Source: a virus
Lineage: Duplodnaviria; Caudoviricetes
DNA length: 64,000 nt
Direction: 5' to 3' (one strand)
Virus record (IMG/VR): IMGVR_UViG_3300029288_005873
Span: 352,001 to 416,000 of that record
This document shows positions 1 to 64,000 of this stretch, piece by piece. How positions within the stretch are numbered: the first letter of the stretch is position 1; each line of letters opens with the position of its first letter. The notes under the pieces were generated by a model. It had not been told where the DNA came from, made no database searches, and worked only from the letters and a program-made list of their open reading frames with translations. The translations under genes and the position numbers were made by a program.

Positions 1-626
1 AAAGTTTCCACAGTTATAGACTGCATATAGATTTTGTCATTGGCGAAATCTTCCTCCTGTTCTCCTCCACATGATACCATTTTTATGAAGAGCCCAGCAT
101 CCAGTAAAGGCTGTCTTGCTACACCTATAAGGTATGAAGATACTATGTCTGAAAGCTCTTCTCTATCCTGTGTGCTTTTTGCCGCTATGCGTATCTCGAA
201 AGTCTGATCCCAGGCGCCTGCGAATACCTTATGCGTAGGAACTTTCACAAATGACCTATTTCCGTATCCATCCACAACCAAATCTACCCTATAGCGTGTT
301 GTGCCCTCTTGATTAAAGCTTATCGGAAAATACCGCCCTCCTGTATGCCTTATAGTCAAAGAAGGCAGATAGCGCTTATCGTACCTGAAAATATCTCCTA
401 TGAATATCCTTGTCGTCCTTGTCTCTTCGATATCTGGTGGTAGATCCGTCAGATCTGGTGTAAGTGGAAAACCAAAAGCATCCGTGCTGTAGCGATATAT
501 GGTATCCTGCTTAAAATGCTCGCGGAGAGAATCTATCAGCAAATTTTTGCCCTGCCCGACCTCCGTCTGCCTGACGAAGTCCGCGAGCTCGAAAAGGTCG
601 CTGAACACACGGAAACTTGTCGCCAT
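1..626 (-). CDS. Partial (3'-truncated by window edge) putative tail completion/terminator-type structural protein
   Basis: Not in the ORF track. My translation from ATG at 626 (GAGGTGAG SD upstream) is open to the edge: MATSFRVFSDLFELADFVRQ...VDGYGNRSF...GAWDQTFEIRIAAKSTQDREELSD...; function inferred from position and pattern. Confidence 0.6.
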   Translation of the reverse strand, partial: MATSFRVFSDLFELADFVRQTEVGQGKNLLIDSLREHFKQDTIYRYSTDAFGFPLTPDLTDLPPDIEETRTTRIFIGDIFRYDKRYLPSLTIRHTGGRYFPISFNQEGTTRYRVDLVVDGYGNRSFVKVPTHKVFAGAWDQTFEIRIAAKSTQDREELSDIVSSYLIGVARQPLLDAGLFIKMVSCGGEQEEDFANDKIYMQSITVET

Positions 627-634
627 CTCTCACC

Positions 635-1105
635 TCATTGGGGCTGACCCACTCTCACAATTTTTGCGCCATTTTCCACATTAAATACTACATTCCCGTT
701 TATTCTTCCCTCTAAGAGACATTCGGCTACGTACCTTCCTGGAGGCAGTTGTGCCATCCATTCGCCCGACCGGTTGGTACGCGTTTTCTTTACAGCATTA
801 TTTATATCATCGTATATAGTAATTCCAACCTCTGAAACCGGTTTTCCGCCGTCCATTATTTTACCAATTACCCTAGCGTTTGGCGCCGCTTTAATTAAAG
901 GCTCGGGTGCGACTCGGGCAGGCTCGGAGATAATAGCCCTAGTTTCCTCTTTATTAGTTGGCGCACAGCAAGCATTAGAATTATTTGCCGCAAGAAGCTG
1001 TTTTAGAAGCTGTTCCACTACCTGTAGGCGGCGATCCATGAGAACGAAGTTCCCTAGAAGCTCCTCAATCATTTGTATTCCCGTCTTCCCTGTCTTTTCT
1101 GCCAT
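635..1105 (-). CDS. Hypothetical protein, N-terminal coiled coil plus C-terminal carboxypeptidase-regulatory-like (Ig/transthyretin-like) domain
   Basis: VIGKIMDGGKPVSEVGITIYD...TRTNRSGEW...LPPGRY pattern; AGGTGA SD. Confidence 0.6.
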   Translation of the reverse strand: MAEKTGKTGIQMIEELLGNFVLMDRRLQVVEQLLKQLLAANNSNACCAPTNKEETRAIISEPARVAPEPLIKAAPNARVIGKIMDGGKPVSEVGITIYDDINNAVKKTRTNRSGEWMAQLPPGRYVAECLLEGRINGNVVFNVENGAKIVRVGQPQ

Positions 1106-1113
1106 TTAATCAC

Positions 1114-4100
1114 CTATAGTTTGTATGCTACCCTAACACCATGTATAACAGTGGCATCAGCTGATGTAGTAGTAAAGTACACATTATGAATTTCCCCAGA
1201 ACCCATTACAGTTGTTGTTGCTGGAGTTAAAACAATGGTTGAAAGGGAATGAATATTACCAGTTCCAGGACAAGATGTTGCCGCAACAACTGATGTTACT
1301 GGTAATGTGTCACCATTCCAAGCTGTAGAATTCCATCCAGCATCAAATGATGAATTCGGAGAAACTGCAGCAGAACCATACGTGATGGATACAGATACAA
1401 AAGTTGCTCCAAAAGGCAAATGAGCACCAGAAAATTCAACCTCAGATATTAGACCAGAAGACCCAGTTGTGTATAATACTGTCTTACCAATATCTGAACC
1501 AAAGTTACATGTTTGATCAAGACCTCCAAGATAATCTGCAGAAGCAGTTGATAGAGGAATATCAACATAGTATGTCTGACCTTTATTAAATATGTCTATT
1601 GTTGTAGCATTACTATAATATATTTTTGCATTGGTTGCTGGTGACATTGTAGTATCAACTACATTATTAAATGCCACTAAGCAATTATCAGATATTAAAG
1701 CTATAGCTACAACATTATTATTGAATGTTCCGCCAGAGAATATGTTTCCAGTTACAAGACAATCATCCTGTGTGACGGATAGAAGACCATATGTTGACGC
1801 TCCTGTGGCCTCACTCTGGAACGTGTTCCCAGACACAACGCCCCCTCTTGCATTGGTGTATATATCCACTAATTGTACGTCTCCAAATCCGCTTGTATCT
1901 ACAAGATTTGCTATATAGTTTCCGCATACATGAAACATATTGGTGGTGTTACCAGTCATCCACAAGGCAGATGAGTCTGCTCCAACAACATCCCTTGATA
2001 GAATTGTATTATCAAGAACCATAACATATGGACACTTATCAATACTTATTGAATTTCTACAACTTGAGAATGTGTTTCCCGAAACCATAGCATTCGAACA
2101 ATTTGAGAGCACAAGACCTCTTCCTATGGTTCCAACATATAGGTCTATAAAGACATTATCGCGTACAACAATGCTAGAGGCGGTCGTCGGATCACACCTC
2201 ATGCCTACGGCAAATCCATTAGTCGTCGAAGCTACATTTTTTAGGAAATTTCGCTCTATAAGCAATGCAGTCACAGAAGATGCGCTACTAATGTCGATCA
2301 TTGCCATATTGGCTGCCGCAACCTGTGTGCCACCATACAACATAAAGTTGTCGGTTATCCTAGTATAAATATTTGACCCAATACCAATGAAGGATGAACC
2401 AGCAACTATCGTAGCTGAAGTTGTAACTATGTTGTTTCCAGATATTGTATCATAAAGAGAAGAACTAATCACAATTCCGTTCTTTAGGACCTGGAATATG
2501 GTGTTATCCTTTATATTGTTGTAATTAGACGTCGATGTTATAGATATACCAACGTCTACGTTATGGAGCGCGCACTGCCTTATGTGGGAAAACTGAAGGT
2601 TGGTCATAACAATGGCATTATTACCTGCCGCAGATGCCAAGAAGGCAAAGTCGCAGTCTTCGATGCGGATTCCAACAGCCGAACCAGAACTAATAAAACC
2701 ACTGGTAAGTGTACCAGACCTGTAGAACGACAGATCGCGCACAATATTTCCTGTGCCAAGTACGATTGTCGATGCTGCAGATGTAAAGGTGATTCTGGCA
2801 CCAGTTGAACTTGGTCCGATGCCATCACCTTCTAGGATGGTATAATCTGGAAGAGTTACAGACCCAGCTAGTAACACATTACCGCGAATCCTTATCTTCC
2901 TAGAATAGGAGTTTCCAGAAGATAATGCGGACAAATAGGCAGCAGCTGACTCAAGACTGGCGAATGAGCCATGGTCAATACCATCCTCTTCAACAAGAAT
3001 ATCTAGTTTTCCATCTACGTCTCCCACAAACCTACGCACATCGGTTATAGATGTTATGACGTTTGAACTATTGACTACAACCTGGGCAAAGGCAACTTGT
3101 GTCCTGCCTGCCAGGATTTCCGCAATAGATGGTGTAGAAAGCACACTGGACGCAAAATAGTTATCCCTCATAAGACGCAGAGAACCATCAGTGTCCATGA
3201 GAAGATTGTATGTTGCTACTCCGTCAGCAGGAATAGTGAATGTTGCCCCGCCAACAGACTTTATCTGACCATCTACTAAAGCCTCTCCTCCTATTACAGA
3301 AAGTACGGAAGTTCCTGTTCCACTTGCCTCGAAGCCTTTGATTACTCCATTCCCACGCAGAAGTGAACGTGGATATGATACATAGTCACGCGTAAAGTCA
3401 TCGCGAACATCCTGTCTGCCAACATTTCCAAATTCCCTTGTGTCAATAAGCTGTCCAAAAGTCGTCCTGTTATGAAGAACTGTAGCTAATTGAAGGAATC
3501 TCTCTTCGCTTATGCGCGGATATGTCGTAATGTCGAGATAACCGTCAGATCCAGGAAGAGAACCAACAATCTCAAAGTTTATGTAATCCACATTGTTGGC
3601 ATCATATAGAGAAAAGCAAAAACCTGCTTCAGATGTCGACGGAAGGGCAACTTTAACACCAATATTTGAAATAGAAGGACCAGCAGCTCTTGTCCCAAGG
3701 ACTAGCGTACGTGCTGAGAAGTCATAAAAAGCACGTCGCAATGACGAACCAAATGTTCTAGAGATGCCTGTAACATCTAATATTACCTCAAGTCCTGCGC
3801 CTCCACCAGAAGTGTCAACATATTGAACCCTAGTTGAGGCTTTCAATTCTGCTTCGGGACCATAACCACCATGGTATCCGTCCAGAAAAACTTCGTACAG
3901 TGTTCTTTGGATAGGTGCTGCGGCTGCGGCTACAGAAAAGGCATCAGCCCAGATGCGTACCTGTACCCATTTGTTAATATTTGAGCTAAAATCGTGCTCG
4001 TTTGCACTGTCGAAAACCACAGCAGTAGAAGTAACGCTATTTATGATATATGTACCAGTTTCAAATACGGATACGTGAGCCACCTGTCCCGCTTTGACGG

Positions 4101-5646
4101 CAGAAGCAAGAGGATTTATGCTCGGGAATGTTATAGTATCACCAGACGTAATTTGTCCATATGCGTCAATGAGCAACCTAAGAGATGGAATTTCATATCC
4201 ATCTATATACAGGTTACGCGATGACACAGCATATGATACTCCATATGAAAAGCCAAGAGTTGCCGCAGCATCGTTAGCTGGAACTGCTGCAACGGCAACC
4301 TCTATAAATCCATTGTCCTGCGGAGAGTCATATGCAAAACCAAGCTCACCATTATGTGAGAAAGCTATGATGGGATATCTTGTGCTTCCAATTCCTGGAG
4401 ATAGAAGTGAATAATTTATTACACGCGCAACATTTTCCGCAGTCCATGTGCTTGGTGTAGCGGAAAATGCCGTCATAGCTGTATATACGTCCAAATCTCC
4501 CGTATCACCGCCACGGTATTTGAGTCGCAGAGACTTTATTGTTGCCGTAAGGTCGCTTCCGCGAAAACCATTACTCAATACATACGGTGCTGATGGATGT
4601 GCGATCTGTAGGGTCGATGGACGTCGCATACAGACTATTGCTGGAGAAGGTTCTGAGGTTTCCTCAGAATTTCTATACACGGCAGCCACACCAGTACCAG
4701 AAACAGGGAGCTGCCCAAATATGTTTACCTGATTCGTGCTTTGTGTACTATCTACAATAAATCGGTATGTTCTTCCCCCTATAATCAGATCAATTCTATC
4801 ATTTCTGGATATAAGCGCAAAATCAGCTGGGGTTGGAGCAACAGCAAACTTTATAAAAGAACTGCCTACTGTACCAGAAGTCGTTGTTGCTGGTGCGATA
4901 ATTGTTACACCATGATCTGTACCAGATATAAAGGCATCCTGAGAATTAAGTATCCCGTTTCCGTGCTGTCTGTCCCTATGTCTGATTACCTCAACAAGCT
5001 GAAGATTTTCTAGTTGTTCTGTAGCATCCTGTACATTATCGGCAGTTATGGTTGTAAACCTATTTGGGTCTAATGATATGGCACTTCCATCGTGAGCATC
5101 AATGGGATCAATTATGTGCGCGATTAATCTAGTATCAAGCTCAGTAAGAGCCCCTTGTACTGTCTTCCCAGTAAACACACCATAAGCATCAACATCACCA
5201 GAAGTATGCCGTCCCCACAATGCTGGATGCGCAACATGTTGAGATAGATTCGATATATCCTGTGCCAGCGCTATCTCTAGAGCATCAACCCTAACTCTTA
5301 GACTGTCTATCCAAAACTTTAGCAGAGTAGTACCATAGTTTAGGTCAAGCTTTGACTCCTCGATCCCAGCATTTGTACCAACCTGAGAGTCGGTTATCGG
5401 AAGAGTCACAAGTCCTATACCAGCTAGAGCTGAGGCTTTAATATAGCCGTTAGCATCAAGAGATACGCCCAGCCTTGTAACCAAATCGGTAGCGCTGCCT
5501 TGGGGTAACCGACCCAGAGCCTTTTCGATCGCAAATACGGCACTGCGAAGCAGGTTAATTACATCCCCCCCGATTTCTGAGATATTATCGTCTATTCTTG
5601 GTATTTCTGCATCGGTATCTATGCTTGTTGGGTACTTGATAACCAT
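1114..5646 (-). CDS. Large tail fibre/spike protein with C-terminal right-handed beta-helix (pectin-lyase-like) region
   Basis: 1510 aa; repeated I-x-x-N / ISGN / VSGNTF beta-helix turns in the C-terminal third; N-terminal attachment module shared with 6234..6500. Confidence 0.75.
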   Translation of the reverse strand: MVIKYPTSIDTDAEIPRIDDNISEIGGDVINLLRSAVFAIEKALGRLPQGSATDLVTRLGVSLDANGYIKASALAGIGLVTLPITDSQVGTNAGIEESKLDLNYGTTLLKFWIDSLRVRVDALEIALAQDISNLSQHVAHPALWGRHTSGDVDAYGVFTGKTVQGALTELDTRLIAHIIDPIDAHDGSAISLDPNRFTTITADNVQDATEQLENLQLVEVIRHRDRQHGNGILNSQDAFISGTDHGVTIIAPATTTSGTVGSSFIKFAVAPTPADFALISRNDRIDLIIGGRTYRFIVDSTQSTNQVNIFGQLPVSGTGVAAVYRNSEETSEPSPAIVCMRRPSTLQIAHPSAPYVLSNGFRGSDLTATIKSLRLKYRGGDTGDLDVYTAMTAFSATPSTWTAENVARVINYSLLSPGIGSTRYPIIAFSHNGELGFAYDSPQDNGFIEVAVAAVPANDAAATLGFSYGVSYAVSSRNLYIDGYEIPSLRLLIDAYGQITSGDTITFPSINPLASAVKAGQVAHVSVFETGTYIINSVTSTAVVFDSANEHDFSSNINKWVQVRIWADAFSVAAAAAPIQRTLYEVFLDGYHGGYGPEAELKASTRVQYVDTSGGGAGLEVILDVTGISRTFGSSLRRAFYDFSARTLVLGTRAAGPSISNIGVKVALPSTSEAGFCFSLYDANNVDYINFEIVGSLPGSDGYLDITTYPRISEERFLQLATVLHNRTTFGQLIDTREFGNVGRQDVRDDFTRDYVSYPRSLLRGNGVIKGFEASGTGTSVLSVIGGEALVDGQIKSVGGATFTIPADGVATYNLLMDTDGSLRLMRDNYFASSVLSTPSIAEILAGRTQVAFAQVVVNSSNVITSITDVRRFVGDVDGKLDILVEEDGIDHGSFASLESAAAYLSALSSGNSYSRKIRIRGNVLLAGSVTLPDYTILEGDGIGPSSTGARITFTSAASTIVLGTGNIVRDLSFYRSGTLTSGFISSGSAVGIRIEDCDFAFLASAAGNNAIVMTNLQFSHIRQCALHNVDVGISITSTSNYNNIKDNTIFQVLKNGIVISSSLYDTISGNNIVTTSATIVAGSSFIGIGSNIYTRITDNFMLYGGTQVAAANMAMIDISSASSVTALLIERNFLKNVASTTNGFAVGMRCDPTTASSIVVRDNVFIDLYVGTIGRGLVLSNCSNAMVSGNTFSSCRNSISIDKCPYVMVLDNTILSRDVVGADSSALWMTGNTTNMFHVCGNYIANLVDTSGFGDVQLVDIYTNARGGVVSGNTFQSEATGASTYGLLSVTQDDCLVTGNIFSGGTFNNNVVAIALISDNCLVAFNNVVDTTMSPATNAKIYYSNATTIDIFNKGQTYYVDIPLSTASADYLGGLDQTCNFGSDIGKTVLYTTGSSGLISEVEFSGAHLPFGATFVSVSITYGSAAVSPNSSFDAGWNSTAWNGDTLPVTSVVAATSCPGTGNIHSLSTIVLTPATTTVMGSGEIHNVYFTTTSADATVIHGVRVAYKL

Positions 5647-5664
5647 TGTGCCAGCTCCTCCGGC

Positions 5665-5967
5665 TTATGCTTCCTTTTCGCTGTCATCTTCCTCTTCGGT
5701 CCCTCCAACTCCACTTGCTAGCGGATTAAAGGACATTTTGTAGCGCTCAGTGTTGTGTTCAACATTCTTCTGCCAAACATTGCCGCCTATATACAAACCA
5801 GTTACCAGTGTTATGACAGACACCCATTCGGTACCTGATAATAGTACAAGAGGCTTTTCCGCAGCAAACAACCACGCACTAACAAGGGGTGGTAAAAAAG
5901 CTCCAATGGTTGCAAGTATGACCACCAATAATGCAAGATGCCATTTCCTGGACGGCAGAGCACTCAT
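5665..5967 (-). CDS. Holin-like membrane protein (two predicted TM helices, acidic C-tail)
   Basis: N-terminal SRK followed by two hydrophobic stretches and a GLYIGGN motif. Confidence 0.55.
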   Translation of the reverse strand: MSALPSRKWHLALLVVILATIGAFLPPLVSAWLFAAEKPLVLLSGTEWVSVITLVTGLYIGGNVWQKNVEHNTERYKMSFNPLASGVGGTEEEDDSEKEA

Positions 5968-6224
5968 TTTTTATCCCCCTTTTCTATAATTGGTGGTTTA
6001 ACTTTTGTATTAGCGGCTTGCATAATCTGCGCACGTGCTTGATTAGCTTGAGCCATAATTAACTGTCTTTGACGCTCGATCTCTGCCCTAATGTCCTGAT
6101 GTCCAATATTTACTGGTGTATTGCCACTACGCATTCTTGATCGAAGCTTTCCAACGCATCTTTCCAAAAGAATACGCATATGATCAAGATCTTCAGTCAA
6201 CTCCTCAAGAAATCTATCGTCCAT
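5964..6224 (-). CDS. Hypothetical coiled-coil protein
   Basis: In-operon ORF overlapping the next gene by ATGA. Confidence 0.6.
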   Translation of the reverse strand: MDDRFLEELTEDLDHMRILLERCVGKLRSRMRSGNTPVNIGHQDIRAEIERQRQLIMAQANQARAQIMQAANTKVKPPIIEKGDKK

Positions 6225-6233
6225 TTCTATCTC

Positions 6234-6500
6234 CTAGTATATGTCCTTTATAAGACCATGTAGTATTTGTATTGTAACGCCACCAAAAATTACGGTGCCA
6301 GAATATCCGTCAGCCTGGTCGTCAAGACGTTCTGCAACCGTTCCAAAAATACCTTGAGGCTGGACACCAAGCGCTTGTTCAATAGCAATTATAGCGCTTC
6401 TATTGTCATTGTGGTCTCTAGCCACAACCTCTTCTATCTTATCACGAACAACCCTTATATTTGAATATCCGTCTATCGCCGACGGGTAAACTGTGCTCAT
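6234..6500 (-). CDS. Small structural protein, paralog of the N-terminal module of the 1510-aa fibre
   Basis: YPSAID...NRSAIIAIEQALGVQPQG...VAERL versus YPTSID...LRSAVFAIEKALGRLPQG...LVTRL; GGAGG SD. Confidence 0.75.
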   Translation of the reverse strand: MSTVYPSAIDGYSNIRVVRDKIEEVVARDHNDNRSAIIAIEQALGVQPQGIFGTVAERLDDQADGYSGTVIFGGVTIQILHGLIKDIY

Positions 6501-6524
6501 TTTTTCCTCCTAGATAAATGGCGT

Positions 6525-7409
6525 CTAGATATAAAATTGTGCGGTTCGCCATTTTCTATCTAGACGCGTACTCTCGTTGGAGTCGCGATATAACCACTCA
6601 ATTATTCTGGATGTCTGTTTCCTACCACCAAAAGTCAATTCGAACACTTGAGCATTTCTCTTTTTCCGTACAGCTGGACTTTTTGTAGCACAATGTATTA
6701 TTAGTTCATTTCTAATCCACTGTAGCATTTGTTCAGTACCAGCGAAACCCAAAGCAGCTGATGTGCTACCAATCCACCCATCTCCATCCATATATCCGCG
6801 TATAAAATGCCGCACCATATCAACAGGAATTTTTAATGGTGGCATTAAAACAAGGCTTTTCTTAGCCACTACATTGAAATTATACGCCAGGTCAGTAACA
6901 AGAAGTTTTGAGCCAATAACAAGGACAATCGATTCTCTGTCCATGCGCAAAGGTCTGTCCCATCCAAGCCATTTAGCAAATGAAGTTACATGTTCTACAT
7001 CAGATTTTTTCAAACTCAATTTCATTTGAGTGCGCACAATGCTACCATCAGCTGCCATAAGCCCTGCCCAATAACAACTTTCTGGTGAAAATGACGCAAA
7101 AGCAGAATGATTTACAGATTTATTTCTCGCGGCTTCTGATATATTACGCATCACACCTGCGTTTTTTATCCTATATGCTATACTACTACACGAAATTCCG
7201 AGTTCATCACCAATCATTTTACAAGTTTTGCCAGATAAATACATTTTAACAAGTATGGCAGTATCAATATTAATAATCCTATTTCTGGATTTTTTACCGC
7301 AAGATTTTAATGCTTTATAAACCATTCTAGTTGTGGTATGAAACATTTTTGCAACTGTTAGAAGAGATTTTCCAGTCATATATGCGTCGGAGATTGCTTT
7401 TTGATCCAT
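6525..7409 (-). CDS. Free-standing LAGLIDADG homing endonuclease with N-terminal HTH repeats
   Basis: YWAGLMAADG and FIRGYMDGDG motifs; C-terminal LDRK. Confidence 0.9.
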   Translation of the reverse strand: MDQKAISDAYMTGKSLLTVAKMFHTTTRMVYKALKSCGKKSRNRIINIDTAILVKMYLSGKTCKMIGDELGISCSSIAYRIKNAGVMRNISEAARNKSVNHSAFASFSPESCYWAGLMAADGSIVRTQMKLSLKKSDVEHVTSFAKWLGWDRPLRMDRESIVLVIGSKLLVTDLAYNFNVVAKKSLVLMPPLKIPVDMVRHFIRGYMDGDGWIGSTSAALGFAGTEQMLQWIRNELIIHCATKSPAVRKKRNAQVFELTFGGRKQTSRIIEWLYRDSNESTRLDRKWRTAQFYI

Positions 7410-7418
7410 TATAAATTC

Positions 7419-9395
7419 TCACAATATGTGCGAATGTCCAAGCACAGTCAGAACAACTCCTTGTCTTACTACATGACTATGCATTTCATTCACTGATGTA
7501 GTTCCATTAATAGAAGAAATCTCATCTCCATTTGGAACCATAACATTATGGTAATGCCGAGGAATACCTGGAGCCAATGAAACGCTTGTTGTTACCGCTA
7601 TACCATATGGAGATAAATCACGCTGAACAAGAAATTGGTACACAATAGAAGAACGAGCAAATCTCTGCATATTAAACTTCTGAACACCAGACTGGGAAAA
7701 GAAACCGCGCACTCTGTTTACATCTAAAATTTCATACCTAAAGGCTTCAGTGTTATCTGCGTTAAACCGTACCAATACATCCCTATCTTTAACTGCTGGA
7801 AATGCCATAGTCCAACTGCTTGGTTTATATTCTGGCGTCAATCCATCTTTATCTCCGATCTTAAGATCGTCGACCGCTGGATCGACCCTTACAAGTATAC
7901 GTCCATCGGGTCGTCTCGGATTGATGAATTGCTCATAACCGCCTACAAAACCAGTTGACAGGCATACTGGACAACGGGCATCTGGATTCTCGCGTCTAAG
8001 CATAAAGCAACTACAGCGTATACCTGTCCACAAGCGTCTCATCAAAACAAAAGGTTCACCCGTCGTCTCAAGAAGAAGTTCCTCTCGCTGTAGGGTCTGC
8101 ATTAAAACATCATTTGCTCTAACTGTTTGCCCATTGCGTTTCTGTACGCCGCCGAAATACGTTCCGACACACTGCCCACGCCAAAAATCAGAGGGTGCTA
8201 AACGACGATACGTTCCACAATAGTCGAAACGATCAAAATTTCCTTGGGAATCGTTGTTCGACCCATCTGTAGTGATATCATCGCGCTTAACCTGACGCGG
8301 GAAAAAATAACCATCATGACCCGTTACATCATATCCATCATATCCATCTCTGTAGCCATCTGGTCCATATCCATCGCCAAGAACCCACGTCATAGCATAA
8401 TTAGGTTTTTCGAACGTCGGAGTCGTTTGTGCTATGATAGTGTTTCCATCTTCGTTTCCGCGCCATAGATCAACTATAGACTCTGAATCATGTGACTCGG
8501 CAACCGTTCCAAGATAACCTCGTCCAGTGGCATCGGTCAAAAAAGCAGGCGGAAATTGCCGCAGAGACAGATATCTAACTAGTTCCGTTCCTATCTCTAC
8601 AATACCAAATTCTGGAAAACCATCTACGGATACAACTGGAAGTTCAATATCTGTGTCATAGACATGCCCATCAAGTTCCGTGCTAGGGTATGCGTACATG
8701 TTAGTACCGACTAAACGCAAACCTACTAAACTAGAGACGGAAGGAACAACCTCGGAAGCTCGTACACCAAAATATCGTGTGCTCCCTGGCGCAATACCGC
8801 CTAACGATGCGGTTTGTGCGACAACCATAAATTGCGGTTTTTCCTCAAACACGTCAACACGCTTGGTAGCATGATATAAATTGTAGACGACATAATCATT
8901 CTCGTCATACGGTGCTGCTTCATTCCACTCTAACTCAGCTTCTGTCCCAGTCCCTTCATCCAAGGCTGCCTGTAAACCTGCATTATTACTCATAAAAAAA
9001 GGTTTGCCAACAAGGCAAGCTCTTCCTGTGGCAGGTTCTGGTGGAGGTGGAGGTGGAGGAACATACCCTGATGTGTAAAAACTGTACCCATATGAGTCAA
9101 TGGATCCATATGAGTCCAGTACGGACATCGCCACTACTACCTCAGATGCAGCTGGAAGGTATGATGGTCCCTTCGGATAAATACCAACTACATGTCTTCC
9201 AGTACCAGCAAAGATGTTACCCATAAATCCATTCACGAAAACGCCACCAGTAATCACCTGCGTACCATCAAGTGAAACGGACAACGTTCCAATCTGCTCT
9301 CCATAAGAGTCAGCTACTACGGTGAAACCAACCATCGTAGTTCTTGGTACGCTCGTCTGTTCTGGCTCTGGCGTAAACCTCGTGAAGTATGCCAT
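7419..9395 (-). CDS. Putative neck/head-closure protein (Ig/FN3-like N-part, Zn-finger closure-type domain, His-rich C-terminus)
   Basis: CSC...CPVCLSTGFVGGY; YFGVRA FN3-like strand; HxH repeats at the C-terminus; DGY-rich segment. Confidence 0.55.
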   Translation of the reverse strand: MAYFTRFTPEPEQTSVPRTTMVGFTVVADSYGEQIGTLSVSLDGTQVITGGVFVNGFMGNIFAGTGRHVVGIYPKGPSYLPAASEVVVAMSVLDSYGSIDSYGYSFYTSGYVPPPPPPPEPATGRACLVGKPFFMSNNAGLQAALDEGTGTEAELEWNEAAPYDENDYVVYNLYHATKRVDVFEEKPQFMVVAQTASLGGIAPGSTRYFGVRASEVVPSVSSLVGLRLVGTNMYAYPSTELDGHVYDTDIELPVVSVDGFPEFGIVEIGTELVRYLSLRQFPPAFLTDATGRGYLGTVAESHDSESIVDLWRGNEDGNTIIAQTTPTFEKPNYAMTWVLGDGYGPDGYRDGYDGYDVTGHDGYFFPRQVKRDDITTDGSNNDSQGNFDRFDYCGTYRRLAPSDFWRGQCVGTYFGGVQKRNGQTVRANDVLMQTLQREELLLETTGEPFVLMRRLWTGIRCSCFMLRRENPDARCPVCLSTGFVGGYEQFINPRRPDGRILVRVDPAVDDLKIGDKDGLTPEYKPSSWTMAFPAVKDRDVLVRFNADNTEAFRYEILDVNRVRGFFSQSGVQKFNMQRFARSSIVYQFLVQRDLSPYGIAVTTSVSLAPGIPRHYHNVMVPNGDEISSINGTTSVNEMHSHVVRQGVVLTVLGHSHIL

Positions 9396-9397
9396 CG

Positions 9398-9931
9398 CTA
9401 CTCCAGCAGTTCCTCAATCTTTTTCCTGCGCTCCTTTCCGCGCAATCCATGATGGTCCATCAGATCATCGATGTACTGCTGTATCTCTTCAGGACAATAC
9501 ACCATTTCATCATGACCATCACCTTCCATGTAATCTATTTGGGTTTGGAAAGCTTCAACTTCATTTTCGTCGTCCAAGTAATCTCCGTCCTGCGTTTCGG
9601 TTACATCGCTAGTAGCCTGTTGACCCACATGACAGGTTTCATGAACAAGATATCTCATGATGTCCCGCCATTCGCAGTCGAGGAGATTCTCATTAAGGAT
9701 TATGTTACCGTCCACCGTCTTTGCTGAAACATCCAAAGGCTCAAAACGTATGGATAGATGATCAAGAACGGAGTCATCGAGTTCGTACTTTTTCAAAATC
9801 TCTTGGATGACCTTTTCCCCTTTCAGGGCATTACGCAATTTGCCAACAAGTTCCTTGCGGTCCATTTCCTTAAAATTGCCTGATGGCATTGACATATCCA
9901 TCCTCCAAATCATCTTATCAATGGTGGGCAA
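9398..9931 (-). CDS. Putative zinc metallopeptidase-like protein
   Basis: LVHETCH (HExxH) with a downstream EVEA. Confidence 0.6.
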   Translation of the reverse strand: MPTIDKMIWRMDMSMPSGNFKEMDRKELVGKLRNALKGEKVIQEILKKYELDDSVLDHLSIRFEPLDVSAKTVDGNIILNENLLDCEWRDIMRYLVHETCHVGQQATSDVTETQDGDYLDDENEVEAFQTQIDYMEGDGHDEMVYCPEEIQQYIDDLMDHHGLRGKERRKKIEELLE

Positions 9932-10173
9932 ACAGTAGGCTTTGTATCCTCTGGAACCTCACTAGGTTCTTCATCAGCACCTTCACGCATAGGCATGCGT
10001 CCAACAAGCACAGCTATCTCAAGCGCCTGTTCGTGTCGGCTAATAAGCTCTTCAGCTTGCCTGATTGCATTCCTAAGCCCAAGGATTTCAATTTTAATCT
10101 CAAACGGATTCGATGGGTCAACTATGCCCGCATACTCAATCGTCTTTCGCGAAAGCTTCATTAATATCTCCAT
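9910..10173 (-). CDS. Hypothetical protein
   Basis: In-operon minus-strand ORF. Confidence 0.5.
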   Translation of the reverse strand: MEILMKLSRKTIEYAGIVDPSNPFEIKIEILGLRNAIRQAEELISRHEQALEIAVLVGRMPMREGADEEPSEVPEDTKPTVCPPLIR

Positions 10174-11365
10174 GTACGCCTACAATTACTTTATAAAGAC
10201 TACTCTTAGCAGCAAGAACCATGGACACAACTTTTCTCATATCCATGTATTTGAATTTTTTACAGTCATCTTCAATTACAACAACTGTCCATCCTGCGTT
10301 ACGAAGGAGCGCAATCTTTCCAGCGTCTCGACGCTTCACAAGTTTTAGTCTATCTGTTCCGAAAATTGGGTACCTATGTAATGGACCATCCCAGAGTATA
10401 GCAAGTTTACGATCGCGAACAGATATGTCAACCTCATATGGAGGGGCAATATCCATATCATGATGTCTAACTCCAACAATTCGCGAAGAAAGCTCAAGGA
10501 AACATTCATATTCTGGTCGCGAGCCTTGACCGCTTGCTGTCATACGACCCATTGCCTCTAGAGATTTTAAGATGCCGAGTGCCCGCATTTCCTTGGCACG
10601 TTTGGCATATGCCTCTTCGCCAAATTTTTCTTCCCAGATTCTCTTTACATGATAGACGTGCGTCTCAAACCGTCTAGCGATTTCTTTACAACTTTCCTTG
10701 GATTTGAACAATTTTAATATAGCATTTTCATCTTCTTTTGACGGTTTGATGAACCGCCATGTTCTGTCCAGTCTGGAGTTGTATTCCTCGTCAGAAAACT
10801 CTTCTTTCCATATTTTGGAAACGGTCTCGTTTTTACATCCGATCTCTTTGGCTATTTCATTAATCTGTTTGTCAGAGGCAAAAGCAGCTAGAATAGATTC
10901 CCTTTTCTCCTTTGACATATAATTTCCAGTACCTAAGTCTTTCGAAGCTTTCCACCCTTTTCCAAAGGTTGTTTGTCTTTTCCTGCGACCATCACCATAT
11001 TGTCTACTGGTGTCCGTTGACCTATGTATTTTTGCCTTTTCTTTCCATTGTGAACGAAAAGTCGTCAGAAGTGCTCGCACATGGGATTCGGAACAATATA
11101 TTCCAGGAAAAAAGGATAAAGCCTCTACGGAAAAGTTCATAGCATCTGTGGCATCAAAATTCGCCAATAAGATTTTATCCTGTTCCGCCATAAACTCCTC
11201 ATGCCTTGGTTCTCCCCTGCTATTCATAATGTGTCTGGATAATTTTGAACGCGTTCCACTTTTTCCGCACACTGGACATTTTTCGATCCCAGTGCGCCCA
11301 AATTTTGCTTCCAACATAAATTTTCTGTTACCTACTTTTCCCTTTACCATAGTATTTGTATCCAC
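10136..11365 (-). CDS. Putative homing endonuclease: C2H2-like Zn finger, HTH repeats, C-terminal Vsr/DUF559-like PD-(D/E)xK nuclease
   Basis: CPVC...H...H; SRPE...YEVDI...LAILWDGPLH...D..K...L...GW.VV.I pattern. Confidence 0.75.
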   Translation of the reverse strand: MDTNTMVKGKVGNRKFMLEAKFGRTGIEKCPVCGKSGTRSKLSRHIMNSRGEPRHEEFMAEQDKILLANFDATDAMNFSVEALSFFPGIYCSESHVRALLTTFRSQWKEKAKIHRSTDTSRQYGDGRRKRQTTFGKGWKASKDLGTGNYMSKEKRESILAAFASDKQINEIAKEIGCKNETVSKIWKEEFSDEEYNSRLDRTWRFIKPSKEDENAILKLFKSKESCKEIARRFETHVYHVKRIWEEKFGEEAYAKRAKEMRALGILKSLEAMGRMTASGQGSRPEYECFLELSSRIVGVRHHDMDIAPPYEVDISVRDRKLAILWDGPLHRYPIFGTDRLKLVKRRDAGKIALLRNAGWTVVVIEDDCKKFKYMDMRKVVSMVLAAKSSLYKVIVGVHGDINEAFAKDD

Positions 11366-11395
11366 AAACCAAAATCGTTACCACAATATTCTTCA

Positions 11396-12280
11396 CTATA
11401 TTATTTGACGCTGCCGCAAATGGCGAAGTCTCAAATACGCTGGGGAAACAGCGAGAACACGAAAAGTTCCAACACCTTGAGGACTTGGTTTATAAGAACA
11501 TTTGATGAATTTTAGGCGTTCAGTATGCGCCGTCAACAGTGAACCAAACTGATTATTCATCGTGGTGGACAGTGGCGGCGGAAGCATGCTAATACCATTG
11601 TCATTAACTGTATATTCTCTTCCAGCTTCAACCAACATCTGGGCAGCCAATGCAATTATATAGGCGCCTTCCACTATCACATGTGCGTTCCGGTCATGGA
11701 TAACCTGGTCATTGAACCCAAAATTGGTCCAATGCGGCGTCTGATTGAATTCAGCTAGACTATTGACAAGGAAACAGACAAGCTCGTCATCTGAAAAAAT
11801 GGGACATTCTGTGTAGGTTACCTGACCATTCTCATCAGTAGTCTGGGCAATACCATCATTTTTGAGACGACATTTAAGCTGGGCAAGAAGAATGTTTATC
11901 CCTAAAATCTCATCATCGGAGTATGTAACACATGGAGCATCGCCAATTTGTGGACCAGCGGCTGATATAGCGCTTCCAGACAAAACGGTGAATGTCAACG
12001 TTGCTGTGACCTGCTCTCCACCCACCATTGCCGTCCATATATCGCTCCACAGCCCATCATCCTGGGTTGTTGGTGGCGTATACGATAGGCGATAGAGACC
12101 TACGCCAAGTTTAGCAACTCCAGTAGACGACGATGTGCGCACAAATACATTGTGACTGTTTTTGACCCCAACCTCGGGAATCGCGTCAGCGTCCACAAGG
12201 TTACCTAACGGATCAGATATGCGGATGTCCAGGTCTACTGGCAAACCCAGAACAGTCGTCCTGGTGTTACAGGAAGCCAT
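11396..12280 (-). CDS. Putative head-tail adaptor/neck protein
   Basis: N-terminal Ig-like (GVGLYRLSY...GLWSDIW) plus helical adaptor-like region (FSDDEL...SLAEFNQTP...YTVNDNGIS); GGAGG SD. Confidence 0.6.
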   Translation of the reverse strand: MASCNTRTTVLGLPVDLDIRISDPLGNLVDADAIPEVGVKNSHNVFVRTSSSTGVAKLGVGLYRLSYTPPTTQDDGLWSDIWTAMVGGEQVTATLTFTVLSGSAISAAGPQIGDAPCVTYSDDEILGINILLAQLKCRLKNDGIAQTTDENGQVTYTECPIFSDDELVCFLVNSLAEFNQTPHWTNFGFNDQVIHDRNAHVIVEGAYIIALAAQMLVEAGREYTVNDNGISMLPPPLSTTMNNQFGSLLTAHTERLKFIKCSYKPSPQGVGTFRVLAVSPAYLRLRHLRQRQII

Positions 12281-12377
12281 TGATGGTTCCTCCGATGCCT
12301 AGTGATAGTATGTAGATTGCCTTTCGCACCATATACGAAAAAGCGGGAGTGTTCTCCCGTCAGTAATCTACAGCCTA

Positions 12378-12400
12378 ATGCCGCGTTATTGATAGTTTTA
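12378..12400 (-). promoter_or_regulatory. Putative late promoter motif (AAAAC TATCAATA N5 GCAT), copy 1
   Basis: Matches four other intergenic copies with identical spacing; about 100 nt upstream of the neck gene. Confidence 0.65.
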
Positions 12401-12736
12401 TGGATCGATGTCGTCGGAGTCGCCAGGAAGGGTTCGAACAAGGGGATTTTCTTTAACCAACCAAAGTTCCTTGGGGAAAGGAGGTTCTTCATTGCTCTTA
12501 AACCAAACAAGACATCTTCCGTCGGTAGACGGATATACACCAATGATTATGAACTCACCGGCATGAACTTTGGAATGGCAATTTGGACATAGGCAAGTTA
12601 GGTTGCCTTGACTATTTGTACAACGGGAATCGGAACGTGGGATTATGTGGTGTCTATGGATTATATGTAAATCAGCAAGTCCGCAGATTTCACATGCCTT
12701 TTTAGCAAAAGTCATTTCTTTTTCTTCTTTCCGCAA
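12398..12736 (-). CDS. HNH endonuclease
   Basis: CEIC...HHIIP...N...NLTCLCPNCHSKVH. Confidence 0.9.
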   Translation of the reverse strand: MRKEEKEMTFAKKACEICGLADLHIIHRHHIIPRSDSRCTNSQGNLTCLCPNCHSKVHAGEFIIIGVYPSTDGRCLVWFKSNEEPPFPKELWLVKENPLVRTLPGDSDDIDP

Positions 12737-13248
12737 CAGCTGCCGGAGACTTTATCTAATACAGCAGCAGCTTTATTTGGATCTATACTAACTGGAAGAC
12801 CTGCAGCTTCGCCATCTGAGATTGACTTCTCCTCCTCCTCCATTTGACGGAGAAGTTCCTCGTCCTCCATATCCATTACGGTAGACCTAATACTGTCTAT
12901 AAGGTCTTCATTTTCAGGCACTGCCAATGTTTTTGTACGTTGTGGAAAAGATATGGCTGAAGGCGAAGCTACTGATACTGTAGGAGGCGTCGCAAGGACT
13001 ATCGCCTGTACCTCAACTATTACCCCTTGGGCAATTCGTTTGGCAATTGAGCCATTAAGGCGAGATCTCTCTATAGCAGCAGGATCTAAATGGGCAGTCG
13101 GAGACAATAAGTCCCGCGACTGCCCATAAGGAATCCGGTAATACAGATCGCCGAGCATAACATCCATCTTTTTCGGATGAATGTTACGCAAAATGTATTT
13201 TGGCCTCCGGCTTGGAGGAGTTGTCCATTTCCTTCCATTCCTGGCCAT
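12712..13248 (-). CDS. Hypothetical protein
   Basis: In-operon ORF with GAGG SD. Confidence 0.6.
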   Translation of the reverse strand: MARNGRKWTTPPSRRPKYILRNIHPKKMDVMLGDLYYRIPYGQSRDLLSPTAHLDPAAIERSRLNGSIAKRIAQGVIVEVQAIVLATPPTVSVASPSAISFPQRTKTLAVPENEDLIDSIRSTVMDMEDEELLRQMEEEEKSISDGEAAGLPVSIDPNKAAAVLDKVSGSCCGKKKKK

Positions 13249-13256
13249 CTACAACC

Positions 13257-13502
13257 TCACTCTGATTCACTCTCTGGCTCGCCGATGATTTCTACCTCAA
13301 CAGCCTGTGGTCCACGATTATTCTTTCCGATGGCAAAAGATACAAGCTGCCCTGAGATAAGTTCTTTGAATCCTTCCATATTTACGTTGCTATAATGTAC
13401 GAAAATATCGCCGCCACCATCATCGCGCGAAACGAATCCAAAACCTTTTCTTGCATTAAACCATACTACCTTACCAGTAAGTCTCTTTCCTGCATCAGTC
13501 AT
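13257..13502 (-). CDS. csp: Cold-shock domain protein (CspA family)
   Basis: GKVVWFNARKGFGFV (RNP1), DIFVHYS (RNP2), GPQA. Confidence 0.95.
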   Translation of the reverse strand: MTDAGKRLTGKVVWFNARKGFGFVSRDDGGGDIFVHYSNVNMEGFKELISGQLVSFAIGKNNRGPQAVEVEIIGEPESESE

Positions 13503-13565
13503 TCTCTTTCCTCCTTAAATTGCGCCATTGTGGCACGGTGTTTTAAGTTCCTATTCTTACAGAAC

Positions 13566-13766
13566 TTATTCGATATCATTTCCTTTCATAGTATAACTTG
13601 TCGGACCCCCGTTATTTGGCACAAGGGTAACCTTGCCGCGCCTAACAGTTTTCCCACTACGTACTTTGAACCCCTCAATAATACAATCGTGTCCATTAGG
13701 AACCATGCCAATTGTATCGCCTATCCGCCATTTTCCATCCTGAAGATCAACAACTGGTCGCGTCAT
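13566..13766 (-). CDS. Hypothetical protein
   Basis: ATGA-coupled to the upstream ORF. Confidence 0.5.
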   Translation of the reverse strand: MTRPVVDLQDGKWRIGDTIGMVPNGHDCIIEGFKVRSGKTVRRGKVTLVPNNGGPTSYTMKGNDIE

Positions 13767-14044
13767 GGTATATCCTTCTTTTCAGCAGCTGGGATTACGG
13801 TCTCACCATTAATAGTCAAACCATCATGCTGTGCGGAATAGATGTCGAGCAGACGCTCAACCTCCATAATAGCCATATGCGCCATCTGATTCCTCTCGTT
13901 CTGCGGAGCAAGGGGGAGAATAGCATCCCACTTCATAAAAAGCTGTTCTAGATCCTCTTGGGCGCCGATCAATTTAGCATATTCCATGAGGCGCTTGCGT
14001 GTCTTCTGTTCCGAAGGGGCTTTCATTTTCTTATCTCCTTCCAA
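13763..14044 (-). CDS. Hypothetical protein (start probably at MKAPSE)
   Basis: In-operon ORF with GGAG SD. Confidence 0.6.
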   Translation of the reverse strand: MEGDKKMKAPSEQKTRKRLMEYAKLIGAQEDLEQLFMKWDAILPLAPQNERNQMAHMAIMEVERLLDIYSAQHDGLTINGETVIPAAEKKDIP

Positions 14045-14336
14045 AAGGCGGCTCGGGAAGTTCCTGGCGCTTTGGCACCAATCCCCAGAGCAGTTGAGTT
14101 AGTTCTGTGGCATTATCATCTTCGTCCCACGATTCCCAGTCTCCAGACCATCTTTGCCCAAAAGATGCTTCGCGGGTAAGCATGGCCGACCTAGCAGCCG
14201 TCTCCCATGCGACGTCTTCATCTGGAATGCCTTCCGAGAAATCATCAGCTCCAGTTTCATAAATGTTGCGAATCGATCCACGCGAACCAACATGTGGTCC
14301 CGAATAGACGGTTGTACCATCACGGCGACGAATCAT
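14031..14336 (-). CDS. Hypothetical protein
   Basis: In-operon ORF. Confidence 0.45.
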   Translation of the reverse strand: MIRRRDGTTVYSGPHVGSRGSIRNIYETGADDFSEGIPDEDVAWETAARSAMLTREASFGQRWSGDWESWDEDDNATELTQLLWGLVPKRQELPEPPFGRR

Positions 14337-14378
14337 TATAGTTGTCCTATATCTGGATGTACGGCTATTAGTTAATTT

Positions 14379-15281
14379 TTAAAATCTATTGATAAATACA
14401 GGCTGACTATAAGCATATCGTGTGGAGTCAGCAGTACAGATAACTTTAGTTCGAAGGTATTGCTCATCTCCTACTACGGTATATTCATCAAAAGTAGTAA
14501 CTGCTGCAGTAGTTCGTACAATTACCCCATTAGCTTTATACCAAACGATTGTAGAAGATTGAGCTGGTACAACACGAATTGTTCGCCCTTGTGCTATAAT
14601 CTGGTTGATATAACACGTAGGTCTGGTCATATTATCTTGTGAACATGTTGAATAGAAATTCCCAATTCGCAAAGCATTCAGGATCGATGTGGCATCAGCT
14701 ACGTCAACATTAACTACTACGGCTCCAGACCAATCCTCACTAAGTGGAGTAACGCCATCAATATATGGGTAGTGTGTATCGTCAGCAAGAATACCCCAAA
14801 TTCTTCGCCCTGCTGTAAGATTGCGATCCCAAAGCCCTGTTGTATGTGTTAATTCAATATGTGTATACCCAGTAAGCGCTTGTGCTCCAGCATCATTAAG
14901 AGCGTGAGCTAGAATAACAATGTCCGTTCGAGCTAGAGTGGAATTTATATTAGTCTGAACATCGTAAACTTCCGGAACCGCTTCAGCAAGATTGAGTCCT
15001 ACAATGTGGTAAGGACTAGTTGTTGGAGTAGACTGAGCCACCTCTTGTCCAGATATGAAAATTAATCCAGCTGCTGGATCAGGAGTTAGAGCGTGATGTC
15101 CAGTGAGTGCGATAAAAGAATGTCCGCGAGTTATGTAATCCGCTTCAACCTGCTCCCGCGTTAAATCTCCATCATCCACTCCATAATTTGTATGACAGTG
15201 GGTGAGTCCTAATAGGTGTAGTTCAGTATCCTTCCATGGATTTATTAGTTCAAAAGTCGGATTTACCGTTAAGAAACTCAT
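14379..15281 (-). CDS. PHP-family (CehA/McbA-like) metallo-phosphoesterase
   Basis: HCHT, IALTGH, GQE, H, LAH and DDTH metal-ligand motifs. Confidence 0.8.
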   Translation of the reverse strand: MSFLTVNPTFELINPWKDTELHLLGLTHCHTNYGVDDGDLTREQVEADYITRGHSFIALTGHHALTPDPAAGLIFISGQEVAQSTPTTSPYHIVGLNLAEAVPEVYDVQTNINSTLARTDIVILAHALNDAGAQALTGYTHIELTHTTGLWDRNLTAGRRIWGILADDTHYPYIDGVTPLSEDWSGAVVVNVDVADATSILNALRIGNFYSTCSQDNMTRPTCYINQIIAQGRTIRVVPAQSSTIVWYKANGVIVRTTAAVTTFDEYTVVGDEQYLRTKVICTADSTRYAYSQPVFINRF

Positions 15282-15329
15282 TTAGATTAATCCTATACAG
15301 CAGAAAAAATGACATTATCCGTCATCAAA

Positions 15330-17300
15330 CTAACCTCTGTCATACCAACTATTCTGGTAGCGGGAATAATTGCGTATCTCTCCAATAACTACAGGTCCAC
15401 TTCTTGATGAGCCATCGTAATTTTGACCTACTGTTTCAAATGTCAAATTAGATGGAATATCACATGCTACATCGTGTGTAGCCCATGCTCCATCACAAGC
15501 AAGTGAAAGCTGTCCGGGTCTTACAGAGAGAAGCACTTCGTGGATCCTATCATCACATTTACTACCTATGAGGAAAACGTCTCCATTGACACCAGCAGTT
15601 TTCCTACTTTCAGCCTTTATAGTTCCATCTGTATCAATAAACACTTCGATGCGATTGTCGGCATCAGTATAGAACGAACGCAATGTTAAACGACCTGTTG
15701 GAAAGAAAGTAGGAGCCCAAAAACAGAATCTAGTTGCTAGTTCTATGGTTCCAATGTTTCCAACCACAGATGCTATATAAGAATCTGCTGTTTTACTTAC
15801 AGCAGTTGCCACAGTATCGACTGGCAAACTTGGGTAATTACCAACCTCAACTTGTACATGAGATAGTGCGACGGAATCTTGGTTGAGACCGTCAAAACTA
15901 TTATCATTGTCTCCTTCTGCCAAGAATATTGTAGGATTTCCAGTGGTGCTGCTAGATGTAAGCGTTATCCAAACGTGATACCAGCTATTTCCCAAACTTT
16001 TAATGTGCCCAACAACAGAACCAACAGCTGTTCCTACTGTTCCTGAGCCAGACAAGTTAAAACTAACGACTTTGCCATTTAGTTGGACTAGGATCCAAGT
16101 GCGATTAATAGGTCTAGCCCTTAGTGATAGAACATAAGGTGTAGCATTGGAAATAGCAAGTGTCTGTTGTAAAAAATGGTTATTGGCTGCAGTTGCATCC
16201 TCGTGTAGAACAACAGTTGTTCGAGCTATACCATCGGAACATACAATAGATGTAGTTGGTATTGACAGTCTAGCCTTTGTAGTCCAGGATCCATAAGTTA
16301 GACTCTGGAGACAAATATTCTGTACAACTCCTTCATTTACCAAACCAACGAGAGTTTTACCAGTCGTATCCATCACACTAACAAAACGCTGTTCAACACC
16401 ACCAGTAATACGATGGAGACGGGTTATTCCATCATTTCCGATCTGTGTCTGATAAGCATAGGATGTTGTACCACTTGTAGGAGTAGTTGCAGAAGGTCCC
16501 CAATACTTCTGTGGGATGGTACCATATAGTAGATGAGTTCTATGTGGAGCTATAATTGGTTGAAGATGCGAATCCAAAAACCCTGGGGCTACCCAAAATT
16601 GGAGAAGGTCAATAACCCCGCCAAATGGAACAGCTCCAGCACTATCCGCACCTATCGATAGTGCCTTGGTATTATCTAGCGTATTCAATCCTGTTAGAGC
16701 TACCGCAGCACCACTTGCGATTCCTTGTAAATACCACTGACCTGACCCAGAACGATCGAAAAAACCCAATGCGTGGAAATAGGTATTACTAGCTAGTGCG
16801 GCTGTCACTGGGCTTACAGTTACCCCAGACGTCATAAATAATGTTAAAAGAGACCCTGAAGTGATATATAGTAACCACTCTGGGCTTCCAACACCAGTAC
16901 GCTTTGCCGCAATAGCCTGAGACACACCTAGGGTCCCAGTCCTTCCAAAAATCTCAACAGCAATATCATTCGTTCCAAAATTGCCATATGTTGTGTCAGA
17001 GAACTGAAAAAAACCACCTAAATTTAGCTGTACGCCGGGATCTAGTGTTCCTAAGAATGGTGAATTAATTTGATAGGTTGGCGCTGTTCCAGCTTGTAAT
17101 GATGCAATGTTAGCAGGCGCATTATATACTGGCCAACCATCATCTGATGCCTGACTTCCAACAAATGTAATTGGGACAGGTGCGCCTGTAATCAAAGGGG
17201 TTTCAATCAACCGCTGAACACCAGCAAAAAGTCCAGGTTGAAACTCTAGACATGTACCTCGAGATGGTCGTAAATTTTTAAATTTTCTTGTGCTACTCAT
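15330..17300 (-). CDS. Virion fibre/spike protein with LamG (concanavalin-A-like) domains
   Basis: LamG signature (YFHALG...WYLQG...LSIGAD...FGGVID); carbohydrate-binding-like region (LGNSWYHVW...QVEVG..PS). Confidence 0.7.
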   Translation of the reverse strand: MSSTRKFKNLRPSRGTCLEFQPGLFAGVQRLIETPLITGAPVPITFVGSQASDDGWPVYNAPANIASLQAGTAPTYQINSPFLGTLDPGVQLNLGGFFQFSDTTYGNFGTNDIAVEIFGRTGTLGVSQAIAAKRTGVGSPEWLLYITSGSLLTLFMTSGVTVSPVTAALASNTYFHALGFFDRSGSGQWYLQGIASGAAVALTGLNTLDNTKALSIGADSAGAVPFGGVIDLLQFWVAPGFLDSHLQPIIAPHRTHLLYGTIPQKYWGPSATTPTSGTTSYAYQTQIGNDGITRLHRITGGVEQRFVSVMDTTGKTLVGLVNEGVVQNICLQSLTYGSWTTKARLSIPTTSIVCSDGIARTTVVLHEDATAANNHFLQQTLAISNATPYVLSLRARPINRTWILVQLNGKVVSFNLSGSGTVGTAVGSVVGHIKSLGNSWYHVWITLTSSSTTGNPTIFLAEGDNDNSFDGLNQDSVALSHVQVEVGNYPSLPVDTVATAVSKTADSYIASVVGNIGTIELATRFCFWAPTFFPTGRLTLRSFYTDADNRIEVFIDTDGTIKAESRKTAGVNGDVFLIGSKCDDRIHEVLLSVRPGQLSLACDGAWATHDVACDIPSNLTFETVGQNYDGSSRSGPVVIGEIRNYSRYQNSWYDRG

Positions 17301-17311
17301 ATATTCTATCC

Positions 17312-17863
17312 CTATCCAACTGGAAGTATCATTAAAGACCCAGTTGCACCACCTGTTGTAATAGCTGCTATGCGCTGTGACGCTGTCAGCCTAAAAGGCA
17401 AAAACACACCAGCGGAAAGTATAATTCCAGGTGAAGTAGCCCATACTACAGAGCCGCCGCCTCCTGCGGCTGTAATAGCAAAAGTTACATCACAAGTACA
17501 GAAAATTAGATATTCTCCAGCTGTAATATCAGCACCAAGTTCAGCAGATACACCAGATACAGTCAAATAAACCGAAGTACCAAGTACAGGTCCATCTAAT
17601 AAATTATTAAGCGCGAGAAGAAGAGTAACCAAACCACGTAGTTTTGCTGAAAGTGTACCAGGTGAGTTGTCAACCACCGCAACATCATCTATAATTCCGA
17701 GCACTGGAGCCTGTACCCCAAGAAGTTCATTGCTCTCGGACATATGTATTGGTATATCTACAATAGCCCTCGCGGATCCATAGGCATCTTTTATTTCAAC
17801 TGCGCCGATTGTAATATCAGATCCGTTGATGTTGACCTTGCCCGAATTAGCAAAACCGCTCAT
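17312..17863 (-). CDS. Hypothetical structural protein
   Basis: IGAVEIKD motif; Gly/Thr/Ala-rich. Confidence 0.55.
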   Translation of the reverse strand: MSGFANSGKVNINGSDITIGAVEIKDAYGSARAIVDIPIHMSESNELLGVQAPVLGIIDDVAVVDNSPGTLSAKLRGLVTLLLALNNLLDGPVLGTSVYLTVSGVSAELGADITAGEYLIFCTCDVTFAITAAGGGGSVVWATSPGIILSAGVFLPFRLTASQRIAAITTGGATGSLMILPVG

Positions 17864-17875
17864 TATAATCTCCCA

Positions 17876-18151
17876 TTATTTCCATGCTTCAACTCGAACA
17901 ATTCCATATCCGTCAAGGGCGCGGAACCACACTTTACATTCACAGCGTCCATCAAACGCCAAACCAATCGATGAATCGTTAGGATTCATATCTCCATGAA
18001 GTCTCAACCCATCAAATGAATATTGGATCACATGACCACTGCGATTAAGAAAAGTAAAGGATTGTGGATTAAGACCAAAATTGGCCTGTGGTATAGGTGG
18101 GAAGGAATATCCATCCACTGTAATTGTATTGAAATAGTTGAATTTACTCAT
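17876..18151 (-). CDS. Small beta-rich structural protein
   Basis: IQYSFDG...HGD...VWFR...VRVEAW; two DGY motifs; directly downstream of a promoter-motif copy. Confidence 0.6.
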   Translation of the reverse strand: MSKFNYFNTITVDGYSFPPIPQANFGLNPQSFTFLNRSGHVIQYSFDGLRLHGDMNPNDSSIGLAFDGRCECKVWFRALDGYGIVRVEAWK

Positions 18152-18183
18152 TCGCTACCCCCAGGAAGCAGACTTCCCAACCA

Positions 18184-18206
18184 ATGCGGGAAAATTGATA
18201 GATTTT
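18184..18206 (-). promoter_or_regulatory. Putative late promoter motif, copy 2 (TATCAATT variant)
   Basis: AAAATC TATCAATT TTCCC GCAT; 33 nt upstream of the 18151 start. Confidence 0.6.
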
Positions 18207-18308
18207 GCCACCTGAGGGCTATTTCAAACACTCAATGCTGAAACTATACAGAAAAATTGACAGGTTAAAATAGGAAAATGCTTAAAGGGCGTAGAAAAGA
18301 ATTAGACT

Positions 18309-19679
18309 CTACCAAACAGGTTTGGAAAAAATCAAGGCGATCTCAACATTTCTACGACGAGTTAGGTGGGTGGGAGTATTGGATAGATCATGCTGCTCAA
18401 GGTGTAAAAGACCAATAGAGTCAGCCAGGCGCAAACAGGGCTCCACATTGTCACGATCAAAAATCACTATGGCTTTTCCACCACGTTTCAACGAATTATA
18501 AATACGACCCATGAGGGTCCTAATGAATCTTTCCTCCCATTCTGCTTTGGATCGGTATCTAAAGCTAGCTTGATTTGGAAGGTTACAATACGTTTCTTTG
18601 TCGAAATAAGGTGGACAGGTTAAAACAAGATCTGCAAACTCACCCTCTACATTAGCATCCTCCATAGCAATCGGTTCCACTGAAGTGCGATTTTTAATAC
18701 CCAAAACATCTGACAATTCCATAAGTTCAGAACAAGTGACTGTATTTGGTTCACATGCAACATAGCGACCATCTGGACAAGCTGCTGCAAACCCCAATAA
18801 CCTTCCGCCAAAACCAGCGCAAGGATCCCAAACTACAGAATCCTTGGCTCCATACTTTAACAACAACCATTTGGTAAGCAAAGGTTTGAAAAGTGATACT
18901 ACTTGCTTATTGACCTCAAGTCCTCGCCTAATCTGTTTGAATGAAATATCAAACAATTCTTGGCATGCCACTTCATTATTATTAAATATATATTTATAGT
19001 CTTTACTATTTCCTAAACCAAAACGATATGAAACAACCATATCTGCTATTCGATTGTTGTTAAACGCATAAATAGGTGGATCGGATCGTCCAACCGAAGC
19101 GCACCACATGCTCTTAAACCATCCTTTGATTTCTGCCATTCCTACAATACTTGAAGTGTTTAATGTGCCATCAGTCGACTCCATTTTATATAGTAAATCA
19201 CGTATTTCATCAGACGACGGTTTCGGAGGATAAATCCATCCAGACAAAGAAATATGCCTACGTAGGAAATCTATAAATGGAACAACGAGACTAGCATGGG
19301 CGGTTTTTTTCAAATTGCGCTCGTAATGATGCTTCCAGATCTCTTCCCTAGAGAAGAAAACGTGGTTGTCGGAATATGTTTTGTTAGCATCCAAAGTTTT
19401 CCAACCAACAAGAAATTCATTTGGATTATTGTTCAATTGCTGTTTGAAACCCGCTTTTGTGTCCGATTTTGGTCTTCCTGTTCTCTTTCCCTCCGAAAGA
19501 CCAGAATATTCTAAGGCTTTTTTCCAAGACCCAAATAGGCGTACACAGGTGGTTGAGCTTGGAGTATACGGATCGTTGTCAGCATCGCGTTTGCCCAGCT
19601 CGGTCCGCCCGAGCCTTTTGGCAAGTTTTTTTAAGGCTGCTGCGGCTGATATCTTATCATATTCTTGAGTTCTGCTCAT
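18309..19679 (-). CDS. DNA amino-methyltransferase with N-terminal homing-endonuclease-associated repeat
   Basis: Motif I WDPCAGFGGR; motif IV-like TCPPY; N-terminal RLFGSWKKAL repeat. Confidence 0.85.
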   Translation of the reverse strand: MSRTQEYDKISAAAALKKLAKRLGRTELGKRDADNDPYTPSSTTCVRLFGSWKKALEYSGLSEGKRTGRPKSDTKAGFKQQLNNNPNEFLVGWKTLDANKTYSDNHVFFSREEIWKHHYERNLKKTAHASLVVPFIDFLRRHISLSGWIYPPKPSSDEIRDLLYKMESTDGTLNTSSIVGMAEIKGWFKSMWCASVGRSDPPIYAFNNNRIADMVVSYRFGLGNSKDYKYIFNNNEVACQELFDISFKQIRRGLEVNKQVVSLFKPLLTKWLLLKYGAKDSVVWDPCAGFGGRLLGFAAACPDGRYVACEPNTVTCSELMELSDVLGIKNRTSVEPIAMEDANVEGEFADLVLTCPPYFDKETYCNLPNQASFRYRSKAEWEERFIRTLMGRIYNSLKRGGKAIVIFDRDNVEPCLRLADSIGLLHLEQHDLSNTPTHLTRRRNVEIALIFSKPVW

Positions 19680-20656
19680 CGGTTATCCTCTTTATTCTGT
19701 TTTGCCTCTAATACTATCTTTTTGGCAGCATTCCATGATCCAAAAAGACGAATGGCGGTTACGGAACTAAACTCTCCCTGCCTATCGAAACAGGAACGGG
19801 AAATGTTGGTATTAGTTCCCATACAATTTTCAACAGCTTGGATTATTTGCTCTTTTGATATTCTTTGTCGTTTTGGTACAATTTTCCATTTGTGCTCATA
19901 ACCAGATACTGGGCAAGGTCCTATCCATTCCAAAAAAGCAGGCGCAACCAATCTTGACATGCGGATAATATTATATCCTCCACTATGATTATTCCTAGCG
20001 GATCGAAATCCAAGTTCTGTCAACAGTCTTGCTAATTTCTCTACTTCCCCTTTTGTAAACCCACAAGTTGAAAACTTAACAGTATTCTGTTCAATATAGC
20101 CATCTCCCAAATACCAATGTAAACATCGCGTTCTATTCAAAAAAATATTGGCTGGAATGACTTTAATACTTTGGGGATACCAAAGTTTTCTCAACTCTCC
20201 AAAAGTGATATTTGATGAGCTTCGAACTCTTTTCTGTGGTTTGCCTTTGTTCCTAGCGGGTAGAAACTCTTCGTTTTTCAAAGGCACACCGCAATTATAA
20301 AGTGATTGTCTCAGAAAATCCGAATAGAACCAATTCGCTGTAGAATGAGCAAAACAACCAGATTGTTCTATACTTCCATCACCAAGTAATTCTCCTTCAA
20401 TTATATCCAATGCTTTTTTGCTCAATAATATTGGTGGATCATGCGGTCTACCTGTTATAATACCAGCCTCTAGTTTGGCAGCAGATAAAGCTTTACTCCA
20501 TGATCCAAAATATCGTTTAAAAGTGACTGATCCAGGCATGTCTGGATCTTTATCTATCATTGATTTCGATAAATTCCTAGAGCCAACTTTATCAGAAAAA
20601 GCCAATAATTTTTCCACTAATTCCTTTTGGGTAAATTTTTTCATATGCCCTCCCAT
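19676..20656 (-). CDS. LAGLIDADG-type homing endonuclease flanked by two homing-endonuclease-associated repeats
   Basis: GELLGDG and HWYLGDG motifs; RYFGSWSKAL and RLFGSWNAA repeats. Confidence 0.85.
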   Translation of the reverse strand: MGGHMKKFTQKELVEKLLAFSDKVGSRNLSKSMIDKDPDMPGSVTFKRYFGSWSKALSAAKLEAGIITGRPHDPPILLSKKALDIIEGELLGDGSIEQSGCFAHSTANWFYSDFLRQSLYNCGVPLKNEEFLPARNKGKPQKRVRSSSNITFGELRKLWYPQSIKVIPANIFLNRTRCLHWYLGDGYIEQNTVKFSTCGFTKGEVEKLARLLTELGFRSARNNHSGGYNIIRMSRLVAPAFLEWIGPCPVSGYEHKWKIVPKRQRISKEQIIQAVENCMGTNTNISRSCFDRQGEFSSVTAIRLFGSWNAAKKIVLEAKQNKEDNR

Positions 20657-20710
20657 TTACAATATATCACCGTCTTATTTGGTTGTCAATATGTCGGGAA
20701 CATATTGAGC

Positions 20711-20746
20711 CAAAAAAATCGGACCGCATTTTGCGGTCCGATTTTA
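20711..20746 (-). terminator. Rho-independent terminator after the major capsid gene
   Basis: AAAATCGGACCGCA-AAA-TGCGGTCCGATTTTTTT: perfect stem plus U-tract. Confidence 0.9.
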
Positions 20747-20769
20747 TTTCAATCTATTACTGTTGAAAA

Positions 20770-21795
20770 CTAGCCAACAGCCACGTTTTTACGACCAACA
20801 GCAGTACCGCGCGGGTTCACAATACCAATACCGATGATCTCATTGACCACCCACCCAAGCTTTAACTGTTTAGGTTCATCAGCTGGCAATACCTCGATAT
20901 CCTGCCTAATAGGCATCACGCCCACGAACTCAGGGTCTGCGGTCCCGAAGACGGTGCCCGGAGGAACAATCTTCGACACGATGATGTCGGCGCCCCAGAT
21001 GTGAGCATAGAGACCAGTCTGGAGGATCTCGCGCATCGTCACGGGATCAACTTCTCCACCCGTTCCAGCAGCCTGACCACCACCAGAACCCCAGTTCAGG
21101 ATATCATTAAACTCAATGATATTCATGAGGAACTTAGTTGTTACAAGGTCCCAACGGTCAACCTGGACCTTGATCTCAGACAGGTCGCGCTTGAGCAGAC
21201 CAGCATCTGCGATATCCTGGGCAGTGTTCTCACCACCAAGGGTCGAGTCAGCTGCATAGTCGAGGGCTGCGAAGATATTGGCGTCTTCCTGAGCCTGGAT
21301 CTCCTGCCTCGCCTTCTGCTGAGCTCTGTCGATCACGTTGAACCGGCGCCTACGCACTTCAGCAATACGTACGGTTGGGTTCGAGACAAGCTCGAACTCG
21401 GGAACGGTCACACGGTCACCGAACACGCGGCTCTCAGGAGCAGCACCGTTCGAGGACACGACAACGGCCGCTACGTCAATATCGCGGTCGTACACGGGCA
21501 GGGCGCCCTGGGGCAGAGGGTCAATAACCAGAACTCGACGACCTACACCCTGATAATCAAGGTTTCGGCGGATCGGGTTAGCCATCGCCTGACCGAGGGC
21601 GATTTTGCCCTCCTGGGTAAGCAGAGCGCGCTTAATAAGCTCGTCACGCTGCTCGTCGTTAAACGACGGGGGCTGGGCAAGCCCGGTATTGGCGGGCTCC
21701 ATGTTTTCAAGAATCGTGGCATACTTTACGATCTGAGCGAGAGCGTCCTTAACATTGCCGGCGTTCATTTCGCCATGGGTATTAAACATAGACAT
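20770..21795 (-). CDS. Major capsid protein, HK97 fold (encapsulin-like sequence features)
   Basis: Follows the scaffold and decoration genes; strong SD and codon bias; PIRRNLDYQGVGRR...PLPQG, P(EF)EL...EDANIF and a C-terminal GIVNP pattern. Confidence 0.88.
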   Translation of the reverse strand: MSMFNTHGEMNAGNVKDALAQIVKYATILENMEPANTGLAQPPSFNDEQRDELIKRALLTQEGKIALGQAMANPIRRNLDYQGVGRRVLVIDPLPQGALPVYDRDIDVAAVVVSSNGAAPESRVFGDRVTVPEFELVSNPTVRIAEVRRRRFNVIDRAQQKARQEIQAQEDANIFAALDYAADSTLGGENTAQDIADAGLLKRDLSEIKVQVDRWDLVTTKFLMNIIEFNDILNWGSGGGQAAGTGGEVDPVTMREILQTGLYAHIWGADIIVSKIVPPGTVFGTADPEFVGVMPIRQDIEVLPADEPKQLKLGWVVNEIIGIGIVNPRGTAVGRKNVAVG

Positions 21796-21925
21796 TTGTC
21801 CTTCTCCTCCTATTGGATGTCTTTCTCTCCTTTCTTCCTAAGTTCCCCAAAGGGGAACGGTGTTACATAAAACTCTTTCACTGTGTCTTGCGGGAAATCA
21901 CTTTCCCGCAAGACGAAAGTTTTCA

Positions 21926-22579
21926 CTACTCGACGAAGTAGGAGATCACAGCATGCTCCCAAGCGGTCGCGGCGCCAACAAGCGAGGCTGGCGTACGGAC
22001 GAGGGAACGGGCAGTGGACTCGAACTCCACGAAGCGAGCGACAACTGGACCAGCGGCATCAACGGAACGGGCCTGGGTCGGAGTGAGAACGCCTAGGATG
22101 GTCGGGTAGATTCTGGACTGCGGAACCAGCGATGTGTTACTGGGGAGCAGACCGAGAGATACGCTGGTGTCAACAGCATCAAGAGTGACGCCATAAAGAC
22201 CAGGCTTATCCCAAGCAGTCACCTTTCCAGAACCAGAGGCAGTGTGAGGTCCAAGGTTTGTTCCTGTGGTCGAGAGACCAGCGGGAATTCCAATCACCTG
22301 ACCAAACAGGGTGCCGTATCCCGAAGTACCATCGTCGGTAAGCCACAGTGGACGAGCAGTAGAAACTGCAACGTTCAGCGTAAGACCAACACGCATACTC
22401 TGGGTGTAATTGGTGTATCCATCGAGCACATCGGCCGCAGCCTTCTCAGTAGCGGTATTGGTGCGCGAAAGAGCAACCAGGGTACAGATCTCTCCGCCCT
22501 TGACGCTAGAGAGATATCCGTCCTCGAAATCGAACTGACCAAGCGGCTGAATGCCGGGGTTAAGGATCTTGAGAGCCAT
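21926..22579 (-). CDS. Head decoration/cement protein (start revised to MALKILNPG)
   Basis: AGGAG-n-ATG at 22579; immediately upstream of the MCP; SGKVTAWDKPGLY motif paralogous to 28162..28857. Confidence 0.7.
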   Translation of the reverse strand: MALKILNPGIQPLGQFDFEDGYLSSVKGGEICTLVALSRTNTATEKAAADVLDGYTNYTQSMRVGLTLNVAVSTARPLWLTDDGTSGYGTLFGQVIGIPAGLSTTGTNLGPHTASGSGKVTAWDKPGLYGVTLDAVDTSVSLGLLPSNTSLVPQSRIYPTILGVLTPTQARSVDAAGPVVARFVEFESTARSLVRTPASLVGAATAWEHAVISYFVE

Positions 22580-22663
22580 TTTTTTTTGTCTCCTATTGCC
22601 GCTGGAGGTTACTCCTCCTGCGGAAGTTGTCTTTGTCCTGGCCCTATGGGCCTTGTCAATAGT

Positions 22664-22686
22664 ATGCGAAACTATTGATAGTTTTT
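22664..22686 (-). promoter_or_regulatory. Putative late promoter motif, copy 3 (drives decoration and MCP genes)
   Basis: AAAAAC TATCAATA GTTTC GCAT. Confidence 0.7.
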
Positions 22687-22728
22687 CATGAAAAAAATCG
22701 GTGCTTTGCGCTACTGCCAAAAAATCCT

Positions 22729-24006
22729 TTATTGCCAACCCTTTGGAGCCACGCGATCGGCAACTGCCAATAAGCGACGTAGATTATCAGGTTCCATTAC
22801 AGTGCCGTCTGGACGCAATATTGAACCATTGATATCCCAACCACGACGACCAATGATCTCGGCAGTCTCTGGATTTCCGCTAAAAACTGCGTCGAGCTTA
22901 TCTTCAAGACGACGGATTGCGTTCATGGTAGCAGTATCTAGTTTTCCACTATGTAAAGTACCAAAACCACGTTCAGATAGAAGCTCCTGAATTTCCGTTA
23001 TGCGATCGGGTCCAGGAAGTTCCTGCTTTACAGCCTGCGGCTTTTTTGCCTGGAATTTAGCCATTGCTTTATTAGCCACATTCGACAAAGCGTTTATGGA
23101 AAGTCTGGTATCCTCAAAAGTTTTTTTGAGGTCTGAAAATTTTTCATTCAGTCTAGACTTTGCTCCAAGCCCAAGTTTATACCATTCTTCAGGCATTGCA
23201 ACCATAGCCTCGACAATCGTAGAGGCTTGAGTCATGTCTGTTTCAAAGTTATCAAGCGCTGTACTGTATTTAGCAAGCCCAGCCTTATCATCTGGAAGCG
23301 GCATCGGTTGCCTAAATTTTGCAATATACGGTCCAAGGATTGATTGTAACTTATTCGCAAGACCAGCAAGCTCAGGTTTTTCGCCTACAGATGAAGCTGT
23401 ATCTAAAACATCCTGTATGTCGGTGGCAAGACCTTCACGCACGCTTGTAAGCTTTGACCCAAACCAATTCCATGCCCCAACGCCAAGTCCTCCCCACATC
23501 AGTAGCTTGGCTACAGGGGCTAATAGTGAAAGGAATGCCTCCTTATGGAGGCTATCGACGAAAGGGAAGGAAGCTAGCCTCTCAATGGTCAAATCGACCC
23601 TTGCCGCAGCTTCTGCCTTGCCTTCGCCTTCTAGATCATTTGCTAGCGAAACTAGGATCTCAACAAGGCTAGCATGTTTTCCAGTAAGCGCACCGGTCGG
23701 CATACATGTAGCAATCTCGATATCCTTATCCTGCTGTTGAACTATATTCTCGACAAGTGCTCCATCGCCCATAGATTCAGCTGGTTTAGCATCCTTTGGA
23801 TGCGCCTTACCAACAAGATCCTCGCCCGTCTCTTTAGTAACATTGTATTCTTTTCCAGGTTCATACCGTCTATGGTCCTTTACGGGCGTCTCCTTGTCGG
23901 TGTTTCCGACAACGGGTTTGCCGAGGTCCGAGACGATAAGGCCGCTTTCGGCGGCGATCTTGGCGAACTCGTCCATCACCAGGCTGCCGTTCCATTCTCT
24001 GCTCAT
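22729..24006 (-). CDS. Putative internal head/ejection protein (AHP module, helical tag, hydrophobic segment, PG-binding-like C-terminus)
   Basis: Modules shared with 25016..27802 and the scaffold; SGKLDTAT. Confidence 0.6.
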   Translation of the reverse strand: MSREWNGSLVMDEFAKIAAESGLIVSDLGKPVVGNTDKETPVKDHRRYEPGKEYNVTKETGEDLVGKAHPKDAKPAESMGDGALVENIVQQQDKDIEIATCMPTGALTGKHASLVEILVSLANDLEGEGKAEAAARVDLTIERLASFPFVDSLHKEAFLSLLAPVAKLLMWGGLGVGAWNWFGSKLTSVREGLATDIQDVLDTASSVGEKPELAGLANKLQSILGPYIAKFRQPMPLPDDKAGLAKYSTALDNFETDMTQASTIVEAMVAMPEEWYKLGLGAKSRLNEKFSDLKKTFEDTRLSINALSNVANKAMAKFQAKKPQAVKQELPGPDRITEIQELLSERGFGTLHSGKLDTATMNAIRRLEDKLDAVFSGNPETAEIIGRRGWDINGSILRPDGTVMEPDNLRRLLAVADRVAPKGWQ

Positions 24007-25013
24007 CTTGGTCCTCCAAATGCGCCTTCCAGCTCCTTCTCGGTTTGCGATTTTCGATCAGCTGGGGCTTCTTTCGTGTATGTTGCTTGCGGCAAAAGTA
24101 TCCTGGCCATTTCAGCCAGCGGGGGTGCCGCAAATGTCCTGTAACTATTTATTTCCTGGATTGGGGCACCACCATGCGCTGCGCCAACCTCGGTCAAAAC
24201 CCTTTTCATCTCTTTGGATCCTACCGGAGAATATCCCTTCAAATCGATAAAGATACGCGAAAAAGGTTTTCCTGCCCTATCCTTTATAGCATTATCAAGA
24301 GTCATAATTAGCGATCTCTCGACATTATTTGCTGTATTCATATAAAGACGCATACCCGGAGCCGATGGTGCTTGGTTACCTGATGTCTGAGACGTTGTCC
24401 CATTACCTATACCGACCATATTTAGCATAGCTCCAGTTCCAGCATGAAGACCAAAACCAATTATTACAGCTTTCAAAAGTTGGTACAATGCGCCGCTGAT
24501 TAGCCCTTTTGAAGCATATCCTCCCATTCCCATGAGAGATCGAAACTTTGAGGCAAGATTACCCGCAGCTTCTTTGCCAATATTATCTGAACCATGCGTC
24601 CAAGCTACAACTAAAGATTGTCTATCAATTGTGCCACGTTTCTCAAGCTCGGCGCGAAATGCGGACGATTTTCCCAATAATCCACCAACAAGACGATCTA
24701 CAATCCCGCCAGAGGCTGATTCTAAGGACGATTCCGATACTGGTCCAGTATTTCCACTCCCAGGTCCTTTACCTATTGCCCTATCTATCCAGGCACCTAT
24801 AGTACCAGCATCAACTCCAAGAACCTCCTTGGAAGCAGAAAATAGGAGGGATAGAATCCACCTTCCCTTAAGCATTAAAATCCCAGGAACAACATATTGG
24901 AGAAGTATCTCAAATGGACGCTCCTGAATCTGTCTAATGTTCCCGAACTCTTTGATCGCTTGCTGTACAAAGGTGTTCGCAATCCCTTGGAGGTCAAGAG
25001 CCTGTTTTTCCAT
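24003..25013 (-). CDS. Putative internal head/ejection protein with hydrophobic Gly-rich segments
   Basis: Position in the head cluster; KQA/KEA sites. Confidence 0.55.
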   Translation of the reverse strand: MEKQALDLQGIANTFVQQAIKEFGNIRQIQERPFEILLQYVVPGILMLKGRWILSLLFSASKEVLGVDAGTIGAWIDRAIGKGPGSGNTGPVSESSLESASGGIVDRLVGGLLGKSSAFRAELEKRGTIDRQSLVVAWTHGSDNIGKEAAGNLASKFRSLMGMGGYASKGLISGALYQLLKAVIIGFGLHAGTGAMLNMVGIGNGTTSQTSGNQAPSAPGMRLYMNTANNVERSLIMTLDNAIKDRAGKPFSRIFIDLKGYSPVGSKEMKRVLTEVGAAHGGAPIQEINSYRTFAAPPLAEMARILLPQATYTKEAPADRKSQTEKELEGAFGGPR

Positions 25014-25015
25014 GG

Positions 25016-27802
25016 CTACCGTCCCTTTGGAAGTGTCGTGTATATGTCGTGAATTTCGCCCTGCCTAAGGCGTAGTTCACTAAGTAGATCGTCCCTCATT
25101 GGCCTTGGAGCCCTCATTGTAGTATTTTGTAGCCGGGCGATCTCTTTACGCAGAAAATCTATTACCTCATGCGCAATAACATATGGTTCGCCTTCTCTTT
25201 TTGTCTTATCCCACCAATACCTCTGAGCCCATGACGCAAAAGCTGCTGGATCATTTGTGAATCCAGAAAGCTCTGGCAAATTATATACTTGGTCCTCCAA
25301 TGATGATTTGACTGGAGTCGATTCGTGACTATTACCATGTGTACCGTGTGCGCCTTCTAGTGTCCCAAATTCTCCAATACCACCATGCTGTTTACGCCCT
25401 TGTTCACTAGAGTCAGGCATACGATATGAAGGGATACCAGTACCTATTCCTCTTAACTGACCAATAAGTCGGTCCATAATTGCTGCCCGAGCCTGAACAT
25501 CTACACCTTCTTTGGCAAGTGCCCAGCTTTCATCACTATCGTCGCGCTCCAATGATTGCGCATATGCCTGTGCTAGCTTTAGTGCAATAGCTGCGTTCTC
25601 TTTTGGCGAGTTCTTGGCCGATATGCCGCTGTTCGGCTGAGCTGACAACGACTTGATAAAAGCTTGCGCATCAGAAAGACTCTTTTCCTGAACCTTTATT
25701 CCAGGTGCGATACTAACAGTAGCACGTGCAGAATAAAGCCGTCCAAGATGCTTTGCCATATTGAGAGCACCATTGATAGCCTGATCACTTGGACCATTGC
25801 CAGCTGGTGCGGGCGGTCGACCGATATCCCAACCAGGACCTTTGCGCTCTATAATTGCATTACGAAGAGCATTCCATGCATTCCATGTCTCAGAACCCCA
25901 TTTACCGTCAGCCTGATGCGACGGCAGAGGAATACCTGCCGACATCATAGCATTCTGTAGCTGCTGTAAATTTGGGCGTTGTTTCTTAGCTACGCCTTTG
26001 CCACGCGGAGCCGGTGCGCCTTTACTTGGAGTCTTGGCTGGAGCATTTCCTGGCACCGGCAGATCAAGCGGTCCAATAGGTGCGCCGGGGATTCCAACTG
26101 GGGGAGCAGCCTCACGTACAATTTTATCGTTTTTAATAGAAGCAAAAAGGTCAGCCAATTTCGGATTACCTTTTAAGGGTCTAAGATAGCTGTTCCACAG
26201 AATTTTGTTGTATTCGTTTAGTGTACCCCTTTCAGAAAGGGAAGTTGGCTCTTTTTGTTGGCGCAATTTCTTCAGCCAATCTATTGTCTCGTTCAACTTT
26301 CCCTTAAGCATACGGTTTGCTTCAGTTTCCTTTACTGGATCCGGAAGTGCTTTAACAAGCCCATTTAGAAGCATATCGACAGTGCCAAGGTATCGTTTAT
26401 GCGAAAGCTTTAGCACATCACGAAGCTGTTTTTCGTATGCCTGCTCTTTTGGCGATGTATCGTGAAACCACTCTGGATGCTGTTGTTCAGCAATAGTCAA
26501 ATTGGCTTTGATTCCACGCAAATATGCCCCAATCATAAGCATAGTCCCAGAAGGAGCACCAGCCCGAAGCGACTGCTCAATCTCTGGAAATTCCTTATCC
26601 AATGCTGCCGTAACTTTAGCTTCAGTCTTTGTACTATTATCGCGCTGAGCATTATACAGATCGCGCTGATAGTTTTTCAGCTTTGCTATTGTTTCAGCTT
26701 TGTTGCGAACATATTCTGGCTCGTGTTGAGCCCAATCATTTATTTTTTCACGTAACGCATCTATGAGGGCGACTATCCCCCATAGTGCTACTTTAACGAC
26801 GAAAGGGCGGGGGGAGCCCTCCCTCAACTCGTCGAGTGTCTTATCGACAAGCAGGGCGGCCTCCGTCTTACCCTCGGCATCCAGCCTGTTGGCCAAAGCT
26901 ACAAGCTGCTGTGCCACAAAAACAGCTTGTTTGCCTGTAGGTTTTGTCTCCACCACCTTTATGTCTCTTTTCTGCTGCTCGACCACAGTCTCTACTTTAC
27001 CGCCCTCTTCTTTAGCGGGAGCCATAGTTGGTCCGCCGCCAGGATGAGCCTCACCAATAAGCTGTTCTCCAGTTTCACCAGTAATATCATATAGCTTATC
27101 AATAGCCTCTTTATAGATCCTAAGCTGCTCGTCTACTGCCTCTGCAATTTTTGTCTCGCCCATGTCGTCGAGGTCGTTGGCAAGCGACACAAGTTCGGTA
27201 ACTATAGCCGAGGCTTTGGGCGCAAGTTCTTTTATTGTAGGGTACTGCCATGGCTGTGTCATGTGAGGCTCCTTGATCAGTTCCAATGGCGCAGAGGGTT
27301 CCTTTGGAATTTCCTCCTTAACTGCTGCTGGGGCAGGTATGCGCCTTTTCTGAGCAATGTCTGTGAGAAACGACAATATATTCATGAGTGTGTTAACATT
27401 TGGACGTACACTCGTAAGTCGTGAGACAAGGTCTGTCAAATTTTGTTGCCCTAAAACAAGAGCTATTTCGGAAAGAGTTGTAAGTGTCTTGGGTCCCCAT
27501 TTTCCATCCACACCATTAGGAGCGGATTTTGTAGCCAACGCAGCTCTGAATCGTGGAGCTATACTGGACATGATCCCTTGGATCTGCTTAACAAGACCCT
27601 CGACATATTCACCAGATTGCTCGGAGACTCTCTCTTCAGAATTTGATTGATCCTGATTATTAATCATATGCTCAGGTATATGCTCTGGCTCTGGAGCAAA
27701 TGTTGGCTCTTGGGCGGAATGCTTTACCATCCATCCTTTTTCGGCAGCTATGGCCTCAAACTCGCGCATAACTGCACTCTCGCCTTGTCTCATGTGACGC
27801 AT
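25016..27802 (-). CDS. Large putative internal head protein with two peptidoglycan-binding-like domains
   Basis: VDGKWGPKT and ADGKWGSET (PG_binding_1-like); two helical tags; AHP module. Confidence 0.65.
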   Translation of the reverse strand: MRHMRQGESAVMREFEAIAAEKGWMVKHSAQEPTFAPEPEHIPEHMINNQDQSNSEERVSEQSGEYVEGLVKQIQGIMSSIAPRFRAALATKSAPNGVDGKWGPKTLTTLSEIALVLGQQNLTDLVSRLTSVRPNVNTLMNILSFLTDIAQKRRIPAPAAVKEEIPKEPSAPLELIKEPHMTQPWQYPTIKELAPKASAIVTELVSLANDLDDMGETKIAEAVDEQLRIYKEAIDKLYDITGETGEQLIGEAHPGGGPTMAPAKEEGGKVETVVEQQKRDIKVVETKPTGKQAVFVAQQLVALANRLDAEGKTEAALLVDKTLDELREGSPRPFVVKVALWGIVALIDALREKINDWAQHEPEYVRNKAETIAKLKNYQRDLYNAQRDNSTKTEAKVTAALDKEFPEIEQSLRAGAPSGTMLMIGAYLRGIKANLTIAEQQHPEWFHDTSPKEQAYEKQLRDVLKLSHKRYLGTVDMLLNGLVKALPDPVKETEANRMLKGKLNETIDWLKKLRQQKEPTSLSERGTLNEYNKILWNSYLRPLKGNPKLADLFASIKNDKIVREAAPPVGIPGAPIGPLDLPVPGNAPAKTPSKGAPAPRGKGVAKKQRPNLQQLQNAMMSAGIPLPSHQADGKWGSETWNAWNALRNAIIERKGPGWDIGRPPAPAGNGPSDQAINGALNMAKHLGRLYSARATVSIAPGIKVQEKSLSDAQAFIKSLSAQPNSGISAKNSPKENAAIALKLAQAYAQSLERDDSDESWALAKEGVDVQARAAIMDRLIGQLRGIGTGIPSYRMPDSSEQGRKQHGGIGEFGTLEGAHGTHGNSHESTPVKSSLEDQVYNLPELSGFTNDPAAFASWAQRYWWDKTKREGEPYVIAHEVIDFLRKEIARLQNTTMRAPRPMRDDLLSELRLRQGEIHDIYTTLPKGR

Positions 27803-27803
27803 C

Positions 27804-28217
27804 TTATTTTCCTCCGGCGATATCTTTGATGGCGCAAAGCGCCCTTTCTATACGATAAGCGATTTTCGTACGCCTAGCTTCAGCGATATCTTGCGCCATC
27901 TTTTCAATAGCTTCAACCAGCGCCACGTCTGCAGCAAAAGCCTTTGGCTCTACGTTATCCAATTCTGGAGCCTTTGGCTCCTCAATATCTTCATCTTCCC
28001 AGGTCTCTTCCTGGATAGGTTGGAAAGCCTCAGCAGGCGTACCTGTAAGCAAGTTAGTCTCTTTGGCTATTTTTTCAAGCTCAGACATTACTTCGCTTGC
28101 CTGCCATGCACGCTTGTCCTCTGGTACAAAAGCCATCGAAATCCTCCTAGAATAATAACATTTACAACCAAAGAAACTCAAGAGTACCAATAAGTGCAGA
28201 AGGTGGGGCTGTAACAA
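27804..28217 (-). CDS. Small head-associated protein (start probably MAFVPE)
   Basis: WQASEVMSELEKIA shared with the N-termini of 22729 and 25016. Confidence 0.6.
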   Translation of the reverse strand: MLQPHLLHLLVLLSFFGCKCYYSRRISMAFVPEDKRAWQASEVMSELEKIAKETNLLTGTPAEAFQPIQEETWEDEDIEEPKAPELDNVEPKAFAADVALVEAIEKMAQDIAEARRTKIAYRIERALCAIKDIAGGK

Positions 28218-28857
28218 GTCCTATAGCAGGGTGGTTTGGTGTAGCCTGCTTTGTAGTCAACTTGCCCTCCTCGTTCACAAAAAGAGCCGCATTGAGCGGA
28301 TATTTCTGCGTTGAGTCATACTGGTCGGTAGCATATATGCCGCGAGTAATCCATATTGTTATTCTGTTGCTCCCGACAGTTGTGTCCTCGCCAGGTAGAT
28401 TTGGAACCCTATATACGTAACTTACAACAGTTTTGATACTATCAGGTCTTCCGTCTCCATCTGAATCGTAGTTGAGTACACTTCCAGCTGGAGCCATAAG
28501 TACACCATTAACAGGATTCAAAACAAGATTTTCATAGTCAGCGACAAAGCTTGATGCAACCACATCGGCAAAGCGTAATTCCTGTTTAACATCAGTCGTA
28601 CTTACCCAACGTCCATAGGCATCAAGAATTCCTGTAGCTGGAATGACCACAATTTCATCAGGCGATGGTTTTGTAAACGCCGTAGTTCTAGCGTCATCTA
28701 TAATACCAAAAGGTGTTGTCCCATCAGAAAGTCCAGCAACAATATCCTGACCAAACAGCGTGAGCTGAGCAATACAGCCAGGCTCGAACACCGATGAGGA
28801 GTCGACTGGATAAGACACTGGCAGCGCATTGCCTATCTGTATCAGCTGCAGAACCAT
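28162..28857 (-). CDS. Second head-decoration-like protein
   Basis: GSNRITIW..RGIYATDQYD...LFVNEEGKLT; paralogous layout to 21926..22579. Confidence 0.6.
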   Translation of the reverse strand: MVLQLIQIGNALPVSYPVDSSSVFEPGCIAQLTLFGQDIVAGLSDGTTPFGIIDDARTTAFTKPSPDEIVVIPATGILDAYGRWVSTTDVKQELRFADVVASSFVADYENLVLNPVNGVLMAPAGSVLNYDSDGDGRPDSIKTVVSYVYRVPNLPGEDTTVGSNRITIWITRGIYATDQYDSTQKYPLNAALFVNEEGKLTTKQATPNHPAIGLVTAPPSALIGTLEFLWL

Positions 28858-28866
28858 GTTTGTTCC

Positions 28867-29652
28867 TTACTTGCTTTTTGAGGTTAGCGGTCCACTTTTT
28901 CCAGGACCATGTTCAGGACCCGGCTCATCCAGATATTTCTTGTCGACTTTATCCAAAGCTGTACGGATGGCATATTCTTCAGCCTTGTCACCCTTAAGAC
29001 CCTTGTCCTTCTTAGCGGTCTCTAAAGCACTTTTGTAGGTCTTAGAGAACTTTTCCCCTTCTTTCTTACTCTTTTTGTTGAGGAAAGATACCCACTCAGA
29101 ATGGCTACGACCCTTCTTGGCCTTCTTCTTCGCTTCGGCAACAATTGGACGCTGACCAGAAAGTTTCTGAAGTGCCTCGTCGAGTACCTGCGCAACCTTC
29201 GTAAAACCAACCCTGTCAAGAGCATCAGCCAGCTTTACTACATGTCCGATGGCAAAATCTATAGCAATCGCCAAACCAGCATCTGCGCACTGCGGGCATC
29301 CGTCCTCAGCCTCAACATGTTCTGGGCATCCATCTTCAGCTTTCTGGGGCACAGACTCAAGAGCTGCTTGTTTGTCCTCAGAATATTCAATCATCGGCGT
29401 GAAATCATTGTGCTCTTTGCCGAGCGCAGTTGCGCCTTCAGAACCCGCAGCCAGCCATTTGTTGTGAATAGCTGCCGCCTCTGGCTGAGTTTTTGCAGCA
29501 TCCATTTCCGCCTTAAAAGCCTGCGACGCAGGTCCTTTTGTCCACCATGCGTCTTCTGCCTTTTTGTATAGTCCAACAAAATCCTCGTCTTTAAGCTTGG
29601 CATTAAAGGCTGAAGCAATCTCGTCTGAGCAATAATGCTTGAGTGTGGTCAT
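28867..29652 (-). CDS. Putative internal head protein (start revised to MTTLKH)
   Basis: SDEI N-motif, helical tag, Lys-rich C-terminus. Confidence 0.6.
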   Translation of the reverse strand: MTTLKHYCSDEIASAFNAKLKDEDFVGLYKKAEDAWWTKGPASQAFKAEMDAAKTQPEAAAIHNKWLAAGSEGATALGKEHNDFTPMIEYSEDKQAALESVPQKAEDGCPEHVEAEDGCPQCADAGLAIAIDFAIGHVVKLADALDRVGFTKVAQVLDEALQKLSGQRPIVAEAKKKAKKGRSHSEWVSFLNKKSKKEGEKFSKTYKSALETAKKDKGLKGDKAEEYAIRTALDKVDKKYLDEPGPEHGPGKSGPLTSKSK

Positions 29653-29677
29653 CTCACCAGTCCTCCATTGGGTTTCT

Positions 29678-30139
29678 TTACATTGACGGCTTGAAAGTCG
29701 GGCATTTTGCCAGACAGTCAAGCCGAGCCCTCATGAAGGAATCCTCAGCCTCCAGAAAGGGCGCAAAACGCTTATACACGCCATTTACCGCCTGGCAATC
29801 CCCAGGCTCAATTCCTTTGAGAGCTTCAGTAAAATCGTCATACGCAGACGCCGATTTTACTATAGTAAACAGAGCTGGAAGATTGCCAAGTTGCCTAATA
29901 GCACTATCCAGCATGTCGGCAACCGCTGTAAATCCAGCCGAATCCATATTGTCCGACAACTTGACCAAATATTCGCCTACTTGGCTCAAAGCTTGCCCGA
30001 TTTTAGTATTTGCTTGTTTGGCAGCAAATTCAAAAGCCAAGGCTAACCTATCTTCTTGTACCTTATCGGTAGAACTAGGGAAGCCTAGCCTTTCAGCCAT
30101 CGCAGCAGTGATCTCGTCAGAAACACATGATTGGCTCAT
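29678..30139 (-). CDS. Putative internal head protein, paralog of the next gene (start revised to MSQSCV)
   Basis: SDEI N-motif; LVKLSDNMDSAGFTAVADMLD tag; ATGA coupling. Confidence 0.6.
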   Translation of the reverse strand: MSQSCVSDEITAAMAERLGFPSSTDKVQEDRLALAFEFAAKQANTKIGQALSQVGEYLVKLSDNMDSAGFTAVADMLDSAIRQLGNLPALFTIVKSASAYDDFTEALKGIEPGDCQAVNGVYKRFAPFLEAEDSFMRARLDCLAKCPTFKPSM

Positions 30140-30327
30140 TTTTTCCTCGGCGGTTGACGTACCATATGCCTTACGCGCAACATGTGGACACGTCGTGGCT
30201 TCAATCCGCACATCTCATAGATGACTTCAAGTTCTTCGTCCGTGACCCCTAATTCCGTAAGACACGCAAACTCAGCCTCAAGCTCCTGACGGAGCGTCTT
30301 TACAATATCTGGCATGATCGAATCCAT
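30136..30327 (-). CDS. Small hypothetical protein
   Basis: Fills the gap after the terminator; start uncertain. Confidence 0.35.
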   Translation of the reverse strand: MDSIMPDIVKTLRQELEAEFACLTELGVTDEELEVIYEMCGLKPRRVHMLRVRHMVRQPPRKK

Positions 30328-30330
30328 AAG

Positions 30331-30365
30331 GAAAAAGGCGCCCCAGGGATAAACCTGGGGCGCCT
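30331..30365 (-). terminator. Rho-independent terminator after the protease/scaffold gene
   Basis: AGGCGCCCCAGG-loop-CCTGGGGCGCCTTTTT. Confidence 0.85.
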
Positions 30366-30371
30366 CGAACA

Positions 30372-33300
30372 CTACTTCCTTCTAGGTACCCAAAGGCGGT
30401 TAAGCTGATCGGGAAGATCTACCCTCTCTGGCTCTTCCTCTCTAATGCCAACCTGTACCGCTGATTCGGACTTAGAAGCGGTCTTTACCGTACCAGTCGT
30501 ACGGGACAGTGCGCGTTTGAAAGCCTCAAAAGAAGGCTCGTCAAACTTCATGATGTCATCGACCTGCTTGTTCATGACGTCACGTCCCCTGCTAATAAGA
30601 CCCTTCTCCTGCATGTCAAGTGCCAGGTCAACGGCGCGACGAAGCTTCAGTCTATAAGACTCTGCTTCAGCAGCTGCCTTCTTCTGGGCAAATTCCTTAG
30701 TCAGGTCCTGACCAAACTGCTTGCTCGCCGGATCGCCCTCGCCGAAATACTGTTTCCAATACTTCGCAGCTTCTGGGTCAACAGCTAGCGCCTTCAGCTT
30801 AGCATCATCAGACAGGTCGGCTACCGAAAGCTTACCAGACTTGAGCAAATCACCTAGCTTAGCAGCAGCTTCGCGAACCTTCGGCAAGGTCTCGACCTGC
30901 CTCATAATTTTTGCTTTAATCTCGTCGATTCCCTCGACATGCGCACCCTCGTCGGAGGGCTTGGTGTCAAGATTTCCAAGAGTCGTGCCGCGCTGCGGAT
31001 GCGCCTTGGGAACCATATCGGTATCCATATCAGTCGCTGGCTCCAGCTTCAGCTGATACTTGGAACCGATTTCGGCTGCGATCTTCTCGCGCCTTGCGCG
31101 CCTGCTGGCAACATCGGAAATCTTGGGTTCAGCAACTGGTTCCTCAGCAGGCTTTTCCTCATCTAGCTGACCGAGCAGTTCTGCCACCAAACGCTCCTCG
31201 TCGTCGCCCGCATCGGCATACTGTACACCGTCATCGCCGTCATTGAGTTCCTTCATGTCGATATCCTCAAGCTCTTCAACCAGACCCTCAATTTCCTCGT
31301 GGATCTCGTGCTCCTTCTCCTCCATATCTTTCTCTTTCTCATCAATCGCAAGGCGAACAAGTTCGCGCCTCTTTGCAGCACGAGCCTTCAGCATCTTCTC
31401 CAGGACTAGTTCGGCTTCGGACTTCTTCTCTTTCTTGTCCTTCTTGTCCTCTTTGCCGTCACCCTCATCTTCATCCTCTTTATCTTCTTTATCTTCCTTC
31501 TCTTTCTTACCCTTCTTATCTTTCTTGTCGCCCTTCTTATCCTCTTTATCTTCCTTCTCATCTTCCTTCTTATCCTTCTTCTCTTTCTTGTCCTTCTTTC
31601 CTTCCTTCTCCTCAAGAGCCTTCTTTAGCCCTTCTGGCATACCTTTCTTAGCTTCAATGACCAAAGCCGCTTCGCGACGAATCTCAGCATTTGCCTCAAG
31701 CGATTCAGCAGCTAGCTTCAGCAGCTCATCCATCTCAGCCCCAGAAACTAGCCCAGCTTCAATCCTCTTTCCGAGCACCTCAGAAAGGATAGCAAGCTCG
31801 TCACCACTGTCATCAAGTTCGGCACAAATGACAGAAGCGGTCTTGGTCTCGCCATCACCAACCTCGATTGGGGGAAGTTCTTCCTTTCCACCCTCACCAG
31901 TCTTGCCCTCTTCCTTGAGGATCTCCTTCAGATCGCCGAAGGCCTTTTCAGTCTCAGCAAGAGCTTCCTCGACCCTATTTGTGGTCGCCTCTGCTCCAGG
32001 CTTCTCCTCATCCTTTGGCGGTTCAATCGGAGGCATAGGTCCAGCAGGTGGAACCGGAGGCTCTGCTGCCGTAACCGTTTTACCAGTGAGGATATATGTC
32101 GTCTTTTCGAGACCATTGTTCCTGATCTCTGCCATAATACGCTTACCATAGTCCTCAGACTTCAGGTGATTCCAATAGTCCTCACGAGCAAGGTCCTCGC
32201 CATAGATTTCATCCCCAGTGGCGCTAAGAACGAGCTTATCACCAGCGTATACATCCCAATGGGCTTTCTGTCTATCGGGGGATCCAGACTTGGTACGCGG
32301 GAATTTGAACTCGGCGCGAAGCAGCTTCTGCTTCAGGGCAAGGTCATTACCAGCAAGACCGTCGTTTCCTGGCTCCATTCCCTCGCCTACCATCTGCTTA
32401 TCCTGTGTATCACGGATCTTATCCGAGTCCTCTTTCGGATAGGTTTGCGGCTCATTTACACCACCGCCTCCCTGGAAATATGCCATCGACTCGAGACCCT
32501 CGTCTTCGACAGCCTGGACAACAGGCTTACCATCTGGTCCCTTGGTTACAGAAACCTTGGTACCATCCTTCAATGTAAAGGTCTCAGCCTCGCCCTTGAC
32601 AAGCAACGCATGTCGGCGAAGTCGGCGCTCCTCTAGCTGAGCACGAGACAGCTTCTGCTTGATGGCGAGGTCGTTACCAGCAAGACCATCGCTACCAGGC
32701 TCCATTCCCTCGCCTACCATCTGCTTATCCTGTGTATCACGGATCTTATCCGAGTCCTCTTTCGGATACACCTGCGGGTCGTTCACTCCGCCTCCACCCT
32801 GGTGGTAAGCGTTCTTCTCGAATGCCGCGCGACGGGCGCGAGCCCTTTCCTTCAGATCGGACATGTTCTTTTCCTCCTTCTGTGGTGTCCTGTTTGCTGC
32901 CGCCTGGATGCTCAGGAGAGCGCCATGCATGTCGTCAAGTCTGCTCGACACTGCCGCAATCTGCGCCTCCAGGCTTCCGCTGGCAAGACGGGTCTCTCGC
33001 CCGTCAAGGGACCATGGGGGAGGTCCGCTGGACTCCGGATCCTCCGTATATGTCTGTCCACGACCCCCCGTCATATTCTTATTTCCTGCAAGCCCGTAGG
33101 GCGGCTCTACTTCTCCGCCTTCAGGGTTGTCCTCAACATGTTCAACTTCTTTTCCTTCAACATTTGATCCATCTTCAGCCGCTGGCGTTTCAAGCTTGGT
33201 TAGTTCTTCAGGCGTCATATTTCCGCCAAGCATTTCCTCCAATCTCTTGTTAGCCTTATTCTTTACGTCGGCAGATACATTCGGCGCATTTAGCAGGTCA

Positions 33301-34241
33301 ATCAGCGAACGAAAATTCGCACCTTGTCTTGGGTCCATGGCTGCCATGGCGTGAATCTTAGACACTGCGCCAACCTGATTACGTATAGCATCAATTTCGG
33401 CACGCAAACTATCAAGCTCTGCTGGAGTAACACAACCCGCCCGCTGAAGCTCTTCGATCCTTGCTTGCTTCTGCTGCGCATAACTGTTTAGACTGGCAAT
33501 TATGTGGCGAAGCTTGGCGCGCGGATCTGCTCCAGTAACAACTAAACTCAATTCAATCGGAGATAGTTCGATATTTATCTCTCCATATGTTCGTCTACTA
33601 CGCACACACGGACAGTATTCAGACTCTACTTTAGCAACATTTCCGCACTCAAAACAGATGGATTTGCCAACTGCCGTACCCATACTGACATTTGTCGCAT
33701 AACCACTTTCAACTTTGCGCGCCAAATCAGGATAGTTTTTCTTATCCAAGGCACATAGTGCAATTACTCTTTTACGTTTATTATCATAATACGTATCGAG
33801 GATAAGACCACGCACACCATCAACTGTGCTGCTTTGATGATCTTGGCACAAAGGTTTGCCAACCCAGAGACGATAGGCTTTCTTCAATTCAGATTCAGCG
33901 AAAATGTCCCCGTTGTTATTTTTCGCTGGTTTTATATTTGAATCAGAACATTTCCATTTCCAAGAACCAGTTTTTGGATTAATTTCCCACTCAGATGTCA
34001 AAGGTTTACCATCTTTTCCAAGAATAGGTTCTCCCGTATCCTGATTAATCAATATGGACTCTGCCGCATGCATCATCACACAACTAAAATATGTGAAATC
34101 ATTAGCCTTTGGAGCAATAGCCTTTAGATCTTTGGCATATTTTGTAAACCTTTCAAGCAAAACGGCATCGGAGAGAACCTTTTCAGGCGAATGAATTTCC
34201 TCCAATGTAAACTGCGAATCAGCATACTTCAAAAAAACCAT
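30372..34241 (-). CDS. Prohead protease fused to a long scaffold region
   Basis: NNNGDIF...GKPLCQDH...GLILD...VSMGT...CFEC...C.C...EIN...IELSLV..GAD (HK97/herpes-type protease motifs), followed by coiled-coil and K/E/D-rich scaffold. Confidence 0.85.
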   Translation of the reverse strand: MVFLKYADSQFTLEEIHSPEKVLSDAVLLERFTKYAKDLKAIAPKANDFTYFSCVMMHAAESILINQDTGEPILGKDGKPLTSEWEINPKTGSWKWKCSDSNIKPAKNNNGDIFAESELKKAYRLWVGKPLCQDHQSSTVDGVRGLILDTYYDNKRKRVIALCALDKKNYPDLARKVESGYATNVSMGTAVGKSICFECGNVAKVESEYCPCVRSRRTYGEINIELSPIELSLVVTGADPRAKLRHIIASLNSYAQQKQARIEELQRAGCVTPAELDSLRAEIDAIRNQVGAVSKIHAMAAMDPRQGANFRSLIDLLNAPNVSADVKNKANKRLEEMLGGNMTPEELTKLETPAAEDGSNVEGKEVEHVEDNPEGGEVEPPYGLAGNKNMTGGRGQTYTEDPESSGPPPWSLDGRETRLASGSLEAQIAAVSSRLDDMHGALLSIQAAANRTPQKEEKNMSDLKERARARRAAFEKNAYHQGGGGVNDPQVYPKEDSDKIRDTQDKQMVGEGMEPGSDGLAGNDLAIKQKLSRAQLEERRLRRHALLVKGEAETFTLKDGTKVSVTKGPDGKPVVQAVEDEGLESMAYFQGGGGVNEPQTYPKEDSDKIRDTQDKQMVGEGMEPGNDGLAGNDLALKQKLLRAEFKFPRTKSGSPDRQKAHWDVYAGDKLVLSATGDEIYGEDLAREDYWNHLKSEDYGKRIMAEIRNNGLEKTTYILTGKTVTAAEPPVPPAGPMPPIEPPKDEEKPGAEATTNRVEEALAETEKAFGDLKEILKEEGKTGEGGKEELPPIEVGDGETKTASVICAELDDSGDELAILSEVLGKRIEAGLVSGAEMDELLKLAAESLEANAEIRREAALVIEAKKGMPEGLKKALEEKEGKKDKKEKKDKKEDEKEDKEDKKGDKKDKKGKKEKEDKEDKEDEDEGDGKEDKKDKKEKKSEAELVLEKMLKARAAKRRELVRLAIDEKEKDMEEKEHEIHEEIEGLVEELEDIDMKELNDGDDGVQYADAGDDEERLVAELLGQLDEEKPAEEPVAEPKISDVASRRARREKIAAEIGSKYQLKLEPATDMDTDMVPKAHPQRGTTLGNLDTKPSDEGAHVEGIDEIKAKIMRQVETLPKVREAAAKLGDLLKSGKLSVADLSDDAKLKALAVDPEAAKYWKQYFGEGDPASKQFGQDLTKEFAQKKAAAEAESYRLKLRRAVDLALDMQEKGLISRGRDVMNKQVDDIMKFDEPSFEAFKRALSRTTGTVKTASKSESAVQVGIREEEPERVDLPDQLNRLWVPRRK
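32315..32810 (-). repeat. Internal tandem duplication (about 57 aa x2) in the scaffold
   Basis: 71-bp identical core at 32371-32441 and 32698-32768; peptide Y[HF]QGGGGVN[DE]PQ.YPKEDSDKIRDTQDKQMVGEGMEPG.DGLAGNDLA. Confidence 0.95.
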
Positions 34242-34341
34242 TTGATTCCTCCAGAACTTTTGCCTTTTCGCAAATTCTCCTTGGCAGGAAGCCGTTGGTG
34301 GTTATCAGCGCGAAAGCAATCCTTATTTAGTCACAAAATAC

Positions 34342-34503
34342 TTAATTCTTTCCTTTCTCCGTATCTGTTGGAATCTCGACCACATTCGGCAGATCTTGCT
34401 CCTCAGTATGGTCGATGATTTCTTTGACAACTTCATCCATATCAGCAAACACGTGTTCAATTGCGCAATCATCGTCGCCATCAGCATTTTTAATAAATCC
34501 CAT
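34342..34503 (-). CDS. Small acidic protein (53 aa; below the ORF-track cutoff)
   Basis: MGFIKNADGDDDCAIEHVFADMDEVV...; GGAGG SD; N-terminus resembles the protease N-terminus MVFLKYAD. Confidence 0.6.
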   Translation of the reverse strand: MGFIKNADGDDDCAIEHVFADMDEVVKEIIDHTEEQDLPNVVEIPTDTEKGKN

Positions 34504-34504
34504 A

Positions 34505-35104
34505 CTAGCCTCCCAGCATTGCTATGAGGCGCGCTCGGCGTCTCATACCTAGTCCTAATCCTAGGGCACTAATTTTTTGGCGTTTCAATATATTCTTTTC
34601 AAAATGATCACGCAGTCGACCTTTGATCACGGATTCAATGCCCTGCGAAATCTGTTTAATTTTCTGAAACAGCGTCTTCAATCTTTGGATCTGATCAGGA
34701 GCATTGAAGTCCTCGAAAGCTTCCATATATGCTTCAACAACACCAGATAACTGCTGCATAGTGTCGATAAGACCGTCGCGCATACGCCCTGTATCGGTGT
34801 CCTTCACAAATGGATTCAAAGTAGAAATCGCATTGGAGAAAACTGGAAGCAGAGTCGTAAAATGCTGCCGTACCTCATCCCTGAATCTGCGTATCAAATG
34901 ACGTATGGAGAACAACTGTTCAGGAGCGGCATCGGGCGTTTTGGACAGAATATCCATAAGTCTTTCACTATGTTGCTGGGCTGCCCATAGTCGTTGAAGG
35001 AATCCACCAAAAGCAGATAGGGCAGACTTAGCCGCTTGCTTCTCCTCTTCGGAGAAGGGTATAGACCTTGGAGTTTGCCATGCTTGGCGATAAGGAGATC
35101 CCAT
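34505..35104 (-). CDS. Hypothetical helical protein
   Basis: Long ORF directly downstream of promoter-motif copy 4. Confidence 0.65.
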   Translation of the reverse strand: MGSPYRQAWQTPRSIPFSEEEKQAAKSALSAFGGFLQRLWAAQQHSERLMDILSKTPDAAPEQLFSIRHLIRRFRDEVRQHFTTLLPVFSNAISTLNPFVKDTDTGRMRDGLIDTMQQLSGVVEAYMEAFEDFNAPDQIQRLKTLFQKIKQISQGIESVIKGRLRDHFEKNILKRQKISALGLGLGMRRRARLIAMLGG

Positions 35105-35113
35105 GTCATGCTA

Positions 35114-35136
35114 ATGCTGAATTATTGATAGATTTT
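35114..35136 (-). promoter_or_regulatory. Putative late promoter motif, copy 4
   Basis: AAAATC TATCAATA ATTCA GCAT. Confidence 0.7.
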
Positions 35137-35164
35137 GGGGACTTGGTATAGGATTGCGGGAGGT

Positions 35165-35773
35165 TTACTGACCCAAGGTTCCGTAATTGCTAAAGAATGG
35201 TTCCAATACAAAACCTTGGTTCATATTGGAAAGAAGACCGTCTTCCTGGAGTCCAACAGCTCCAGCCATAAAGTCGCCATCTTCATTCATCTGGAGGACG
35301 CCCCCTGGGGTAAGAGGAAGAAGACGACATGCGCAGTTACCATTAGTACACACCCCAGAACCAGGAAGACCCTCTTCTCTCCATTGACGCAATGTGCGCA
35401 TTCGTCCTTGACGGTCACCACATTCCTGACAGGAATTGGGAAACCTGTTACAAAACCAAAGAAAAAGGCGTTCATCTACGGGACCAGATTGTTTTCGACG
35501 AATCATATCATCCAGGCGGTCACCAGCAGCATTATCATATTTGTTGGCTGCTCCAGAATCGTTTTTCTTTTTGGAAAAAAGTTGCTTCAGATGTTCATAT
35601 TTTTTGCGCAACCAAGAAGAAAGTTTCGACCATTCCGCCGCATGTCGGATAAGACAATCGACAAAATCAGCCTCTCGTAACAGACCACGCTTGTCAAATT
35701 CATCTGCAAGACGCATAAGAGCAAATAGCTCGGTCATCGACCGCCTCCAGGATATCCTGTTGGTATCGAGCAT
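35165..35773 (-). CDS. Protein with helical tag and a MuF/SPP1-gp7-like Cys cluster
   Basis: SCQEC..RQG......W...GLPG...C..NCACRL; start probably MTELFAL. Confidence 0.55.
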   Translation of the reverse strand: MLDTNRISWRRSMTELFALMRLADEFDKRGLLREADFVDCLIRHAAEWSKLSSWLRKKYEHLKQLFSKKKNDSGAANKYDNAAGDRLDDMIRRKQSGPVDERLFLWFCNRFPNSCQECGDRQGRMRTLRQWREEGLPGSGVCTNGNCACRLLPLTPGGVLQMNEDGDFMAGAVGLQEDGLLSNMNQGFVLEPFFSNYGTLGQ

Positions 35774-37203
35774 ATAGAAAATGGAGAAAGAATAGTATCA
35801 ATTCCACTGTCATAGGACATACTGTCAGTGGTATAATGTAAGTCAGACGGAGTTGGCTCAAGCAAGTTCTGTTCAGCATGCGGCTCAATTTCAGCAAGCA
35901 TGCGACGCATTGCGGCAGTATCAACTGGAGGGTGTCTATGAGTATGTGGATCGTGCTGGCATGTTTCCGTAAACCTATCAATCATATGTGGAAAACGATC
36001 TTTGAATCCGAAACTTTTTGCTTCAGCATAAGCAAGGTCACAGGGCCAGCCACTTTCAGTGCGATATCGTGCAACCACACCACCCGTACGATCTGCGCCA
36101 TGTCTACAATGTACAAAAGCTGGTACCTCGTGTAGAAATCCAAAAATGTTAGGAGTAAGAACTTCCCAACCCTTATCTTCTGGACGTCCATCAGACAGTA
36201 GAGCATGGACGTGATGTATACCAAGTTTTCGGCACCAATCAGCAAGCTCAGGCATGTCGTCATTAAGTGTAACGATACGACGTACACCTAATTTATCACG
36301 CATTGCAGCAAGTTGTTCAATATTATCTGGTTGTCTGCCACGATATAGACCATTGGAGACTTTTGCAAAATTCCTTGGGAATTCATGATATGGATCCATG
36401 CGTGCTCTAAGTAATGCTATCGTCGGATCATCTAACATACCATTAGGCTCCAGAAAATTCATTTCCTGCCAACGGGCAAGATCCATATCAAATTCTGGCA
36501 TTGACGGTATGCGCCCAATCGTTCCAATAATATGACCTAGGCATCTAGCAACATCCCTTCGTCGTACAGCAGAAAGGTTATGCTTACGCGCAACATCAAG
36601 CGCTAATACAACTGGTACGCTTCCCTGCCTAAGAATTCTCAATCCGTCGCGAATAGCTCCTGCTACATTTCCTGCTGCAATCTTTGCGGTAAAAGCAAGA
36701 TCAGGTTCACCCATTGGAGCATTGGGCATAAATTTTTGCCTAATGCTGTCTAACTGGATGGCAGCATGTACAACATCAGGATACACTTTCCTTAAAGTTT
36801 CTCTAGCCTTAGCCTCTGCTTCAGACTCTCCAAGAAAAGGTGTAGCACCTGGGGAAATTGGACGTTCGGGTCCAATATGTCCACTCTCATGAGCTAAAAC
36901 CTCAACTATTGCGCGTTCAAGCGCGCTAGAAAAATCAGCAAGAGTGGGTTTGGCTCCTGCGGACTGTTCTCGAACCATTTGCTCTATTCGACCTTTGAAT
37001 AAATGAATTTCTTGCGGGTCATGCCCCTTCCCCGACTGGACATGACCGAGTTCTCCCCCACCACCAGAATGGACGATTATTTTACGAACACGAGAAAGTA
37101 GTCCTGGATCCCTCATCTTTATGCGCGACACAGCCTGCTGGACAGCTGGATCCAATGGTTCAATCACAACATCCATGGCACGTTTACTAATGGGGAGTTT
37201 CAT
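35734..37203 (-). CDS. Multidomain protein: HExxH domain, PG-binding-like segment, Tyr/dual-specificity phosphatase
   Basis: LAHESGH; WQEMNFLEPNGMLDDPT; NFAKV..GLYRG.QP and VHCRHGADRTG (CX5R). Confidence 0.85.
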   Translation of the reverse strand: MKLPISKRAMDVVIEPLDPAVQQAVSRIKMRDPGLLSRVRKIIVHSGGGGELGHVQSGKGHDPQEIHLFKGRIEQMVREQSAGAKPTLADFSSALERAIVEVLAHESGHIGPERPISPGATPFLGESEAEAKARETLRKVYPDVVHAAIQLDSIRQKFMPNAPMGEPDLAFTAKIAAGNVAGAIRDGLRILRQGSVPVVLALDVARKHNLSAVRRRDVARCLGHIIGTIGRIPSMPEFDMDLARWQEMNFLEPNGMLDDPTIALLRARMDPYHEFPRNFAKVSNGLYRGRQPDNIEQLAAMRDKLGVRRIVTLNDDMPELADWCRKLGIHHVHALLSDGRPEDKGWEVLTPNIFGFLHEVPAFVHCRHGADRTGGVVARYRTESGWPCDLAYAEAKSFGFKDRFPHMIDRFTETCQHDPHTHRHPPVDTAAMRRMLAEIEPHAEQNLLEPTPSDLHYTTDSMSYDSGIDTILSPFSICSIPTGYPGGGR

Positions 37204-38930
37204 ATTTTTGCCCCGATCGGTGTGCGTTTACGCGCAGGAATCTGATGAAGCATAAGATTTGCTACTTCATCCATTACGCGCTTAACAAAGAATGGATTAA
37301 GACCAGATAAAATATTCTTAACTAGCGATATACTTTGTCCAATAGCGGCAGTCTGTGGCATCTTTTTCTGGCTCATTTGACCCGTGGGAACCCTCAATAT
37401 CTTTCCCCTAATGCGCTGCATATATCTTGCTTTGTCCTTATCTGGTACACGGAACATAAGAAAATTGATAATCTTTACAATAGACTCAGCAGTTCTACGA
37501 ACTGGATCCTGTGCTCTCTTAGAAATTGGAACAAGCCTAGTGGCTCTACTAGACAAAGGAAGCTCATCATCCGACATCATGTCTAGATCAACACCATCTT
37601 CTTTTGCTTTAATACGCTTCTTTACTGCATCTATAACAGGACGCAAAATTTCCTTCTCCATCTCCCAATCGGACATTGGTCCTGTTTCCCTATTACCAAG
37701 CAATTCTGTTATTTCTGGATCTAATTCAGTCCGTTGTGCTTTATCGTAGTCGATTACAGTTGGTTCATCGCCCTCAGCATAATCATGATCAGCCAATTTC
37801 TTTTTGATCGGCATAATGGATGTTACTTTTTCCGCCCATCTTTTTCGGATGGGAGCCCCAATTACTGGATGTCTAACCCGTTCCAATTCACGTTTTGTTT
37901 GTTCCCAAGCTGTATTTTCTCGTTTAACATCTTCTGGGGATGCTGTAGTACCATCGGGAAATACCCAACTCGAATCATGTTGTTCCTCTGGATGTTTTGG
38001 CCAGTATTCTTCAATTGTAGTTTCAGACACCAAAAACTCGGGAGCACCAATGAGTAGATCATATCCAACAGGTGAAACACCTTTGACGAAACTGGAAATT
38101 ACACGATTCCTTGCCCGCTCGGCATGTTTGCGCGTTCGATAGAATGATATAGGAATTGTTCCCCACATTAGGGCAAAAGTCCCATGGGTAAGCCAGTTTT
38201 CCGGACCGTGTGGCATAAGATCTTTGATTTTGATACCGGCTTTTTGGAGAGCACGAATTCCAGCTTCAAAACGGGAAAGTTCTGTTCCGTCAGGAAATTT
38301 AACTACGGCAGAATCATTCCTCAACATTTCCATTAGTTTAGGAGTTTTGAAGACTTCCATCAGTTCTTCAGGTTTCCACATGGAAGGATCCAAGTGGATC
38401 GGCAAACGTTCCATTGCGGCACGCTTGGAGAATGGCAACAAAGCGGCCTGACGCGATGAAAGTGGAATAGAATCGATTTTCCTCAAAGTCTCATTCAAAT
38501 CGCGCTCATGCTCCATCTCATCCTCCAGTATCGCCACAACTATACTGCTGGTGTCTTTATCTGTCTCCTCTGTAACCCGAAGCAACTCACGATAAACTGC
38601 TATGGCGCATTTTTCCGCTTCCAGGTTTTGTTCCAATACTTCAACAGCAGAAAATCCTTCAGGGTCTACGTATCTACAATTAGAATTAGCCGCCCACTTA
38701 CTCGGATCACCTATCGGTCTAGCACCAAGTTGAACAAGGCGACTATATATTGCGTCAGCATGCCTCCTCTCATCATTGGCATGTTCAAGTAGTTCACCAA
38801 CCGCATGGGCTGGACCAAGAATAGCCTTTGCCCCAGCCCAATATTGATGGAATGCAAACCACTCATCAACATAAGCTTTACTAAGAAGTTCGACTACCCC
38901 AGGCATATTACCTTTCCCGCTCATAGCCAT
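37200..38930 (-). CDS. Multidomain protein with N-terminal ferritin-like (Dps-like/bacterioferritin) domain
   Basis: DEWFAFHQYW, EHANDERRHA, EAEKCAI, EDEMEHE di-iron motifs. Confidence 0.85.
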   Translation of the reverse strand: MAMSGKGNMPGVVELLSKAYVDEWFAFHQYWAGAKAILGPAHAVGELLEHANDERRHADAIYSRLVQLGARPIGDPSKWAANSNCRYVDPEGFSAVEVLEQNLEAEKCAIAVYRELLRVTEETDKDTSSIVVAILEDEMEHERDLNETLRKIDSIPLSSRQAALLPFSKRAAMERLPIHLDPSMWKPEELMEVFKTPKLMEMLRNDSAVVKFPDGTELSRFEAGIRALQKAGIKIKDLMPHGPENWLTHGTFALMWGTIPISFYRTRKHAERARNRVISSFVKGVSPVGYDLLIGAPEFLVSETTIEEYWPKHPEEQHDSSWVFPDGTTASPEDVKRENTAWEQTKRELERVRHPVIGAPIRKRWAEKVTSIMPIKKKLADHDYAEGDEPTVIDYDKAQRTELDPEITELLGNRETGPMSDWEMEKEILRPVIDAVKKRIKAKEDGVDLDMMSDDELPLSSRATRLVPISKRAQDPVRRTAESIVKIINFLMFRVPDKDKARYMQRIRGKILRVPTGQMSQKKMPQTAAIGQSISLVKNILSGLNPFFVKRVMDEVANLMLHQIPARKRTPIGAKI

Positions 38931-40056
38931 TGATTATACCGATCATGCGCTGTAGCAACTCCCACACATCAGATAAGGAGGTCCACCAGGTTCGCAGAGT
39001 CTGTTGTTCTTCCGCATCTCCCTTTTCCGAAGCCTTTTGCCATTTTGCCTGAAGTGTTGCGGCAAGTCTGGGTGCCGTGTCTTTCATTAGATAGCGCAGA
39101 TATGCACGTGAAGCCTGTATCTCACCTTTCTTGCCAGCATCCTGTAATCCAGATGAAGGACCATACATGCGAGCATACATGTCTTGACCATCATTCATCG
39201 CCCATGCGATAGCAGCAGGAATAAAAGCTCTTTCATCTTGTAGGACATCAGGTGGCGGAAAAGGCCAACGCAATTCTGTATCAGGTCGTATTTTCTGTTC
39301 AGATTTAGGCGTAGATTTTGCCGGCGTGCCTGGTTTAGTAGTAGGTGTAACAGAAGACTTTCCTGGAGGGGACCAAGGCATATTGACATAGCCGAGCTGT
39401 TCATGAACAGTTTTACGTCCAATGGATTCAGACAAGCGACCAAGCTGACCAAGATACTGTCCAAAGTTAATACCTTTAGCCTGCGCAAATTGTTTAGCAC
39501 GATCAAGGAGTTGCTGATTTGCACTAAAGAACTTGTTTACCCAATTCTCCTCTGCTTCACTCACAAGCCGTGGATCCGTAAGCACGCGCACAAGAGCTGC
39601 GCTATCCGCTTCGCCAAGCACCTCAAGAGCTTGAGCTAGAACCGTAAGCCTATGCATCTGTATTCCCTCCTTAATCAGGTCCTGTGCCAATCCCAGGTCA
39701 ATCGGTTCTATTACGATGTCCTGGGGCGTTATCTTTACATCATCGATCTTTTTCCAGTTATAGCCGGCTCCCGTTTCATACACACCTGGTGGAATATCAA
39801 TTACAAAAGCAGAATACCCATCACTTGTAATAACCCATTGGTGGTCTTCTCCATCTGGCGCACCGGGGACAGCCTCAACATTTTGTAGATGATCATATAT
39901 TGTTTCTATTATAGCATCAGCTACACGGTCACAGATTCCCCCAGTACCAAGTTCTGGGTCGAACCCCTCCTCGTCCAGCTGCCATTCGTCAACAATTTTT
40001 TGGGCTGCGAGAGCAATGTCAGGACGAATTGACTAAAGACGTTGCTGAAGATTCAT
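38908..40056 (-). CDS. Protein with N-terminal Cys-His-Asp (transglutaminase/papain-like) domain; in-frame TAG at codon 8 (40033-40035)
   Basis: Frame is open upstream of the tracked GTG (39783) through GGICDRVA...HQWV...VIDIP to an ATG at 40056 that overlaps the upstream stop (ATGA), with one TAG. Confidence 0.6.
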
Positions 40057-40814
40057 TCTTCTTCCATTTCCTCTGGATTTTCATAACGATATAAATCATC
40101 TTCCAAAGCATGAATTACATCAAACTCCGTAGATCTAAGCCATTCTTTCAGCTTTTGTAGAGAACTTTCCAAACTAGCAAGTAATGGATGATTTGTGGCA
40201 GCGGCAATTTTCGTCGCTTTATCAAAATTACGTACAATATCAATGGCTTCAAACCAAACATTATGTATTAAAGGTCTTGCCGCTTTTATGTATTTGACGA
40301 CTTCATCGTCATCAGAGGCATTTTGTTCTTTATTAGCTTTCTCTTCCATTTTCTCTAAACGAGTGTAGTAATCAGAAGGCAATTCAGTAAGATGATCTTT
40401 GGCAATTTCCTTAGCAGTTCCAACATCATCTGTGTGTTCAAGTTCAACTTTAACACCTTTTTCCAGTTGTGCGGGATCGAAATCCGAGTCAGGTTTGCCT
40501 TCCGCAAGTCCGCCTGGGATTTTTTCGGATCCACCAATTTCATTCTGGACAATGCCAAGAATTTGTTCCTCTGCTTTCTCACCATCCATTCCAAGGTCTT
40601 TTAGAATGACAACACAGTCACCAATAGCTGCTACGGCCTCCTCGAGTCTGTTTGCAAGATCCTCAGCCCGTAGATCAAGATCTTTATCATTGGGTTCACC
40701 TTTTTGAAAAAGATCAGGACCACCACCTCGTGCGAATTCAAGCATCTTATCGGGCTTCTCCTTGACATCAATTATGGCAATAGCCTTAGCCAAGCTTAGA
40801 ATCCTTTTGCTCAT
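40053..40814 (-). CDS. DUF5661-like protein (start revised to MSKRIL)
   Basis: IPGGLA...QLEKGVKVELEHT...AKEIAKDHLTE...YYTRL. Confidence 0.7.
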   Translation of the reverse strand: MSKRILSLAKAIAIIDVKEKPDKMLEFARGGGPDLFQKGEPNDKDLDLRAEDLANRLEEAVAAIGDCVVILKDLGMDGEKAEEQILGIVQNEIGGSEKIPGGLAEGKPDSDFDPAQLEKGVKVELEHTDDVGTAKEIAKDHLTELPSDYYTRLEKMEEKANKEQNASDDDEVVKYIKAARPLIHNVWFEAIDIVRNFDKATKIAAATNHPLLASLESSLQKLKEWLRSTEFDVIHALEDDLYRYENPEEMEEE

Positions 40815-41521
40815 TTCGCGGTCTCCTTTTCGAAGTGGTCCCACCAGTTGGCGGCATCTTTCGGAATCTCCTGCCCCTCGGGAGGCGGAAACAGGAAACC
40901 GGTGCGCAGCATGTAGCGCAGCTCACGGAATTTCCTGTACTCGAAACTGCCTTCGTCCACTAGACCGTCGCGGTACATGCCGCGGTAGCGCGCAGCCATC
41001 GCGTACAGCTTGTCGGCCGGCACATTGCGCGTCACATTATGGCATCCCCCAAGATTGGCGGACACGACCATGTCCGGGCAATCGGGGCAATCGGTCACGC
41101 CGCACTCCACGTCGAGCACCGCCGGCAGGATGGCGTCAAGCCTATCCGCCAGGACGATCTCCCCTTTCCTCTCCAGGAGCGCAGCTACCTTGCCCAATGT
41201 GACCGAAGCTGGCTTGTCGCCGGGAGGCTCCCCAAGGCTGGTGGCGACGATTTTCTCCAGGCAGTCCATCAGCGCGTCCGCGAAATGGAGCATGCCTTTC
41301 CTGTCCAGCTCGTCGGCTACCCCGACCATGCCATCCAAGGCGCCGCGACCCTTGAAAAAATAGATCTGCCCAAGGCGCTTCTTGGCTTCCTCCTTGGTCT
41401 TGTAGCAGCCGAAATTCTGGCGCTTGCCGCCCTTGGTCTTCTTGTGCCCGAAGACGCAGTACCCCTTGCCCTTCACCTTGCGGATGAAGGCGATCTTGAT
41501 TATGTTGGCCTGCTTCTCCAT
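40811..41521 (-). CDS. Hypothetical head-associated protein with two helical tags (start revised to MEKQAN)
   Basis: IRKVKGKGYCV...NFGCYKTKEEAKKRL domain; two LDxKG/LERKG tags. Confidence 0.65.
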   Translation of the reverse strand: MEKQANIIKIAFIRKVKGKGYCVFGHKKTKGGKRQNFGCYKTKEEAKKRLGQIYFFKGRGALDGMVGVADELDRKGMLHFADALMDCLEKIVATSLGEPPGDKPASVTLGKVAALLERKGEIVLADRLDAILPAVLDVECGVTDCPDCPDMVVSANLGGCHNVTRNVPADKLYAMAARYRGMYRDGLVDEGSFEYRKFRELRYMLRTGFLFPPPEGQEIPKDAANWWDHFEKETAK

Positions 41522-41529
41522 GCGCACCC

Positions 41530-41823
41530 CTAGCGCCCGCTGGGGGCGATCGGCTTGCCTGTCAGGGAAACCTTGATAGCTTTCCGCCAGTTGAAAGACG
41601 GATCCCACGACATCTTGATGTGGTCGCCGTTTATGTGGACAACGCCAACGCCCGGCACCTCGAACTCGAGCACGCCCTCGTCCACGTTTCTGATAAAGCC
41701 TTGGAAGTATTCCTTGTTTTGCGCCCAAACCTCGGCGTAGGTGATCGTCTCGGCATCCTCGCCGACAACAACACAGATCTCCTTGCCCACGAAGCGTTTC
41801 GCCAAATACTCAGCCATTCCCAT
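41530..41823 (-). CDS. Small protein, possibly Sm/LSm-like fold
   Basis: FVGKEICV...FQGFIRNVDEGVL...INGDHI pattern; downstream of promoter-motif copy 5. Confidence 0.5.
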   Translation of the reverse strand: MGMAEYLAKRFVGKEICVVVGEDAETITYAEVWAQNKEYFQGFIRNVDEGVLEFEVPGVGVVHINGDHIKMSWDPSFNWRKAIKVSLTGKPIAPSGR

Positions 41824-41842
41824 GTGTCAATCACCCCTACGG

Positions 41843-41865
41843 ATGCTGTATTATTGATAGGTTTT
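41843..41865 (-). promoter_or_regulatory. Putative late promoter motif, copy 5 (overlaps the stop of the upstream gene)
   Basis: AAAACC TATCAATA ATACA GCAT. Confidence 0.7.
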
Positions 41866-43947
41866 GGTCCGTTGCGACAGCGGGAGACTGTCGGCTCTTT
41901 TCGACAGGGGAAACACCTCCAACGACTGGACGGTGGTCGATTCGGGTTTGGTCCAGACCACCTTGCCCCTATCCGGATCATCAACCATGGAGAAGGTGAT
42001 CTGCGAGACATACATATTGCCCTCGGCGTTCCTGATCGCCTGGTCCAGGCTGTCGTATGAGGCGAGCACCCGCCCCCAGTAGTCCACTAGGTAGTAGGGT
42101 CCCCGTTTGGCGCGGAGCTCGGCCAGCATCTTCCTGGTCGACTCCGGCGACCTTTCCCACACGACCGGCTTGTCGCCCTTTTCCATGTACACGAACACAT
42201 CCCACGGATCGTCGTACTCGCTGTGGAACACCCGTGAGGACCACTGGAGATTCTCGGCGTTCCTGACGGCTTTGTCCTTGGTGGCATACCGCGCCACGAT
42301 GTTGTCGTCCATGTCGACGACATAGTACCGACCATTTGGATCACTGGGCTCCAGGCTCTCGCCCGACGGAAGGTCTTGCGGTCTCTCCAGACCCTCGGCG
42401 GCCACAGCCCAGTCCGGGATGTTCTGCGGCAGGATCACGCGCGGCTTGTCCTCGCGCATATGCTTGACGGGATCGTCGTATGTCTCCCAGATCCCTTTCC
42501 ACATGCGCTCATCCAGCGCAGGCTCGCGGAACAGCGGTTTCACCGTCCGCTTCACTTGGTCGGCGCGCCTCGACAGCGGTGGATCGTCCCCGCCCCTTTT
42601 CCTGCGGCCAATGGGGATGTCGGCAAATTTCTCGCCACCGACCTGGATGCGCACCTTGTCGGCTGTCCATTCCAGCTTCTCCGTGAGGTCCGGCAGCTCC
42701 GGCTTGTCATCGCAGGAATAGCACACGGTCATGTGCGGCACCCAGCCATGCTCGGACGGCAGCTCGATGATGTTGCCCACCGCCTCCTCGAGGTCCGCCT
42801 GTAGCGCGCTCAACCCCTTGGCATTCGGCACCACATACACCGGAGTGCCGTCCTTCTCTGGCGTGAACATGCCGGCCCCGGAAACGCTCATCTCCAGCGG
42901 CATGTGCCGCGCACAAACCCTCTCGACCGCCCGCTTGACCGCCGCGAGCGTCTTGTCATCCAGGTCGGCCGCCTTGCCGAGGTACAGCAGGGTCATGTGG
43001 AGGACATCGGAAAGCTCCTTGTCCTCCACCATCTTGGCTTTGCGCATCTTCTTGGCAATTGCTGGAGGAGCCATAAGTGCAAGCATTGCTCCACTATGTG
43101 CGGCACTTTTAGACAAAAGCGAGACATAAGATGCTCGCACCAGTGTATCTGGCGCCCATATGATTTCCATATCTGGCGGCAAAACAAGCTGGTCAAGCGG
43201 AGCAAAAACAGTCCTCTGATCCTCTAGCTCCGATTCGAATTGCAGATGTAACTGCGACTCGGACACCATAAATCGACCATTCAACTCACCCTTGTTTTCT
43301 GGCCAATGTTTAAGGCTAACGGGAATTCCCTCTAGTTTTTCATCAAAACTCATTCCCCTTCTTGGATTCCATGAACGAAAATTACCACCTTCGTCATATT
43401 CATAAGGTTCTTTCTGCTTGCCACCTTGAAGTACAATAACAGTCTTTGCTGCACGTTTTGAGATAGGCAATCCGTCAGAAGCCTTTTTTTCGCTACTAGC
43501 CTCCATTACCATCCATTTATTTCCACCACCTGCGCGAAAAAGTTTATAGATTCCCTTCTCTTTCTTACCTTTTAGACGGAAAACGATTTTAGTTCTACTT
43601 GCCTCAATTTCCTCATATGTTCCCGAATCATGGATTTCTACAGTACCAGCACCATAGCCTGCTGCGATCTCTCCTTTGAACTTTAGATATTCAACTGGAT
43701 GGTCTTCAGTTTTTATAGCTAGAAGCTTTTCCTTACCCTTGGGTAGTTTGTGCTTAGGGATACTCCATGACGACAATGTGCCATTATCGTTTTCCAATCG
43801 CAAATCATAATGATCGCGAGCTTTTTTCGCATGATGTAGCTGAATGACAAAACGATGCCTATTTCCACCCTTCTCCTTTTTACCCTTGGGCTCAGATGTT
43901 TCGTCAAATTCTCTTTTACTTTTATACTTCGCAAGTGGATCGGTCAT
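41851..43947 (-). CDS. Polyprotein-like: LigD 3'-phosphoesterase (PE) domain, unknown domain, 2H phosphoesterase (2'-5' RNA ligase-like), duplicated C-terminal domain
   Basis: LAKYKSKREFDETSEP, FVIQ.H, HYDLRLE, SWSIPK, TEDHP.EY, YGAG (LigD PE); HMTL and HMTV (2H); two YY[VL]VD repeats. Confidence 0.88.
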   Translation of the reverse strand: MTDPLAKYKSKREFDETSEPKGKKEKGGNRHRFVIQLHHAKKARDHYDLRLENDNGTLSSWSIPKHKLPKGKEKLLAIKTEDHPVEYLKFKGEIAAGYGAGTVEIHDSGTYEEIEASRTKIVFRLKGKKEKGIYKLFRAGGGNKWMVMEASSEKKASDGLPISKRAAKTVIVLQGGKQKEPYEYDEGGNFRSWNPRRGMSFDEKLEGIPVSLKHWPENKGELNGRFMVSESQLHLQFESELEDQRTVFAPLDQLVLPPDMEIIWAPDTLVRASYVSLLSKSAAHSGAMLALMAPPAIAKKMRKAKMVEDKELSDVLHMTLLYLGKAADLDDKTLAAVKRAVERVCARHMPLEMSVSGAGMFTPEKDGTPVYVVPNAKGLSALQADLEEAVGNIIELPSEHGWVPHMTVCYSCDDKPELPDLTEKLEWTADKVRIQVGGEKFADIPIGRRKRGGDDPPLSRRADQVKRTVKPLFREPALDERMWKGIWETYDDPVKHMREDKPRVILPQNIPDWAVAAEGLERPQDLPSGESLEPSDPNGRYYVVDMDDNIVARYATKDKAVRNAENLQWSSRVFHSEYDDPWDVFVYMEKGDKPVVWERSPESTRKMLAELRAKRGPYYLVDYWGRVLASYDSLDQAIRNAEGNMYVSQITFSMVDDPDRGKVVWTKPESTTVQSLEVFPLSKRADSLPLSQRTKTYQ

Positions 43948-46900
43948 TTGCCTTCCTCCAGCCGTTTCTTGAGGATTTTGTCAAATTCTTCAAGCTGTTC
44001 GGGCATGCCGAGCCTTCTTAATGTTTTACGCCAAATAGAGAACAGCTTGACATCGTTTTCTTTATTATCAGCCAAACGTCCGATTGCTCCCATCACACCG
44101 GCCATCTCATCTTCCTTATCGGGAAGATCTTTACGCAGGTCAAGAATACGCTGTTTCGGACGCCATCCTGTATGGCTTGGCATCATTAGCGCTTTTACCA
44201 ACACAGGAGATCCTTCTGTCAAAGTTGTTGAGGAATCAAAAATTATGCGAGATTTATCATGCGTATCCATCTCGTCCAAATGGCTTGCCTTACCTTGCGC
44301 AAGTTTTTGTCCATCCTCTGGCAGTATTGGAGTCATCATCTGGATATTATTAGGCGTTCCTGAAAAATCCCAAATTCCCTCCACAAGAGCTAAGTATAGA
44401 TTTTTGCTCTGCTTATCATATGAGCTACTCTTGCCTTCTTCAGCACGCATTGTCCTTTTGCCAAGTGGAGAGTTTTCTCCATAATGTAAACCACATTCGG
44501 CAAACAAAACATCTCCAGAACGCTTTACGACTGAAAGGAAATAACATCTAGGAGGAACCCTATCTTGGTCAATATTGGTTAGATATGGGCGCAGATCTAC
44601 AAAACCATTTTCTTGCTGAAGAACTTTTGAGAACCATGTCTGTATAATACTTGATACTATTTGATCAGCCCCATTGCGTGGCATTGATCTAACTTCGAGG
44701 TGGTCCTTGATCTCCCCAGTTTTCTTATCGATAACTTTTCTTAGTACAGGCATGCGTTTTGTGAAAAATCCCACAAGATGTAGTGGATGTATATATGACC
44801 ATTCTAAAACAGCATCATAGAGTAGAGATTGTAGTCTTGATGTGCGATTCCCCTTTATTCCACCAGTGCGTTCCGCATGCTCAAGTTTTCTGCGATAAAA
44901 CTCCTGCCGCAAAGACGATGACAGTTCCATGTAGTAGAGTTTCTCATTTTGATCATTCAGAAACTCATTTGTGCCAGTCGTTTGTTCGATACCAGTCTGC
45001 TGCTTTGTATCCTCAACTCTGTTTTTGGCTGTCTCAGGATCAGCTGGTTCAAACGATGCTGGCTGTTCCCATCTAGTAGTTCTCGGAGGATCAATAAATA
45101 GACCACCCATATGACTTCCACCAGGATCCATTTTTCCTTTCCCAAAAGCCTGTCTTGGTGTAAATTTGGCATCATCGAATGGGCAATGGAAAGGCACATC
45201 CCACAACCACTTTGGTGGAGTTCTAGCAGCTGTTTCCGATACAGCACCCTCTTTACCACCATCTTCAGCTTTCTGTCCTTGTGGATTCTCAACAATACCA
45301 TAAACACTGGCAAGTTTTCGCCGCGCCTCATTTCCTTCAGCCGTCTGCCAGAATGGACTTTCCCAATCCACGAAAGTCAACGGAATTCGTTGACCTGGAC
45401 AATTTTCATTTATACAAGACATGTGCTGACTTGGTATATCCAGCATTCTACGACGATTGCTTATTTCAACCCTGAGTGTATTTCTTTCTGCCTCAAGAGC
45501 TTCAACCTGGTACCCGTCGGACCTTAATGTATCAGAAAGACTAACTATTCTTGCTTTCAGTTCCCTATTGCTCGGATCGAGCGCAAGCTCTTTTTCAGCT
45601 TCTGTTTTTTTAGCCTTGGTTTCATCCAATGTCTGATTCGCGTTTGCAACACCCATTTCCTTAATCCGTAGTTCCTTCTCCTTAGTATCTAGAATCTCAG
45701 CGCATGTTGGACATTTGAATTTTGGATGCCTACGGGACAAACCTTCTTCCTGCGTCTCATGTATAGATGTCTGCGAAAGAATAGGTGGAGCAGTCTTTAT
45801 ATCGCGCCTATTGCGACAATAACTACATACGGGTTTTCTATTTGCCGAAAAACCTTGACGCTTTCCAGCATCTGCCATCATGCGCCTATTTAATGCGTCA
45901 TATATATATCCATCCAAACTACCAGCTGGTGTTTTGGTGGCTAGATAAAATTGTAGGATTTTGGCAACGTGCCAGTTAACCAATGCAATAAAGGCTCTTC
46001 CAACATCGGTTCCATCAAGATCCTCATTGCGTATTTTTTTATATTCCTCAGAAGTCAATAATCCAAAGGGCGCATCTCCTACACTTCTGCGCCGTTTGTT
46101 GATATCCCACCAACGCTTGCCAACCGCCAGGACTATTTTCGGCAAAATAAATTCTTGTATCATTCCCTTTTTGGCAGGATTGGAAACCATCTCTTTCAGA
46201 GCTTCCCAAGTTTCGCGTTTCTGAAATAAACGTCTAATAGAAGCACCATCGGACAAATCCTCAGCATCAAAAGGAAATCCCGGAGGAGTGGCGGTTACCT
46301 CGACCCACGTACCGTTGGTTGAGGGTGGATTTAGTTCAACTGACAGATTCCATTCATTTGATTCCTGTTTGCGATGAACTTTTGTCCAAAGATCAGGAGT
46401 AGATTTTTCTACTGGTAGAACTGGAGGCGGAACAGGAGCCTGTGGGATTTCTTTTTCGTCATCCTCTTCAAACTCCTGACGTTCAAACTCAAGAAGGCGT
46501 CTTGCCACTTCTTCATCACTCATACGCCCCCCACCAACTTGATCAGCCAATTTCCAAAGCGCAGCTAGTTTGCGCATTGCGGCATTTTCATCCAACATTG
46601 CCTCTGACAAAGTTGGTGCCCCATCAAGCCGTCGCGCTAAAATATCCGCCAACGATTCCGCATCGTCAGGTCCGACCGCCGTGAAAAGGTCACCATCACG
46701 CTCCACCGGCATTCCCGTCCATTCTGCTCCAGCCTCTAGCATATCGGGACGAATTTCCGACCAACCGGTTATTTGACGACCTTTAACTAGATTTGCCTTT
46801 GCAGCCAAAAGAGGAGCATGACAAATAAGCGCCACAGGTTTTTCACTCTCGACAAAATCACGAAGTAGTTGCTGAGCTATCAGATCGTCCGAAAAACCAA

Positions 46901-48077
46901 TCATGCCTTTGCCACCAACTACAAATAGTCCATCAAATTTTGTAGGCTTAACATCTTTGATTTCAATATCAATCTCAATAGTGGTCCCTTGCGCGCCAAC
47001 AGCCTTAGTACCACTAGTTGCCACAGATACATCCATACCCCTCTCTGAAAACACTTTGCGCGGAATAGAATATTCTGTCTCATAAAACTCATTTGGAGCC
47101 ACAAGCATAAGAACATGTTTGTGCGCATCTGATGCGCTCTGTTCAACGGTCTCAAGCTGCCCTTCGAATGGTGTCATAGTTTCCATGAATGCCCTCATGG
47201 CCTTCTCCGTAAGTCCAAGTTTCTTTGCGATAGCGTCAGCTGTCATCATTGAACCAGACATGTTGAGGATGCGGTTCCTGTATGTGGATATAAGCATATC
47301 TGCCTGCTGTCTTGCTTCCGCCAACTCGTTTGGGAAGAAAATATTACTCATGGACTTTTTGAATGCGGAGGTTGGACCATATAGCCGAAGCATTGCATCC
47401 ATTGATGATTCCCTAGCCTCGCGCTCGGCAGGCTGTTTTCGGTAACTCTCTACTCCCTTCTCCACTTGAATGTGTTCGCCAATAGCCTCTGGATAAAAAG
47501 CCATCTGGACAAAGTGCGTAAGCTCATGCGCAGCAGATTCCACAACAAACTGTCGCCACGCCTCCTCATTGCCTTTTCCAGATGCCAATGCGTTGAGTTC
47601 TTCTGCTGATGCAAAGAACACATAGATGTTCGATTCAGGGAGAGCTTGCCCCCTTATGCCAAAGCTCTCTGGTCGGAATGACAAGAAAACATTTGGCTTT
47701 TTGTACAAAAAGCGCTCCGGTCCAACTGGATCGAGCACAAGTTTACCTACTGGTGTGCGTAGCGCCAAAGATTGAAAAACTCGCTTCTCAAGCTGGTTTA
47801 CAGCATGTTCAATCCACGCCTCGCTCAGTTGCGGATCCATCCCTTTCTTTATCTGCTCCGACAATTTACTGCTTACAATATCCTCGATATGGTCTACCAC
47901 TTTACGGACATTTGGCACAAGTTTCCTAGCAGCCGCACGCAAAGTGGCAATGTTCGCCTGTGGACCTGAAGTGTTTGACAAGGCTGTACGCTCAGCCTCA
48001 TGTAAACTAGAAACCAGCTTGCTTTTCATTTCTTGCGGCATGGATTCCCATGTTTGCCTTGTGAGCCGAACCATCAA
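43944..48077 (-). CDS. Multidomain protein: HExxH metallopeptidase-like, DJ-1/PfpI, Zn-finger/coiled-coil region
   Basis: AAHELTH...EREA; EFYETEY, VVGGKG and LICHAP (DJ-1/PfpI); CSYC, CPTC, CINENC and CPFD. Confidence 0.8.
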   Translation of the reverse strand: MMVRLTRQTWESMPQEMKSKLVSSLHEAERTALSNTSGPQANIATLRAAARKLVPNVRKVVDHIEDIVSSKLSEQIKKGMDPQLSEAWIEHAVNQLEKRVFQSLALRTPVGKLVLDPVGPERFLYKKPNVFLSFRPESFGIRGQALPESNIYVFFASAEELNALASGKGNEEAWRQFVVESAAHELTHFVQMAFYPEAIGEHIQVEKGVESYRKQPAEREARESSMDAMLRLYGPTSAFKKSMSNIFFPNELAEARQQADMLISTYRNRILNMSGSMMTADAIAKKLGLTEKAMRAFMETMTPFEGQLETVEQSASDAHKHVLMLVAPNEFYETEYSIPRKVFSERGMDVSVATSGTKAVGAQGTTIEIDIEIKDVKPTKFDGLFVVGGKGMIGFSDDLIAQQLLRDFVESEKPVALICHAPLLAAKANLVKGRQITGWSEIRPDMLEAGAEWTGMPVERDGDLFTAVGPDDAESLADILARRLDGAPTLSEAMLDENAAMRKLAALWKLADQVGGGRMSDEEVARRLLEFERQEFEEDDEKEIPQAPVPPPVLPVEKSTPDLWTKVHRKQESNEWNLSVELNPPSTNGTWVEVTATPPGFPFDAEDLSDGASIRRLFQKRETWEALKEMVSNPAKKGMIQEFILPKIVLAVGKRWWDINKRRRSVGDAPFGLLTSEEYKKIRNEDLDGTDVGRAFIALVNWHVAKILQFYLATKTPAGSLDGYIYDALNRRMMADAGKRQGFSANRKPVCSYCRNRRDIKTAPPILSQTSIHETQEEGLSRRHPKFKCPTCAEILDTKEKELRIKEMGVANANQTLDETKAKKTEAEKELALDPSNRELKARIVSLSDTLRSDGYQVEALEAERNTLRVEISNRRRMLDIPSQHMSCINENCPGQRIPLTFVDWESPFWQTAEGNEARRKLASVYGIVENPQGQKAEDGGKEGAVSETAARTPPKWLWDVPFHCPFDDAKFTPRQAFGKGKMDPGGSHMGGLFIDPPRTTRWEQPASFEPADPETAKNRVEDTKQQTGIEQTTGTNEFLNDQNEKLYYMELSSSLRQEFYRRKLEHAERTGGIKGNRTSRLQSLLYDAVLEWSYIHPLHLVGFFTKRMPVLRKVIDKKTGEIKDHLEVRSMPRNGADQIVSSIIQTWFSKVLQQENGFVDLRPYLTNIDQDRVPPRCYFLSVVKRSGDVLFAECGLHYGENSPLGKRTMRAEEGKSSSYDKQSKNLYLALVEGIWDFSGTPNNIQMMTPILPEDGQKLAQGKASHLDEMDTHDKSRIIFDSSTTLTEGSPVLVKALMMPSHTGWRPKQRILDLRKDLPDKEDEMAGVMGAIGRLADNKENDVKLFSIWRKTLRRLGMPEQLEEFDKILKKRLEEGK

Positions 48078-51000
48078 TCGTTTCCTCTTTTGATTTTACC
48101 AGCGTCTCTGAAAAGCGCCAGTCGTAAAGAAGCAACAGCTATGCCCGGCTGTCCCTGCGCCGAAGACTGGTATGGCATCGGTGTAATTGCCCCACCGTCC
48201 CCAAATGGTCCAGTATCCGAGTCTTTGCCGCCAAAATTGTTATTCCCATAGTCGTCGTCCGTGTTCTGAGACAACGGCTTCTTCACCTTCCCCCAGGTTT
48301 CGCCCAACGACCCCGGAACACGCAAACTACCCTTGTTGTGAAGCGTACTTACATCGGTCCGCATTCCTTTACCCTTTACCGTACTGGTAGTCGCACCCTC
48401 AAAATCTTCATTAAGTTTATCAAGTAGTGCGCGCAATTCTTTACGCAAACCATCTATCCCAACTTTCTCGCCTAACTTAAATTCAATATGTAGACCCGTG
48501 CCACCGCTCTGATATATCTTGGACGGAACACCATACTTCTCTTTAATGGCGGATGAAGCTTTTCTAGCATACTCTTTTGCTTTATCTAAGGAATATCCTC
48601 CATGGAGATCTAGGTCGACAAAACCAATATCAGTTTTGGTCCCAAAGACCTCATGTATTGCCAACATTCGTCGTTTCACCCAATACCAATAGTTGTTTGG
48701 TGAATCCGAGTTTTTCTCTTCATCATTTTCAATTACGATAGATTTGTCGTCATGATTACGCTTTAGGATTTTCTCATTTTTGCCAACCCCAAGATAGATC
48801 AGCACAGGAACGCTTTTAATACGAGACATTATCTGTTTACGAACAATAGGCTTGGCATAATGGTCATATATCTGTCCACGCGTCAACTTTACACCATCCT
48901 TGTCGATCAAAACCTCGCCGCGCTTCTTCTCATCCAAGTCCCCATCGTCAGCCTTGTTTTCGAACCGGCAAAAACGAATTACCACATAGCGCCTGTTTGG
49001 TCCAAACTTATGCTCAAGAGACCTAGCAACGTGTTTACCGAAGCTTTTTTCGATACGTGGTAAACTCATTGTCTCTTTTGAAAGGATCTTGATACGACAA
49101 ATATCTCCACCAGAATAGGTAACAGCCCTTACAACCTCATCCACTGCCACTGGCATATCAGCTAATCGTATAGTCCTTTCCATCTTGCCAGACTTGATAT
49201 CCTGGGCAAAATTACCTGGGAATGCCAATGTGCCTGTATTTTCCGAAGCTTCCTTGCGCAAATGATCAATTCTCCGTGAAAAACGTAGCCAAGCATGTTC
49301 GCCTATCATTTTCTTCAGCTTTTCTTTCGGGATCCCAGCACGCTCCGCCACCTCAAGAAAAACTGTGCGCCGCAAATCATCTTCGGGTACTTGCCTACCT
49401 TCGCTTTCTAGAATATCCCTAACCTGCTTTAGCATATGCTTATATTTCCCGAACAAGTTCGGAGGCATACGCGACTCGACATCCACCTGGGTACGACCAA
49501 CTGGTTCATGCGTTTTGCGCACGTCAGTATTCAGAACAATAGGCATACCCCACATCTCAGATGGAAGAAACCATCCAAGTTCCATGGGATCGTCCACTGT
49601 CCATAGCATCAGTTTTGGTTGTGGTTGACTCCTATCTATACGCATAAGTGTCAGACCAACCGACCTTAGGTCATCAGGGCGAACAATATCATAATTCAAC
49701 CAGCGCTTAACTAGATCAATTATACCTGATGCACGTTCTACATAGTCCGGACGTTCTTTTGAACTGATAGGATGTGTTTCCGCCAGTGCCATTTTGAGAG
49801 CATGAGTACGGCAAACCTTTTTGCCGCCAAGGAAAGCAGCTATACGATCAGCAACTTTTCCAGGAAAGCCTCCCGTTCCACCATTGGATGGAATTCCAGC
49901 AAGCATGGCATTCGCGATCCCGGCAAGGTCGGGTTCAGTTTTTTTCAGCGCTTCTAATGCCTGCCTATATCTTGAACTCTGTATGTAGTGTAAATTTCCT
50001 TTTCCAAAAGGTTTCCTGTTGAGGAGAAACTGTTGGACGCGACCTACACCACTTGCATTTGCAATAACAATGAGCTGATATGGATTAAAGGCACCAGGAG
50101 CCGACGTGTCATATCCAGATTTTCGCAGCATATCAACTACAGCGTTGATCCTGGATGTAAAATCGGCCATCGAAGCCTTCTCCAATAGATTTGACAACGC
50201 CTTATTCTTTCGTATACTGGCAGAATTAAATTGTCGTCTAAATTTCTGAAAAGCTGTTGGAGCCATCTGCGATAAATAAGCTTGTGTCAATGAACTCAAG
50301 GCAACATTATCTGTTATGTATTGTTCATATACACGCTCAAGTATACGTTTGAAAGTCTCCGAATCGGTGTCAAAACCAAGATTGCGCAAAACAGAAGTAT
50401 CTATAACCCTGCCCACAAACCCATCGCCCCTTTTCTCTACAACCATATCAGGACGCCTGATGAAAGTCTTTTCCATGCGCCTCACTGGCGAAAGACCTTG
50501 GATATCCTTGGGATTAACTGGAACGGTTTTCCAGATATTTACCTTCTTCAGTTTTCCAATAGTATCTAACCAGATTTTTGAAAGTTCCTTCATCTCCTCT
50601 GGAGACATGGTAGTAGCTGCCTGCGCACCAGGCATACGGGAAAGTTTAGATAGCAAATATGGTCCATGTACCTGCGTAGGTCCAAAAGATGTGCCAGCAT
50701 CTCCGACCGTATCGGTCCTCCCTCCAGATTCAAGTTTGGACATAATCCTAAACATTTTGTCGCCATCTACGCCACCAATATTACCGATACCTCCAACTGT
50801 TTGTGGTTTTTTATCAACAGCTCCCTCAAGTGCCGTCACAAGTTCGTTCGGATCGGGAATACCCGCAAACGCAAACATAGCTTTACGACTAATTTCTGCT
50901 GGCTTGAACTCATCAATATGTTCTACATGGAATTCATGCATGGTTGCATCCTTTGGCTTTTTATCATCCCGAAATCTTAGAAACTTTTGGTGGCGAAGAC

Positions 51001-51880
51001 CTCCAGGAACACGTTCCTGGAAACCTATCTCAATGACAAAAAGTCCCTTTTCTAGATGCTTCTTGATCTCAGCTTCATTTTCTTCGGAAAAATTGTCTAT
51101 CTCGCTGATTGCATACAATTTACCTTTATGGTATTGACCAAACTGCGCCATCAGCTTTCCAGTTTTACTTCTTGTTGTTCCGTAAACAACATAGTCATCA
51201 GAGTCGTGTTTTCCAGCGCCGCCTTTGTATTTCCACATTGTATCTGCAGGTTTTGGCTCATTCTCACCTTTAGGTTTCCACTGGTATTTTGCACCCTTAA
51301 GTTTAAGTACGATGCCTTCGCCTCCTTTCTTAACCGCACTATTCATTACATTCTGCCATTCGGAAAATGGATACTGTTCGGTAAGCTTCACTATATCTGA
51401 CACTTTCACGGCAGATTCCAAAAGTTTACGCCGATCGGAAAAAGGTTTACCTGCTACATTATTTCCCTTGTGCCACAGGATGTCATACAAATACAACCTC
51501 ATCTCTCCAGGTAAACTTTTAGCCTTCTCCACAGCCTTATCTGCCGAACTCCCAGCAAGTGATGTAACCTTTGTCACATCCTGCTTACCCTTGTCCCAAT
51601 ATGTCAACTCACCTTCGACCAACGTGCCATCGGGTAGATTTTCCAGCTCTTTGACGATTGATGGAAAGTTTCCAGTGACATCTTCACCGCTGCGACTGTA
51701 TATACTGATTTTTCCACCAGTTTTTATAACTTGTGCCTTCCAACCATCGAGCTTTGGTTCTACGACAATATCTTCACGACGATGGTCCTTCAGGACCTCG
51801 TCGGCATCGTCAACCTCAGTCAGACGCATCAGAGTCACTGGCACGAGTTCAGCGGCATGCCGAGAAATGGGCAGATACAT
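48074..51880 (-). CDS. Polyprotein-like: ATP-dependent DNA ligase, lysozyme/transglycosylase-like domain, ASCH domain, LigD-type primase-polymerase (AEP)
   Basis: EPKLDG, EGE, YDIL, EGIVLK and WKYK (ligase); LESGG...SFGPTQ; IKSGKMERTIR (ASCH); VDLD, SGGTGLHI and LRVPGS (AEP). Confidence 0.88.
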   Translation of the reverse strand: MYLPISRHAAELVPVTLMRLTEVDDADEVLKDHRREDIVVEPKLDGWKAQVIKTGGKISIYSRSGEDVTGNFPSIVKELENLPDGTLVEGELTYWDKGKQDVTKVTSLAGSSADKAVEKAKSLPGEMRLYLYDILWHKGNNVAGKPFSDRRKLLESAVKVSDIVKLTEQYPFSEWQNVMNSAVKKGGEGIVLKLKGAKYQWKPKGENEPKPADTMWKYKGGAGKHDSDDYVVYGTTRSKTGKLMAQFGQYHKGKLYAISEIDNFSEENEAEIKKHLEKGLFVIEIGFQERVPGGLRHQKFLRFRDDKKPKDATMHEFHVEHIDEFKPAEISRKAMFAFAGIPDPNELVTALEGAVDKKPQTVGGIGNIGGVDGDKMFRIMSKLESGGRTDTVGDAGTSFGPTQVHGPYLLSKLSRMPGAQAATTMSPEEMKELSKIWLDTIGKLKKVNIWKTVPVNPKDIQGLSPVRRMEKTFIRRPDMVVEKRGDGFVGRVIDTSVLRNLGFDTDSETFKRILERVYEQYITDNVALSSLTQAYLSQMAPTAFQKFRRQFNSASIRKNKALSNLLEKASMADFTSRINAVVDMLRKSGYDTSAPGAFNPYQLIVIANASGVGRVQQFLLNRKPFGKGNLHYIQSSRYRQALEALKKTEPDLAGIANAMLAGIPSNGGTGGFPGKVADRIAAFLGGKKVCRTHALKMALAETHPISSKERPDYVERASGIIDLVKRWLNYDIVRPDDLRSVGLTLMRIDRSQPQPKLMLWTVDDPMELGWFLPSEMWGMPIVLNTDVRKTHEPVGRTQVDVESRMPPNLFGKYKHMLKQVRDILESEGRQVPEDDLRRTVFLEVAERAGIPKEKLKKMIGEHAWLRFSRRIDHLRKEASENTGTLAFPGNFAQDIKSGKMERTIRLADMPVAVDEVVRAVTYSGGDICRIKILSKETMSLPRIEKSFGKHVARSLEHKFGPNRRYVVIRFCRFENKADDGDLDEKKRGEVLIDKDGVKLTRGQIYDHYAKPIVRKQIMSRIKSVPVLIYLGVGKNEKILKRNHDDKSIVIENDEEKNSDSPNNYWYWVKRRMLAIHEVFGTKTDIGFVDLDLHGGYSLDKAKEYARKASSAIKEKYGVPSKIYQSGGTGLHIEFKLGEKVGIDGLRKELRALLDKLNEDFEGATTSTVKGKGMRTDVSTLHNKGSLRVPGSLGETWGKVKKPLSQNTDDDYGNNNFGGKDSDTGPFGDGGAITPMPYQSSAQGQPGIAVASLRLALFRDAGKIKRGND

Positions 51881-53148
51881 TATTCTTCCTCCTCGTCCAT
51901 CTCCATCTCTTCGTCCTCATATTCTCGCAACATGGCTTCAGCTGCAGCATCAAGCTTCTCCTCGTCACTCATATCTGCGATAGCCAAAGTTATGATTCCA
52001 GCTCGTCGAAACGCAGACGATTTGCCTAGATCTTTCAACTTCCGTGCCTGCTCAAGCGGTTCTTGGCGCATCGACAATGGGAAAGGTACCGTTTCATCTG
52101 TGCGCTCGAGGATTACCATGTTTGGGTCAGAAGGATCTTCTTCCCCCTCCCAGAAAACATTTCCCATAAGATTACGCAGCTTTATACTGGAAGTTCCGCC
52201 AGTTGGTCTAAACTTCTTCCCTTGTCTATGTAATATCTTTCCTTTGCCACTAGATGCAGCACCAAGCTGGCTTTTAGGAAGGCGCAATTTATCACCCTCT
52301 GGTGATACTTCCCACTCCCACTCCCATCCATGTTTACCACTGGTACCAAAACGTTCTTTCCTCCATCCTGGAAGTGGCTCCGCAACCGGCTTAACTGGTG
52401 GAGCTTCCTCTGGTTTTGCTGGCTCTACAGGAGCCACAGGCTCTTCAATTTTTGGCTCAATAGGCTTTTCTTCTGGCTCGATCGGTTTAGTTTCTGGAGC
52501 AGAAACAGTAGGAGGTTCCACAGGAGTTTCATCTGGACGCTTTTTAACATTTGTCAGTGGAATAACCTCTGGTTTCAGCGACTCATTCAAAGCCTCCTCT
52601 AAAGAACTTTCCTCTCCCTTTCCCATTGGGGGCGGTGGAATAGGGGGTTTCTCTCCTTTATCCTCTGGCAATAGCGGCGAGACAACAGGTTTGCCCTTCT
52701 CTGGTTCCTTTTTGGGCGTCAGCTTTAGCAGCTGAGCTGTCATTTTTGCACGTTGTTCATCATAGTCAGAAAGAATATCGGCCTCAGTCTTTCCAAGACT
52801 AGTGATCAAAGGTGTAGCTTTTCCTCGCCATTCCGAAAGTTCATGTTGCGAAAGCATTTCCTCAAGCTCATCGTTGGCAGATTGGAGTTCTTCGATTCTG
52901 GCATTAATGGCTTCCTGGGCTTTTTTAGCAGCGCCATACATTGTACGATACTCGCTAAAAAGGGCTTTCCTAGCCCAGCCACTTAGCCTGGATAGAATGT
53001 TCCTCCAAAGTCCAGCCTCTTTGATAAGACCGCGATCGGCTACAGCTTCTAGTAAACCATCCATGATAGCTGCATCGTCATATAGACCTGCGTCATCCAA
53101 CATCTGCGCCATCGCCGCAATTTTGGCCAAAACGGTTTCCCTACTCAT
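51880..53148 (-). CDS. Hypothetical head-associated protein with N-terminal helical tag and Pro/Glu-rich linker
   Basis: IAAMAQMLDDAGLYDDAAIMD followed by IKEAG. Confidence 0.65.
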   Translation of the reverse strand: MSRETVLAKIAAMAQMLDDAGLYDDAAIMDGLLEAVADRGLIKEAGLWRNILSRLSGWARKALFSEYRTMYGAAKKAQEAINARIEELQSANDELEEMLSQHELSEWRGKATPLITSLGKTEADILSDYDEQRAKMTAQLLKLTPKKEPEKGKPVVSPLLPEDKGEKPPIPPPPMGKGEESSLEEALNESLKPEVIPLTNVKKRPDETPVEPPTVSAPETKPIEPEEKPIEPKIEEPVAPVEPAKPEEAPPVKPVAEPLPGWRKERFGTSGKHGWEWEWEVSPEGDKLRLPKSQLGAASSGKGKILHRQGKKFRPTGGTSSIKLRNLMGNVFWEGEEDPSDPNMVILERTDETVPFPLSMRQEPLEQARKLKDLGKSSAFRRAGIITLAIADMSDEEKLDAAAEAMLREYEDEEMEMDEEEE

Positions 53149-53515
53149 TGTCGCCTCCGTTATCCTCTTCTTCCTTCACGGTCTCTTCTTTCATAGTTAA
53201 TTCGCGTCGTTCTGCTCGACGCTCATTATTCTCTTTTTTAGCAAAGCTTGTCTCGGCAAATTTTACAAGCTGTCCAAGCATCCGTAACTTCATCTGGATT
53301 GATGCCTCTTTAGCTCGACATTCCAATATCCGCTTTTGAGCTGCCCGTGTCTCAATCTTAGCAGCAACAAGCGATTCTTTCCATTGGGCAAGATATCTAC
53401 TTATGACAGCCAAAAGCCCTTTGGCTTCATTAACATTATTTGCCCTAATACATCTATCCAAATGTGTATGCCACTGCCTACAACCATTTCTGAAGATAAT
53501 GTCTTGATTATTCAT
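53141..53515 (-). CDS. Hypothetical coiled-coil protein
   Basis: In-operon ORF after the portal. Confidence 0.55.
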   Translation of the reverse strand: MNNQDIIFRNGCRQWHTHLDRCIRANNVNEAKGLLAVISRYLAQWKESLVAAKIETRAAQKRILECRAKEASIQMKLRMLGQLVKFAETSFAKKENNERRAERRELTMKEETVKEEEDNGGDNE

Positions 53516-53517
53516 AG

Positions 53518-56500
53518 TTATTTACCGGGACCGCCCAAAGGTGCCCCAGGACCGCCTGGACCCAATGGTGGTGTCATACCACCAGTGGAAGGAGCTCCAG
53601 CTCCTCCAGGACCGCCCAAAGCTTCACCAGGAGGTGGTGCTAACTCAGGAAGCCCACCGGGCAAACTCCCTCCGCCACCAATTGGTGGCATTCCACCAGG
53701 TGCTCCTAAACCGCCTGCTGGAGGCATACCAGCCTCCATTCCAGGCATACCTGCACTCATTCCGCCAGCAGGCTGTTCGGAAATAATAGGCTCCATGATC
53801 TCGCGCGTTGGGTCAAGAGCGCGAAGCTCGATAAGCGACATGCCCGCAAGAGCCTGTTCTTCTCTTTGACGTATTGCATCATTAACAGACTCTGCGCGCA
53901 TCTTCTCACGCTCGTCCTCATAATTCAAACCAAGACTCTTATACAAGGTCTGTAGTGAAGCTTGTTTAGCTGTCACAAGACTAGAGATGTTACCGATGTA
54001 GTCCTGTAGATCATACAGGTTCATCTGGTTCCATTCTACCTCTGGCACTATTAGCTTTTTGTATCCACCTTCTGCCCTATAGTATCCACGCAAATCACTA
54101 ATTGGCGCAAATATCTTGTTCATCAACCAACGTGCTAACATATTGCGAAAATTGAAATACCTCTGGCGTAACACCTCAAGTCCAATAGACGCAGAGGCAT
54201 ATACCGCGCTCTCTGTATCAATTACCGCCTGCGGAACCATTAGACCATGCATAATATTCTTGATGATTAGTTCATTATCCTGCGAAATATCAATAATACC
54301 ACCTTGTGCGCCAACGCGCTCAATTGAAACACCAGCATGAGTTACGATTTTGAAATTCTTATCATATTGAGCTTCTTCAATTATCTGACGCCACGTTTCA
54401 ATTGCCTCCGGATCTGGATGGTACTCGCCCTCCCCAGCTCCACCAATTTTAACCAAGGTAATAGGATTTACCATGTCATCAGCCTGGGCAAATTTACATT
54501 CTCTTAATTTGTCGTAAAGCATCAGGTCTTTGAATACGGACACAATAACGCTTGTGCCACGTACATCATACGGGCTGGACAACATCTTTAGATGTGATAC
54601 GTTGAAATTGTCCAATGGAATGTTTTCACCCCTGCGCACATGGTATACGATATTCTGGGGAATCTGTTTGCGCAGTTGGACGTCGGCTGGAGCGTTACTC
54701 ATAACAAGACGCTGGAGAACAGCATCAGGACGCATGGAAATGATTGGTTCGCTTGCAATAACCATCTTTTTCACATGGATGTAATCGGGATTCTGAACAA
54801 CAATCCTTCTCCATTTTAGACCATTTTCATCAAGTTCAGCATATGGGAAGGCTTCGCCAAGTTTCCAGAATTCAAGAGATATATCACCAAGGGCGCCGAG
54901 AAGATCCATCTCCTCGATCATGTCCTCGAACTCCTGCTGAACCTTTTTGTCAGAGCATTTAATGTTGATCTTAGAGATCGGATAGGTCGCATGAAGCGTA
55001 ATCGCATTACGAACAAGGGGGTGTAAATCAAAAAAATTTCTACAGTTACGAACACTTACACCATATCCTACCGTATAAGTATGGTCCGTTTCAACTTCAA
55101 TATTATGGACAATACCAACATATTGACGATACTCAATAGTGTTGACCCATTGAATGGCTTTGTCTTTATAAAAAAAACAACACCCATCTCGTTTATGTGA
55201 ACGTTTAATGGTAGCAAATCTGTAGAAATTTGACACAAAGCATTCAGCCAATTTCAATGCCGATTTTCCACGAATTTTAACATAGTAACGAGGGTGTACT
55301 TCATATGTTTTACCATTGCTTGGTGATACCATAGTTTTTTGACTATGTTCCCGAAACACATGTGCCACTAACCCACATCGCAGACACAGCATCCTCATTT
55401 GCCAGGCAAGATTTTCAGAAGAAGTATTGCCACAGAAAATGCCGCCGTTATATTTCTCTTGTCCACCATCGCCGTCCAGCCAAGCAACCAGAAATCTGAG
55501 TAACAGTCCAGGTTCTACCGACATAAGCTCGAACGACAGGCGTTTTGTCAATGATCCCTTGCCACAATGCCGAAGGACAAATTTTGCTAGGTTAGCGTCG
55601 GTACAATTTACATATATCTCAGTTTTCCTATCTGGGCGCACATATACCTTTGCCTCAGAAGACAATCGTACAGCAAGTTCCTGTATCCTATAGGCTAACT
55701 TCTCTTCATGGGCGCCTAAGGAGAAAGTTACTGTATTGTGTGAAATTGATCCCTCAGCTGCGTAGTACCCCAGCAATTCCAATGCCTCTGGATTCTCAAG
55801 CAAAGGATCGTCGGAAACTGGTTCCAATTTCGGAACGGGCATATATAGCGCATCTCGCGCTTCTAGTTTACCTGCTTCGATTTTTCCGAATACATAAGGA
55901 TCATCCTGTCTTTTACAACGAGAACAGAAACACTCTTGTCCATCAGGTTTACATTTCACATATGTCGTATGATCGTGACAGCGGACTTCGTCACCTTTGA
56001 CAGCGTTAAAGTTGTGATTTTTAGTACACCAAATAGTCTCTTGTGAACCTTTTATACGAATGCCGACAATCTCCTCATTAATAGGACGTTGAAATACTGT
56101 CGTTACACGACGAGGAACTCCCGCTCCAGACAGAACCATATCACCAACTTCGATTTCCTCAATAGATTTACGAGTTCCATCTGCCATCCATACCATTGTT
56201 CCTGGAATAAAACACCAAGCATTAACAGTAATTCTATCACGTGGCAGGTTTAAGTTTGCCATAGTAAACAGTGGCGAATAGACCTCAGGCGCAAGGCGTT
56301 CAACAGGAGCGCCTGCGGATGAGCCTAGACCGCTGCTTAGAGTGGAAGCTTGTTTTCTGAAGGATGGACTGTGAGCTATTGCTCCATGTAGACCTGCTTG
56401 CTGCTTTCCCCCACCAGAGACCACACCTCCTGGCATCCAGGTGCCGCGATTTACGTCTTTTTCTGAATCATATGGCGGCGGTGGTTCCGTTACACCACGA

Positions 56501-56679
56501 CGAAGCAGGCTTCCAGAGAGTTGTGCTGTTTCCTTGAGGTTTCCTCTCTCGATTTCATCCTGAAGAACACCTCTCCTGACGGAGGATACCGACTGAGCCA
56601 ATTTAGGAGACGTGCGAATTGACACTGGTCCCGCTGGCGTCTGCGCTACTCCCCTCGCCATCCTTCTGCTGTCTGACAT
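53518..56679 (-). CDS. Portal protein containing an intein
   Basis: Directly follows the terminase; HPLVRNAI..H...P, EFWKLGEAF, YDVRGTS; Gly/Pro-rich tail. Confidence 0.85.
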   Translation of the reverse strand: MSDSRRMARGVAQTPAGPVSIRTSPKLAQSVSSVRRGVLQDEIERGNLKETAQLSGSLLRRGVTEPPPPYDSEKDVNRGTWMPGGVVSGGGKQQAGLHGAIAHSPSFRKQASTLSSGLGSSAGAPVERLAPEVYSPLFTMANLNLPRDRITVNAWCFIPGTMVWMADGTRKSIEEIEVGDMVLSGAGVPRRVTTVFQRPINEEIVGIRIKGSQETIWCTKNHNFNAVKGDEVRCHDHTTYVKCKPDGQECFCSRCKRQDDPYVFGKIEAGKLEARDALYMPVPKLEPVSDDPLLENPEALELLGYYAAEGSISHNTVTFSLGAHEEKLAYRIQELAVRLSSEAKVYVRPDRKTEIYVNCTDANLAKFVLRHCGKGSLTKRLSFELMSVEPGLLLRFLVAWLDGDGGQEKYNGGIFCGNTSSENLAWQMRMLCLRCGLVAHVFREHSQKTMVSPSNGKTYEVHPRYYVKIRGKSALKLAECFVSNFYRFATIKRSHKRDGCCFFYKDKAIQWVNTIEYRQYVGIVHNIEVETDHTYTVGYGVSVRNCRNFFDLHPLVRNAITLHATYPISKINIKCSDKKVQQEFEDMIEEMDLLGALGDISLEFWKLGEAFPYAELDENGLKWRRIVVQNPDYIHVKKMVIASEPIISMRPDAVLQRLVMSNAPADVQLRKQIPQNIVYHVRRGENIPLDNFNVSHLKMLSSPYDVRGTSVIVSVFKDLMLYDKLRECKFAQADDMVNPITLVKIGGAGEGEYHPDPEAIETWRQIIEEAQYDKNFKIVTHAGVSIERVGAQGGIIDISQDNELIIKNIMHGLMVPQAVIDTESAVYASASIGLEVLRQRYFNFRNMLARWLMNKIFAPISDLRGYYRAEGGYKKLIVPEVEWNQMNLYDLQDYIGNISSLVTAKQASLQTLYKSLGLNYEDEREKMRAESVNDAIRQREEQALAGMSLIELRALDPTREIMEPIISEQPAGGMSAGMPGMEAGMPPAGGLGAPGGMPPIGGGGSLPGGLPELAPPPGEALGGPGGAGAPSTGGMTPPLGPGGPGAPLGGPGK
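55045..56214 (-). mobile_element. Intein (390 aa) with LAGLIDADG endonuclease in the portal gene
   Basis: W|CFIPGT start, CTKNH block B, LLGYYAAEG and FLVAWLDGDG, VHNIEVETDHTY...VRN|C end. Confidence 0.92.
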
Positions 56680-56691
56680 GATTTCTCCTTA

Positions 56692-58521
56692 TCATCTCAT
56701 ACGCGGAACATAGGCGAGGACGGGTTTTGCGGCGGTCTTGGCTGCTGCTGTGCCCGGACCTGCCTTGAACCCGTGCGTTTGCTCAAACTTATATGCGACG
56801 AAAGCATTGATGAGAGCCATCAGCCCGTCGTTCTGAACCTTTCCTTTCACATACATGGTGTGCGGCATTCCCTGCCGTATGGTTTGTTTACTCTCCATTG
56901 AGCAACAATGGTCTACCAACCAAGCTATACGCTCATAACTTCCCCAAGGAAAACGTATGGCACCTCGGCGCAGAAGAGCAAACATATCACTAATCCATTT
57001 ATCCTTATCGATAACTATCTCTAATTCATCCTCACGATATTTTGTACCAGTCAAAACCTGACCAGAGTTGCGTACCGTCTTAAATCTATCGCCAAGAATA
57101 GATTTTAATTTTCCAGAAATATCCTCGGCATAACCGACGTCTCCAGCGGCTATCCTGACATTAAATAGCCGATACATTTCTTCAACAAATTGTATCTTCG
57201 AATCCATATCAAGTTTCTTGAGTTTTTGTGCAAACTCTATTACAATACGCCCATCATGTTCGACCGAAATAACGACCGCGCAAGAGAAGGACTGTCCGCG
57301 CGTAACACCATCAATATCTGGTCTACCACCCCAGTCAATACCCATATAGACCATTTTCTTCTGGTCTTTGGTAATCTGTTTTGTCATCGGACGCATAGGA
57401 TCACGACAAGCTTTGTAAATCTCTTCGCGAGTGATGGGTAGACCTGTACCAGAATGGAATTCTCCTAGTACCTCATTATTCCAATCAATCTCCCTCTTCA
57501 TAGGATTGTGTTCTGGAGATTCTTTAAGGATAACCTCTTTGTGAAACTCTGGGATAAACAACTGGTTAAAATGAAAACCAACGTAGGTGGCGTCCTCTTT
57601 TCCAGGCGTCGCTAACCATTTTCCACGTTCAATAGCTTCAACCTTATCCTGTTCACGACCGCAGTTTGGACACTTCACTACATTTTCATATAGCCAAATA
57701 TCCTTCTCCCATTTGTCGGAACCAGGAGTATACAAAAGAAAATAACGCTGACATTCTACACATCCGAGATAATACCTGCGTTGATCGGAATTCTCCCACA
57801 TTTTATAGAATTCCGAATTCTTATGTTCTGGAGTACCGAAATAAACCTGTACACCACCAGGCTGTGTACCATACTGAGCACGTGTTAAACACTTAACGGC
57901 TGTGTCAATAGCCTGCTTGGTCATTAGCTGAGCTTCATCAAAAAAGATGACATCAATGGTTCGACCGCGTACTCTGATACCCTCATTACCTATAGAGTCG
58001 CACCAAAGAGTATTACCATACCTAAATTGTTTATATGTTAGGCTGTCAGAAGCTTCGCGAGTAGTGTCTTTTCTTGTTTCGATATATGGGCGCAGAATCT
58101 GCTTTTGGCTATTCTCATCTGGAACCATAATGGATTCGCGAATCATCTTTTCCAATTTATCTTTGGAGAAGGCATGCATAAGTTCCAACTGTGGAAACGC
58201 ATGCATGACACGAATCGGACGAGAACCCCCCTGCCCAAACATACCGCCAGCAACCATGTCGAGTTCAAGAACAGACGCCATGGTTGTGGCACCGACCTGA
58301 CGCCCTTTGACAATCACAACAGGTTTGCCATTGGGTGAAATAGCCGTTGTCATGATGTATCGGTAGATATCAGCGATAAACTTCCATCCATTCCCTGTAA
58401 GTTGTAGAGGTTTCCCGTCAAGGGTGAGATAAGATTCGGCAAAATACACGGGATCCAGATGAAGCAACTCGCGCTTCAGTTCCTCGAAACTCCTGTCTGG
58501 TCCCCATGCTTTGTTTACCAT
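56692..58521 (-). CDS. terL: Terminase large subunit (lambda gpA-like)
   Basis: KGRQVGAT (Walker A), VIFFDE (Walker B), GTP coupling motif, SDQRRY...CVEC...CPNC, GIDWG nuclease motif. Confidence 0.92.
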   Translation of the reverse strand: MVNKAWGPDRSFEELKRELLHLDPVYFAESYLTLDGKPLQLTGNGWKFIADIYRYIMTTAISPNGKPVVIVKGRQVGATTMASVLELDMVAGGMFGQGGSRPIRVMHAFPQLELMHAFSKDKLEKMIRESIMVPDENSQKQILRPYIETRKDTTREASDSLTYKQFRYGNTLWCDSIGNEGIRVRGRTIDVIFFDEAQLMTKQAIDTAVKCLTRAQYGTQPGGVQVYFGTPEHKNSEFYKMWENSDQRRYYLGCVECQRYFLLYTPGSDKWEKDIWLYENVVKCPNCGREQDKVEAIERGKWLATPGKEDATYVGFHFNQLFIPEFHKEVILKESPEHNPMKREIDWNNEVLGEFHSGTGLPITREEIYKACRDPMRPMTKQITKDQKKMVYMGIDWGGRPDIDGVTRGQSFSCAVVISVEHDGRIVIEFAQKLKKLDMDSKIQFVEEMYRLFNVRIAAGDVGYAEDISGKLKSILGDRFKTVRNSGQVLTGTKYREDELEIVIDKDKWISDMFALLRRGAIRFPWGSYERIAWLVDHCCSMESKQTIRQGMPHTMYVKGKVQNDGLMALINAFVAYKFEQTHGFKAGPGTAAAKTAAKPVLAYVPRMR

Positions 58522-58524
58522 ATA

Positions 58525-59202
58525 TCACCTTTGCGGTTTCGAAGGCTCGAACATTTTATTATCTTCCTGCATTTCTTCCCATGAAGTGCTTAATCCCACA
58601 CCAAGACCTGCAATATTATCACTAGAGTCTACCATCTCACGCTTCTCCTGACCAATTCTCTTCTCGATATAATCACAAAGAGCCTGGTTCGAAGCGGCTT
58701 CAGTCCCCTCTGGTCGCTCGTCTCTAATCATTTTAAGAATAGCGGGAATAGTTACATGCCCACCACGAGATCTTATAACATTGTCTACAAACATCTGAAG
58801 TTTTGGATATTTGCCAAACAATTCTTCGACAGCCGCACGATCGCGAAGAATTCCATCGATCTCTTCTGCCTCGGCACGTAAACCATTATCATCCAGCCAA
58901 TTGGCAAGACGCACAAGACGGAGGACAGATCCACATCGAGCGGACGCCGTTTTAACAGTAGGTTCCGCTTGACCCTCGGACGCGTTTCGTTCAGCAAGTA
59001 GGTTAAGCCCAATCCTATCCTTCATTTCGCGTACGCGTTCCTCTATAGCAGAAAGCTCCTTGTTCTTTTTGAACAGATCGCTTATCTCGTGAAATGGGTT
59101 AGATCCGTCGGCTTCCCTGCGAAGTGCCCCTTCAGCAAAATCCTTCATCCAGTCTGGAATTGCGGAAGGTCTGGCGACCTCATGTTCTCTGCCAAAAGCC
59201 AT
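58525..59202 (-). CDS. Hypothetical protein with helical tag
   Basis: VKTAS followed by LVRLANWLDDNGLRAEAEEID; AAGGAGG SD. Confidence 0.7.
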   Translation of the reverse strand: MAFGREHEVARPSAIPDWMKDFAEGALRREADGSNPFHEISDLFKKNKELSAIEERVREMKDRIGLNLLAERNASEGQAEPTVKTASARCGSVLRLVRLANWLDDNGLRAEAEEIDGILRDRAAVEELFGKYPKLQMFVDNVIRSRGGHVTIPAILKMIRDERPEGTEAASNQALCDYIEKRIGQEKREMVDSSDNIAGLGVGLSTSWEEMQEDNKMFEPSKPQR

Positions 59203-59232
59203 GGCTAAACCTCCTTGTTACCTATTGATATC

Positions 59233-60084
59233 TTATGCATAATACTGGCTCTGCCATTCTCTTGGCTTATCAGGATCCCTTGGGTCCTCATCCTCGCCAA
59301 TATTAGCGCGGTCTTTGAACACAGGATATCCCATATCCGCAAGGATCTGCTGGATAGCTAATCTTTCCCGATCATCAATCTTATATTTCTTCTCCAATTT
59401 CTTGAACATTTCTTCAATATCACGTCCACCAGAAACCACGGAGTTGATAAGCGTTCCCACAAAAGCGCGTTCGAAAGCAGATATTTGATATTGCATGCCT
59501 TCAAAATGAGGCGTCCCTGCCTCTTTCTTCAATCCTGTATTATCGCATGCTAAACAGACTGTTCCGTTTTCGTCTTCCCATAATGGAGCAGAGCATGATG
59601 GACAAGCCGATCCATCAGAGGCATGTCTACGGACCTGCTTCCGTTGTCTCTTCATATCCTTATGCGCATCAAGCATTCGTGTCAAGGCTTCGATATTTTG
59701 CTCAAGCTGGTGACGCAGTTTGTCAATACTGCCAATTGGAATGTGACCATCCCAGTCGGATTGTAGAGCGCGCGAAATATAGTTATTCAGTTTTTTGTTC
59801 TGCCCCAGGGCGCGCTCAGCTTCATTACGCCGTCCAACGCATGCGCTGGGCGTTTTAATGCGTCCCATTTCCCCAATAAGGAACGGTTCAAAATCCTTAG
59901 CATCCTGCGAATCAAGCCAGGATTTTCTGGACTGTGTTTCTGTTTCTTCGGGAAGCTCAACCGTAGGAGCTATAGGCTCTTGAACAGGGACCTCCTGATC
60001 GAAGGCTTCCTTCACTACGACGGTATCGCCGTCCACCACAGTGGTGTGGGTATCAGAAACCGTGATGATCGTCTCCTCGCTCAT
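59233..60084 (-). CDS. Hypothetical protein with a Zn ribbon
   Basis: CPSC...CLAC flanked by RHAS and KEAG. Confidence 0.65.
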   Translation of the reverse strand: MSEETIITVSDTHTTVVDGDTVVVKEAFDQEVPVQEPIAPTVELPEETETQSRKSWLDSQDAKDFEPFLIGEMGRIKTPSACVGRRNEAERALGQNKKLNNYISRALQSDWDGHIPIGSIDKLRHQLEQNIEALTRMLDAHKDMKRQRKQVRRHASDGSACPSCSAPLWEDENGTVCLACDNTGLKKEAGTPHFEGMQYQISAFERAFVGTLINSVVSGGRDIEEMFKKLEKKYKIDDRERLAIQQILADMGYPVFKDRANIGEDEDPRDPDKPREWQSQYYA

Positions 60085-60103
60085 ATCGCATCCTCCATAG
60101 GAT

Positions 60104-60448
60104 CTATCTATTCTTTATGTTCTTTATATCAGCCATGCCGTCCGCTAGGCGTTCAATTCCTGTTACAACATCGCCTAGGCGTTCAATCATGCGTTCGTGT
60201 GCGCTTTCTGCAGCAGCCATATGCTCTGTGAGCTGCTGCCTGCTCTGTCTAAGCTCAACAACTGCGGAAGTCAGCATATCCAGCTTTATGTCGATCCTGG
60301 TTAAAGCTTCTCCAGAACCATTGTATTCCTTTGCCTGTTTCACCGTCTTCCCATTCGCGTTCTTCTTCATTAACCACTCGATAACCTTGGTCAGGACGAC
60401 AATCACTCCGACCAAGGCGGCAGTCAAAGTTGCGCCAGCAATTTCCAT
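60104..60448 (-). CDS. Membrane-anchored coiled-coil protein (possible lysis-related)
   Basis: N-terminal hydrophobic helix plus coiled coil. Confidence 0.55.
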   Translation of the reverse strand: MEIAGATLTAALVGVIVVLTKVIEWLMKKNANGKTVKQAKEYNGSGEALTRIDIKLDMLTSAVVELRQSRQQLTEHMAAAESAHERMIERLGDVVTGIERLADGMADIKNIKNR

Positions 60449-60511
60449 AGGTTACCTCTCAAATATTGAATTTACTATAACCATGATTTAATAAAGCCAT
60501 CATGAAAATTA

Positions 60512-61144
60512 TCATATTCTTTTCCTAAGGCTAAACCTGCCAACTAATTCTTCAATTTTGGCTGGATCAATACGCTCACCCTCAAACTCCTGACGACATG
60601 TTTCAACCATTGTCTCAAGTCTTGTCCGTTCCTCTTTTGTAAGTGCTTCACCGCGCTTCAACTTATCCCAAAGTACAGGTTCTTCTGCTGTAATCGCAAA
60701 CTTTACTATGATTGGAACCTGAGATCCCAATAATGAAAACAGACCTTGGAATAGATTACGAGATTCGTTGTTGTCTGCGTAAAATCCCATTGGGAATGCA
60801 TACAATCCATCAAGCCCAATACCACTGAATGTCTGTGCATATAGCGGACTACCAGAAAAGGCTGTGTTTCCAAAACCTTGTCCTGAATCTCCGAAATCAC
60901 AGTTAACCGCTTTGGCATCCTCCATAACATTGACGGCATACAAACAGCGCTGGTTATCCTTATGGTATATATATATCCTCTTATTAGCTAATGCTACTTT
61001 TTCCGACCTATTTTCTGGAAGTGTTTCAAGTGGACACATATGTGTCACAGAATCGCCAGCATTAGCGCAAGAAAGGGGAATAGGCAAACCAAACGGGCAA
61101 AGCTTACCCTGCTTTTCGCCACGTATCCAGCAATTCTTTCTCAT
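60512..61144 (-). CDS. Cys-rich hypothetical protein
   Basis: CPFGLPIP.SC..AG motif; ATGA coupling. Confidence 0.65.
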   Translation of the reverse strand: MRKNCWIRGEKQGKLCPFGLPIPLSCANAGDSVTHMCPLETLPENRSEKVALANKRIYIYHKDNQRCLYAVNVMEDAKAVNCDFGDSGQGFGNTAFSGSPLYAQTFSGIGLDGLYAFPMGFYADNNESRNLFQGLFSLLGSQVPIIVKFAITAEEPVLWDKLKRGEALTKEERTRLETMVETCRQEFEGERIDPAKIEELVGRFSLRKRI

Positions 61145-61914
61145 TCATTTCCTCCAGGCTGCTTTGTCGTTAGTTTCCAATATTTAACAAAATCGCGCGC
61201 TGCCTTGAGGGCTGCATCATCAGCATCCTGTCCATAATGCTTGCGATGCGCCTTGAGGAACTCCCCAATGCTTTTCCATTTTGGATCATCCGACCAGAGT
61301 TTCGGCTCTTTATCACCGAGTTTGTCAACATCATCGCCACCCTCGGGAACAAAATGAGCCAAAGAGAGCATGTCCCCAATATCGTCCCATGCCTCTTTGA
61401 GAAAATTCTCCAAATCAACATCGACGTCCGTATCGGTCATAAGTGAAGCAATGCGCCATTTGCGCTCCCGCCGTTTACGGGATTTTTCACGCCATTTTCG
61501 CCATTCGGAAATCCCCTTGGGGAATTTTTTCAAAAACTCTGATGCGCTACCAAAATATGGAGACTCCTCTTCGGGTGTATAATCCATATTTTTGCGCCAC
61601 ATTGGTGGCGTATTGGTTTCTTTACTTGGCACCATATGAGCTTGGCGTTCTAAGCTGCGTTCCAAATAGAGGTCTAGCTGACGATCGAGGACATCGTCGT
61701 CTTGAAATGCCGCCAAGCGTAGCATGCGGTCCAATGAAGCCTTCTTTTCAGGCTTCTCCTTCTCCAGCATTTTCTTTAGCCTCTTTTTCCTATTTTTGCG
61801 TTCATGCCTTGTATGTTGCCTTTCCTCATCGAGGAGGAATGGCAATTTAGTTTCCTGCTTGTCCATATCCGTCTTTGGAAAAGGGCACATTATTATAATC
61901 CTCCTCATCCCCAA
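61141..61914 (-). CDS. Hypothetical protein (true start uncertain)
   Basis: Long in-operon ORF with many [KR]xA sites. Confidence 0.6.
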   Translation of the reverse strand: MGMRRIIIMCPFPKTDMDKQETKLPFLLDEERQHTRHERKNRKKRLKKMLEKEKPEKKASLDRMLRLAAFQDDDVLDRQLDLYLERSLERQAHMVPSKETNTPPMWRKNMDYTPEEESPYFGSASEFLKKFPKGISEWRKWREKSRKRRERKWRIASLMTDTDVDVDLENFLKEAWDDIGDMLSLAHFVPEGGDDVDKLGDKEPKLWSDDPKWKSIGEFLKAHRKHYGQDADDAALKAARDFVKYWKLTTKQPGGNE

Positions 61915-62080
61915 GCCCGCGCCTCAGTGCCTCACGGCGAACTGCCATATATAGTTTTACATCCCCACGAAAAAGATCAGGACGATGTAAAGCTTCATCC
62001 AATTGAAGATCATTCCAACCCTGAAAAGGTTTACATGGCAGTATATCGAGACCAGCCTTGCGAACAAGCCGATATCCCAT
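61847..62080 (-). CDS. Small hypothetical protein
   Basis: GAGG SD; in-operon. Confidence 0.45.
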   Translation of the reverse strand: MGYRLVRKAGLDILPCKPFQGWNDLQLDEALHRPDLFRGDVKLYMAVRREALRRGLGDEEDYNNVPFSKDGYGQAGN

Positions 62081-62087
62081 TCTAACC

Positions 62088-62858
62088 TCAACAGTCCAAA
62101 AGATGCTGTACCATACGATGTTTGGCCATTTCCATAGACATAAGCCTACTTAGCGGAATTATCGGAAGGAGCTTATATTCCGACAAAAGACTTATGGCTT
62201 TCTTGGCATCTATGCGAAACATCTGGTGTACTTGGCGGCGTACATGTCCAGAAGGCAGCTGTCCGACGGCACCACGATATTTCAACATGGCTTGACCAAG
62301 GTCGTCATCTATTTCAAAACCAAACCGAAGCGATAACTTTATAGCTCGCAATATTCTCCTAGCATCATGACCTATCGTCAGGTCTGGATCAACTGGTGTA
62401 CGTAAACGCCGTGCTCCAATATCAGCGGCAGCCAAGCCCGTCGGATCATCAGGTTTTCTGCCCAAATCCATGGGCTGAAGAAGAGTATTTGCTGTAAAAT
62501 CCCTAGAAAACATCTCCTTCTGAAGATCGCTTGGTTTCTCAATACCGCGTTTCCCAAGTTCTACATCTATACCAGGTAGCACAAAATTATTGGAAAAATC
62601 CATCCTTATATTCTGAAATGCCAAAGATGAATGTCCATCATCATAGGAACGAAAAGGAGCATCAGGCCATTGTTTACTTGCCAAAAGTGCCAATGCAAAG
62701 CAATCCCTGTCACCAGTTGTTATGTCTATATCTTCAACCTGCGCCGAAACTAATCCTAAAGCTCTATCCCTTGGAAAACCACCAACCACAAAAGGCTTGG
62801 AAAGCCCAGAACTTTCCGCGAGATTGCTTAGCGTTCCAAGCAGTTCCTCAAGCCTCAT
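62088..62858 (-). CDS. CCA-adding enzyme / poly(A) polymerase family nucleotidyltransferase
   Basis: VVGGFPRD, EDIDI, RDFTAN and DARRILRA motifs of class II RNA nucleotidyltransferases. Confidence 0.9.
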   Translation of the reverse strand: MRLEELLGTLSNLAESSGLSKPFVVGGFPRDRALGLVSAQVEDIDITTGDRDCFALALLASKQWPDAPFRSYDDGHSSLAFQNIRMDFSNNFVLPGIDVELGKRGIEKPSDLQKEMFSRDFTANTLLQPMDLGRKPDDPTGLAAADIGARRLRTPVDPDLTIGHDARRILRAIKLSLRFGFEIDDDLGQAMLKYRGAVGQLPSGHVRRQVHQMFRIDAKKAISLLSEYKLLPIIPLSRLMSMEMAKHRMVQHLLDC

Positions 62859-62860
62859 CT

Positions 62861-64000
62861 TTATACTCCTTGTGGCGTTTTGGCTGGTAGCTGTTCTTTA
62901 ACTTCAGTCGCAGTCTCCTCAGCTGGAGCTGGAGGCAAAGAAGGCTTGCCCTTTTCTGTGGACTGTTCCGTAGGCTGTTCGGCTGGTTTTTCAGAAACAC
63001 TAGCTGCCGTTTCTTCTGCTGAAGGACCCATATCTACACTTGGTGCCTTCTTTTCCTGCTTATCACTTTCATCACGCAGACCACCGCGCAATTTCCCTAT
63101 AATTTTCTCGAGTCTAGTGCCCACATATGAGTCGGTCTCCAGCAAACGTCCTATGGCTTCACCCAATTCTGGAAAATAAGAAACAATGTTACGACTATCC
63201 ATCATCATATCAACTTTGGAAAGTTGACGCACCGTTTCACGTTCCTTGAACCGTTTCACAATTGGCTCAAGAGTATTGATTATATCCATGATGGTCGATC
63301 CAGCAAACGGATTTTCATCCTTAGGAGAGGAATTTTCTGTTTCTGGTTCAGGTTTAGGCTCTGGAGGTGGAGGCGGTTCAGGAAGACTTTCCATTGCTCC
63401 TGGAGGCATTCCTTCAGGAGCAGCATTTGCGTCTGGAGATGCCGACGGTTCATCAGGCATTGGGGAGGGACTACCCAAATCCTCAGAAGGGGGTGTAGAA
63501 GGCAAATCTGTAGTTCCCGAGGGTTTAATTTCGTATTCATGACCTGTAAGAGCTTTTTCAATTTGGCTAGCTATATCCTGACCAGGTTCCTGTGCTATCT
63601 TAAGCAGGGTTTCTGCTCCATCATGAAACCCTTCCCTTGTCCACAATCCTGCGGTTCTTATAATCCTATCTCGCATAGATGAAGCTGTTCTCAAACCAGT
63701 AATTTCCTGTTCTAGATCAGACAGTGCTCTATATATGCTATTCCAACGTTCTTGTGACCACACTGGCGGCACGAAAAGACGTAAAAGCTTTTTAGCAGAA
63801 TCGAGCCTACCAATAAGGGATTTTCTATTTTCTTCTATAGAGCGTTCTTCTGGTTTTCGCCTAACACGAGTTAGAGGAACCTCAACTTGTTGTCCAACGG
63901 GAGGTTGCTGGACAGCAGCATATTTCTCATGGTCGCCGCGCTCATAATACCTGAGCCATTGTTGGAAATCTGTTATCTCCACAGGATCCCACTCCTCAGT
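62861..64000 (-). CDS. Hypothetical protein, probably 5'-truncated by the window edge
   Basis: Frame stays open from the tracked GTG (63982) to 64000; Pro/Glu-rich; degenerate helical tag. Confidence 0.65.
   Translation of the reverse strand, partial: TEEWDPVEITDFQQWLRYYERGDHEKYAAVQQPPVGQQVEVPLTRVRRKPEERSIEENRKSLIGRLDSAKKLLRLFVPPVWSQERWNSIYRALSDLEQEITGLRTASSMRDRIIRTAGLWTREGFHDGAETLLKIAQEPGQDIASQIEKALTGHEYEIKPSGTTDLPSTPPSEDLGSPSPMPDEPSASPDANAAPEGMPPGAMESLPEPPPPPEPKPEPETENSSPKDENPFAGSTIMDIINTLEPIVKRFKERETVRQLSKVDMMMDSRNIVSYFPELGEAIGRLLETDSYVGTRLEKIIGKLRGGLRDESDKQEKKAPSVDMGPSAEETAASVSEKPAEQPTEQSTEKGKPSLPPAPAEETATEVKEQLPAKTPQGV

Follow-up and report, generated by a model that had tools for sequence, protein, structure and literature searches.

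The window analyzed here is a stretch of 64,000 nucleotides (positions 352,001 to 416,000 of IMG/VR record IMGVR_UViG_3300029288_005873) from the 442-kb genome of a jumbo phage. The genes and features of its head block, all on the minus strand, are as follows.

20770..21795 (-), major capsid protein of the phage G gp27 family, HK97 fold, 341 aa
21718..21732 (-), IVKYA (aa 22-26), a hydrophobic-x-K-x-A site in the capsid N-arm
21926..22579 (-), conserved gene next to the capsid gene on its upstream side, likely start at 22579
22729..29721 (-), six head-block genes encoding products of 425, 336, 928, 137, 231, and 284 aa
30372..34241 (-), prohead protease with a long scaffold-like region, 1289 aa
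35734..37203 (-), 489-aa protein with a leader ending in PISKRA (37177-37203), an HExxH motif, and a DSP-type phosphatase
37200..38906 (-), ferritin-containing polyprotein, 568 aa from the ATG at 38906 (open frame to 38930)
37512..37559 (-), tandem PLSSRA and PISKRA linker before a conserved C-terminal domain
38418..38435 (-), PFSKRA linker after the DpsL domain
38469..38891 (-), DpsL (Dps-like, thioferritin-type) four-helix bundle
41851..43947 (-), polyprotein with LigD 3'-phosphoesterase and 2H phosphoesterase domains (Pfam)
43944..48077 (-), polyprotein with an HExxH motif and a DJ-1/PfpI domain, 1377 aa
48074..51880 (-), polyprotein with a leader ending in PISRHA, an ATP-dependent DNA ligase, and a weak match to LigD primase-polymerase
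53518..56679 (-), portal protein with a LAGLIDADG intein
56692..58521 (-), terminase large subunit (PF05876, E 4e-18)

The order portal, protease, capsid is that of the phage G homologs gp14, gp19, and gp27. The portal protein was homologous to gp14 (E 8e-73) and also matched Hint and LAGLIDADG domains. The 1289-aa product was homologous to gp19 (E 9e-32) and matched the head maturation protease family phrog_18299 (E 5e-12). Its residues H135 (33837-33839) and S186 (33684-33686) were invariant in 12 sequences, phage G gp19 among them, and are putative catalytic residues by analogy with HK97 and assemblin-type proteases. The gene at 21926..22579 has a homolog adjoining the capsid gene upstream in 9 relatives; by position only, its product is a candidate decoration protein, and its sequence did not match phage G gp26. 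A helical-hairpin module of about 30 aa was found in the 425-, 928-, and 284-aa products, where an HMM built from relatives matched the genes at 22729, 25016 (twice), and 28867 with E<=1e-5. The only family found for this hairpin in the PDB was that of designed TPR proteins, and a complex prediction of the hairpin with the capsid protein scored 0.00 and was counted neither way. K-x-A sites were present in five of the six products of 22729..29721, the exception being the 231-aa product. The 489-aa protein matched PF03162 and PF22784, has its HExxH motif at aa 105, and shares its leader with the relative G001. Scans for promoters (29 versus 23.8 expected) and terminators (23 versus 18.3) were at chance level.

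The 341-aa protein had originally been predicted to resemble family-1 encapsulin shells. The ORF and the three segments on which this was based (aa 83-97, 132-147, and 162-175) were present as described, but the segments were not encapsulin-specific, as they align closely to phage G gp27. The full protein was 52% identical to gp27 (PDB 6WKK) over 84% of its length (E 2.8e-93) and matched phrog_2522 (E 3e-75). It grouped with the capsid proteins of phage G, Tunturi_5, and Rctr197k with a clade support of 97/97, in a tree whose groups can barely be aligned with one another and that served only for placement inside the G-like clade. No encapsulin was found in a PDB sequence search at E<=10, and the PF04454 (Linocin_M18) profile matched none of the 93 members of the capsid family and nothing in this genome, while control genomes did match. 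In hhalign, the capsid profile reached a probability of 96.9% against prophage capsid proteins and 0.9% against family-1 encapsulins, the latter profile being shallow with only 9 actinobacterial sequences. A relationship to encapsulin systems, as had been suggested for this phage lineage, was not supported.

The structural data were less selective. A capsid model built from 93 diverse sequences had a pLDDT of 86 (an earlier model from a shallow alignment, pLDDT 50, was discarded) and was matched to HK97-fold shells by two structure searches, this fold being common to all tailed-phage capsids. In Foldseek the encapsulin 6wkv ranked first (E 5e-11), with HK97 proheads at E 5.7e-11, and in the second search the encapsulins 9i8e, 2e0z, and 6x8m (Z 17.8, 17.2, and 17.0) were accompanied by HK97 proheads at Z 16.7, all at 9-16% identity. 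As judged from the model, encapsulins and HK97 proheads thus tie, and the resemblance is real but generic. Since 6WKK was missing from both PDB fold searches, these cannot rank it against encapsulins; it was found by a Foldseek search of BFVD, which returned phage G gp27 at E 3.7e-35 and 51% identity.

These matches, together with the ferritin-family gene in the capsid block, are what can be said for the strong form of the prediction, that the capsid protein is a close family-1 encapsulin relative loading ferritin through an encapsulin-type peptide. We regard that form as extremely improbable and, at the sequence level, already refuted. In addition to the profile results above, the GSL-type C-terminal targeting peptide of family-1 encapsulins was found in none of 616 ORFs by pattern or blastp-short (best E 1.4), and the ferritin-family domain is of the DpsL kind. 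It had been correctly noted that the ferritin gene lies in the same cluster, but this cluster is where a tailed jumbo phage encodes its terminase, portal, protease, and capsid, and 15.4 kb separate the end of the ferritin gene from the capsid gene downstream, whereas encapsulin cargo is expected within about 5 kb. The neighborhood of an encapsulin must also be free of phage packaging genes (PMC8346489), which here share the block, and procapsids in general are reported to resemble encapsulins (PMC13669383). From sequence and structure, and from the terminase, portal, and apparently intact prohead protease alongside, the 341-aa protein is almost certainly an ordinary phage capsid protein of the phage G type that packages the genome.

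The ferritin-like domain with linker motifs was confirmed. PF00210 matched aa 14-154 of the open frame 37200-38930 (E 1.4e-19), and motifs were located at aa 156, 166, 458, and 468 of that frame, giving the polyprotein the layout DpsL, motif, swappable module, motif pair, and conserved head-block C-terminal domain. In the PDB the domain matched 2vzb (E 2.4e-32) and 8w1d (E 1.4e-15), and the top five matches were DpsL or Dps-named. Present were C85/C108 and E23, E54, H57, E106, E138, and H141, the latter six of which we take to be the in-subunit di-iron ligand set. The family is defined in PMC11150526. Cutting at PFSKRA (38418..38435) would free a 163-aa DpsL subunit. The C-terminal domain, for which a family search found none, was present in the same block of 6 relatives and in P0272; in G001 it is a separate 127-aa ORF that begins with the motif. 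P0272 has kept both DpsL and the C-terminal domain, with the same motif after DpsL, while the module between the motifs is replaced. DpsL is N-terminal in its protein, with no leader ahead of it and no hairpin. G001, whose capsid protein is 97% identical, and almost all of the other relatives searched lack it, and it is therefore deduced to be dispensable; the closest near-complete relative was without it.

The expectation of a tag on the cargo was also borne out. The long motif P-[ILF]-S-[KR]-[RH]-A occurred 8 times in the head block versus 0.04 expected, and in G001 4 times in the block versus 0.03 expected and not once in the other 336 ORFs, with the reservation that these patterns were set after the sequences had been viewed and that some counted proteins are orthologs. 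The loose form, hydrophobic-x-K-x-A, was enriched only 1.85-fold in the head block and also 1.28-fold elsewhere. Within the capsid N-arm, K24 and A26 were invariant across 27 relatives while the rest of the arm varied, and IVKYA is predicted to be a propeptide cleavage site. None of 25 motif copies fell inside a Pfam domain; 14 were no more than 40 aa away from the edge of one, compared with 3 expected, and the long motif sits where modules that are shuffled among relatives meet. Four copies were found in the phosphoesterase polyprotein at 41851..43947 (aa 161, 457, 680, and 689), and in the relative G010 seven copies flank domains of the topoisomerase IB, 2H, and poly(A)-polymerase types. In the present genome the motif ends two N-terminal leaders, and tandem and degenerate copies were seen. 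The motif codons vary freely, from which it was concluded that selection acts on the protein; an origin as a DNA repeat was ruled out by this synonymous variation. It was thus shown statistically, within these predicted proteins, that head-block proteins share a hydrophobic-x-Lys-x-Ala signal and that the accessory proteins of this sub-lineage use the longer form as an N-terminal leader or a module-border linker.

A similar pattern was obtained for phage G, where gp4-21 contained 22 K-x-A sites (6.7 expected) and 22 ORFs carried an N-terminal RL-x(1,2)-K-x-[AS] leader (0.86 expected), the ferritin-like gp346 among them. This protein has been reported in particle proteomics (PMC12484599), but its detection is weak evidence because the same list includes polymerases, gyrase, and helicases. 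The head block of G010 contains a third ferritin-like domain (DUF5856-like) fused to hairpin-like segments; homologs of this domain in four other relatives are far off and on the other strand. The ferritin-family domains are of three kinds: DpsL (here and in P0272), DUF5856-like (G010), and gp346 (phage G). No cleavage-site map for phage G was found in the literature searched, nor did anything relevant turn up there on a K-X-A site, a targeting leader in phage G, or a virion-packaged ferritin, most subscription papers lying outside these searches.

The locus is read as the block for head assembly in a jumbo phage of the phage G type. Hydrophobic-x-Lys-x-Ala would be where the prohead protease cuts and, when it stands in a leader, would act as an address comparable to the capsid-targeting sequence (CTS) of T4. 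The accessory polyproteins (ligase, phosphoesterases, phosphatase, DpsL) would co-assemble with the prohead core and be cut into single enzymes during head maturation. DpsL, presumably a recently added passenger, would be released as the 163-aa subunit and may oxidize or bind Fe(II), shielding the DNA, whether packaged or newly injected, against oxidation. Of these elements, the reading of the signal by the prohead protease appears quite likely, and the tag on the ferritin-like domain and several repair enzymes probably marks head loading and head-protease cutting. A T4-like capsid-targeting and protease-processing system into which ferritin-family domains were recruited three times is our favored reading, held with moderate confidence. 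For the location of DpsL inside the virion the balance tips only slightly in favor. About 80% of the head proteins of SPN3US remain uncleaved (PMC10052503), so motif and packaging need not coincide.

In another reading, the motif is a processing site used in the cytoplasm, and DpsL works unpackaged in the infected cell. In favor of it, DpsL itself lacks a leader, other phages have free-standing DpsL genes (L111), and HExxH motifs are present in the 489- and 1377-aa proteins and in a tagged 1216-aa protein outside the window; polyvalent proteins have been proposed to process themselves via HExxH-type domains (PMC5512222). The cutter in such a scheme could be the phage protease or the polyproteins' own HExxH metallopeptidase modules. 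Against this, the capsid arm has the same K-x-A core without variation, head genes of phage G are enriched in it, the long motif is restricted to the head block in G001, and leaders of 8-10 residues free no domain and make most sense as addresses; we consider cytoplasmic cutting unlikely, while giving it real weight. The patchy distribution of ferritin and the tandem and degenerate motif copies, which suggest duplication, would also suit an uncleaved basic linker or docking peptide spread by module shuffling, with ferritin a chance insertion into a late operon, and linkers avoid domains whatever their role. This is improbable given that the K and A positions are fixed across capsid arms and phage G leaders, that synonymous variation excludes a DNA repeat, and that the tag was gained separately by three unrelated ferritin-family domains.

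The link to encapsulins comes down to ordinary similarity of fold and has no importance in itself. If the tag is the address and cut site of a phage G-type head protease, sequence alone would predict which proteins are delivered with the DNA, and the 22 leader-bearing proteins of phage G, a cultured megaphage, would become candidate internal proteins; such huge phages are widespread. If the threefold recruitment of ferritins is true, the virion would bring its own iron-handling, DNA-protecting activity, for which phage G is a cultured test case. The broadest generalization, that jumbo phages of the phage G type load enzymes into the head by a Lys-x-Ala code for addressing and cleavage and independently recruited three kinds of ferritin-family domain, making the virion a convergent functional analog of the ferritin-loaded encapsulin, is tentative and on the whole doubtful.

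Several known systems can be compared. Family-1 encapsulins (PMC8346489) likewise have a compact HK97 fold and, in the gene block, a ferritin-family protein that bears a short peptide tag, but here neither an encapsulin profile match nor a GSL-type peptide was found, the cargo gene is 15 kb off and dispensable, and portal, terminase, and protease accompany a shell into which a 442-kb genome is packaged. The suggested viral analogy stands in part and loosely, by convergence, in that a ferritin-family domain bears a short tag also found on head proteins, but that tag resembles a T4-type targeting and cleavage signal rather than an encapsulin cargo-loading peptide. The DpsL proteins of B. fragilis (2VZB), P. 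aeruginosa (PA4880, 8W1D), and S. solfataricus (2CLB) are the best PDB matches and share the glutamate/histidine set and the cysteine pair, with lengths of 159-177 aa around the predicted 163 aa; the present DpsL differs in being fused to the front of a phage polyprotein. Polyvalent proteins of phages and conjugative elements (PMC5512222) are also long chains of unrelated enzyme domains among virion genes, and 2H phosphoesterase, ligase, HExxH peptidase-like, and topoisomerase IB domains are common to both. In the present block, a fixed peptide marks the module borders, and the text of PMC5512222 gave no match for "linker" or "ferritin".

The phage G head block has homologous portal and protease genes in the same order and K-x-A-enriched head genes. 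Here, however, a scaffold-like region of about 1,000 aa is fused to the protease, the 43-aa N-terminal arm of the capsid protein, with its invariant K-x-A site, has no counterpart in gp27, and the accessory genes encode large polyproteins rather than being small leader-bearing ORFs. The closest precedents are the T4 CTS with its protease gp21 (PMC9026906) and the A-x-E processing by SPN3US gp245 (PMC10052503). As in both, a short signal is shared by unrelated proteins and core head proteins, and an apparently intact prohead protease is encoded in the same block. The strict T4 features, a gp21-family protease and a site ending in Glu, are replaced here by a gp19 homolog and a Lys-x-Ala signal that is also used inside polyproteins, and group-3 jumbo phages are without gp21 homologs (PMC7824862). 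In T4 and SPN3US processing was demonstrated by experiment, whereas here it is deduced from the predicted proteins.

The window covers bases 352,001-416,000 of one 441,904-base virus contig; all of its long ORFs are encoded by the minus strand. Two ORFs were of most concern:

20770-21795, minus strand: capsid ORF, 341 aa, containing the three segments quoted in the original prediction
37200-38930, minus strand: ferritin-domain ORF, PF00210 at its front (E = 1.4e-19), likely start ATG 38906

The neighbours of the capsid gene were identified as a terminase, a portal homologous to phage G gp14 and a protease homologous to phage G gp19, in which H135 and S186 are invariant; the context of the gene is a packaging module. 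The portal gene (53518-56679) is split by a LAGLIDADG intein, portal length ranges from 614 to 1418 aa among relatives, and some relatives carry terminase insertions. Homing-endonuclease-type genes were found downstream of the capsid gene (18309-20656 and 6525-7409), comprising LAGLIDADG with HNH-associated repeats and an HNH-repeat protein fused to a methyltransferase-like region, with a further LAGLIDADG-like ORF seen among them by eye. Also by eye, DGY tripeptides were numerous in the downstream virion-type proteins (1114-9395).

The 341-aa protein had been proposed to be an encapsulin relative. Its sole PDB sequence match was 6WKK (phage G gp27, E = 2.8e-93), with which the quoted segments aligned closely, and its PHROG assignment was major head protein (E = 3e-75). 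The best matches among isolated phages were phage G (52%), Tunturi_5, Rhodococcus E3, Motura and mycobacteriophages such as Myrna and Catera, while 331 stretches of viral contigs matched, the best 80 of them at 73-97%. The tree placed the protein in a single clade with phage G, Tunturi_5 and Rctr197k (support 97/97). PF05065 was matched by 17 of 93 capsid family members and PF04454 by none; a PF04454 search of the virus genome likewise gave no match, although control genomes did. With a deep capsid profile, capsids of other phages (9jwb, E = 0.0014) ranked ahead of a Pyrococcus virus-like particle, which scored no better than E = 0.79. Profile comparison gave 96.9% probability against prophage capsid proteins versus 0.9% against a shallow profile of nine actinobacterial family-1 encapsulins. 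PDB fold searches with the capsid model (pLDDT 86) ranked encapsulins at the top, but level with HK97 proheads and other phage capsids; identities were 9-16%. Procapsids in general are reported to resemble encapsulins (PMC13669383), and the encapsulin impression therefore came from the compact fold in common; the quoted segments are present but not specific to encapsulins. The same model matched gp27 far above generic HK97 proteins in a viral-model fold search (E = 3.7e-35), and its Atlas fold matches were phage-capsid-type clusters. Encapsulin identity was rejected on the missing PF04454 match, the 0.9% profile probability, the phage G clade and the adjoining packaging genes; neighbourhoods with such genes are left out of the encapsulin definition (PMC8346489). 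A search of 616 ORFs returned no family-1 targeting peptide. The capsid protein is no encapsulin but a new representative of a family already known.

The predicted ferritin domain was real, but 15.4 kb separates the end of its ORF from the capsid gene downstream. Its best PDB match was B. fragilis 2VZB (E = 2.4e-32), followed by P. aeruginosa 8W1D. The DpsL glutamate/histidine set and cysteine pair are present, and we take their roles to be as in DpsL. By sequence, the domain is assigned to the DpsL family (PMC11150526). Among 33 related records, which are mostly fragments, PF00210 scored above cut-off in two, both times far from the capsid gene. A related phage record with 97% capsid identity and continuous locus sequence (G001) lacks the ferritin domain and keeps the C-terminal domain of the polyprotein as a separate 127-aa ORF; the fusion seen in the window recurs, with gene order unchanged, in a single other record, P0272. 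DpsL is not tied to the capsid gene. A free-standing, untagged DpsL adjoins anaerobic ribonucleotide reductase genes in another phage contig (L111:9989-10483).

The prediction of tagged proteins in the cluster was borne out. Copies of the motif P-[ILFV]-S-[KRS]-[RHK]-A number 8 in the head block, where 0.04 would be expected, and 3 outside it, where the expectation is 0.27 (this pattern and that of a helical hairpin were fixed after inspection of the sequences, and some counted proteins are orthologues). Outside the block, copies of the motif family are concentrated in a single polyprotein of 1216 aa, encoded at a second late-looking locus. G001 has 4 copies in its head block and none in its other 336 ORFs. 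The motif codons vary freely. Of 25 copies in eight proteins, all fall outside Pfam domains, 14 of them no more than 40 aa from a domain edge (3 expected). Among relatives the same modules are fused or split, in proteins that reach 2,602 and 2,718 aa and whose joints are L/I-S-K-R-A, and in P0272 an unrelated module substitutes for the one between the two motifs. The hydrophobic-x-K-x-A core is modestly enriched across the head block (42 versus 22.8 expected), and K24/A26 of the K-x-A core in the capsid N-arm are invariant. The 30-aa hairpin, separate from the tag, gave ten matches (E < 1e-4) among 616 ORFs, nine of them in or adjoining the head block; the ferritin protein lacks one. About one-third of the hairpins of relatives are followed by K-x-A, versus a 9% background.

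At the second late-looking locus (L089:6696-15679, genome about 252,700-261,700), the gene upstream of the capsid gene has a paralogue (E = 9e-66), alongside which are encoded the 1216-aa ASCH/HExxH/topoisomerase IB polyprotein, with its three copies of the motif, a protein containing the hairpin and a protein of 351 aa that has degenerate motifs in tandem at its end. The 2602-aa polyprotein of the related record G010 (L101:2885-10693) has seven LSKR[AT] joints, between which lie topoisomerase IB, 2H/Acb1-like, repeat and poly(A)-polymerase-like modules. The tagged polyproteins at 41851-51880 have LigD-like parts distributed among them (3'-phosphoesterase, ATP-dependent ligase and a weak match to a primase-polymerase), which suggests an end-joining repair kit delivered by the virion.

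The tag most likely serves the prohead protease as its cleavage site; where it stands at an N-terminus, it is most likely also an address comparable to the T4 capsid-targeting sequence of ten residues (PMC9026906). By analogy with SPN3US (PMC10052503), tagged polyproteins would enter the core of the prohead, to be cleaved as it matures. The chief alternative is cytoplasmic processing, perhaps by the HExxH modules that the polyproteins themselves contain, as has been proposed for polyvalent proteins (PMC5512222). Cleavage after PFSKRA would release a 163-aa DpsL, the natural DpsL size, which could curb iron-driven genome damage. The cut within the tag may fall after Lys or after Ala; HK97 cuts after Lys and herpesvirus assemblins after Ala. 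Within the scaffold-like region of the protease (30372-34241, aa about 474-640), a stretch of about 60 aa is repeated almost perfectly, its first copy coming after an FEKNA site.

In phage G, head genes gp4-21 contain 22 K-x-A sites versus 6.7 expected. An RL-x(1,2)-K-x-[AS] leader begins 22 ORFs genome-wide, versus 0.86 (maximum 5) for shuffled N-termini. These scattered, MKRL-x-K-x-[AS]-type ORFs include gp13, gp141 (gp336 multigene family) and the ferritin-like gp346:

NC_023719.1, e.g. 11937, 28218, 81748, 178671, 255160, 255911, 258975, 388147 and 482110 (loci L081, L164-L186): phage G leader ORFs

The leader is a candidate capsid-targeting sequence of a cultured megaphage. Detection of gp346 in particle proteomics supports packaging weakly, as many replication enzymes appear in the same data set (PMC12484599). 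A third, DUF5856-like ferritin domain is fused to hairpin-like segments in the G010 head block; its homologues in four other relatives lie far from head genes on the opposite strand. No two of the DpsL, gp346 and DUF5856-like domains are close to one another, an indication that ferritin-family domains were recruited on three separate occasions. These apparent recruitments and the phage G leader list are new in this analysis, neither having been found in literature searches on them. As read from sequence, the tagged-cargo system appears to be a variation on the working of the T4 capsid-targeting system, from which it is set apart by a different code and a different protease.

What the first reader, a model, noticed from the sequence alone, without database searches (positions are those of the whole stretch)
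22729..63700. A ~25-aa helical tag (LAxxLDxxGxxxxAxxxD) shared by about ten otherwise unrelated proteins: candidate capsid-targeting signal
Seen: LVSLANDLEGEGKAEAAARVD (22729); LVSLANDLDDMGETKIAEAVD and LVALANRLDAEGKTEAALLVD (25016); VVKLADALDRVGFTKVAQVLD (28867); LVKLSDNMDSAGFTAVADMLD (29678); LMRLADEFDKRGLLREADFVD (35165); LTVLAQALEVLGEADSA (38908); MVGVADELDRKGMLHFAD and LGKVAALLERKGEIVLADRLD (40811); IAAMAQMLDDAGLYDDAAIMD (51880); LVRLANWLDDNGLRAEAEEID (58525); degenerate copies in 27804 and 62861. It was not seen in the tail/fibre or nuclease genes, and it is often bracketed by [KR]xA sites. Inference: a portable helix-turn-helix docking module that recruits proteins to the prohead core, analogous to the T4 capsid targeting sequence or encapsulin targeting peptides.
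Basis: partly seen in the sequence, partly recalled or inferred. Interest (0 to 1): 0.88.

Follow-up and report, generated by a model that had tools for sequence, protein, structure and literature searches.

The report
Portable helical-hairpin tag on megaphage proteins
A 442-kb uncultured phage and its relatives attach the same small two-helix module of about 35 residues to dozens of otherwise unrelated proteins, including proteins at fixed positions among the head-assembly genes. It is most likely a docking tag for building or loading the capsid, but nothing yet shows what it binds.

Summary
The motif is real. An HMM built only from metagenomic copies scores 12 copies in 10 ORFs of this genome at 22-45 bits (shuffled maximum 3.9). 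Seven of those ORFs are in the window: 22729, 25016 (x2), 28867, 29678, 35165, 40811 and 58525. ORF 51880 is marginal. ORFs 38908, 27804 and 62861 are not supported.

The module folds as a confident helix-turn-helix hairpin (pLDDT 85-88). It has no Pfam, PHROG or PDB family.

It is widespread: 799 cluster representatives in 1.84 billion proteins. Wherever context is visible, it lies in a huge-phage clade related to Bacillus phage G. It is absent from phage G itself and from three further MCP relatives. Its commonest core is absent from 596 Gb of cellular genomes.

Relatives carry arrays of up to 12 small genes that start with the tag at residue 1 and share nothing else (0 of 117 pairs). Tagged genes recur upstream of TerL, after the portal and after the prohead protease (the scaffold slot). 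Other arrays lie 85-100 kb from the head genes.

Capsid docking is the best reading (about 0.45) but is unproven. This scan flagged similar hairpin tags in related genomes before (e1-5358066, e1-5841558).

The parts
23566..23679 (-). hairpin tag, internal, in 425-aa ORF 22729-24006 (two genes upstream of MCP; followed by a hydrophobic segment)
   Evidence: 29.6 bits with the independent HMM; 22.2 bits leave-one-out
27104..27217 (-). hairpin tag, copy 1 of 928-aa ORF 25016-27802
   Evidence: 45.2 bits; 24.8 bits leave-one-out; conserved in homologs P0007, P0011, P0013, P0019, P0020
26813..26923 (-). hairpin tag, copy 2 of 928-aa ORF 25016-27802
   Evidence: 42.0 bits; 21.8 bits leave-one-out
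29158..29244 (-). hairpin tag in 284-aa ORF 28867-29721 (second gene after the protease; Lys-rich C-terminus)
   Evidence: 31.3 bits; 24.7 bits leave-one-out
29885..29986 (-). hairpin tag in 177-aa ORF 29678-30211 (first gene after the protease, the scaffold slot)
   Evidence: 32.7 bits; 23.7 bits leave-one-out; syntenic slot holds tagged or degenerate-hairpin proteins in L016, L013, G002, G003
35630..35719 (-). hairpin tag near the N-terminus of 202-aa ORF 35165-35773 (Cys-rich C-terminal part)
   Evidence: 27.6 bits, although only 10.1 bits leave-one-out; BLAST matches to array tags of L006, L008, L015
41246..41341 (-). hairpin tag, copy 1 of ORF 40811-41728
   Evidence: 22.7 bits; the independent HMM includes its homolog P0006, so independence is only partial; 3.9 bits leave-one-out
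41117..41188 (-). weaker hairpin, copy 2 of ORF 40811-41728
   Evidence: 12.1 bits
58840..58920 (-). hairpin tag in 225-aa ORF 58525-59202, directly upstream of TerL
   Evidence: 33.8 bits; 17.4 bits leave-one-out; the same slot holds N-terminally tagged proteins in L022, L034, L035
53035..53130 (-). marginal hairpin-like N-terminus of 422-aa ORF 51880-53148
   Evidence: 7.9 bits and 10.9 bits: at noise level
30372..34241 (-). 1289-aa prohead protease with a long C-terminal (scaffold-like) extension; context
   Evidence: phrog_18299 head maturation protease; N-terminus 34% identical to phage G gp19
20770..21795 (-). major capsid protein; context
   Evidence: phrog_2522, E=3e-75; 52% identical to phage G gp27
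53518..56679 (-). portal protein (1053 aa); context
   Evidence: phrog_16240, E=1e-50
56692..58521 (-). large terminase; context
   Evidence: phrog_675, E=2e-57

Best explanation
The motif is a self-contained antiparallel two-helix hairpin of about 35 residues, shaped like a single TPR unit. Its consensus is roughly LvKLANxLDxKGxxKEADxLDxIIKKxA. A clade of huge phages fuses it to the N-terminus, the C-terminus or flexible internal linkers of many unrelated proteins.

Inferred mechanism: it is an assembly/docking module. Hairpins on 'client' proteins associate with a common partner in the assembling head. That partner is either hairpins of the small protein encoded right after the prohead protease, which carries the hairpin at both ends in some relatives and would act as a bivalent scaffold or cross-linker, or a surface of the capsid/scaffold lattice. 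Clients would thereby be built into or loaded into the prohead. The frequent K-x-A at the tag's edges may let the head protease release them.

Shown: the module, its fold prediction, its portability, its clade restriction and its recurrent head-module slots. Inferred: the binding partner, encapsidation and any cleavage.
For: (1) The motif is real and significant: 12 copies in 10 ORFs at 22-45 bits against a shuffled maximum of 3.9, and leave-one-out recovers 7-8 proteins.
(2) Eight of the 10 carriers lie in 43 kb (about 10% of the genome) spanning TerL, portal, protease and MCP. Binomial p is about 3e-7 by my arithmetic.
(3) AF2 on the two-ended family (alignment A4) gives two hairpins at pLDDT 85-88 joined by a disordered acidic linker.
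(4) The slots are conserved in relatives with MCP 68-76% identical. A tagged protein sits directly upstream of TerL (window 58525; L022, L034, L035). One sits shortly after the portal (G002, G003). One sits directly after the protease: L016 has a 184-aa protein with the tag at both ends, the window has 29678 and 28867, and L013, G002 and G003 have orthologs ending in two degenerate hairpins.
(5) The tag is portable. Arrays of 6-12 small genes begin with the tag at residue 1, and 0 of 117 pairs are related outside it. One tag pair is 96% identical in DNA while the downstream genes are unrelated.
(6) There is no copy in tail or replication genes of the window.
(7) [KR]xA is enriched at the tag edges, 18% and 45% against 1.7%. 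Hydrophobic-x-K-x-A has O/E 1.72 in head-block proteins against 1.21 elsewhere, and IVKYA is conserved in the MCP N-arm of the clade.
(8) Precedents: the 10-residue T4 CTS loads foreign proteins and is cut off by gp21 (PMC9026906), and the P22 scaffold binds coat through a 36-residue C-terminal helix-turn-helix (PMC9962691).
Against: There are no virion or prohead data for any tag-bearing phage. Phage G, the only cultured relative, has no tag in 497 kb (positive control).

In relatives most copies are far from the head genes. The G002 and G003 arrays lie 85-100 kb from portal and MCP. G001 has 21 copies scattered over 223 kb. They sit beside ligase, lipase/esterase, PG-binding, anti-restriction, GroEL and RNR genes.

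Part of the window's 'head block' (ligase-domain protein and neighbours) looks like an insertion that relatives keep elsewhere. This weakens location as evidence for carriers 35165, 40811 and 51880.

The largest putative cargo proteins of the block (1268, 1377, 698, 576 and 489 aa) lack the tag. The tag is acidic, unlike the basic P22 scaffold hairpin. K-x-A also occurs inside the tag. Within-genome tag identity barely exceeds between-genome identity (0.50 against 0.45), so there is no sign of genome-specific co-evolution with a receptor. The scaffold-slot orthologs of the closest relatives score 12 bits or less.
Confidence: 0.45

Rival explanations
1. It is a general hetero-oligomerisation or hub-binding hairpin unrelated to the capsid. 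Solitary TPR-like hairpins on many proteins would bind each other, or one phage-encoded hub (a chaperone, a compartment or condensate protein, or a membrane complex). This would organise an intracellular phage assembly, and the head-module copies would be only a subset of its clients.
For: Tags are scattered across whole genomes: 21 in G001 and 7-11 on other partial contigs. They lie next to GroEL, RNR/PhoH, ligase, lipase and anti-restriction genes. They occur at any position and in 1-3 copies. Two-ended proteins look like bivalent linkers. The tag is conserved across genomes with no genome-specific drift.
Against: The tag is strongly concentrated in the head block in this genome. Tagged slots are conserved beside TerL, portal and protease across the clade. 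No hub candidate was identified.
Confidence: 0.3
2. It is a shared N-terminal targeting or adaptor domain of host-takeover or anti-defence effectors. The hairpin would bind a host factor, or direct small variable proteins to the envelope, and the variable C-terminal parts would be the effectors.
For: Arrays consist of small, fast-diverging, domain-less proteins with a constant N-terminal module. The L006 array lies near an anti-restriction gene. The L015 array is interleaved with lipase/esterase and PG-binding genes. ORFs 22729 and 25016 have hydrophobic segments directly after the tag.
Against: This does not explain the tags on scaffold-slot, TerL-adjacent and portal-adjacent proteins, nor the C-terminal and internal copies. 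It also overlaps with the best explanation, because injected head cargo can itself be anti-defence, as with T4 IPI (own knowledge).
Confidence: 0.12
3. It is an ordinary member of the TPR or another catalogued helical-repeat family, or merely a paralogous family or compositional artefact, with no special tag role.
For: The spacing of small and hydrophobic residues (L-A-x-x-L ... G ... A) resembles a TPR unit. The best PDB sequence hits are designed TPR proteins (E=0.11). Two of the 111 top hits are true TPR/NB-ARC proteins. ORFs 22729 and 25016 are paralogs.
Against: No Pfam TPR or other family hits any carrier, and 109 of 111 hits have none. Copies are solitary or separated by long linkers, not tandem arrays. 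With the tag masked, 0 of 117 array pairs and all but one window pair are unrelated. Shuffled controls reach only 3.9 bits. Foldseek finds only generic hairpins at E>=1.
Confidence: 0.05

Closest known systems
Capsid targeting sequence (CTS) of phage T4 internal proteins IPI-III and Alt (Mullaney & Black 1996; reviewed in PMC9026906)
   Same: It is a short shared N-terminal element on otherwise unrelated, poorly conserved proteins. It is portable. The genes that carry it are scattered in the genome. It is often followed by a motif that could be a head-protease site.
   Different: The CTS is about 10 unstructured or amphipathic residues, strictly N-terminal and removed at [LI]xE by gp21. The present module is a folded hairpin of about 35 residues with no sequence similarity to the CTS. 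It also occurs at C-termini, internally and in 2-3 copies. Neither packaging nor cleavage has been shown for it. The phage lineage is HK97/phage-G-like, not T4-like.
C-terminal helix-turn-helix coat-binding domain of the phage P22 scaffolding protein (residues 268-303; PMC9962691), and its engineered use to load cargo into P22 VLPs
   Same: The size and architecture match: two helices joined by a tight turn, about 36 aa. In some relatives the module occurs at the termini of the protein in the scaffold gene position. Fusing such a hairpin to a foreign protein is known to be enough for encapsidation.
   Different: There is no sequence similarity. The P22 hairpin is basic and present once, on the scaffold only. 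The present module is acidic (three conserved Asp) and is naturally spread over 10-30 proteins per genome.
Staphylococcal phage 80alpha scaffold and SaPI1 CpmB, which share a C-terminal capsid-binding motif (PMC5644958; the detail is from my own knowledge of that paper)
   Same: It is a natural case of a scaffold's capsid-binding end being copied onto a different protein so that it docks inside the procapsid.
   Different: It involves a single hijacker protein and a short helix-and-hook, not a folded hairpin family on dozens of proteins.
Tetratricopeptide (TPR) repeat unit
   Same: It has helix A-turn-helix B geometry and the same spacing of small and hydrophobic positions. Weak sequence echoes to designed TPRs were found.
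   Different: Copies are solitary, not tandem. No Pfam TPR model matches. The conserved Asp triad and the LD..G turn are not TPR features.
Encapsulin cargo-loading peptides (own knowledge)
   Same: It is a short portable tag that addresses diverse cargo to the interior of an HK97-fold shell.
   Different: Encapsulin tags are C-terminal extended peptides of about 10 residues with a different motif. Here the shell is a phage capsid with portal, protease and terminase.

Membership tests
T4-type capsid targeting sequence | About 10-residue element at the extreme N-terminus of the carrier | tested here: not met
   The module is about 35 aa. In the window most copies are internal. In relatives many start at residue 1, but others are C-terminal or internal.
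T4-type capsid targeting sequence | Removed by the prohead protease at its consensus site after assembly | not testable with these tools
   K-x-A is enriched at the tag edges and hydrophobic-x-K-x-A has O/E 1.72 in the head block. No cleavage data exist.
T4-type capsid targeting sequence | Sufficient to load a protein into the prohead | not testable with these tools
   No cultured tag-bearing phage exists. Phage G lacks the tag.
P22-type scaffold coat-binding helix-turn-helix | Helix-turn-helix of about 36 residues | tested here: met
   The AF2 model has helices 2-16 and 19-35, and the same arrangement at the C-terminus, at pLDDT 85-88.
P22-type scaffold coat-binding helix-turn-helix | Located at the C-terminus of the scaffolding protein | tested here: inconclusive
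   The gene after the protease carries it at both ends in L016. In L013, G002 and G003 that gene ends in two degenerate hairpins, and the hairpin is internal in window ORFs 29678 and 28867. None of these is proven to be the scaffold. The protease protein's own C-terminal extension may be the scaffold, and it lacks the tag.
P22-type scaffold coat-binding helix-turn-helix | Sequence or profile homology, with a basic coat-binding face | tested here: not met
   There is no PDB sequence hit to any scaffold and no significant Foldseek hit. The conserved residues are acidic.
TPR repeat (Pfam clan) | Match to a curated TPR model at its threshold | tested here: not met
   None of the 10 window carriers matches. 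Two of 111 profile hits are true TPR proteins, and the other 109 have no such match.
TPR repeat (Pfam clan) | Tandem arrays of at least 3 adjacent units | tested here: not met
   Proteins carry 1-3 copies separated by tens to hundreds of residues.

The most novel reading that the evidence does not exclude
A clade of huge phages uses one folded hairpin as a plug-and-play address code. The scaffold-position protein carries the hairpin at its ends. Any protein given the same hairpin, at either end or in a linker, co-assembles with it through hairpin-hairpin (TPR-like) stacking and is loaded into the capsid, then released at flanking K-x-A sites. This would make hundreds of unrelated small proteins (at least 799 sequence clusters) injectable cargo that is swapped by recombination at the tag.
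Probability: 0.3. Interest if true: 0.8.

Novelty: new variant of a known kind. Interest (0 to 1): 0.62.

Why it matters
If the hairpin is a head-loading or assembly tag, it would identify at a stroke the packaged or ejected proteome of a large uncultured huge-phage clade: 10-30 proteins per genome and hundreds of families, almost all without known function. It would also show a folded, position-independent alternative to the T4 CTS. And it would give a natural, compact tag for loading cargo into HK97-fold shells.

Even if the partner is not the capsid, the module would still be an uncatalogued, clade-specific protein-interaction module that deserves a family definition. No Pfam, PHROG or PDB family matches it, and none of the database members I looked up carries a functional name.

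Tried and rejected
- Megablast of 10 kb of the window against cultured phages found no match.
- Pfam and PHROGs on the carriers gave nothing beyond one weak tape-measure hit.
- Alignments A1 and A3 were too degenerate for pattern scans.
- The 928-aa protein found no viral relatives by pattern scan.
- tblastn of a three-tag protein against cultured phages found no match. Its sensitivity for a 30-aa motif is low.
- The single-sequence AF2 model of the genome's own two-copy protein had pLDDT 44.7 and was unusable.
- Foldseek against PDB and BFVD returned only generic hairpins at E>=1.
- The protein Atlas returned only weak 'hypothetical, viral' clusters.
- Genome-specific co-evolution of tags was rejected: identity is 0.50 within genomes and 0.45 between.
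- The MCP N-terminal extension as tag receptor remains only a weak lead. Five genomes have both and three have neither, but the partial Rctr197k genome has the extension and no tag.
- The 'paralog family' reading was rejected by masked all-vs-all comparison.
- Pfam on the array cargo parts and on conserved head proteins gave nothing useful.
- A literature search for motif strings found nothing relevant.

Full report
SETTING

The window is bases 352001-416000 of a 441,904-bp IMG/VR virus record judged complete. All long ORFs are on the minus strand.

PHROG scans place a head-morphogenesis block here:
- TerL at 56692-58521.
- Portal at 53518-56679.
- A 1289-aa protein with an N-terminal prohead-protease domain at 30372-34241.
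- MCP at 20770-21795.
- Tail genes below about 20 kb.

The nearest cultured phage is Bacillus phage G, whose MCP gp27 is 52% identical.

IS THE MOTIF REAL?

A loose regex found 12 hits in 10 minus-strand ORFs of the window. Genome-wide it found further copies at 16.9 kb and 417 kb.

Scoring seeds with an HMM built from them is circular, so I ran two controls.

Control 1 used leave-one-protein-out HMMs. Seven proteins were recovered at 22-29 bits and 58525 at 17 bits, against a best non-seed score of about 11 bits. ORFs 35165 and 51880 fell at noise level. ORFs 38908 and 40811 failed.

Control 2 used an HMM built only from about 200 metagenomic copies. It scores 12 copies in 10 ORFs at 21.8-45.2 bits. 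The shuffled-ORF maximum is 3.9 bits and real-ORF noise is about 8 bits. This HMM rescues 35165 (27.6 bits) and 40811 (22.7 bits, though its homolog P0006 is in the training set). It also reveals a C-terminal copy at genome 258595-259023. ORF 51880 stays marginal (7.9 bits). ORFs 38908, 27804 and 62861 get no support.

With the tag masked, only 22729 and 25016 are related to each other (E=2e-9). No copy lies in the tail region.

Eight of the 10 carriers lie within 43 kb, about 10% of the genome. By my arithmetic the binomial p is about 3e-7, with the caveat that neighbouring genes are not placed independently.

WHAT THE MODULE IS

The aligned copies (A1) have invariant Gly and Ala and near-invariant Ala and Asp. 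The broader consensus is about 35 residues: hydrophobic-x-x-L-A-x-x-L-D-x-x-G, then x-x-x-A-D-x-x-D-x-hydrophobic-hydrophobic-K-K-x-A.

AlphaFold2 on a small family with the tag at both ends (A4) predicts helix 2-16, a two-residue turn and helix 19-35. The C-terminal copy has the same arrangement. Both score pLDDT 85-88, and the acidic middle is disordered.

No curated family matches:
- Pfam and PHROGs have no family for any carrier.
- The PDB sequence search gives only designed TPR proteins at E=0.11.
- Foldseek gives generic hairpins at E>=1.

So the module is a solitary TPR-like helical hairpin that belongs to no catalogued family.

DISTRIBUTION

The A1 profile, run against 1.84 billion cluster representatives, finds 799 proteins at E<=1e-3 and 41 at E<=1e-10. 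Most have 2-3 copies. Lengths run from 57 to 1399 aa, and the tag occurs at any position with an excess at the N-terminus.

Only 2 of the 111 top hits are true TPR/NB-ARC proteins, and the rest have essentially no Pfam domain. Twenty cluster look-ups and a word-based search returned only metagenome records with no functional name.

A pattern scan of IMG/VR gave 19 loci. Wherever head genes are visible they belong to the window's lineage:
- MCP is 68-76% identical.
- Portal is about 50-62% identical.
- TerL falls in phrog_675.

L021 may be an exception, because its TerL hits phrog_2 best.

The tag is absent from phage G across all 497 kb. A positive control on the window's own genome recovered all 13 seeds. 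It is also absent from three more distant MCP relatives of 485, 197 and 309 kb.

A degenerate DNA pattern for the commonest tag core gave 4 matches in 596 Gb of species-representative cellular genomes. All 4 are chance matches that lack the second helix. The same pattern gave 6 matches in viral contigs, and all 6 are full tags scoring 37-56 bits.

ANATOMY IN RELATIVES

L006, from a 223-kb contig, has 12 nearly consecutive small genes that each begin with the tag at residue 1. L008 has 7 such genes, and L015 and L012 have 6 each. Outside the tag, 0 of 117 possible pairs are related.

At the DNA level, one pair of tags is 96% identical over 99 nt although the downstream genes are unrelated. The other tags are 62-79% identical, and the repeat unit starts at the ATG. 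The tag is thus a mobile module and not the remnant of a paralogous family.

Tag identity is 0.50 within genomes and 0.45 between genomes, so there is no marked genome-specific drift.

LINK TO THE HEAD MACHINERY

Synteny with L016, L013, G002, G003, L034, L035, L012 and L022 shows three recurrent slots.

Slot (a) is the gene directly upstream of TerL. It is window ORF 58525, and it is N-terminally tagged in L022, L034 and L035. The G002 ortholog has no tag.

Slot (b) is a gene of about 185 aa shortly after the portal in G002 and G003.

Slot (c) is the gene or genes directly after the protease and before a strongly conserved 231-aa protein, the 28162 homolog. L016 has a 184-aa protein there with the tag at both ends. 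The window has ORFs 29678 and 28867. L013, G002 and G003 have orthologs that end in two degenerate hairpins scoring 12 bits or less.

Slot (c) is the classical scaffold position. However, the C-terminal 1000 residues of the protease protein could be the real scaffold, and that region has no tag.

EVIDENCE THAT CUTS THE OTHER WAY

In G002 and G003 the large arrays lie 85-100 kb from portal and MCP, and G001 has 21 copies scattered over its 223 kb. Their neighbours include an ATP-dependent DNA ligase, lipase/esterase genes, PG-binding endolysin-like genes, an anti-restriction gene, GroEL and RNR/PhoH.

In the window, a ligase-domain protein and its neighbours sit between portal and protease. In G002 and G003 those two genes are only about 5 kb apart. 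Part of the window's 'head block' is therefore probably an insertion, and location is weak evidence for carriers 35165, 40811 and 51880.

The largest proteins of the block lack the tag.

THE [KR]xA CLAIM

Across 290 copies, [KR]xA begins at motif columns 0-1 in about 18% and at columns 33-36 in about 45%, against a 1.7% background. It also occurs inside the tag, as KLA and KEA at 42% each.

Hydrophobic-x-K-x-A has O/E 1.72 in the head-block proteins, 1.29 in the tail genes and 1.21 in the rest of the genome. IVKYA is conserved in the MCP N-arm of all five clade members examined.

This fits earlier scan notes that propose a Lys-x-Ala protease code in this lineage (e1-5319450, e1-5841558). It remains suggestive only.

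INTERPRETATION

The module is shown to be a portable, folded, clade-restricted hairpin.

Its most likely role is docking or assembly in the head (confidence about 0.45). This rests on the conserved head-module slots, the two-ended protein in the scaffold position, and the N-terminal tag-plus-K-x-A layout of the arrays. That layout parallels the T4 CTS (PMC9026906). The hairpin architecture parallels the P22 scaffold coat-binding domain (PMC9962691).

A solitary TPR-like hairpin is unlikely to be stable alone. Hairpin-hairpin association between tagged proteins, or with a lattice surface, is therefore a reasonable inference, but it is an inference only.

The main rival is a general hub-binding or oligomerisation module that is not specific to the capsid (about 0.3). 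The genome-wide scatter of tags in relatives favours it.

NOVELTY

I found no paper, Pfam or PHROG family, or functional database name for the module among those I searched. As a kind, portable capsid-addressing tags are known. This one would be a new variant: folded, position-independent, multi-copy and acidic.

The same scan has flagged similar hairpin tags in related genomes (e1-5358066, e1-5841558). One dissenting note (e1-5380336) read its own case as paralogs. That reading is rejected here by the masked comparisons.

Noticed in passing
window 35734-37203, 37200-38930, 41851-43947 (minus strand); also genome 254538-258200 and 249507-249776: A second short motif, Pro-[I/L/F]-Ser-Lys-Arg-Ala, occurs 8 times in the genome's six-frame ORFs, against a rough chance expectation of 0.1. 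Five copies are in three large tag-less head-block proteins, at an N-terminus, 12 residues from a C-terminus and at internal positions. It is not found in the relatives' loci I hold, nor in the first 50 kb of phage G. It could be a linker, a protease site or a second docking peptide.
   Followed up: partly
window 22729-24006, 25016-27802 and the C-terminal part of 30372-34241 (minus strand): A shared element of '...[K/E]-A-H-P', then about 20 residues, then an acidic/aliphatic helix, is present in the two paralogous tagged proteins and in the C-terminal region of the protease protein. It is conserved at the C-terminal ends of the homologs in L013, G002 and G003. Its function is unknown.
   Followed up: no
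window 22729-24006, 25016-27802, 27804-28217 (minus strand): These three ORFs share an N-terminal 'V-M-x-E-F-x-K-I-A-A-E-x-G'-type helix. ORFs 28867 and 29678 share a 'C-x-S-D-E-I' N-terminal stretch.
   Followed up: no
window 20770-21795 (MCP), N-terminal ~45 residues: MCPs of all five tag-bearing clade members have a conserved N-terminal extension containing IVKYA. Phage G, LR745208.1 and Tunturi_5 lack both the extension and the tag. The partial Rctr197k genome has a related extension but no tag. This is a weak lead for a tag receptor or propeptide.
   Followed up: partly
window 48074-51880, 43944-48077, 41851-43947 (minus strand): Very large proteins with ligase-like domains (ATP-dependent DNA ligase phrog_114; RNA-ligase-like) sit between portal and protease. 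In G002 and G003 the ligase gene lies about 10 kb from the distal tag arrays instead. This suggests a block rearrangement into the head module in this genome.
   Followed up: partly
window 19676-20656 and 53518-56679 (minus strand): A LAGLIDADG homing-endonuclease gene lies directly downstream of the MCP gene. The portal protein has an N-terminal extension of about 540 residues before the portal domain.
   Followed up: no
L006:9423-9521 and L006:10345-10443: Two tag-coding segments are 96% identical in DNA although the rest of the two genes is unrelated. This is a recent tag duplication or gene conversion.
   Followed up: partly
L010:6038-9811: A 1258-aa PhoH-like ORF carries extra segments that hit terminase, primase and HNH families. 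It is probably intein-containing.
   Followed up: no

Follow-up and report, generated by a model that had tools for sequence, protein, structure and literature searches.

Packaged and processed multi-enzyme "polyvalent proteins" were proposed in 2017 (Iyer, Burroughs, Anand, de Souza and Aravind; PMC5512222), with a zincin-like peptidase as the hub predicted to process the chain and with delivery alongside the DNA (PMC5512222). In phage T4, the internal proteins IPI-III and Alt have an N-terminal capsid targeting sequence that is cut by the prohead protease gp21 (PMC9026906, PMC9958956). In phiKZ and SPN3US, many packaged proteins are cut at a short consensus by the prohead protease and ejected (PMC5694885, PMC10052503). 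Encapsulin targeting peptides, e.g., GSLxIGSLK and LTVGSLRR, load enzymes, including ferritin-like ones, into an HK97-fold shell (PMC10960027).

The window analyzed here is a stretch of 64,000 nucleotides (IMGVR_UViG_3300029288_005873:352001-416000) from a 442-kb uncultured phage. Between its portal and prohead protease genes, four genes carry a short motif, hereafter the tag, whose seven-residue consensus is hydrophobic-(P)-[L/I/F]-S-K-R-A, with no Glu. The gene order is kept in 12 relatives, and phage G, the only cultured relative, is without these cargo genes. As in polyvalent proteins, large chains unite a variety of unrelated enzymes, 2H among them, and their genes sit with those for late or virion functions. 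A candidate counterpart of the zincin hub has a fitting fold and fitting HExxH and Glu residues, but Pfam MPTase-PolyVal (PF18818) has no match anywhere in the genome, the zincin included. In contrast, PMC5512222 gives no delimiter or linker motif (its text contains "linker" 0 times), whereas here module edges are marked by a strict seven-residue tag, with which single-module genes standing on their own also begin.

With T4 internal proteins, the locus shares a short N-terminal leader common to unrelated proteins. T4 enzymes are injected with the DNA, and packaging of the tagged proteins is suggested here by gene position and by this analogy. The T4 leader, however, has L/I-x-Glu at its end and is recognized by a protease of family S77, whereas the tag is basic (S-K-R-A) and may also be internal or C-terminal; Pfam S8, S77 (PF03420) and S78_2 match nothing across the genome. 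A T4-like leader, E-F-x-K-I-A-x-E, is present in this phage, but on head proteins and not on cargo. The phiKZ/SPN3US consensus, A/S/G-x-Glu, also occurs on their capsid and scaffold proteins, whereas the capsid and scaffold proteins of the present phage lack the motif. Encapsulin peptides similarly have hydrophobic residues at intervals, together with a small and several basic ones, in a flexible segment that can be terminal and repeated, but the sequence here is unlike the family-1 consensus and the likeness is one of physico-chemical layout only; shell binding would be hypothetical, and the shell is a portal-bearing, DNA-packing phage capsid.

Tagged enzyme modules in the portal-to-protease block

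A search of the 610-ORF proteome of the phage for the strict pattern P-[ILFV]-S-[KR]-R-A gave 8 copies, whereas shuffled proteomes gave 0.16 on average and never more than 2 (about 50-fold enrichment). Six copies lie in three genes of the portal-to-prohead protease interval and two in a polyprotein with ASCH and topoisomerase IB domains. All copies listed in the earlier note were found where it had placed them (Table 1), but the motif is not limited to the head region: the ASCH/topoisomerase-IB and 351-aa proteins, elsewhere in the genome, also have it. In the former, two of the three copies bracket the topoisomerase domain.

Table 1. Positions of the tag copies, the proteins that carry them and the neighboring head genes (window coordinates unless marked "genome")
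Feature	Position	Strand	Description
Portal protein, 1053 aa, with intein (Hint + LAGLIDADG)	53518..56679	-	PHROG portal E 1.3e-50; Pfam
1268-aa polyprotein	48074..51880	-	Pfam DNA_ligase_A_M E 3e-31
MYLPISRHA	51854-51880		N-terminus of 1268-aa polyprotein
EISRKA, degenerate	50879-50896		behind ligase, 1268-aa polyprotein
FSRRI, degenerate	about 49268-49282		1268-aa polyprotein
1377-aa protein	43944..48077	-	DJ-1/PfpI domain, Pfam DJ-1_PfpI E 7e-36
698-aa polyprotein	41851..43947	-	Pfam LigD_N E 3e-25, 2_5_RNA_ligase2 E 3e-17
LPISKRA	43450-43470		behind LigD 3'-phosphoesterase, 698-aa polyprotein
LLSKSA, degenerate	43102-43119		ahead of 2H domain, 698-aa polyprotein
PLSRRA	42562-42579		behind 2H domain, 698-aa polyprotein
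Tandem tag FPLSKRADSLPLSQRT	41866-41913		C-terminus of 698-aa polyprotein
576-aa polyprotein	37200..38930	-	Pfam Ferritin E 1.4e-19
Tandem tag PLSSRQAALLPFSKRA	38418-38465		behind ferritin-like domain, 576-aa polyprotein
Tandem tag PLSSRATRLVPISKRA	37512-37559		ahead of module Q, 576-aa polyprotein
Module Q	37203-37511	-	conserved basic helical, about 100 aa
489-aa protein	35734..37203	-	zincin-fold module + PTP/DSP phosphatase
MKLPISKRA	37177-37203		N-terminus of 489-aa protein
Zincin-fold module	about 36802-37158		HESGH, 489-aa protein
PTP/DSP phosphatase	about 35938-36393		489-aa protein
Prohead protease-scaffold, 1289 aa	30372..34241	-	PHROG head maturation protease phrog_18299 E 4.8e-12
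Major capsid protein, 341 aa	20770..21795	-	PDB 6wkk gp27 E 2.8e-93
1216-aa ASCH/topoisomerase-IB protein	genome 254535-258185		three motif copies
351-aa protein	genome 260623-261678		C-terminal tandem copy

Each chain joins several unrelated enzyme domains: ligase with a PrimPol-like region, LigD phosphoesterase (PE) with 2H, ferritin with modules lacking an assignment, zincin with PTP, and ASCH with topoisomerase IB. The ligase, LigD-PE, 2H, ferritin and PTP domains named in the earlier note are supported by Pfam, and PTP also by a structure match (Z 14.8). The 1268-aa polyprotein opens with a tag, followed by the ATP-dependent DNA ligase, EISRKA, unassigned modules, FSRRI and a LigD-type PrimPol-like region. 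For the polymerase named in the earlier note, a LigD_Prim-Pol match is seen in this chain, but at a sub-threshold E of 0.0017 (Pfam), and the "muramidase-like" domain, sought behind the ligase, has no Pfam support even at E 1. In the 698-aa polyprotein, the LigD 3'-phosphoesterase is followed by LPISKRA, LLSKSA, the 2H phosphoesterase, PLSRRA, an alpha/beta domain (aa 541-666) and the C-terminal tandem copy. The 576-aa polyprotein consists of the ferritin-like domain (aa 14-154), a tandem tag, an unassigned module of ~290 aa, a second tandem tag and module Q. The 489-aa protein places MKLPISKRA ahead of a zincin-fold metallopeptidase-like module, a helical region and the phosphatase. The 1377-aa DJ-1 protein of the same gene block, in which HELTH (HExxH) is found near aa 187 and the C-terminal region is large and conserved, has zero tag copies over its full length.

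The tag is real, selected at the peptide level, situated in disordered segments and at the borders of module shuffling, and restricted to these cargo proteins. Synonymous codons vary from copy to copy and third positions are free, which argues for selection on the peptide. Among copies gathered before any pattern fixed these residues, Ser is invariant (63/63) and Arg nearly so (61/63); a later logo of 156 copies agrees, but its collecting pattern demands both residues. These 156 distinct copies comprise 87 internal, 54 N-terminal (1-6 residues after the start Met, within the first 16 residues) and 15 C-terminal ones (inside the last 25 residues). In the two AlphaFold models, every copy falls in a disordered segment, in agreement with the inter-domain placement previously proposed: all tags of the 698-aa polyprotein have pLDDT below 50 and are flanked by folded domains, and aa 1-9 of the 489-aa protein (mean pLDDT 80) are disordered. 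No description of the linker was found in the literature that could be searched, as the earlier note had held, and "LSKRA" with "phage" gave unrelated matches only.

The tag and module shuffling in relatives

The reshuffling of domains in relatives falls exactly on the motif. Homology blocks start at most 5 residues from a tag in 19% of cases, vs 1.1% by chance, and end 6-15 residues ahead of the next tag in 12%, vs 1.5% by chance; these percentages are built on counts of HSPs, which are not independent events. Module Q, zincin, PE, 2H and topoisomerase IB are each found fused or free, and the tag opens the free forms. Module Q is in 9 relatives a stand-alone gene of 108-130 aa that opens with the tag, the tandem copies ahead of it are conserved, and in P0170-P0172 ferritin is joined straight to it via a tandem tag. 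In L002, the counterpart of the DJ-1 protein is fused to the PE-2H polyprotein. Some module junctions, PrimPol/DJ-1 and DJ-1/large-module, are without a tag.

The motif is kept between phages whose cargo proteins are merely 36-45% identical. In nearly all 47 homologues of the 489-aa protein, the tag is N-terminal, in the form M-x(1-5)-[PL]LSKRA. At the positions of the degenerate copies LLSKSA and EISRKA, relatives have a related or canonical copy: among these counterparts, P0055 starts with MPPLSKTA and L008 and L010 carry asfLLSKRA, and in alignments with L008 and L010, EISRKA and FSRRI fall opposite the canonical copies LLSKRA and LISKRA. In tblastn searches of a phage collection, the 698-aa and 489-aa proteins had no match and the ferritin polyprotein a single one, on a 5.7-kb fecal contig.

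Cargo-region proteins of 12 relatives hold 36 copies in 44,166 aa, whereas protease-scaffold proteins of relatives (11,967 aa) and downstream head proteins (11,284 aa), 23,251 aa in all, hold 0. Phage-type LigD-PE/2H homologues carry 1.54 motifs per 1000 aa, vs 0.054 for bacterial LigD. In eight relatives with the same protease family and no cargo genes, the motif was nowhere found.

Candidate roles of the tag

In the reading that we prefer, with about even confidence, the motif is an address tag that loads enzyme modules into the capsid, as for T4 internal proteins, and is probably also a cut site. The tag would be the N-terminal edge of each module in virion-delivered "polyvalent" proteins. 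It would be recognized in trans while the head assembles, by the protease-scaffold core, the capsid shell or the cargo's own zincin, and tagged modules, fused or free, would enter the procapsid. If the motif is such an address, cutting at it is fairly probable, and would yield separate enzymes (DNA ligase, PrimPol, 3'-phosphoesterase, 2H, topoisomerase IB, ferritin, phosphatase) that might enter the host along with the DNA; the cargo zincin is as good a candidate for the cutter as the prohead protease. The terminal copies count for an address role, since cutting there would shed few residues. They also misfit a pure domain-separating linker, the role first proposed for the motif. Of that proposal, the peptide-level signal, its placement at N-termini and in disordered linkers between domains, and the reshuffling at the motif are supported. 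The position of the ASCH/topoisomerase-IB polyprotein, ~95 kb away from the window and its head genes, was counted for a trans-acting signal; relatives keep its topoisomerase module in the head block. On the other hand, the head proteins use another N-terminal leader, so that two addressing codes would have to coexist; the untagged junctions, the untagged 1377-aa DJ-1 protein and the lack of the cargo genes in cultured phage G also count against this reading.

It is rather unlikely that the motif has no capsid-loading role and serves self-processing, with tagged chains cleaved in trans by the zincin of the 489-aa protein either ahead of packaging or once injected, a processing role that was predicted for zincins of polyvalent proteins (Iyer et al., 2017; PMC5512222). 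The module matches 3e11_B (Z 8.5, rmsd 3.3, 94/114 residues aligned, AlphaFold model), and its metal-binding and catalytic residues H105, E106, H109, E126 and E130 are invariant across 24 homologues. The zincin is found in 11 of 12 sampled cargo-rich genomes, and the 8 cargo-less genomes lack both it and the motif, a co-occurrence that is biased, however, because most loci were retrieved with the zincin protein as query. In a global library, the 40 best-scoring new zincin-profile matches have 2.67 motifs per 1000 aa, often flanking the module on both sides, vs 0.23 for more distant zincins. Against such self-processing, locus L011 lacks a zincin in its portal-to-PTP block although it encodes tagged proteins, and the gap between tag and zincin core in the window is 2-3 residues, which makes cis-cleavage at the zincin's own tag unlikely. 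The missing MPTase-PolyVal match also counts against it. The region beside the zincin has a weak PG_binding_1 likeness, seen in 16/24 homologues, and the zincin may therefore be a wall peptidase or an effector.

We also consider it unlikely, and slightly more so, that the motif is a pure cleavage linker, with no addressing, whose S-K-R-A would be cut in packaged chains by the protease domain that opens the 1289-aa protein; the prohead protease as cutter is possible but not favored. The portal and protease genes flank the cargo genes, the protease domain is 63-82% conserved in every motif-bearing relative, and the T4 and phiKZ/SPN3US proteases do cut internal proteins (PMC5694885, PMC9026906). 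Faintly motif-like sites are present in the scaffold part, which keeps K-K-x-L-[S/L/A/Q]-R-A at two conserved places, and in the capsid protein (I-[V/S]-K-[Y/F]-A-[S/T]). The scaffold sites may be related to the motif but were not taken as copies of it, being one residue shorter, and cargo never uses their four-residue form ([ILFM]SRA, 0 vs 2.3 expected; [ILFM]SKRA, 97). The exact motif is missing from the protease-scaffold, capsid and other head proteins and, as a conserved feature, from the portal N-terminus, the head proteins having their T4-like leader instead; the copies at extreme termini are left without explanation, and the eight motif-free relatives have the same protease family.

A role unrelated to the capsid, as a modification sequon on Ser/Arg or as a site at which a factor from host or phage docks on the repair enzymes in the cytoplasm, is quite improbable. 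The near-invariance of Ser and Arg, the nucleic-acid-end-repair theme common to tagged enzymes and the one tagged gene distant from the head block would be in keeping with it, but the tagged genes of relatives lie nearly all inside the portal-to-protease block, placement per module and the equivalence of fused and free forms better match a cargo logic, and no candidate modifying enzyme was found. Although modules recombine at motif sites, chance likeness or a DNA-level recombination scar is effectively refuted by the excess over shuffles, the free variation of third codon positions and the persistence of the peptide in weakly identical cargo.

If the address tag directs loading or cutting, it would provide a simple sequence rule to find which proteins uncultured huge phages inject. 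The kit would here comprise the ligase, PrimPol and 3'-phosphoesterase of a full non-homologous end-joining set, along with topoisomerase IB, 2H, ferritin, phosphatase and DJ-1, which would suggest that these phages enter the cell equipped with enzymes to repair and protect their genome. Orphan modules, e.g., module Q and the zincin family, would gain a first functional context, a short portable tag might serve for loading foreign proteins into large capsids, and the 2017 prediction of polyvalent protein processing would become testable at defined sites and for two candidate peptidases. A more specific version, which we regard as distinctly unlikely, is that in a clade of phage-G-like huge phages the seven-residue peptide docks on the HK97-fold shell or core in an encapsulin-like manner and so loads a set of DNA-repair and stress enzymes into a capsid filled with DNA, with a code separate from that of the prohead protease, and that the zincin dices the cargo. 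Tailed phages would then have a second, portable way of loading cargo, one that would functionally bridge phage capsids and encapsulins.

Portal, protease-scaffold and capsid proteins

The portal protein, which is the upstream boundary of the cargo block, has 33% identity to that of phage G. Its PVSIRT (aa 18) was rejected as a tag copy; relatives read [VIL]-R-x-x-P-K there, without Ser, and the match is due to chance. A Trypsin_2 gene (genome 425701-426144) was likewise rejected as a K-R|A reader: it has a lipoprotein-type signal and RecA-like and DnaJ-like neighbors, and five relatives lack it, including one that is 84% complete.

The protease domain assigned in the earlier note to the 1289-aa protein is borne out by the PHROG match and by phage G gp19 (33% identity, E 3e-36); its profile had no match among PDB sequences. 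The domain spans aa about 1-250 and is fused to a coiled scaffold-like region that has two tandem repeats and, besides its K-K-x-L-x-R-A sites, a single E-L-L-K-L-A-A-E; there is no tag, and the whole protein is 51-82% identical among 19 relatives. In a PDB sequence search taken up to E 1, the capsid protein matched no encapsulin. It aligns with four relatives at 74-97% identity and with phage G gp27 at 55%, and has a conserved 43-aa N-terminal extension, missing from gp27, that carries no tag and holds the I-[V/S]-K-[Y/F]-A-[S/T] site.

The motif in this genome and its relatives

The strict motif P-[ILFV]-S-[KR]-R-A occurs eight times in the 610 ORFs called in this genome (139,903 aa), versus 0.16 on average and never more than 2 after residue shuffling. 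Six of the strict copies are held by three genes of the window, those for the 489-aa zincin/PTP, 576-aa ferritin and 698-aa LigD-PE/2H proteins, while the 1268-aa ligase gene starts with a weaker copy, PISRHA; DGLPISKRAAKT is a linker sequence bearing the tag. From copy to copy, Pro, Ser, Lys, Arg and Ala are encoded by different codons, and thus the conserved object is a peptide, not a DNA repeat. Each copy listed in the earlier note was located at its position. Confinement of the motif to head-region genes, which that note had proposed as a check, holds for the kind of protein but not for the region, since copies are also found outside the window: a 1216-aa ASCH/topoisomerase-IB protein has two strict copies and one PISRHA, with copies at aa 404 and 660 flanking the topoisomerase core (Pfam 435-633), and a 351-aa protein encoded nearby has PLPLSKRVTIPISSRSK as its C-terminal end. 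The gene for the ASCH/topoisomerase-IB polyprotein, with its three tags, adjoins that for a 374-aa SET-domain protein (together L001:5427-10185, genome 253427-258185); in relatives (P0038, L012), the PTP/zincin protein of the head block has SET and TopoIB modules fused to it.

About 300 related proteins and 30 loci were collected from uncultured viral contigs, with the 489-aa and 698-aa proteins, the ferritin region and the protease domain as queries. Nearly all homologues of the 489-aa protein start with M-x(1-5)-[P/L]-L-S-K-R-A, and longer ones possess an additional N-terminal module, with the motif exactly at the junction. The final ~100 residues of the ferritin polyprotein of the window (module Q) correspond in nine relatives to a stand-alone gene of 108-130 aa, usually with a tandem motif at its start, and in further relatives ferritin is fused straight to module Q via the tandem motif. 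The order of the LigD-PE, 2H, TopoIB, zincin and PTP modules varies widely. In an all-against-all comparison, 19% of internal homology starts lie no more than 5 residues from a motif (1.1% for random positions), and 12% of internal ends lie 6-15 residues ahead of one (versus 1.5%), counts that are non-independent although the effect is large; the motif thus moves together with the downstream module. In one search, motif density was 1.54 per 1000 aa in phage-type PE/2H homologues versus 0.054 in bacterial LigD.

A logo was derived from 156 distinct copies, 87 of them internal, 54 beginning in the first 16 residues and 15 inside the last 25. It shows a hydrophobic residue at -2 (F 37%), P at -1 (49%), L (68%), I (20%) or F (11%) at 0, K at +2 (71%) and A at +4 (74%), with S at +1 and R at +3 imposed by the search pattern. 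AlphaFold models were built from homologue alignments for the 489-aa and 698-aa proteins. In the former (mean pLDDT 80), residues 1-9, which hold the motif, are disordered, and the first strand of the folded domain follows directly; in the latter, the copies at 161, 457 and 680/689 all lie in stretches of pLDDT below 50, which separate the LigD phosphoesterase (32-149), 2H (286-445) and alpha/beta (541-666) domains. Two of the checks proposed in the earlier note agree with it: the motif is kept at the joints of rearranged modules and lies in disordered ends or linkers in both models.

Head genes and their own signals

All relevant genes of the window are on the minus strand (see table). In phage G, just four small genes separate portal from protease. 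The portals of related loci are intein-free in L018, L019 and L024 and contain the intein in L017 and L021. A motif look-alike at the N-terminus of the portal was ruled out, as it is not conserved. Within the block of multi-domain genes, the 263-aa DUF5661 protein and its 291-aa and 305-aa neighbours have no tag and are conserved at the same place in relatives.

Head genes and multi-domain genes of the window (bases 352001-416000 of one 441,904-bp virus contig)
Feature	Position	Strand	Remarks
Large terminase	56692-58521	-	
Portal with intein	53518-56679	-	33% identical to phage G portal; intein Hint + LAGLIDADG, about aa 156-545
Block of large multi-domain genes	Between portal and 1289-aa protease protein	-	
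1268-aa protein	48074-51880	-	Ligase
1377-aa protein	43944-48077	-	DJ-1; module aa 1-319 at 47121-48077
698-aa protein	41851-43947	-	LigD-PE + 2H
263-aa protein	40053-40844	-	DUF5661, E 1.3e-11
576-aa protein	37200-38930	-	Ferritin
489-aa protein	35734-37203	-	Zincin + PTP
1289-aa protein	30372-34241	-	Head-maturation protease in first ~250 residues; protease domain 33% identical to phage G gp19
Other head proteins	Between 1289-aa protein and major capsid protein	-	
425-aa and 928-aa head proteins	Within 22729-28217	-	
Major capsid protein	20770-21795	-	Phage G gp27 in PDB 6wkk, E 2.8e-93

The major capsid protein, 74-97% identical among relatives, has no motif copy. Its 43-aa N-terminal extension (…VKDALAQIVKYA[ST]…), conserved in relatives and missing from phage G gp27, is possibly a propeptide. 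When [ILFM]SKR[ASTV] was counted in 12 cargo-rich relatives, proteins encoded upstream of the protease gene had 36 copies in 44,166 residues, the protease-scaffold proteins none in 11,967, and the downstream head proteins none in 11,284. In eight relatives at greater distance, the protease belongs to the same family (51-61% identity), but the head block is compact and enzyme polyproteins are missing; no motif copy was found in their 46,225 aa, nor any HExxH module.

Head-cluster proteins have a different leader in common, which resembles the Glu-type sites of T4 and phiKZ proteases. E-F-x-K-I-A-x-E spans residues 12-20 in two or three of these proteins. The longer form, [VM]-x-E-F-x-K-I-A-x-E, occupies residues 10-21 in the head proteins of 425 and 928 aa; a 137-aa ORF has the signal at residue 43, and its single scaffold copy reads ELLKLAAE (aa 839). 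The signal is conserved among cargo-rich relatives. It is similar to the capsid targeting sequence of T4 and to the site of gp21 (PMC9026906). The scaffold part of the 1289-aa protein contains two tandem repeats (aa 515-548 and 624-660) of the pattern AY.QGGGGVN.PQ.YPKEDSDKIRDTQDKQMVGEGMEPG.DGLAGNDLA.KQKL.RA, each ending in K-K-x-L-[S/L/A/Q]-R-A. Of 18 aligned scaffold proteins, 17 keep this site in the first repeat and all 18 in the second. These sites, possible maturation cleavage sites, are like the cargo motif but one residue shorter; the shorter form is absent from cargo (0 versus 2.3 expected), where [ILFM]SKRA occurs 97 times.

A proposed address tag and its candidate readers

In their make-up the tagged proteins correspond to the polyvalent proteins of phage type, in whose published description a delimiter motif does not figure (PMC5512222). 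The earlier note knew of no description of the linker, and a full-text literature search for LSKRA with 'phage' likewise returned nothing relevant. New here are the variant with Pro seen in this genome, the statistics of terminal copies, the lack of the motif in the expected substrates of the protease, a sister clade that lacks the cargo, another head signal of T4-like type, and the zincin and docking alternatives.

Many copies lie directly after the initial Met or before the stop, which argues that the tag does more than part domains, and its per-module placement together with the equivalence of fused and free modules suggests that every module requires a separate copy. We give about an even chance to the motif being an address tag for capsid loading. 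In T4, a short leader directs its protein to the procapsid before being clipped off; the tag would act alike, taking the tagged protein into the procapsid and then being removed, and might also allow the dicing of polyproteins. This is the simplest model covering both per-module and terminal copies. Given an address role, cutting at the tag is somewhat probable. Packaging of the tagged proteins is suggested by gene position and published analogues.

The motif could also work with no protease, docking on the shell or core as the targeting peptides of encapsulins do, which best accounts for terminal and tandem copies. The zincin module of the 489-aa protein is a candidate reader; self-processing by it, with no address role for the tag, seems rather unlikely to us. 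Across 24 homologues, H105, E106, H109, E126 and E130 do not vary, and model residues 16-134 match 3e11_B, a predicted zincin (Z 8.5, rmsd 3.3, 94/114 residues). Among 1.84 billion representative proteins searched, 39 hits had an E-value of 1e-30 or lower; the 40 new hits with the best scores have 2.67 motifs per 1000 aa, often flanking the module on both sides, versus 0.23 in weaker zincin relatives. Such a reader would also agree with the prediction that zincins process polyvalent proteins (Iyer et al., PMC5512222). On the other hand, zincin and tag co-occur in loci most of which were retrieved with the zincin protein itself as query, and one locus (L011) has tagged proteins with the zincin missing from its block. 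In addition, a weak peptidoglycan-binding-like region follows the module, and the zincin could therefore be a wall peptidase or effector.

The prohead protease is a further candidate reader, well conserved and encoded next to the cargo genes, but its expected substrates lack the motif. That the motif is a pure linker cut by this protease is unlikely. Other roles of the motif are very improbable. A secreted trypsin-like lipoprotein encoded elsewhere in the genome was considered as a reader and rejected.

Adjacent genes for RecA-like, Trypsin_2 protease (lipoprotein-type signal peptide) and DnaJ-like proteins lie about 8-11 kb past the high end of the window (L025:224-3049, genome 424424-427249). 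Finally, the N-terminal module of the 1377-aa protein (aa 1-319), for which neither the loci sampled nor Pfam gave a match, contains AAHELTHF, an HExxH sequence, and may be a second metallopeptidase-like module.
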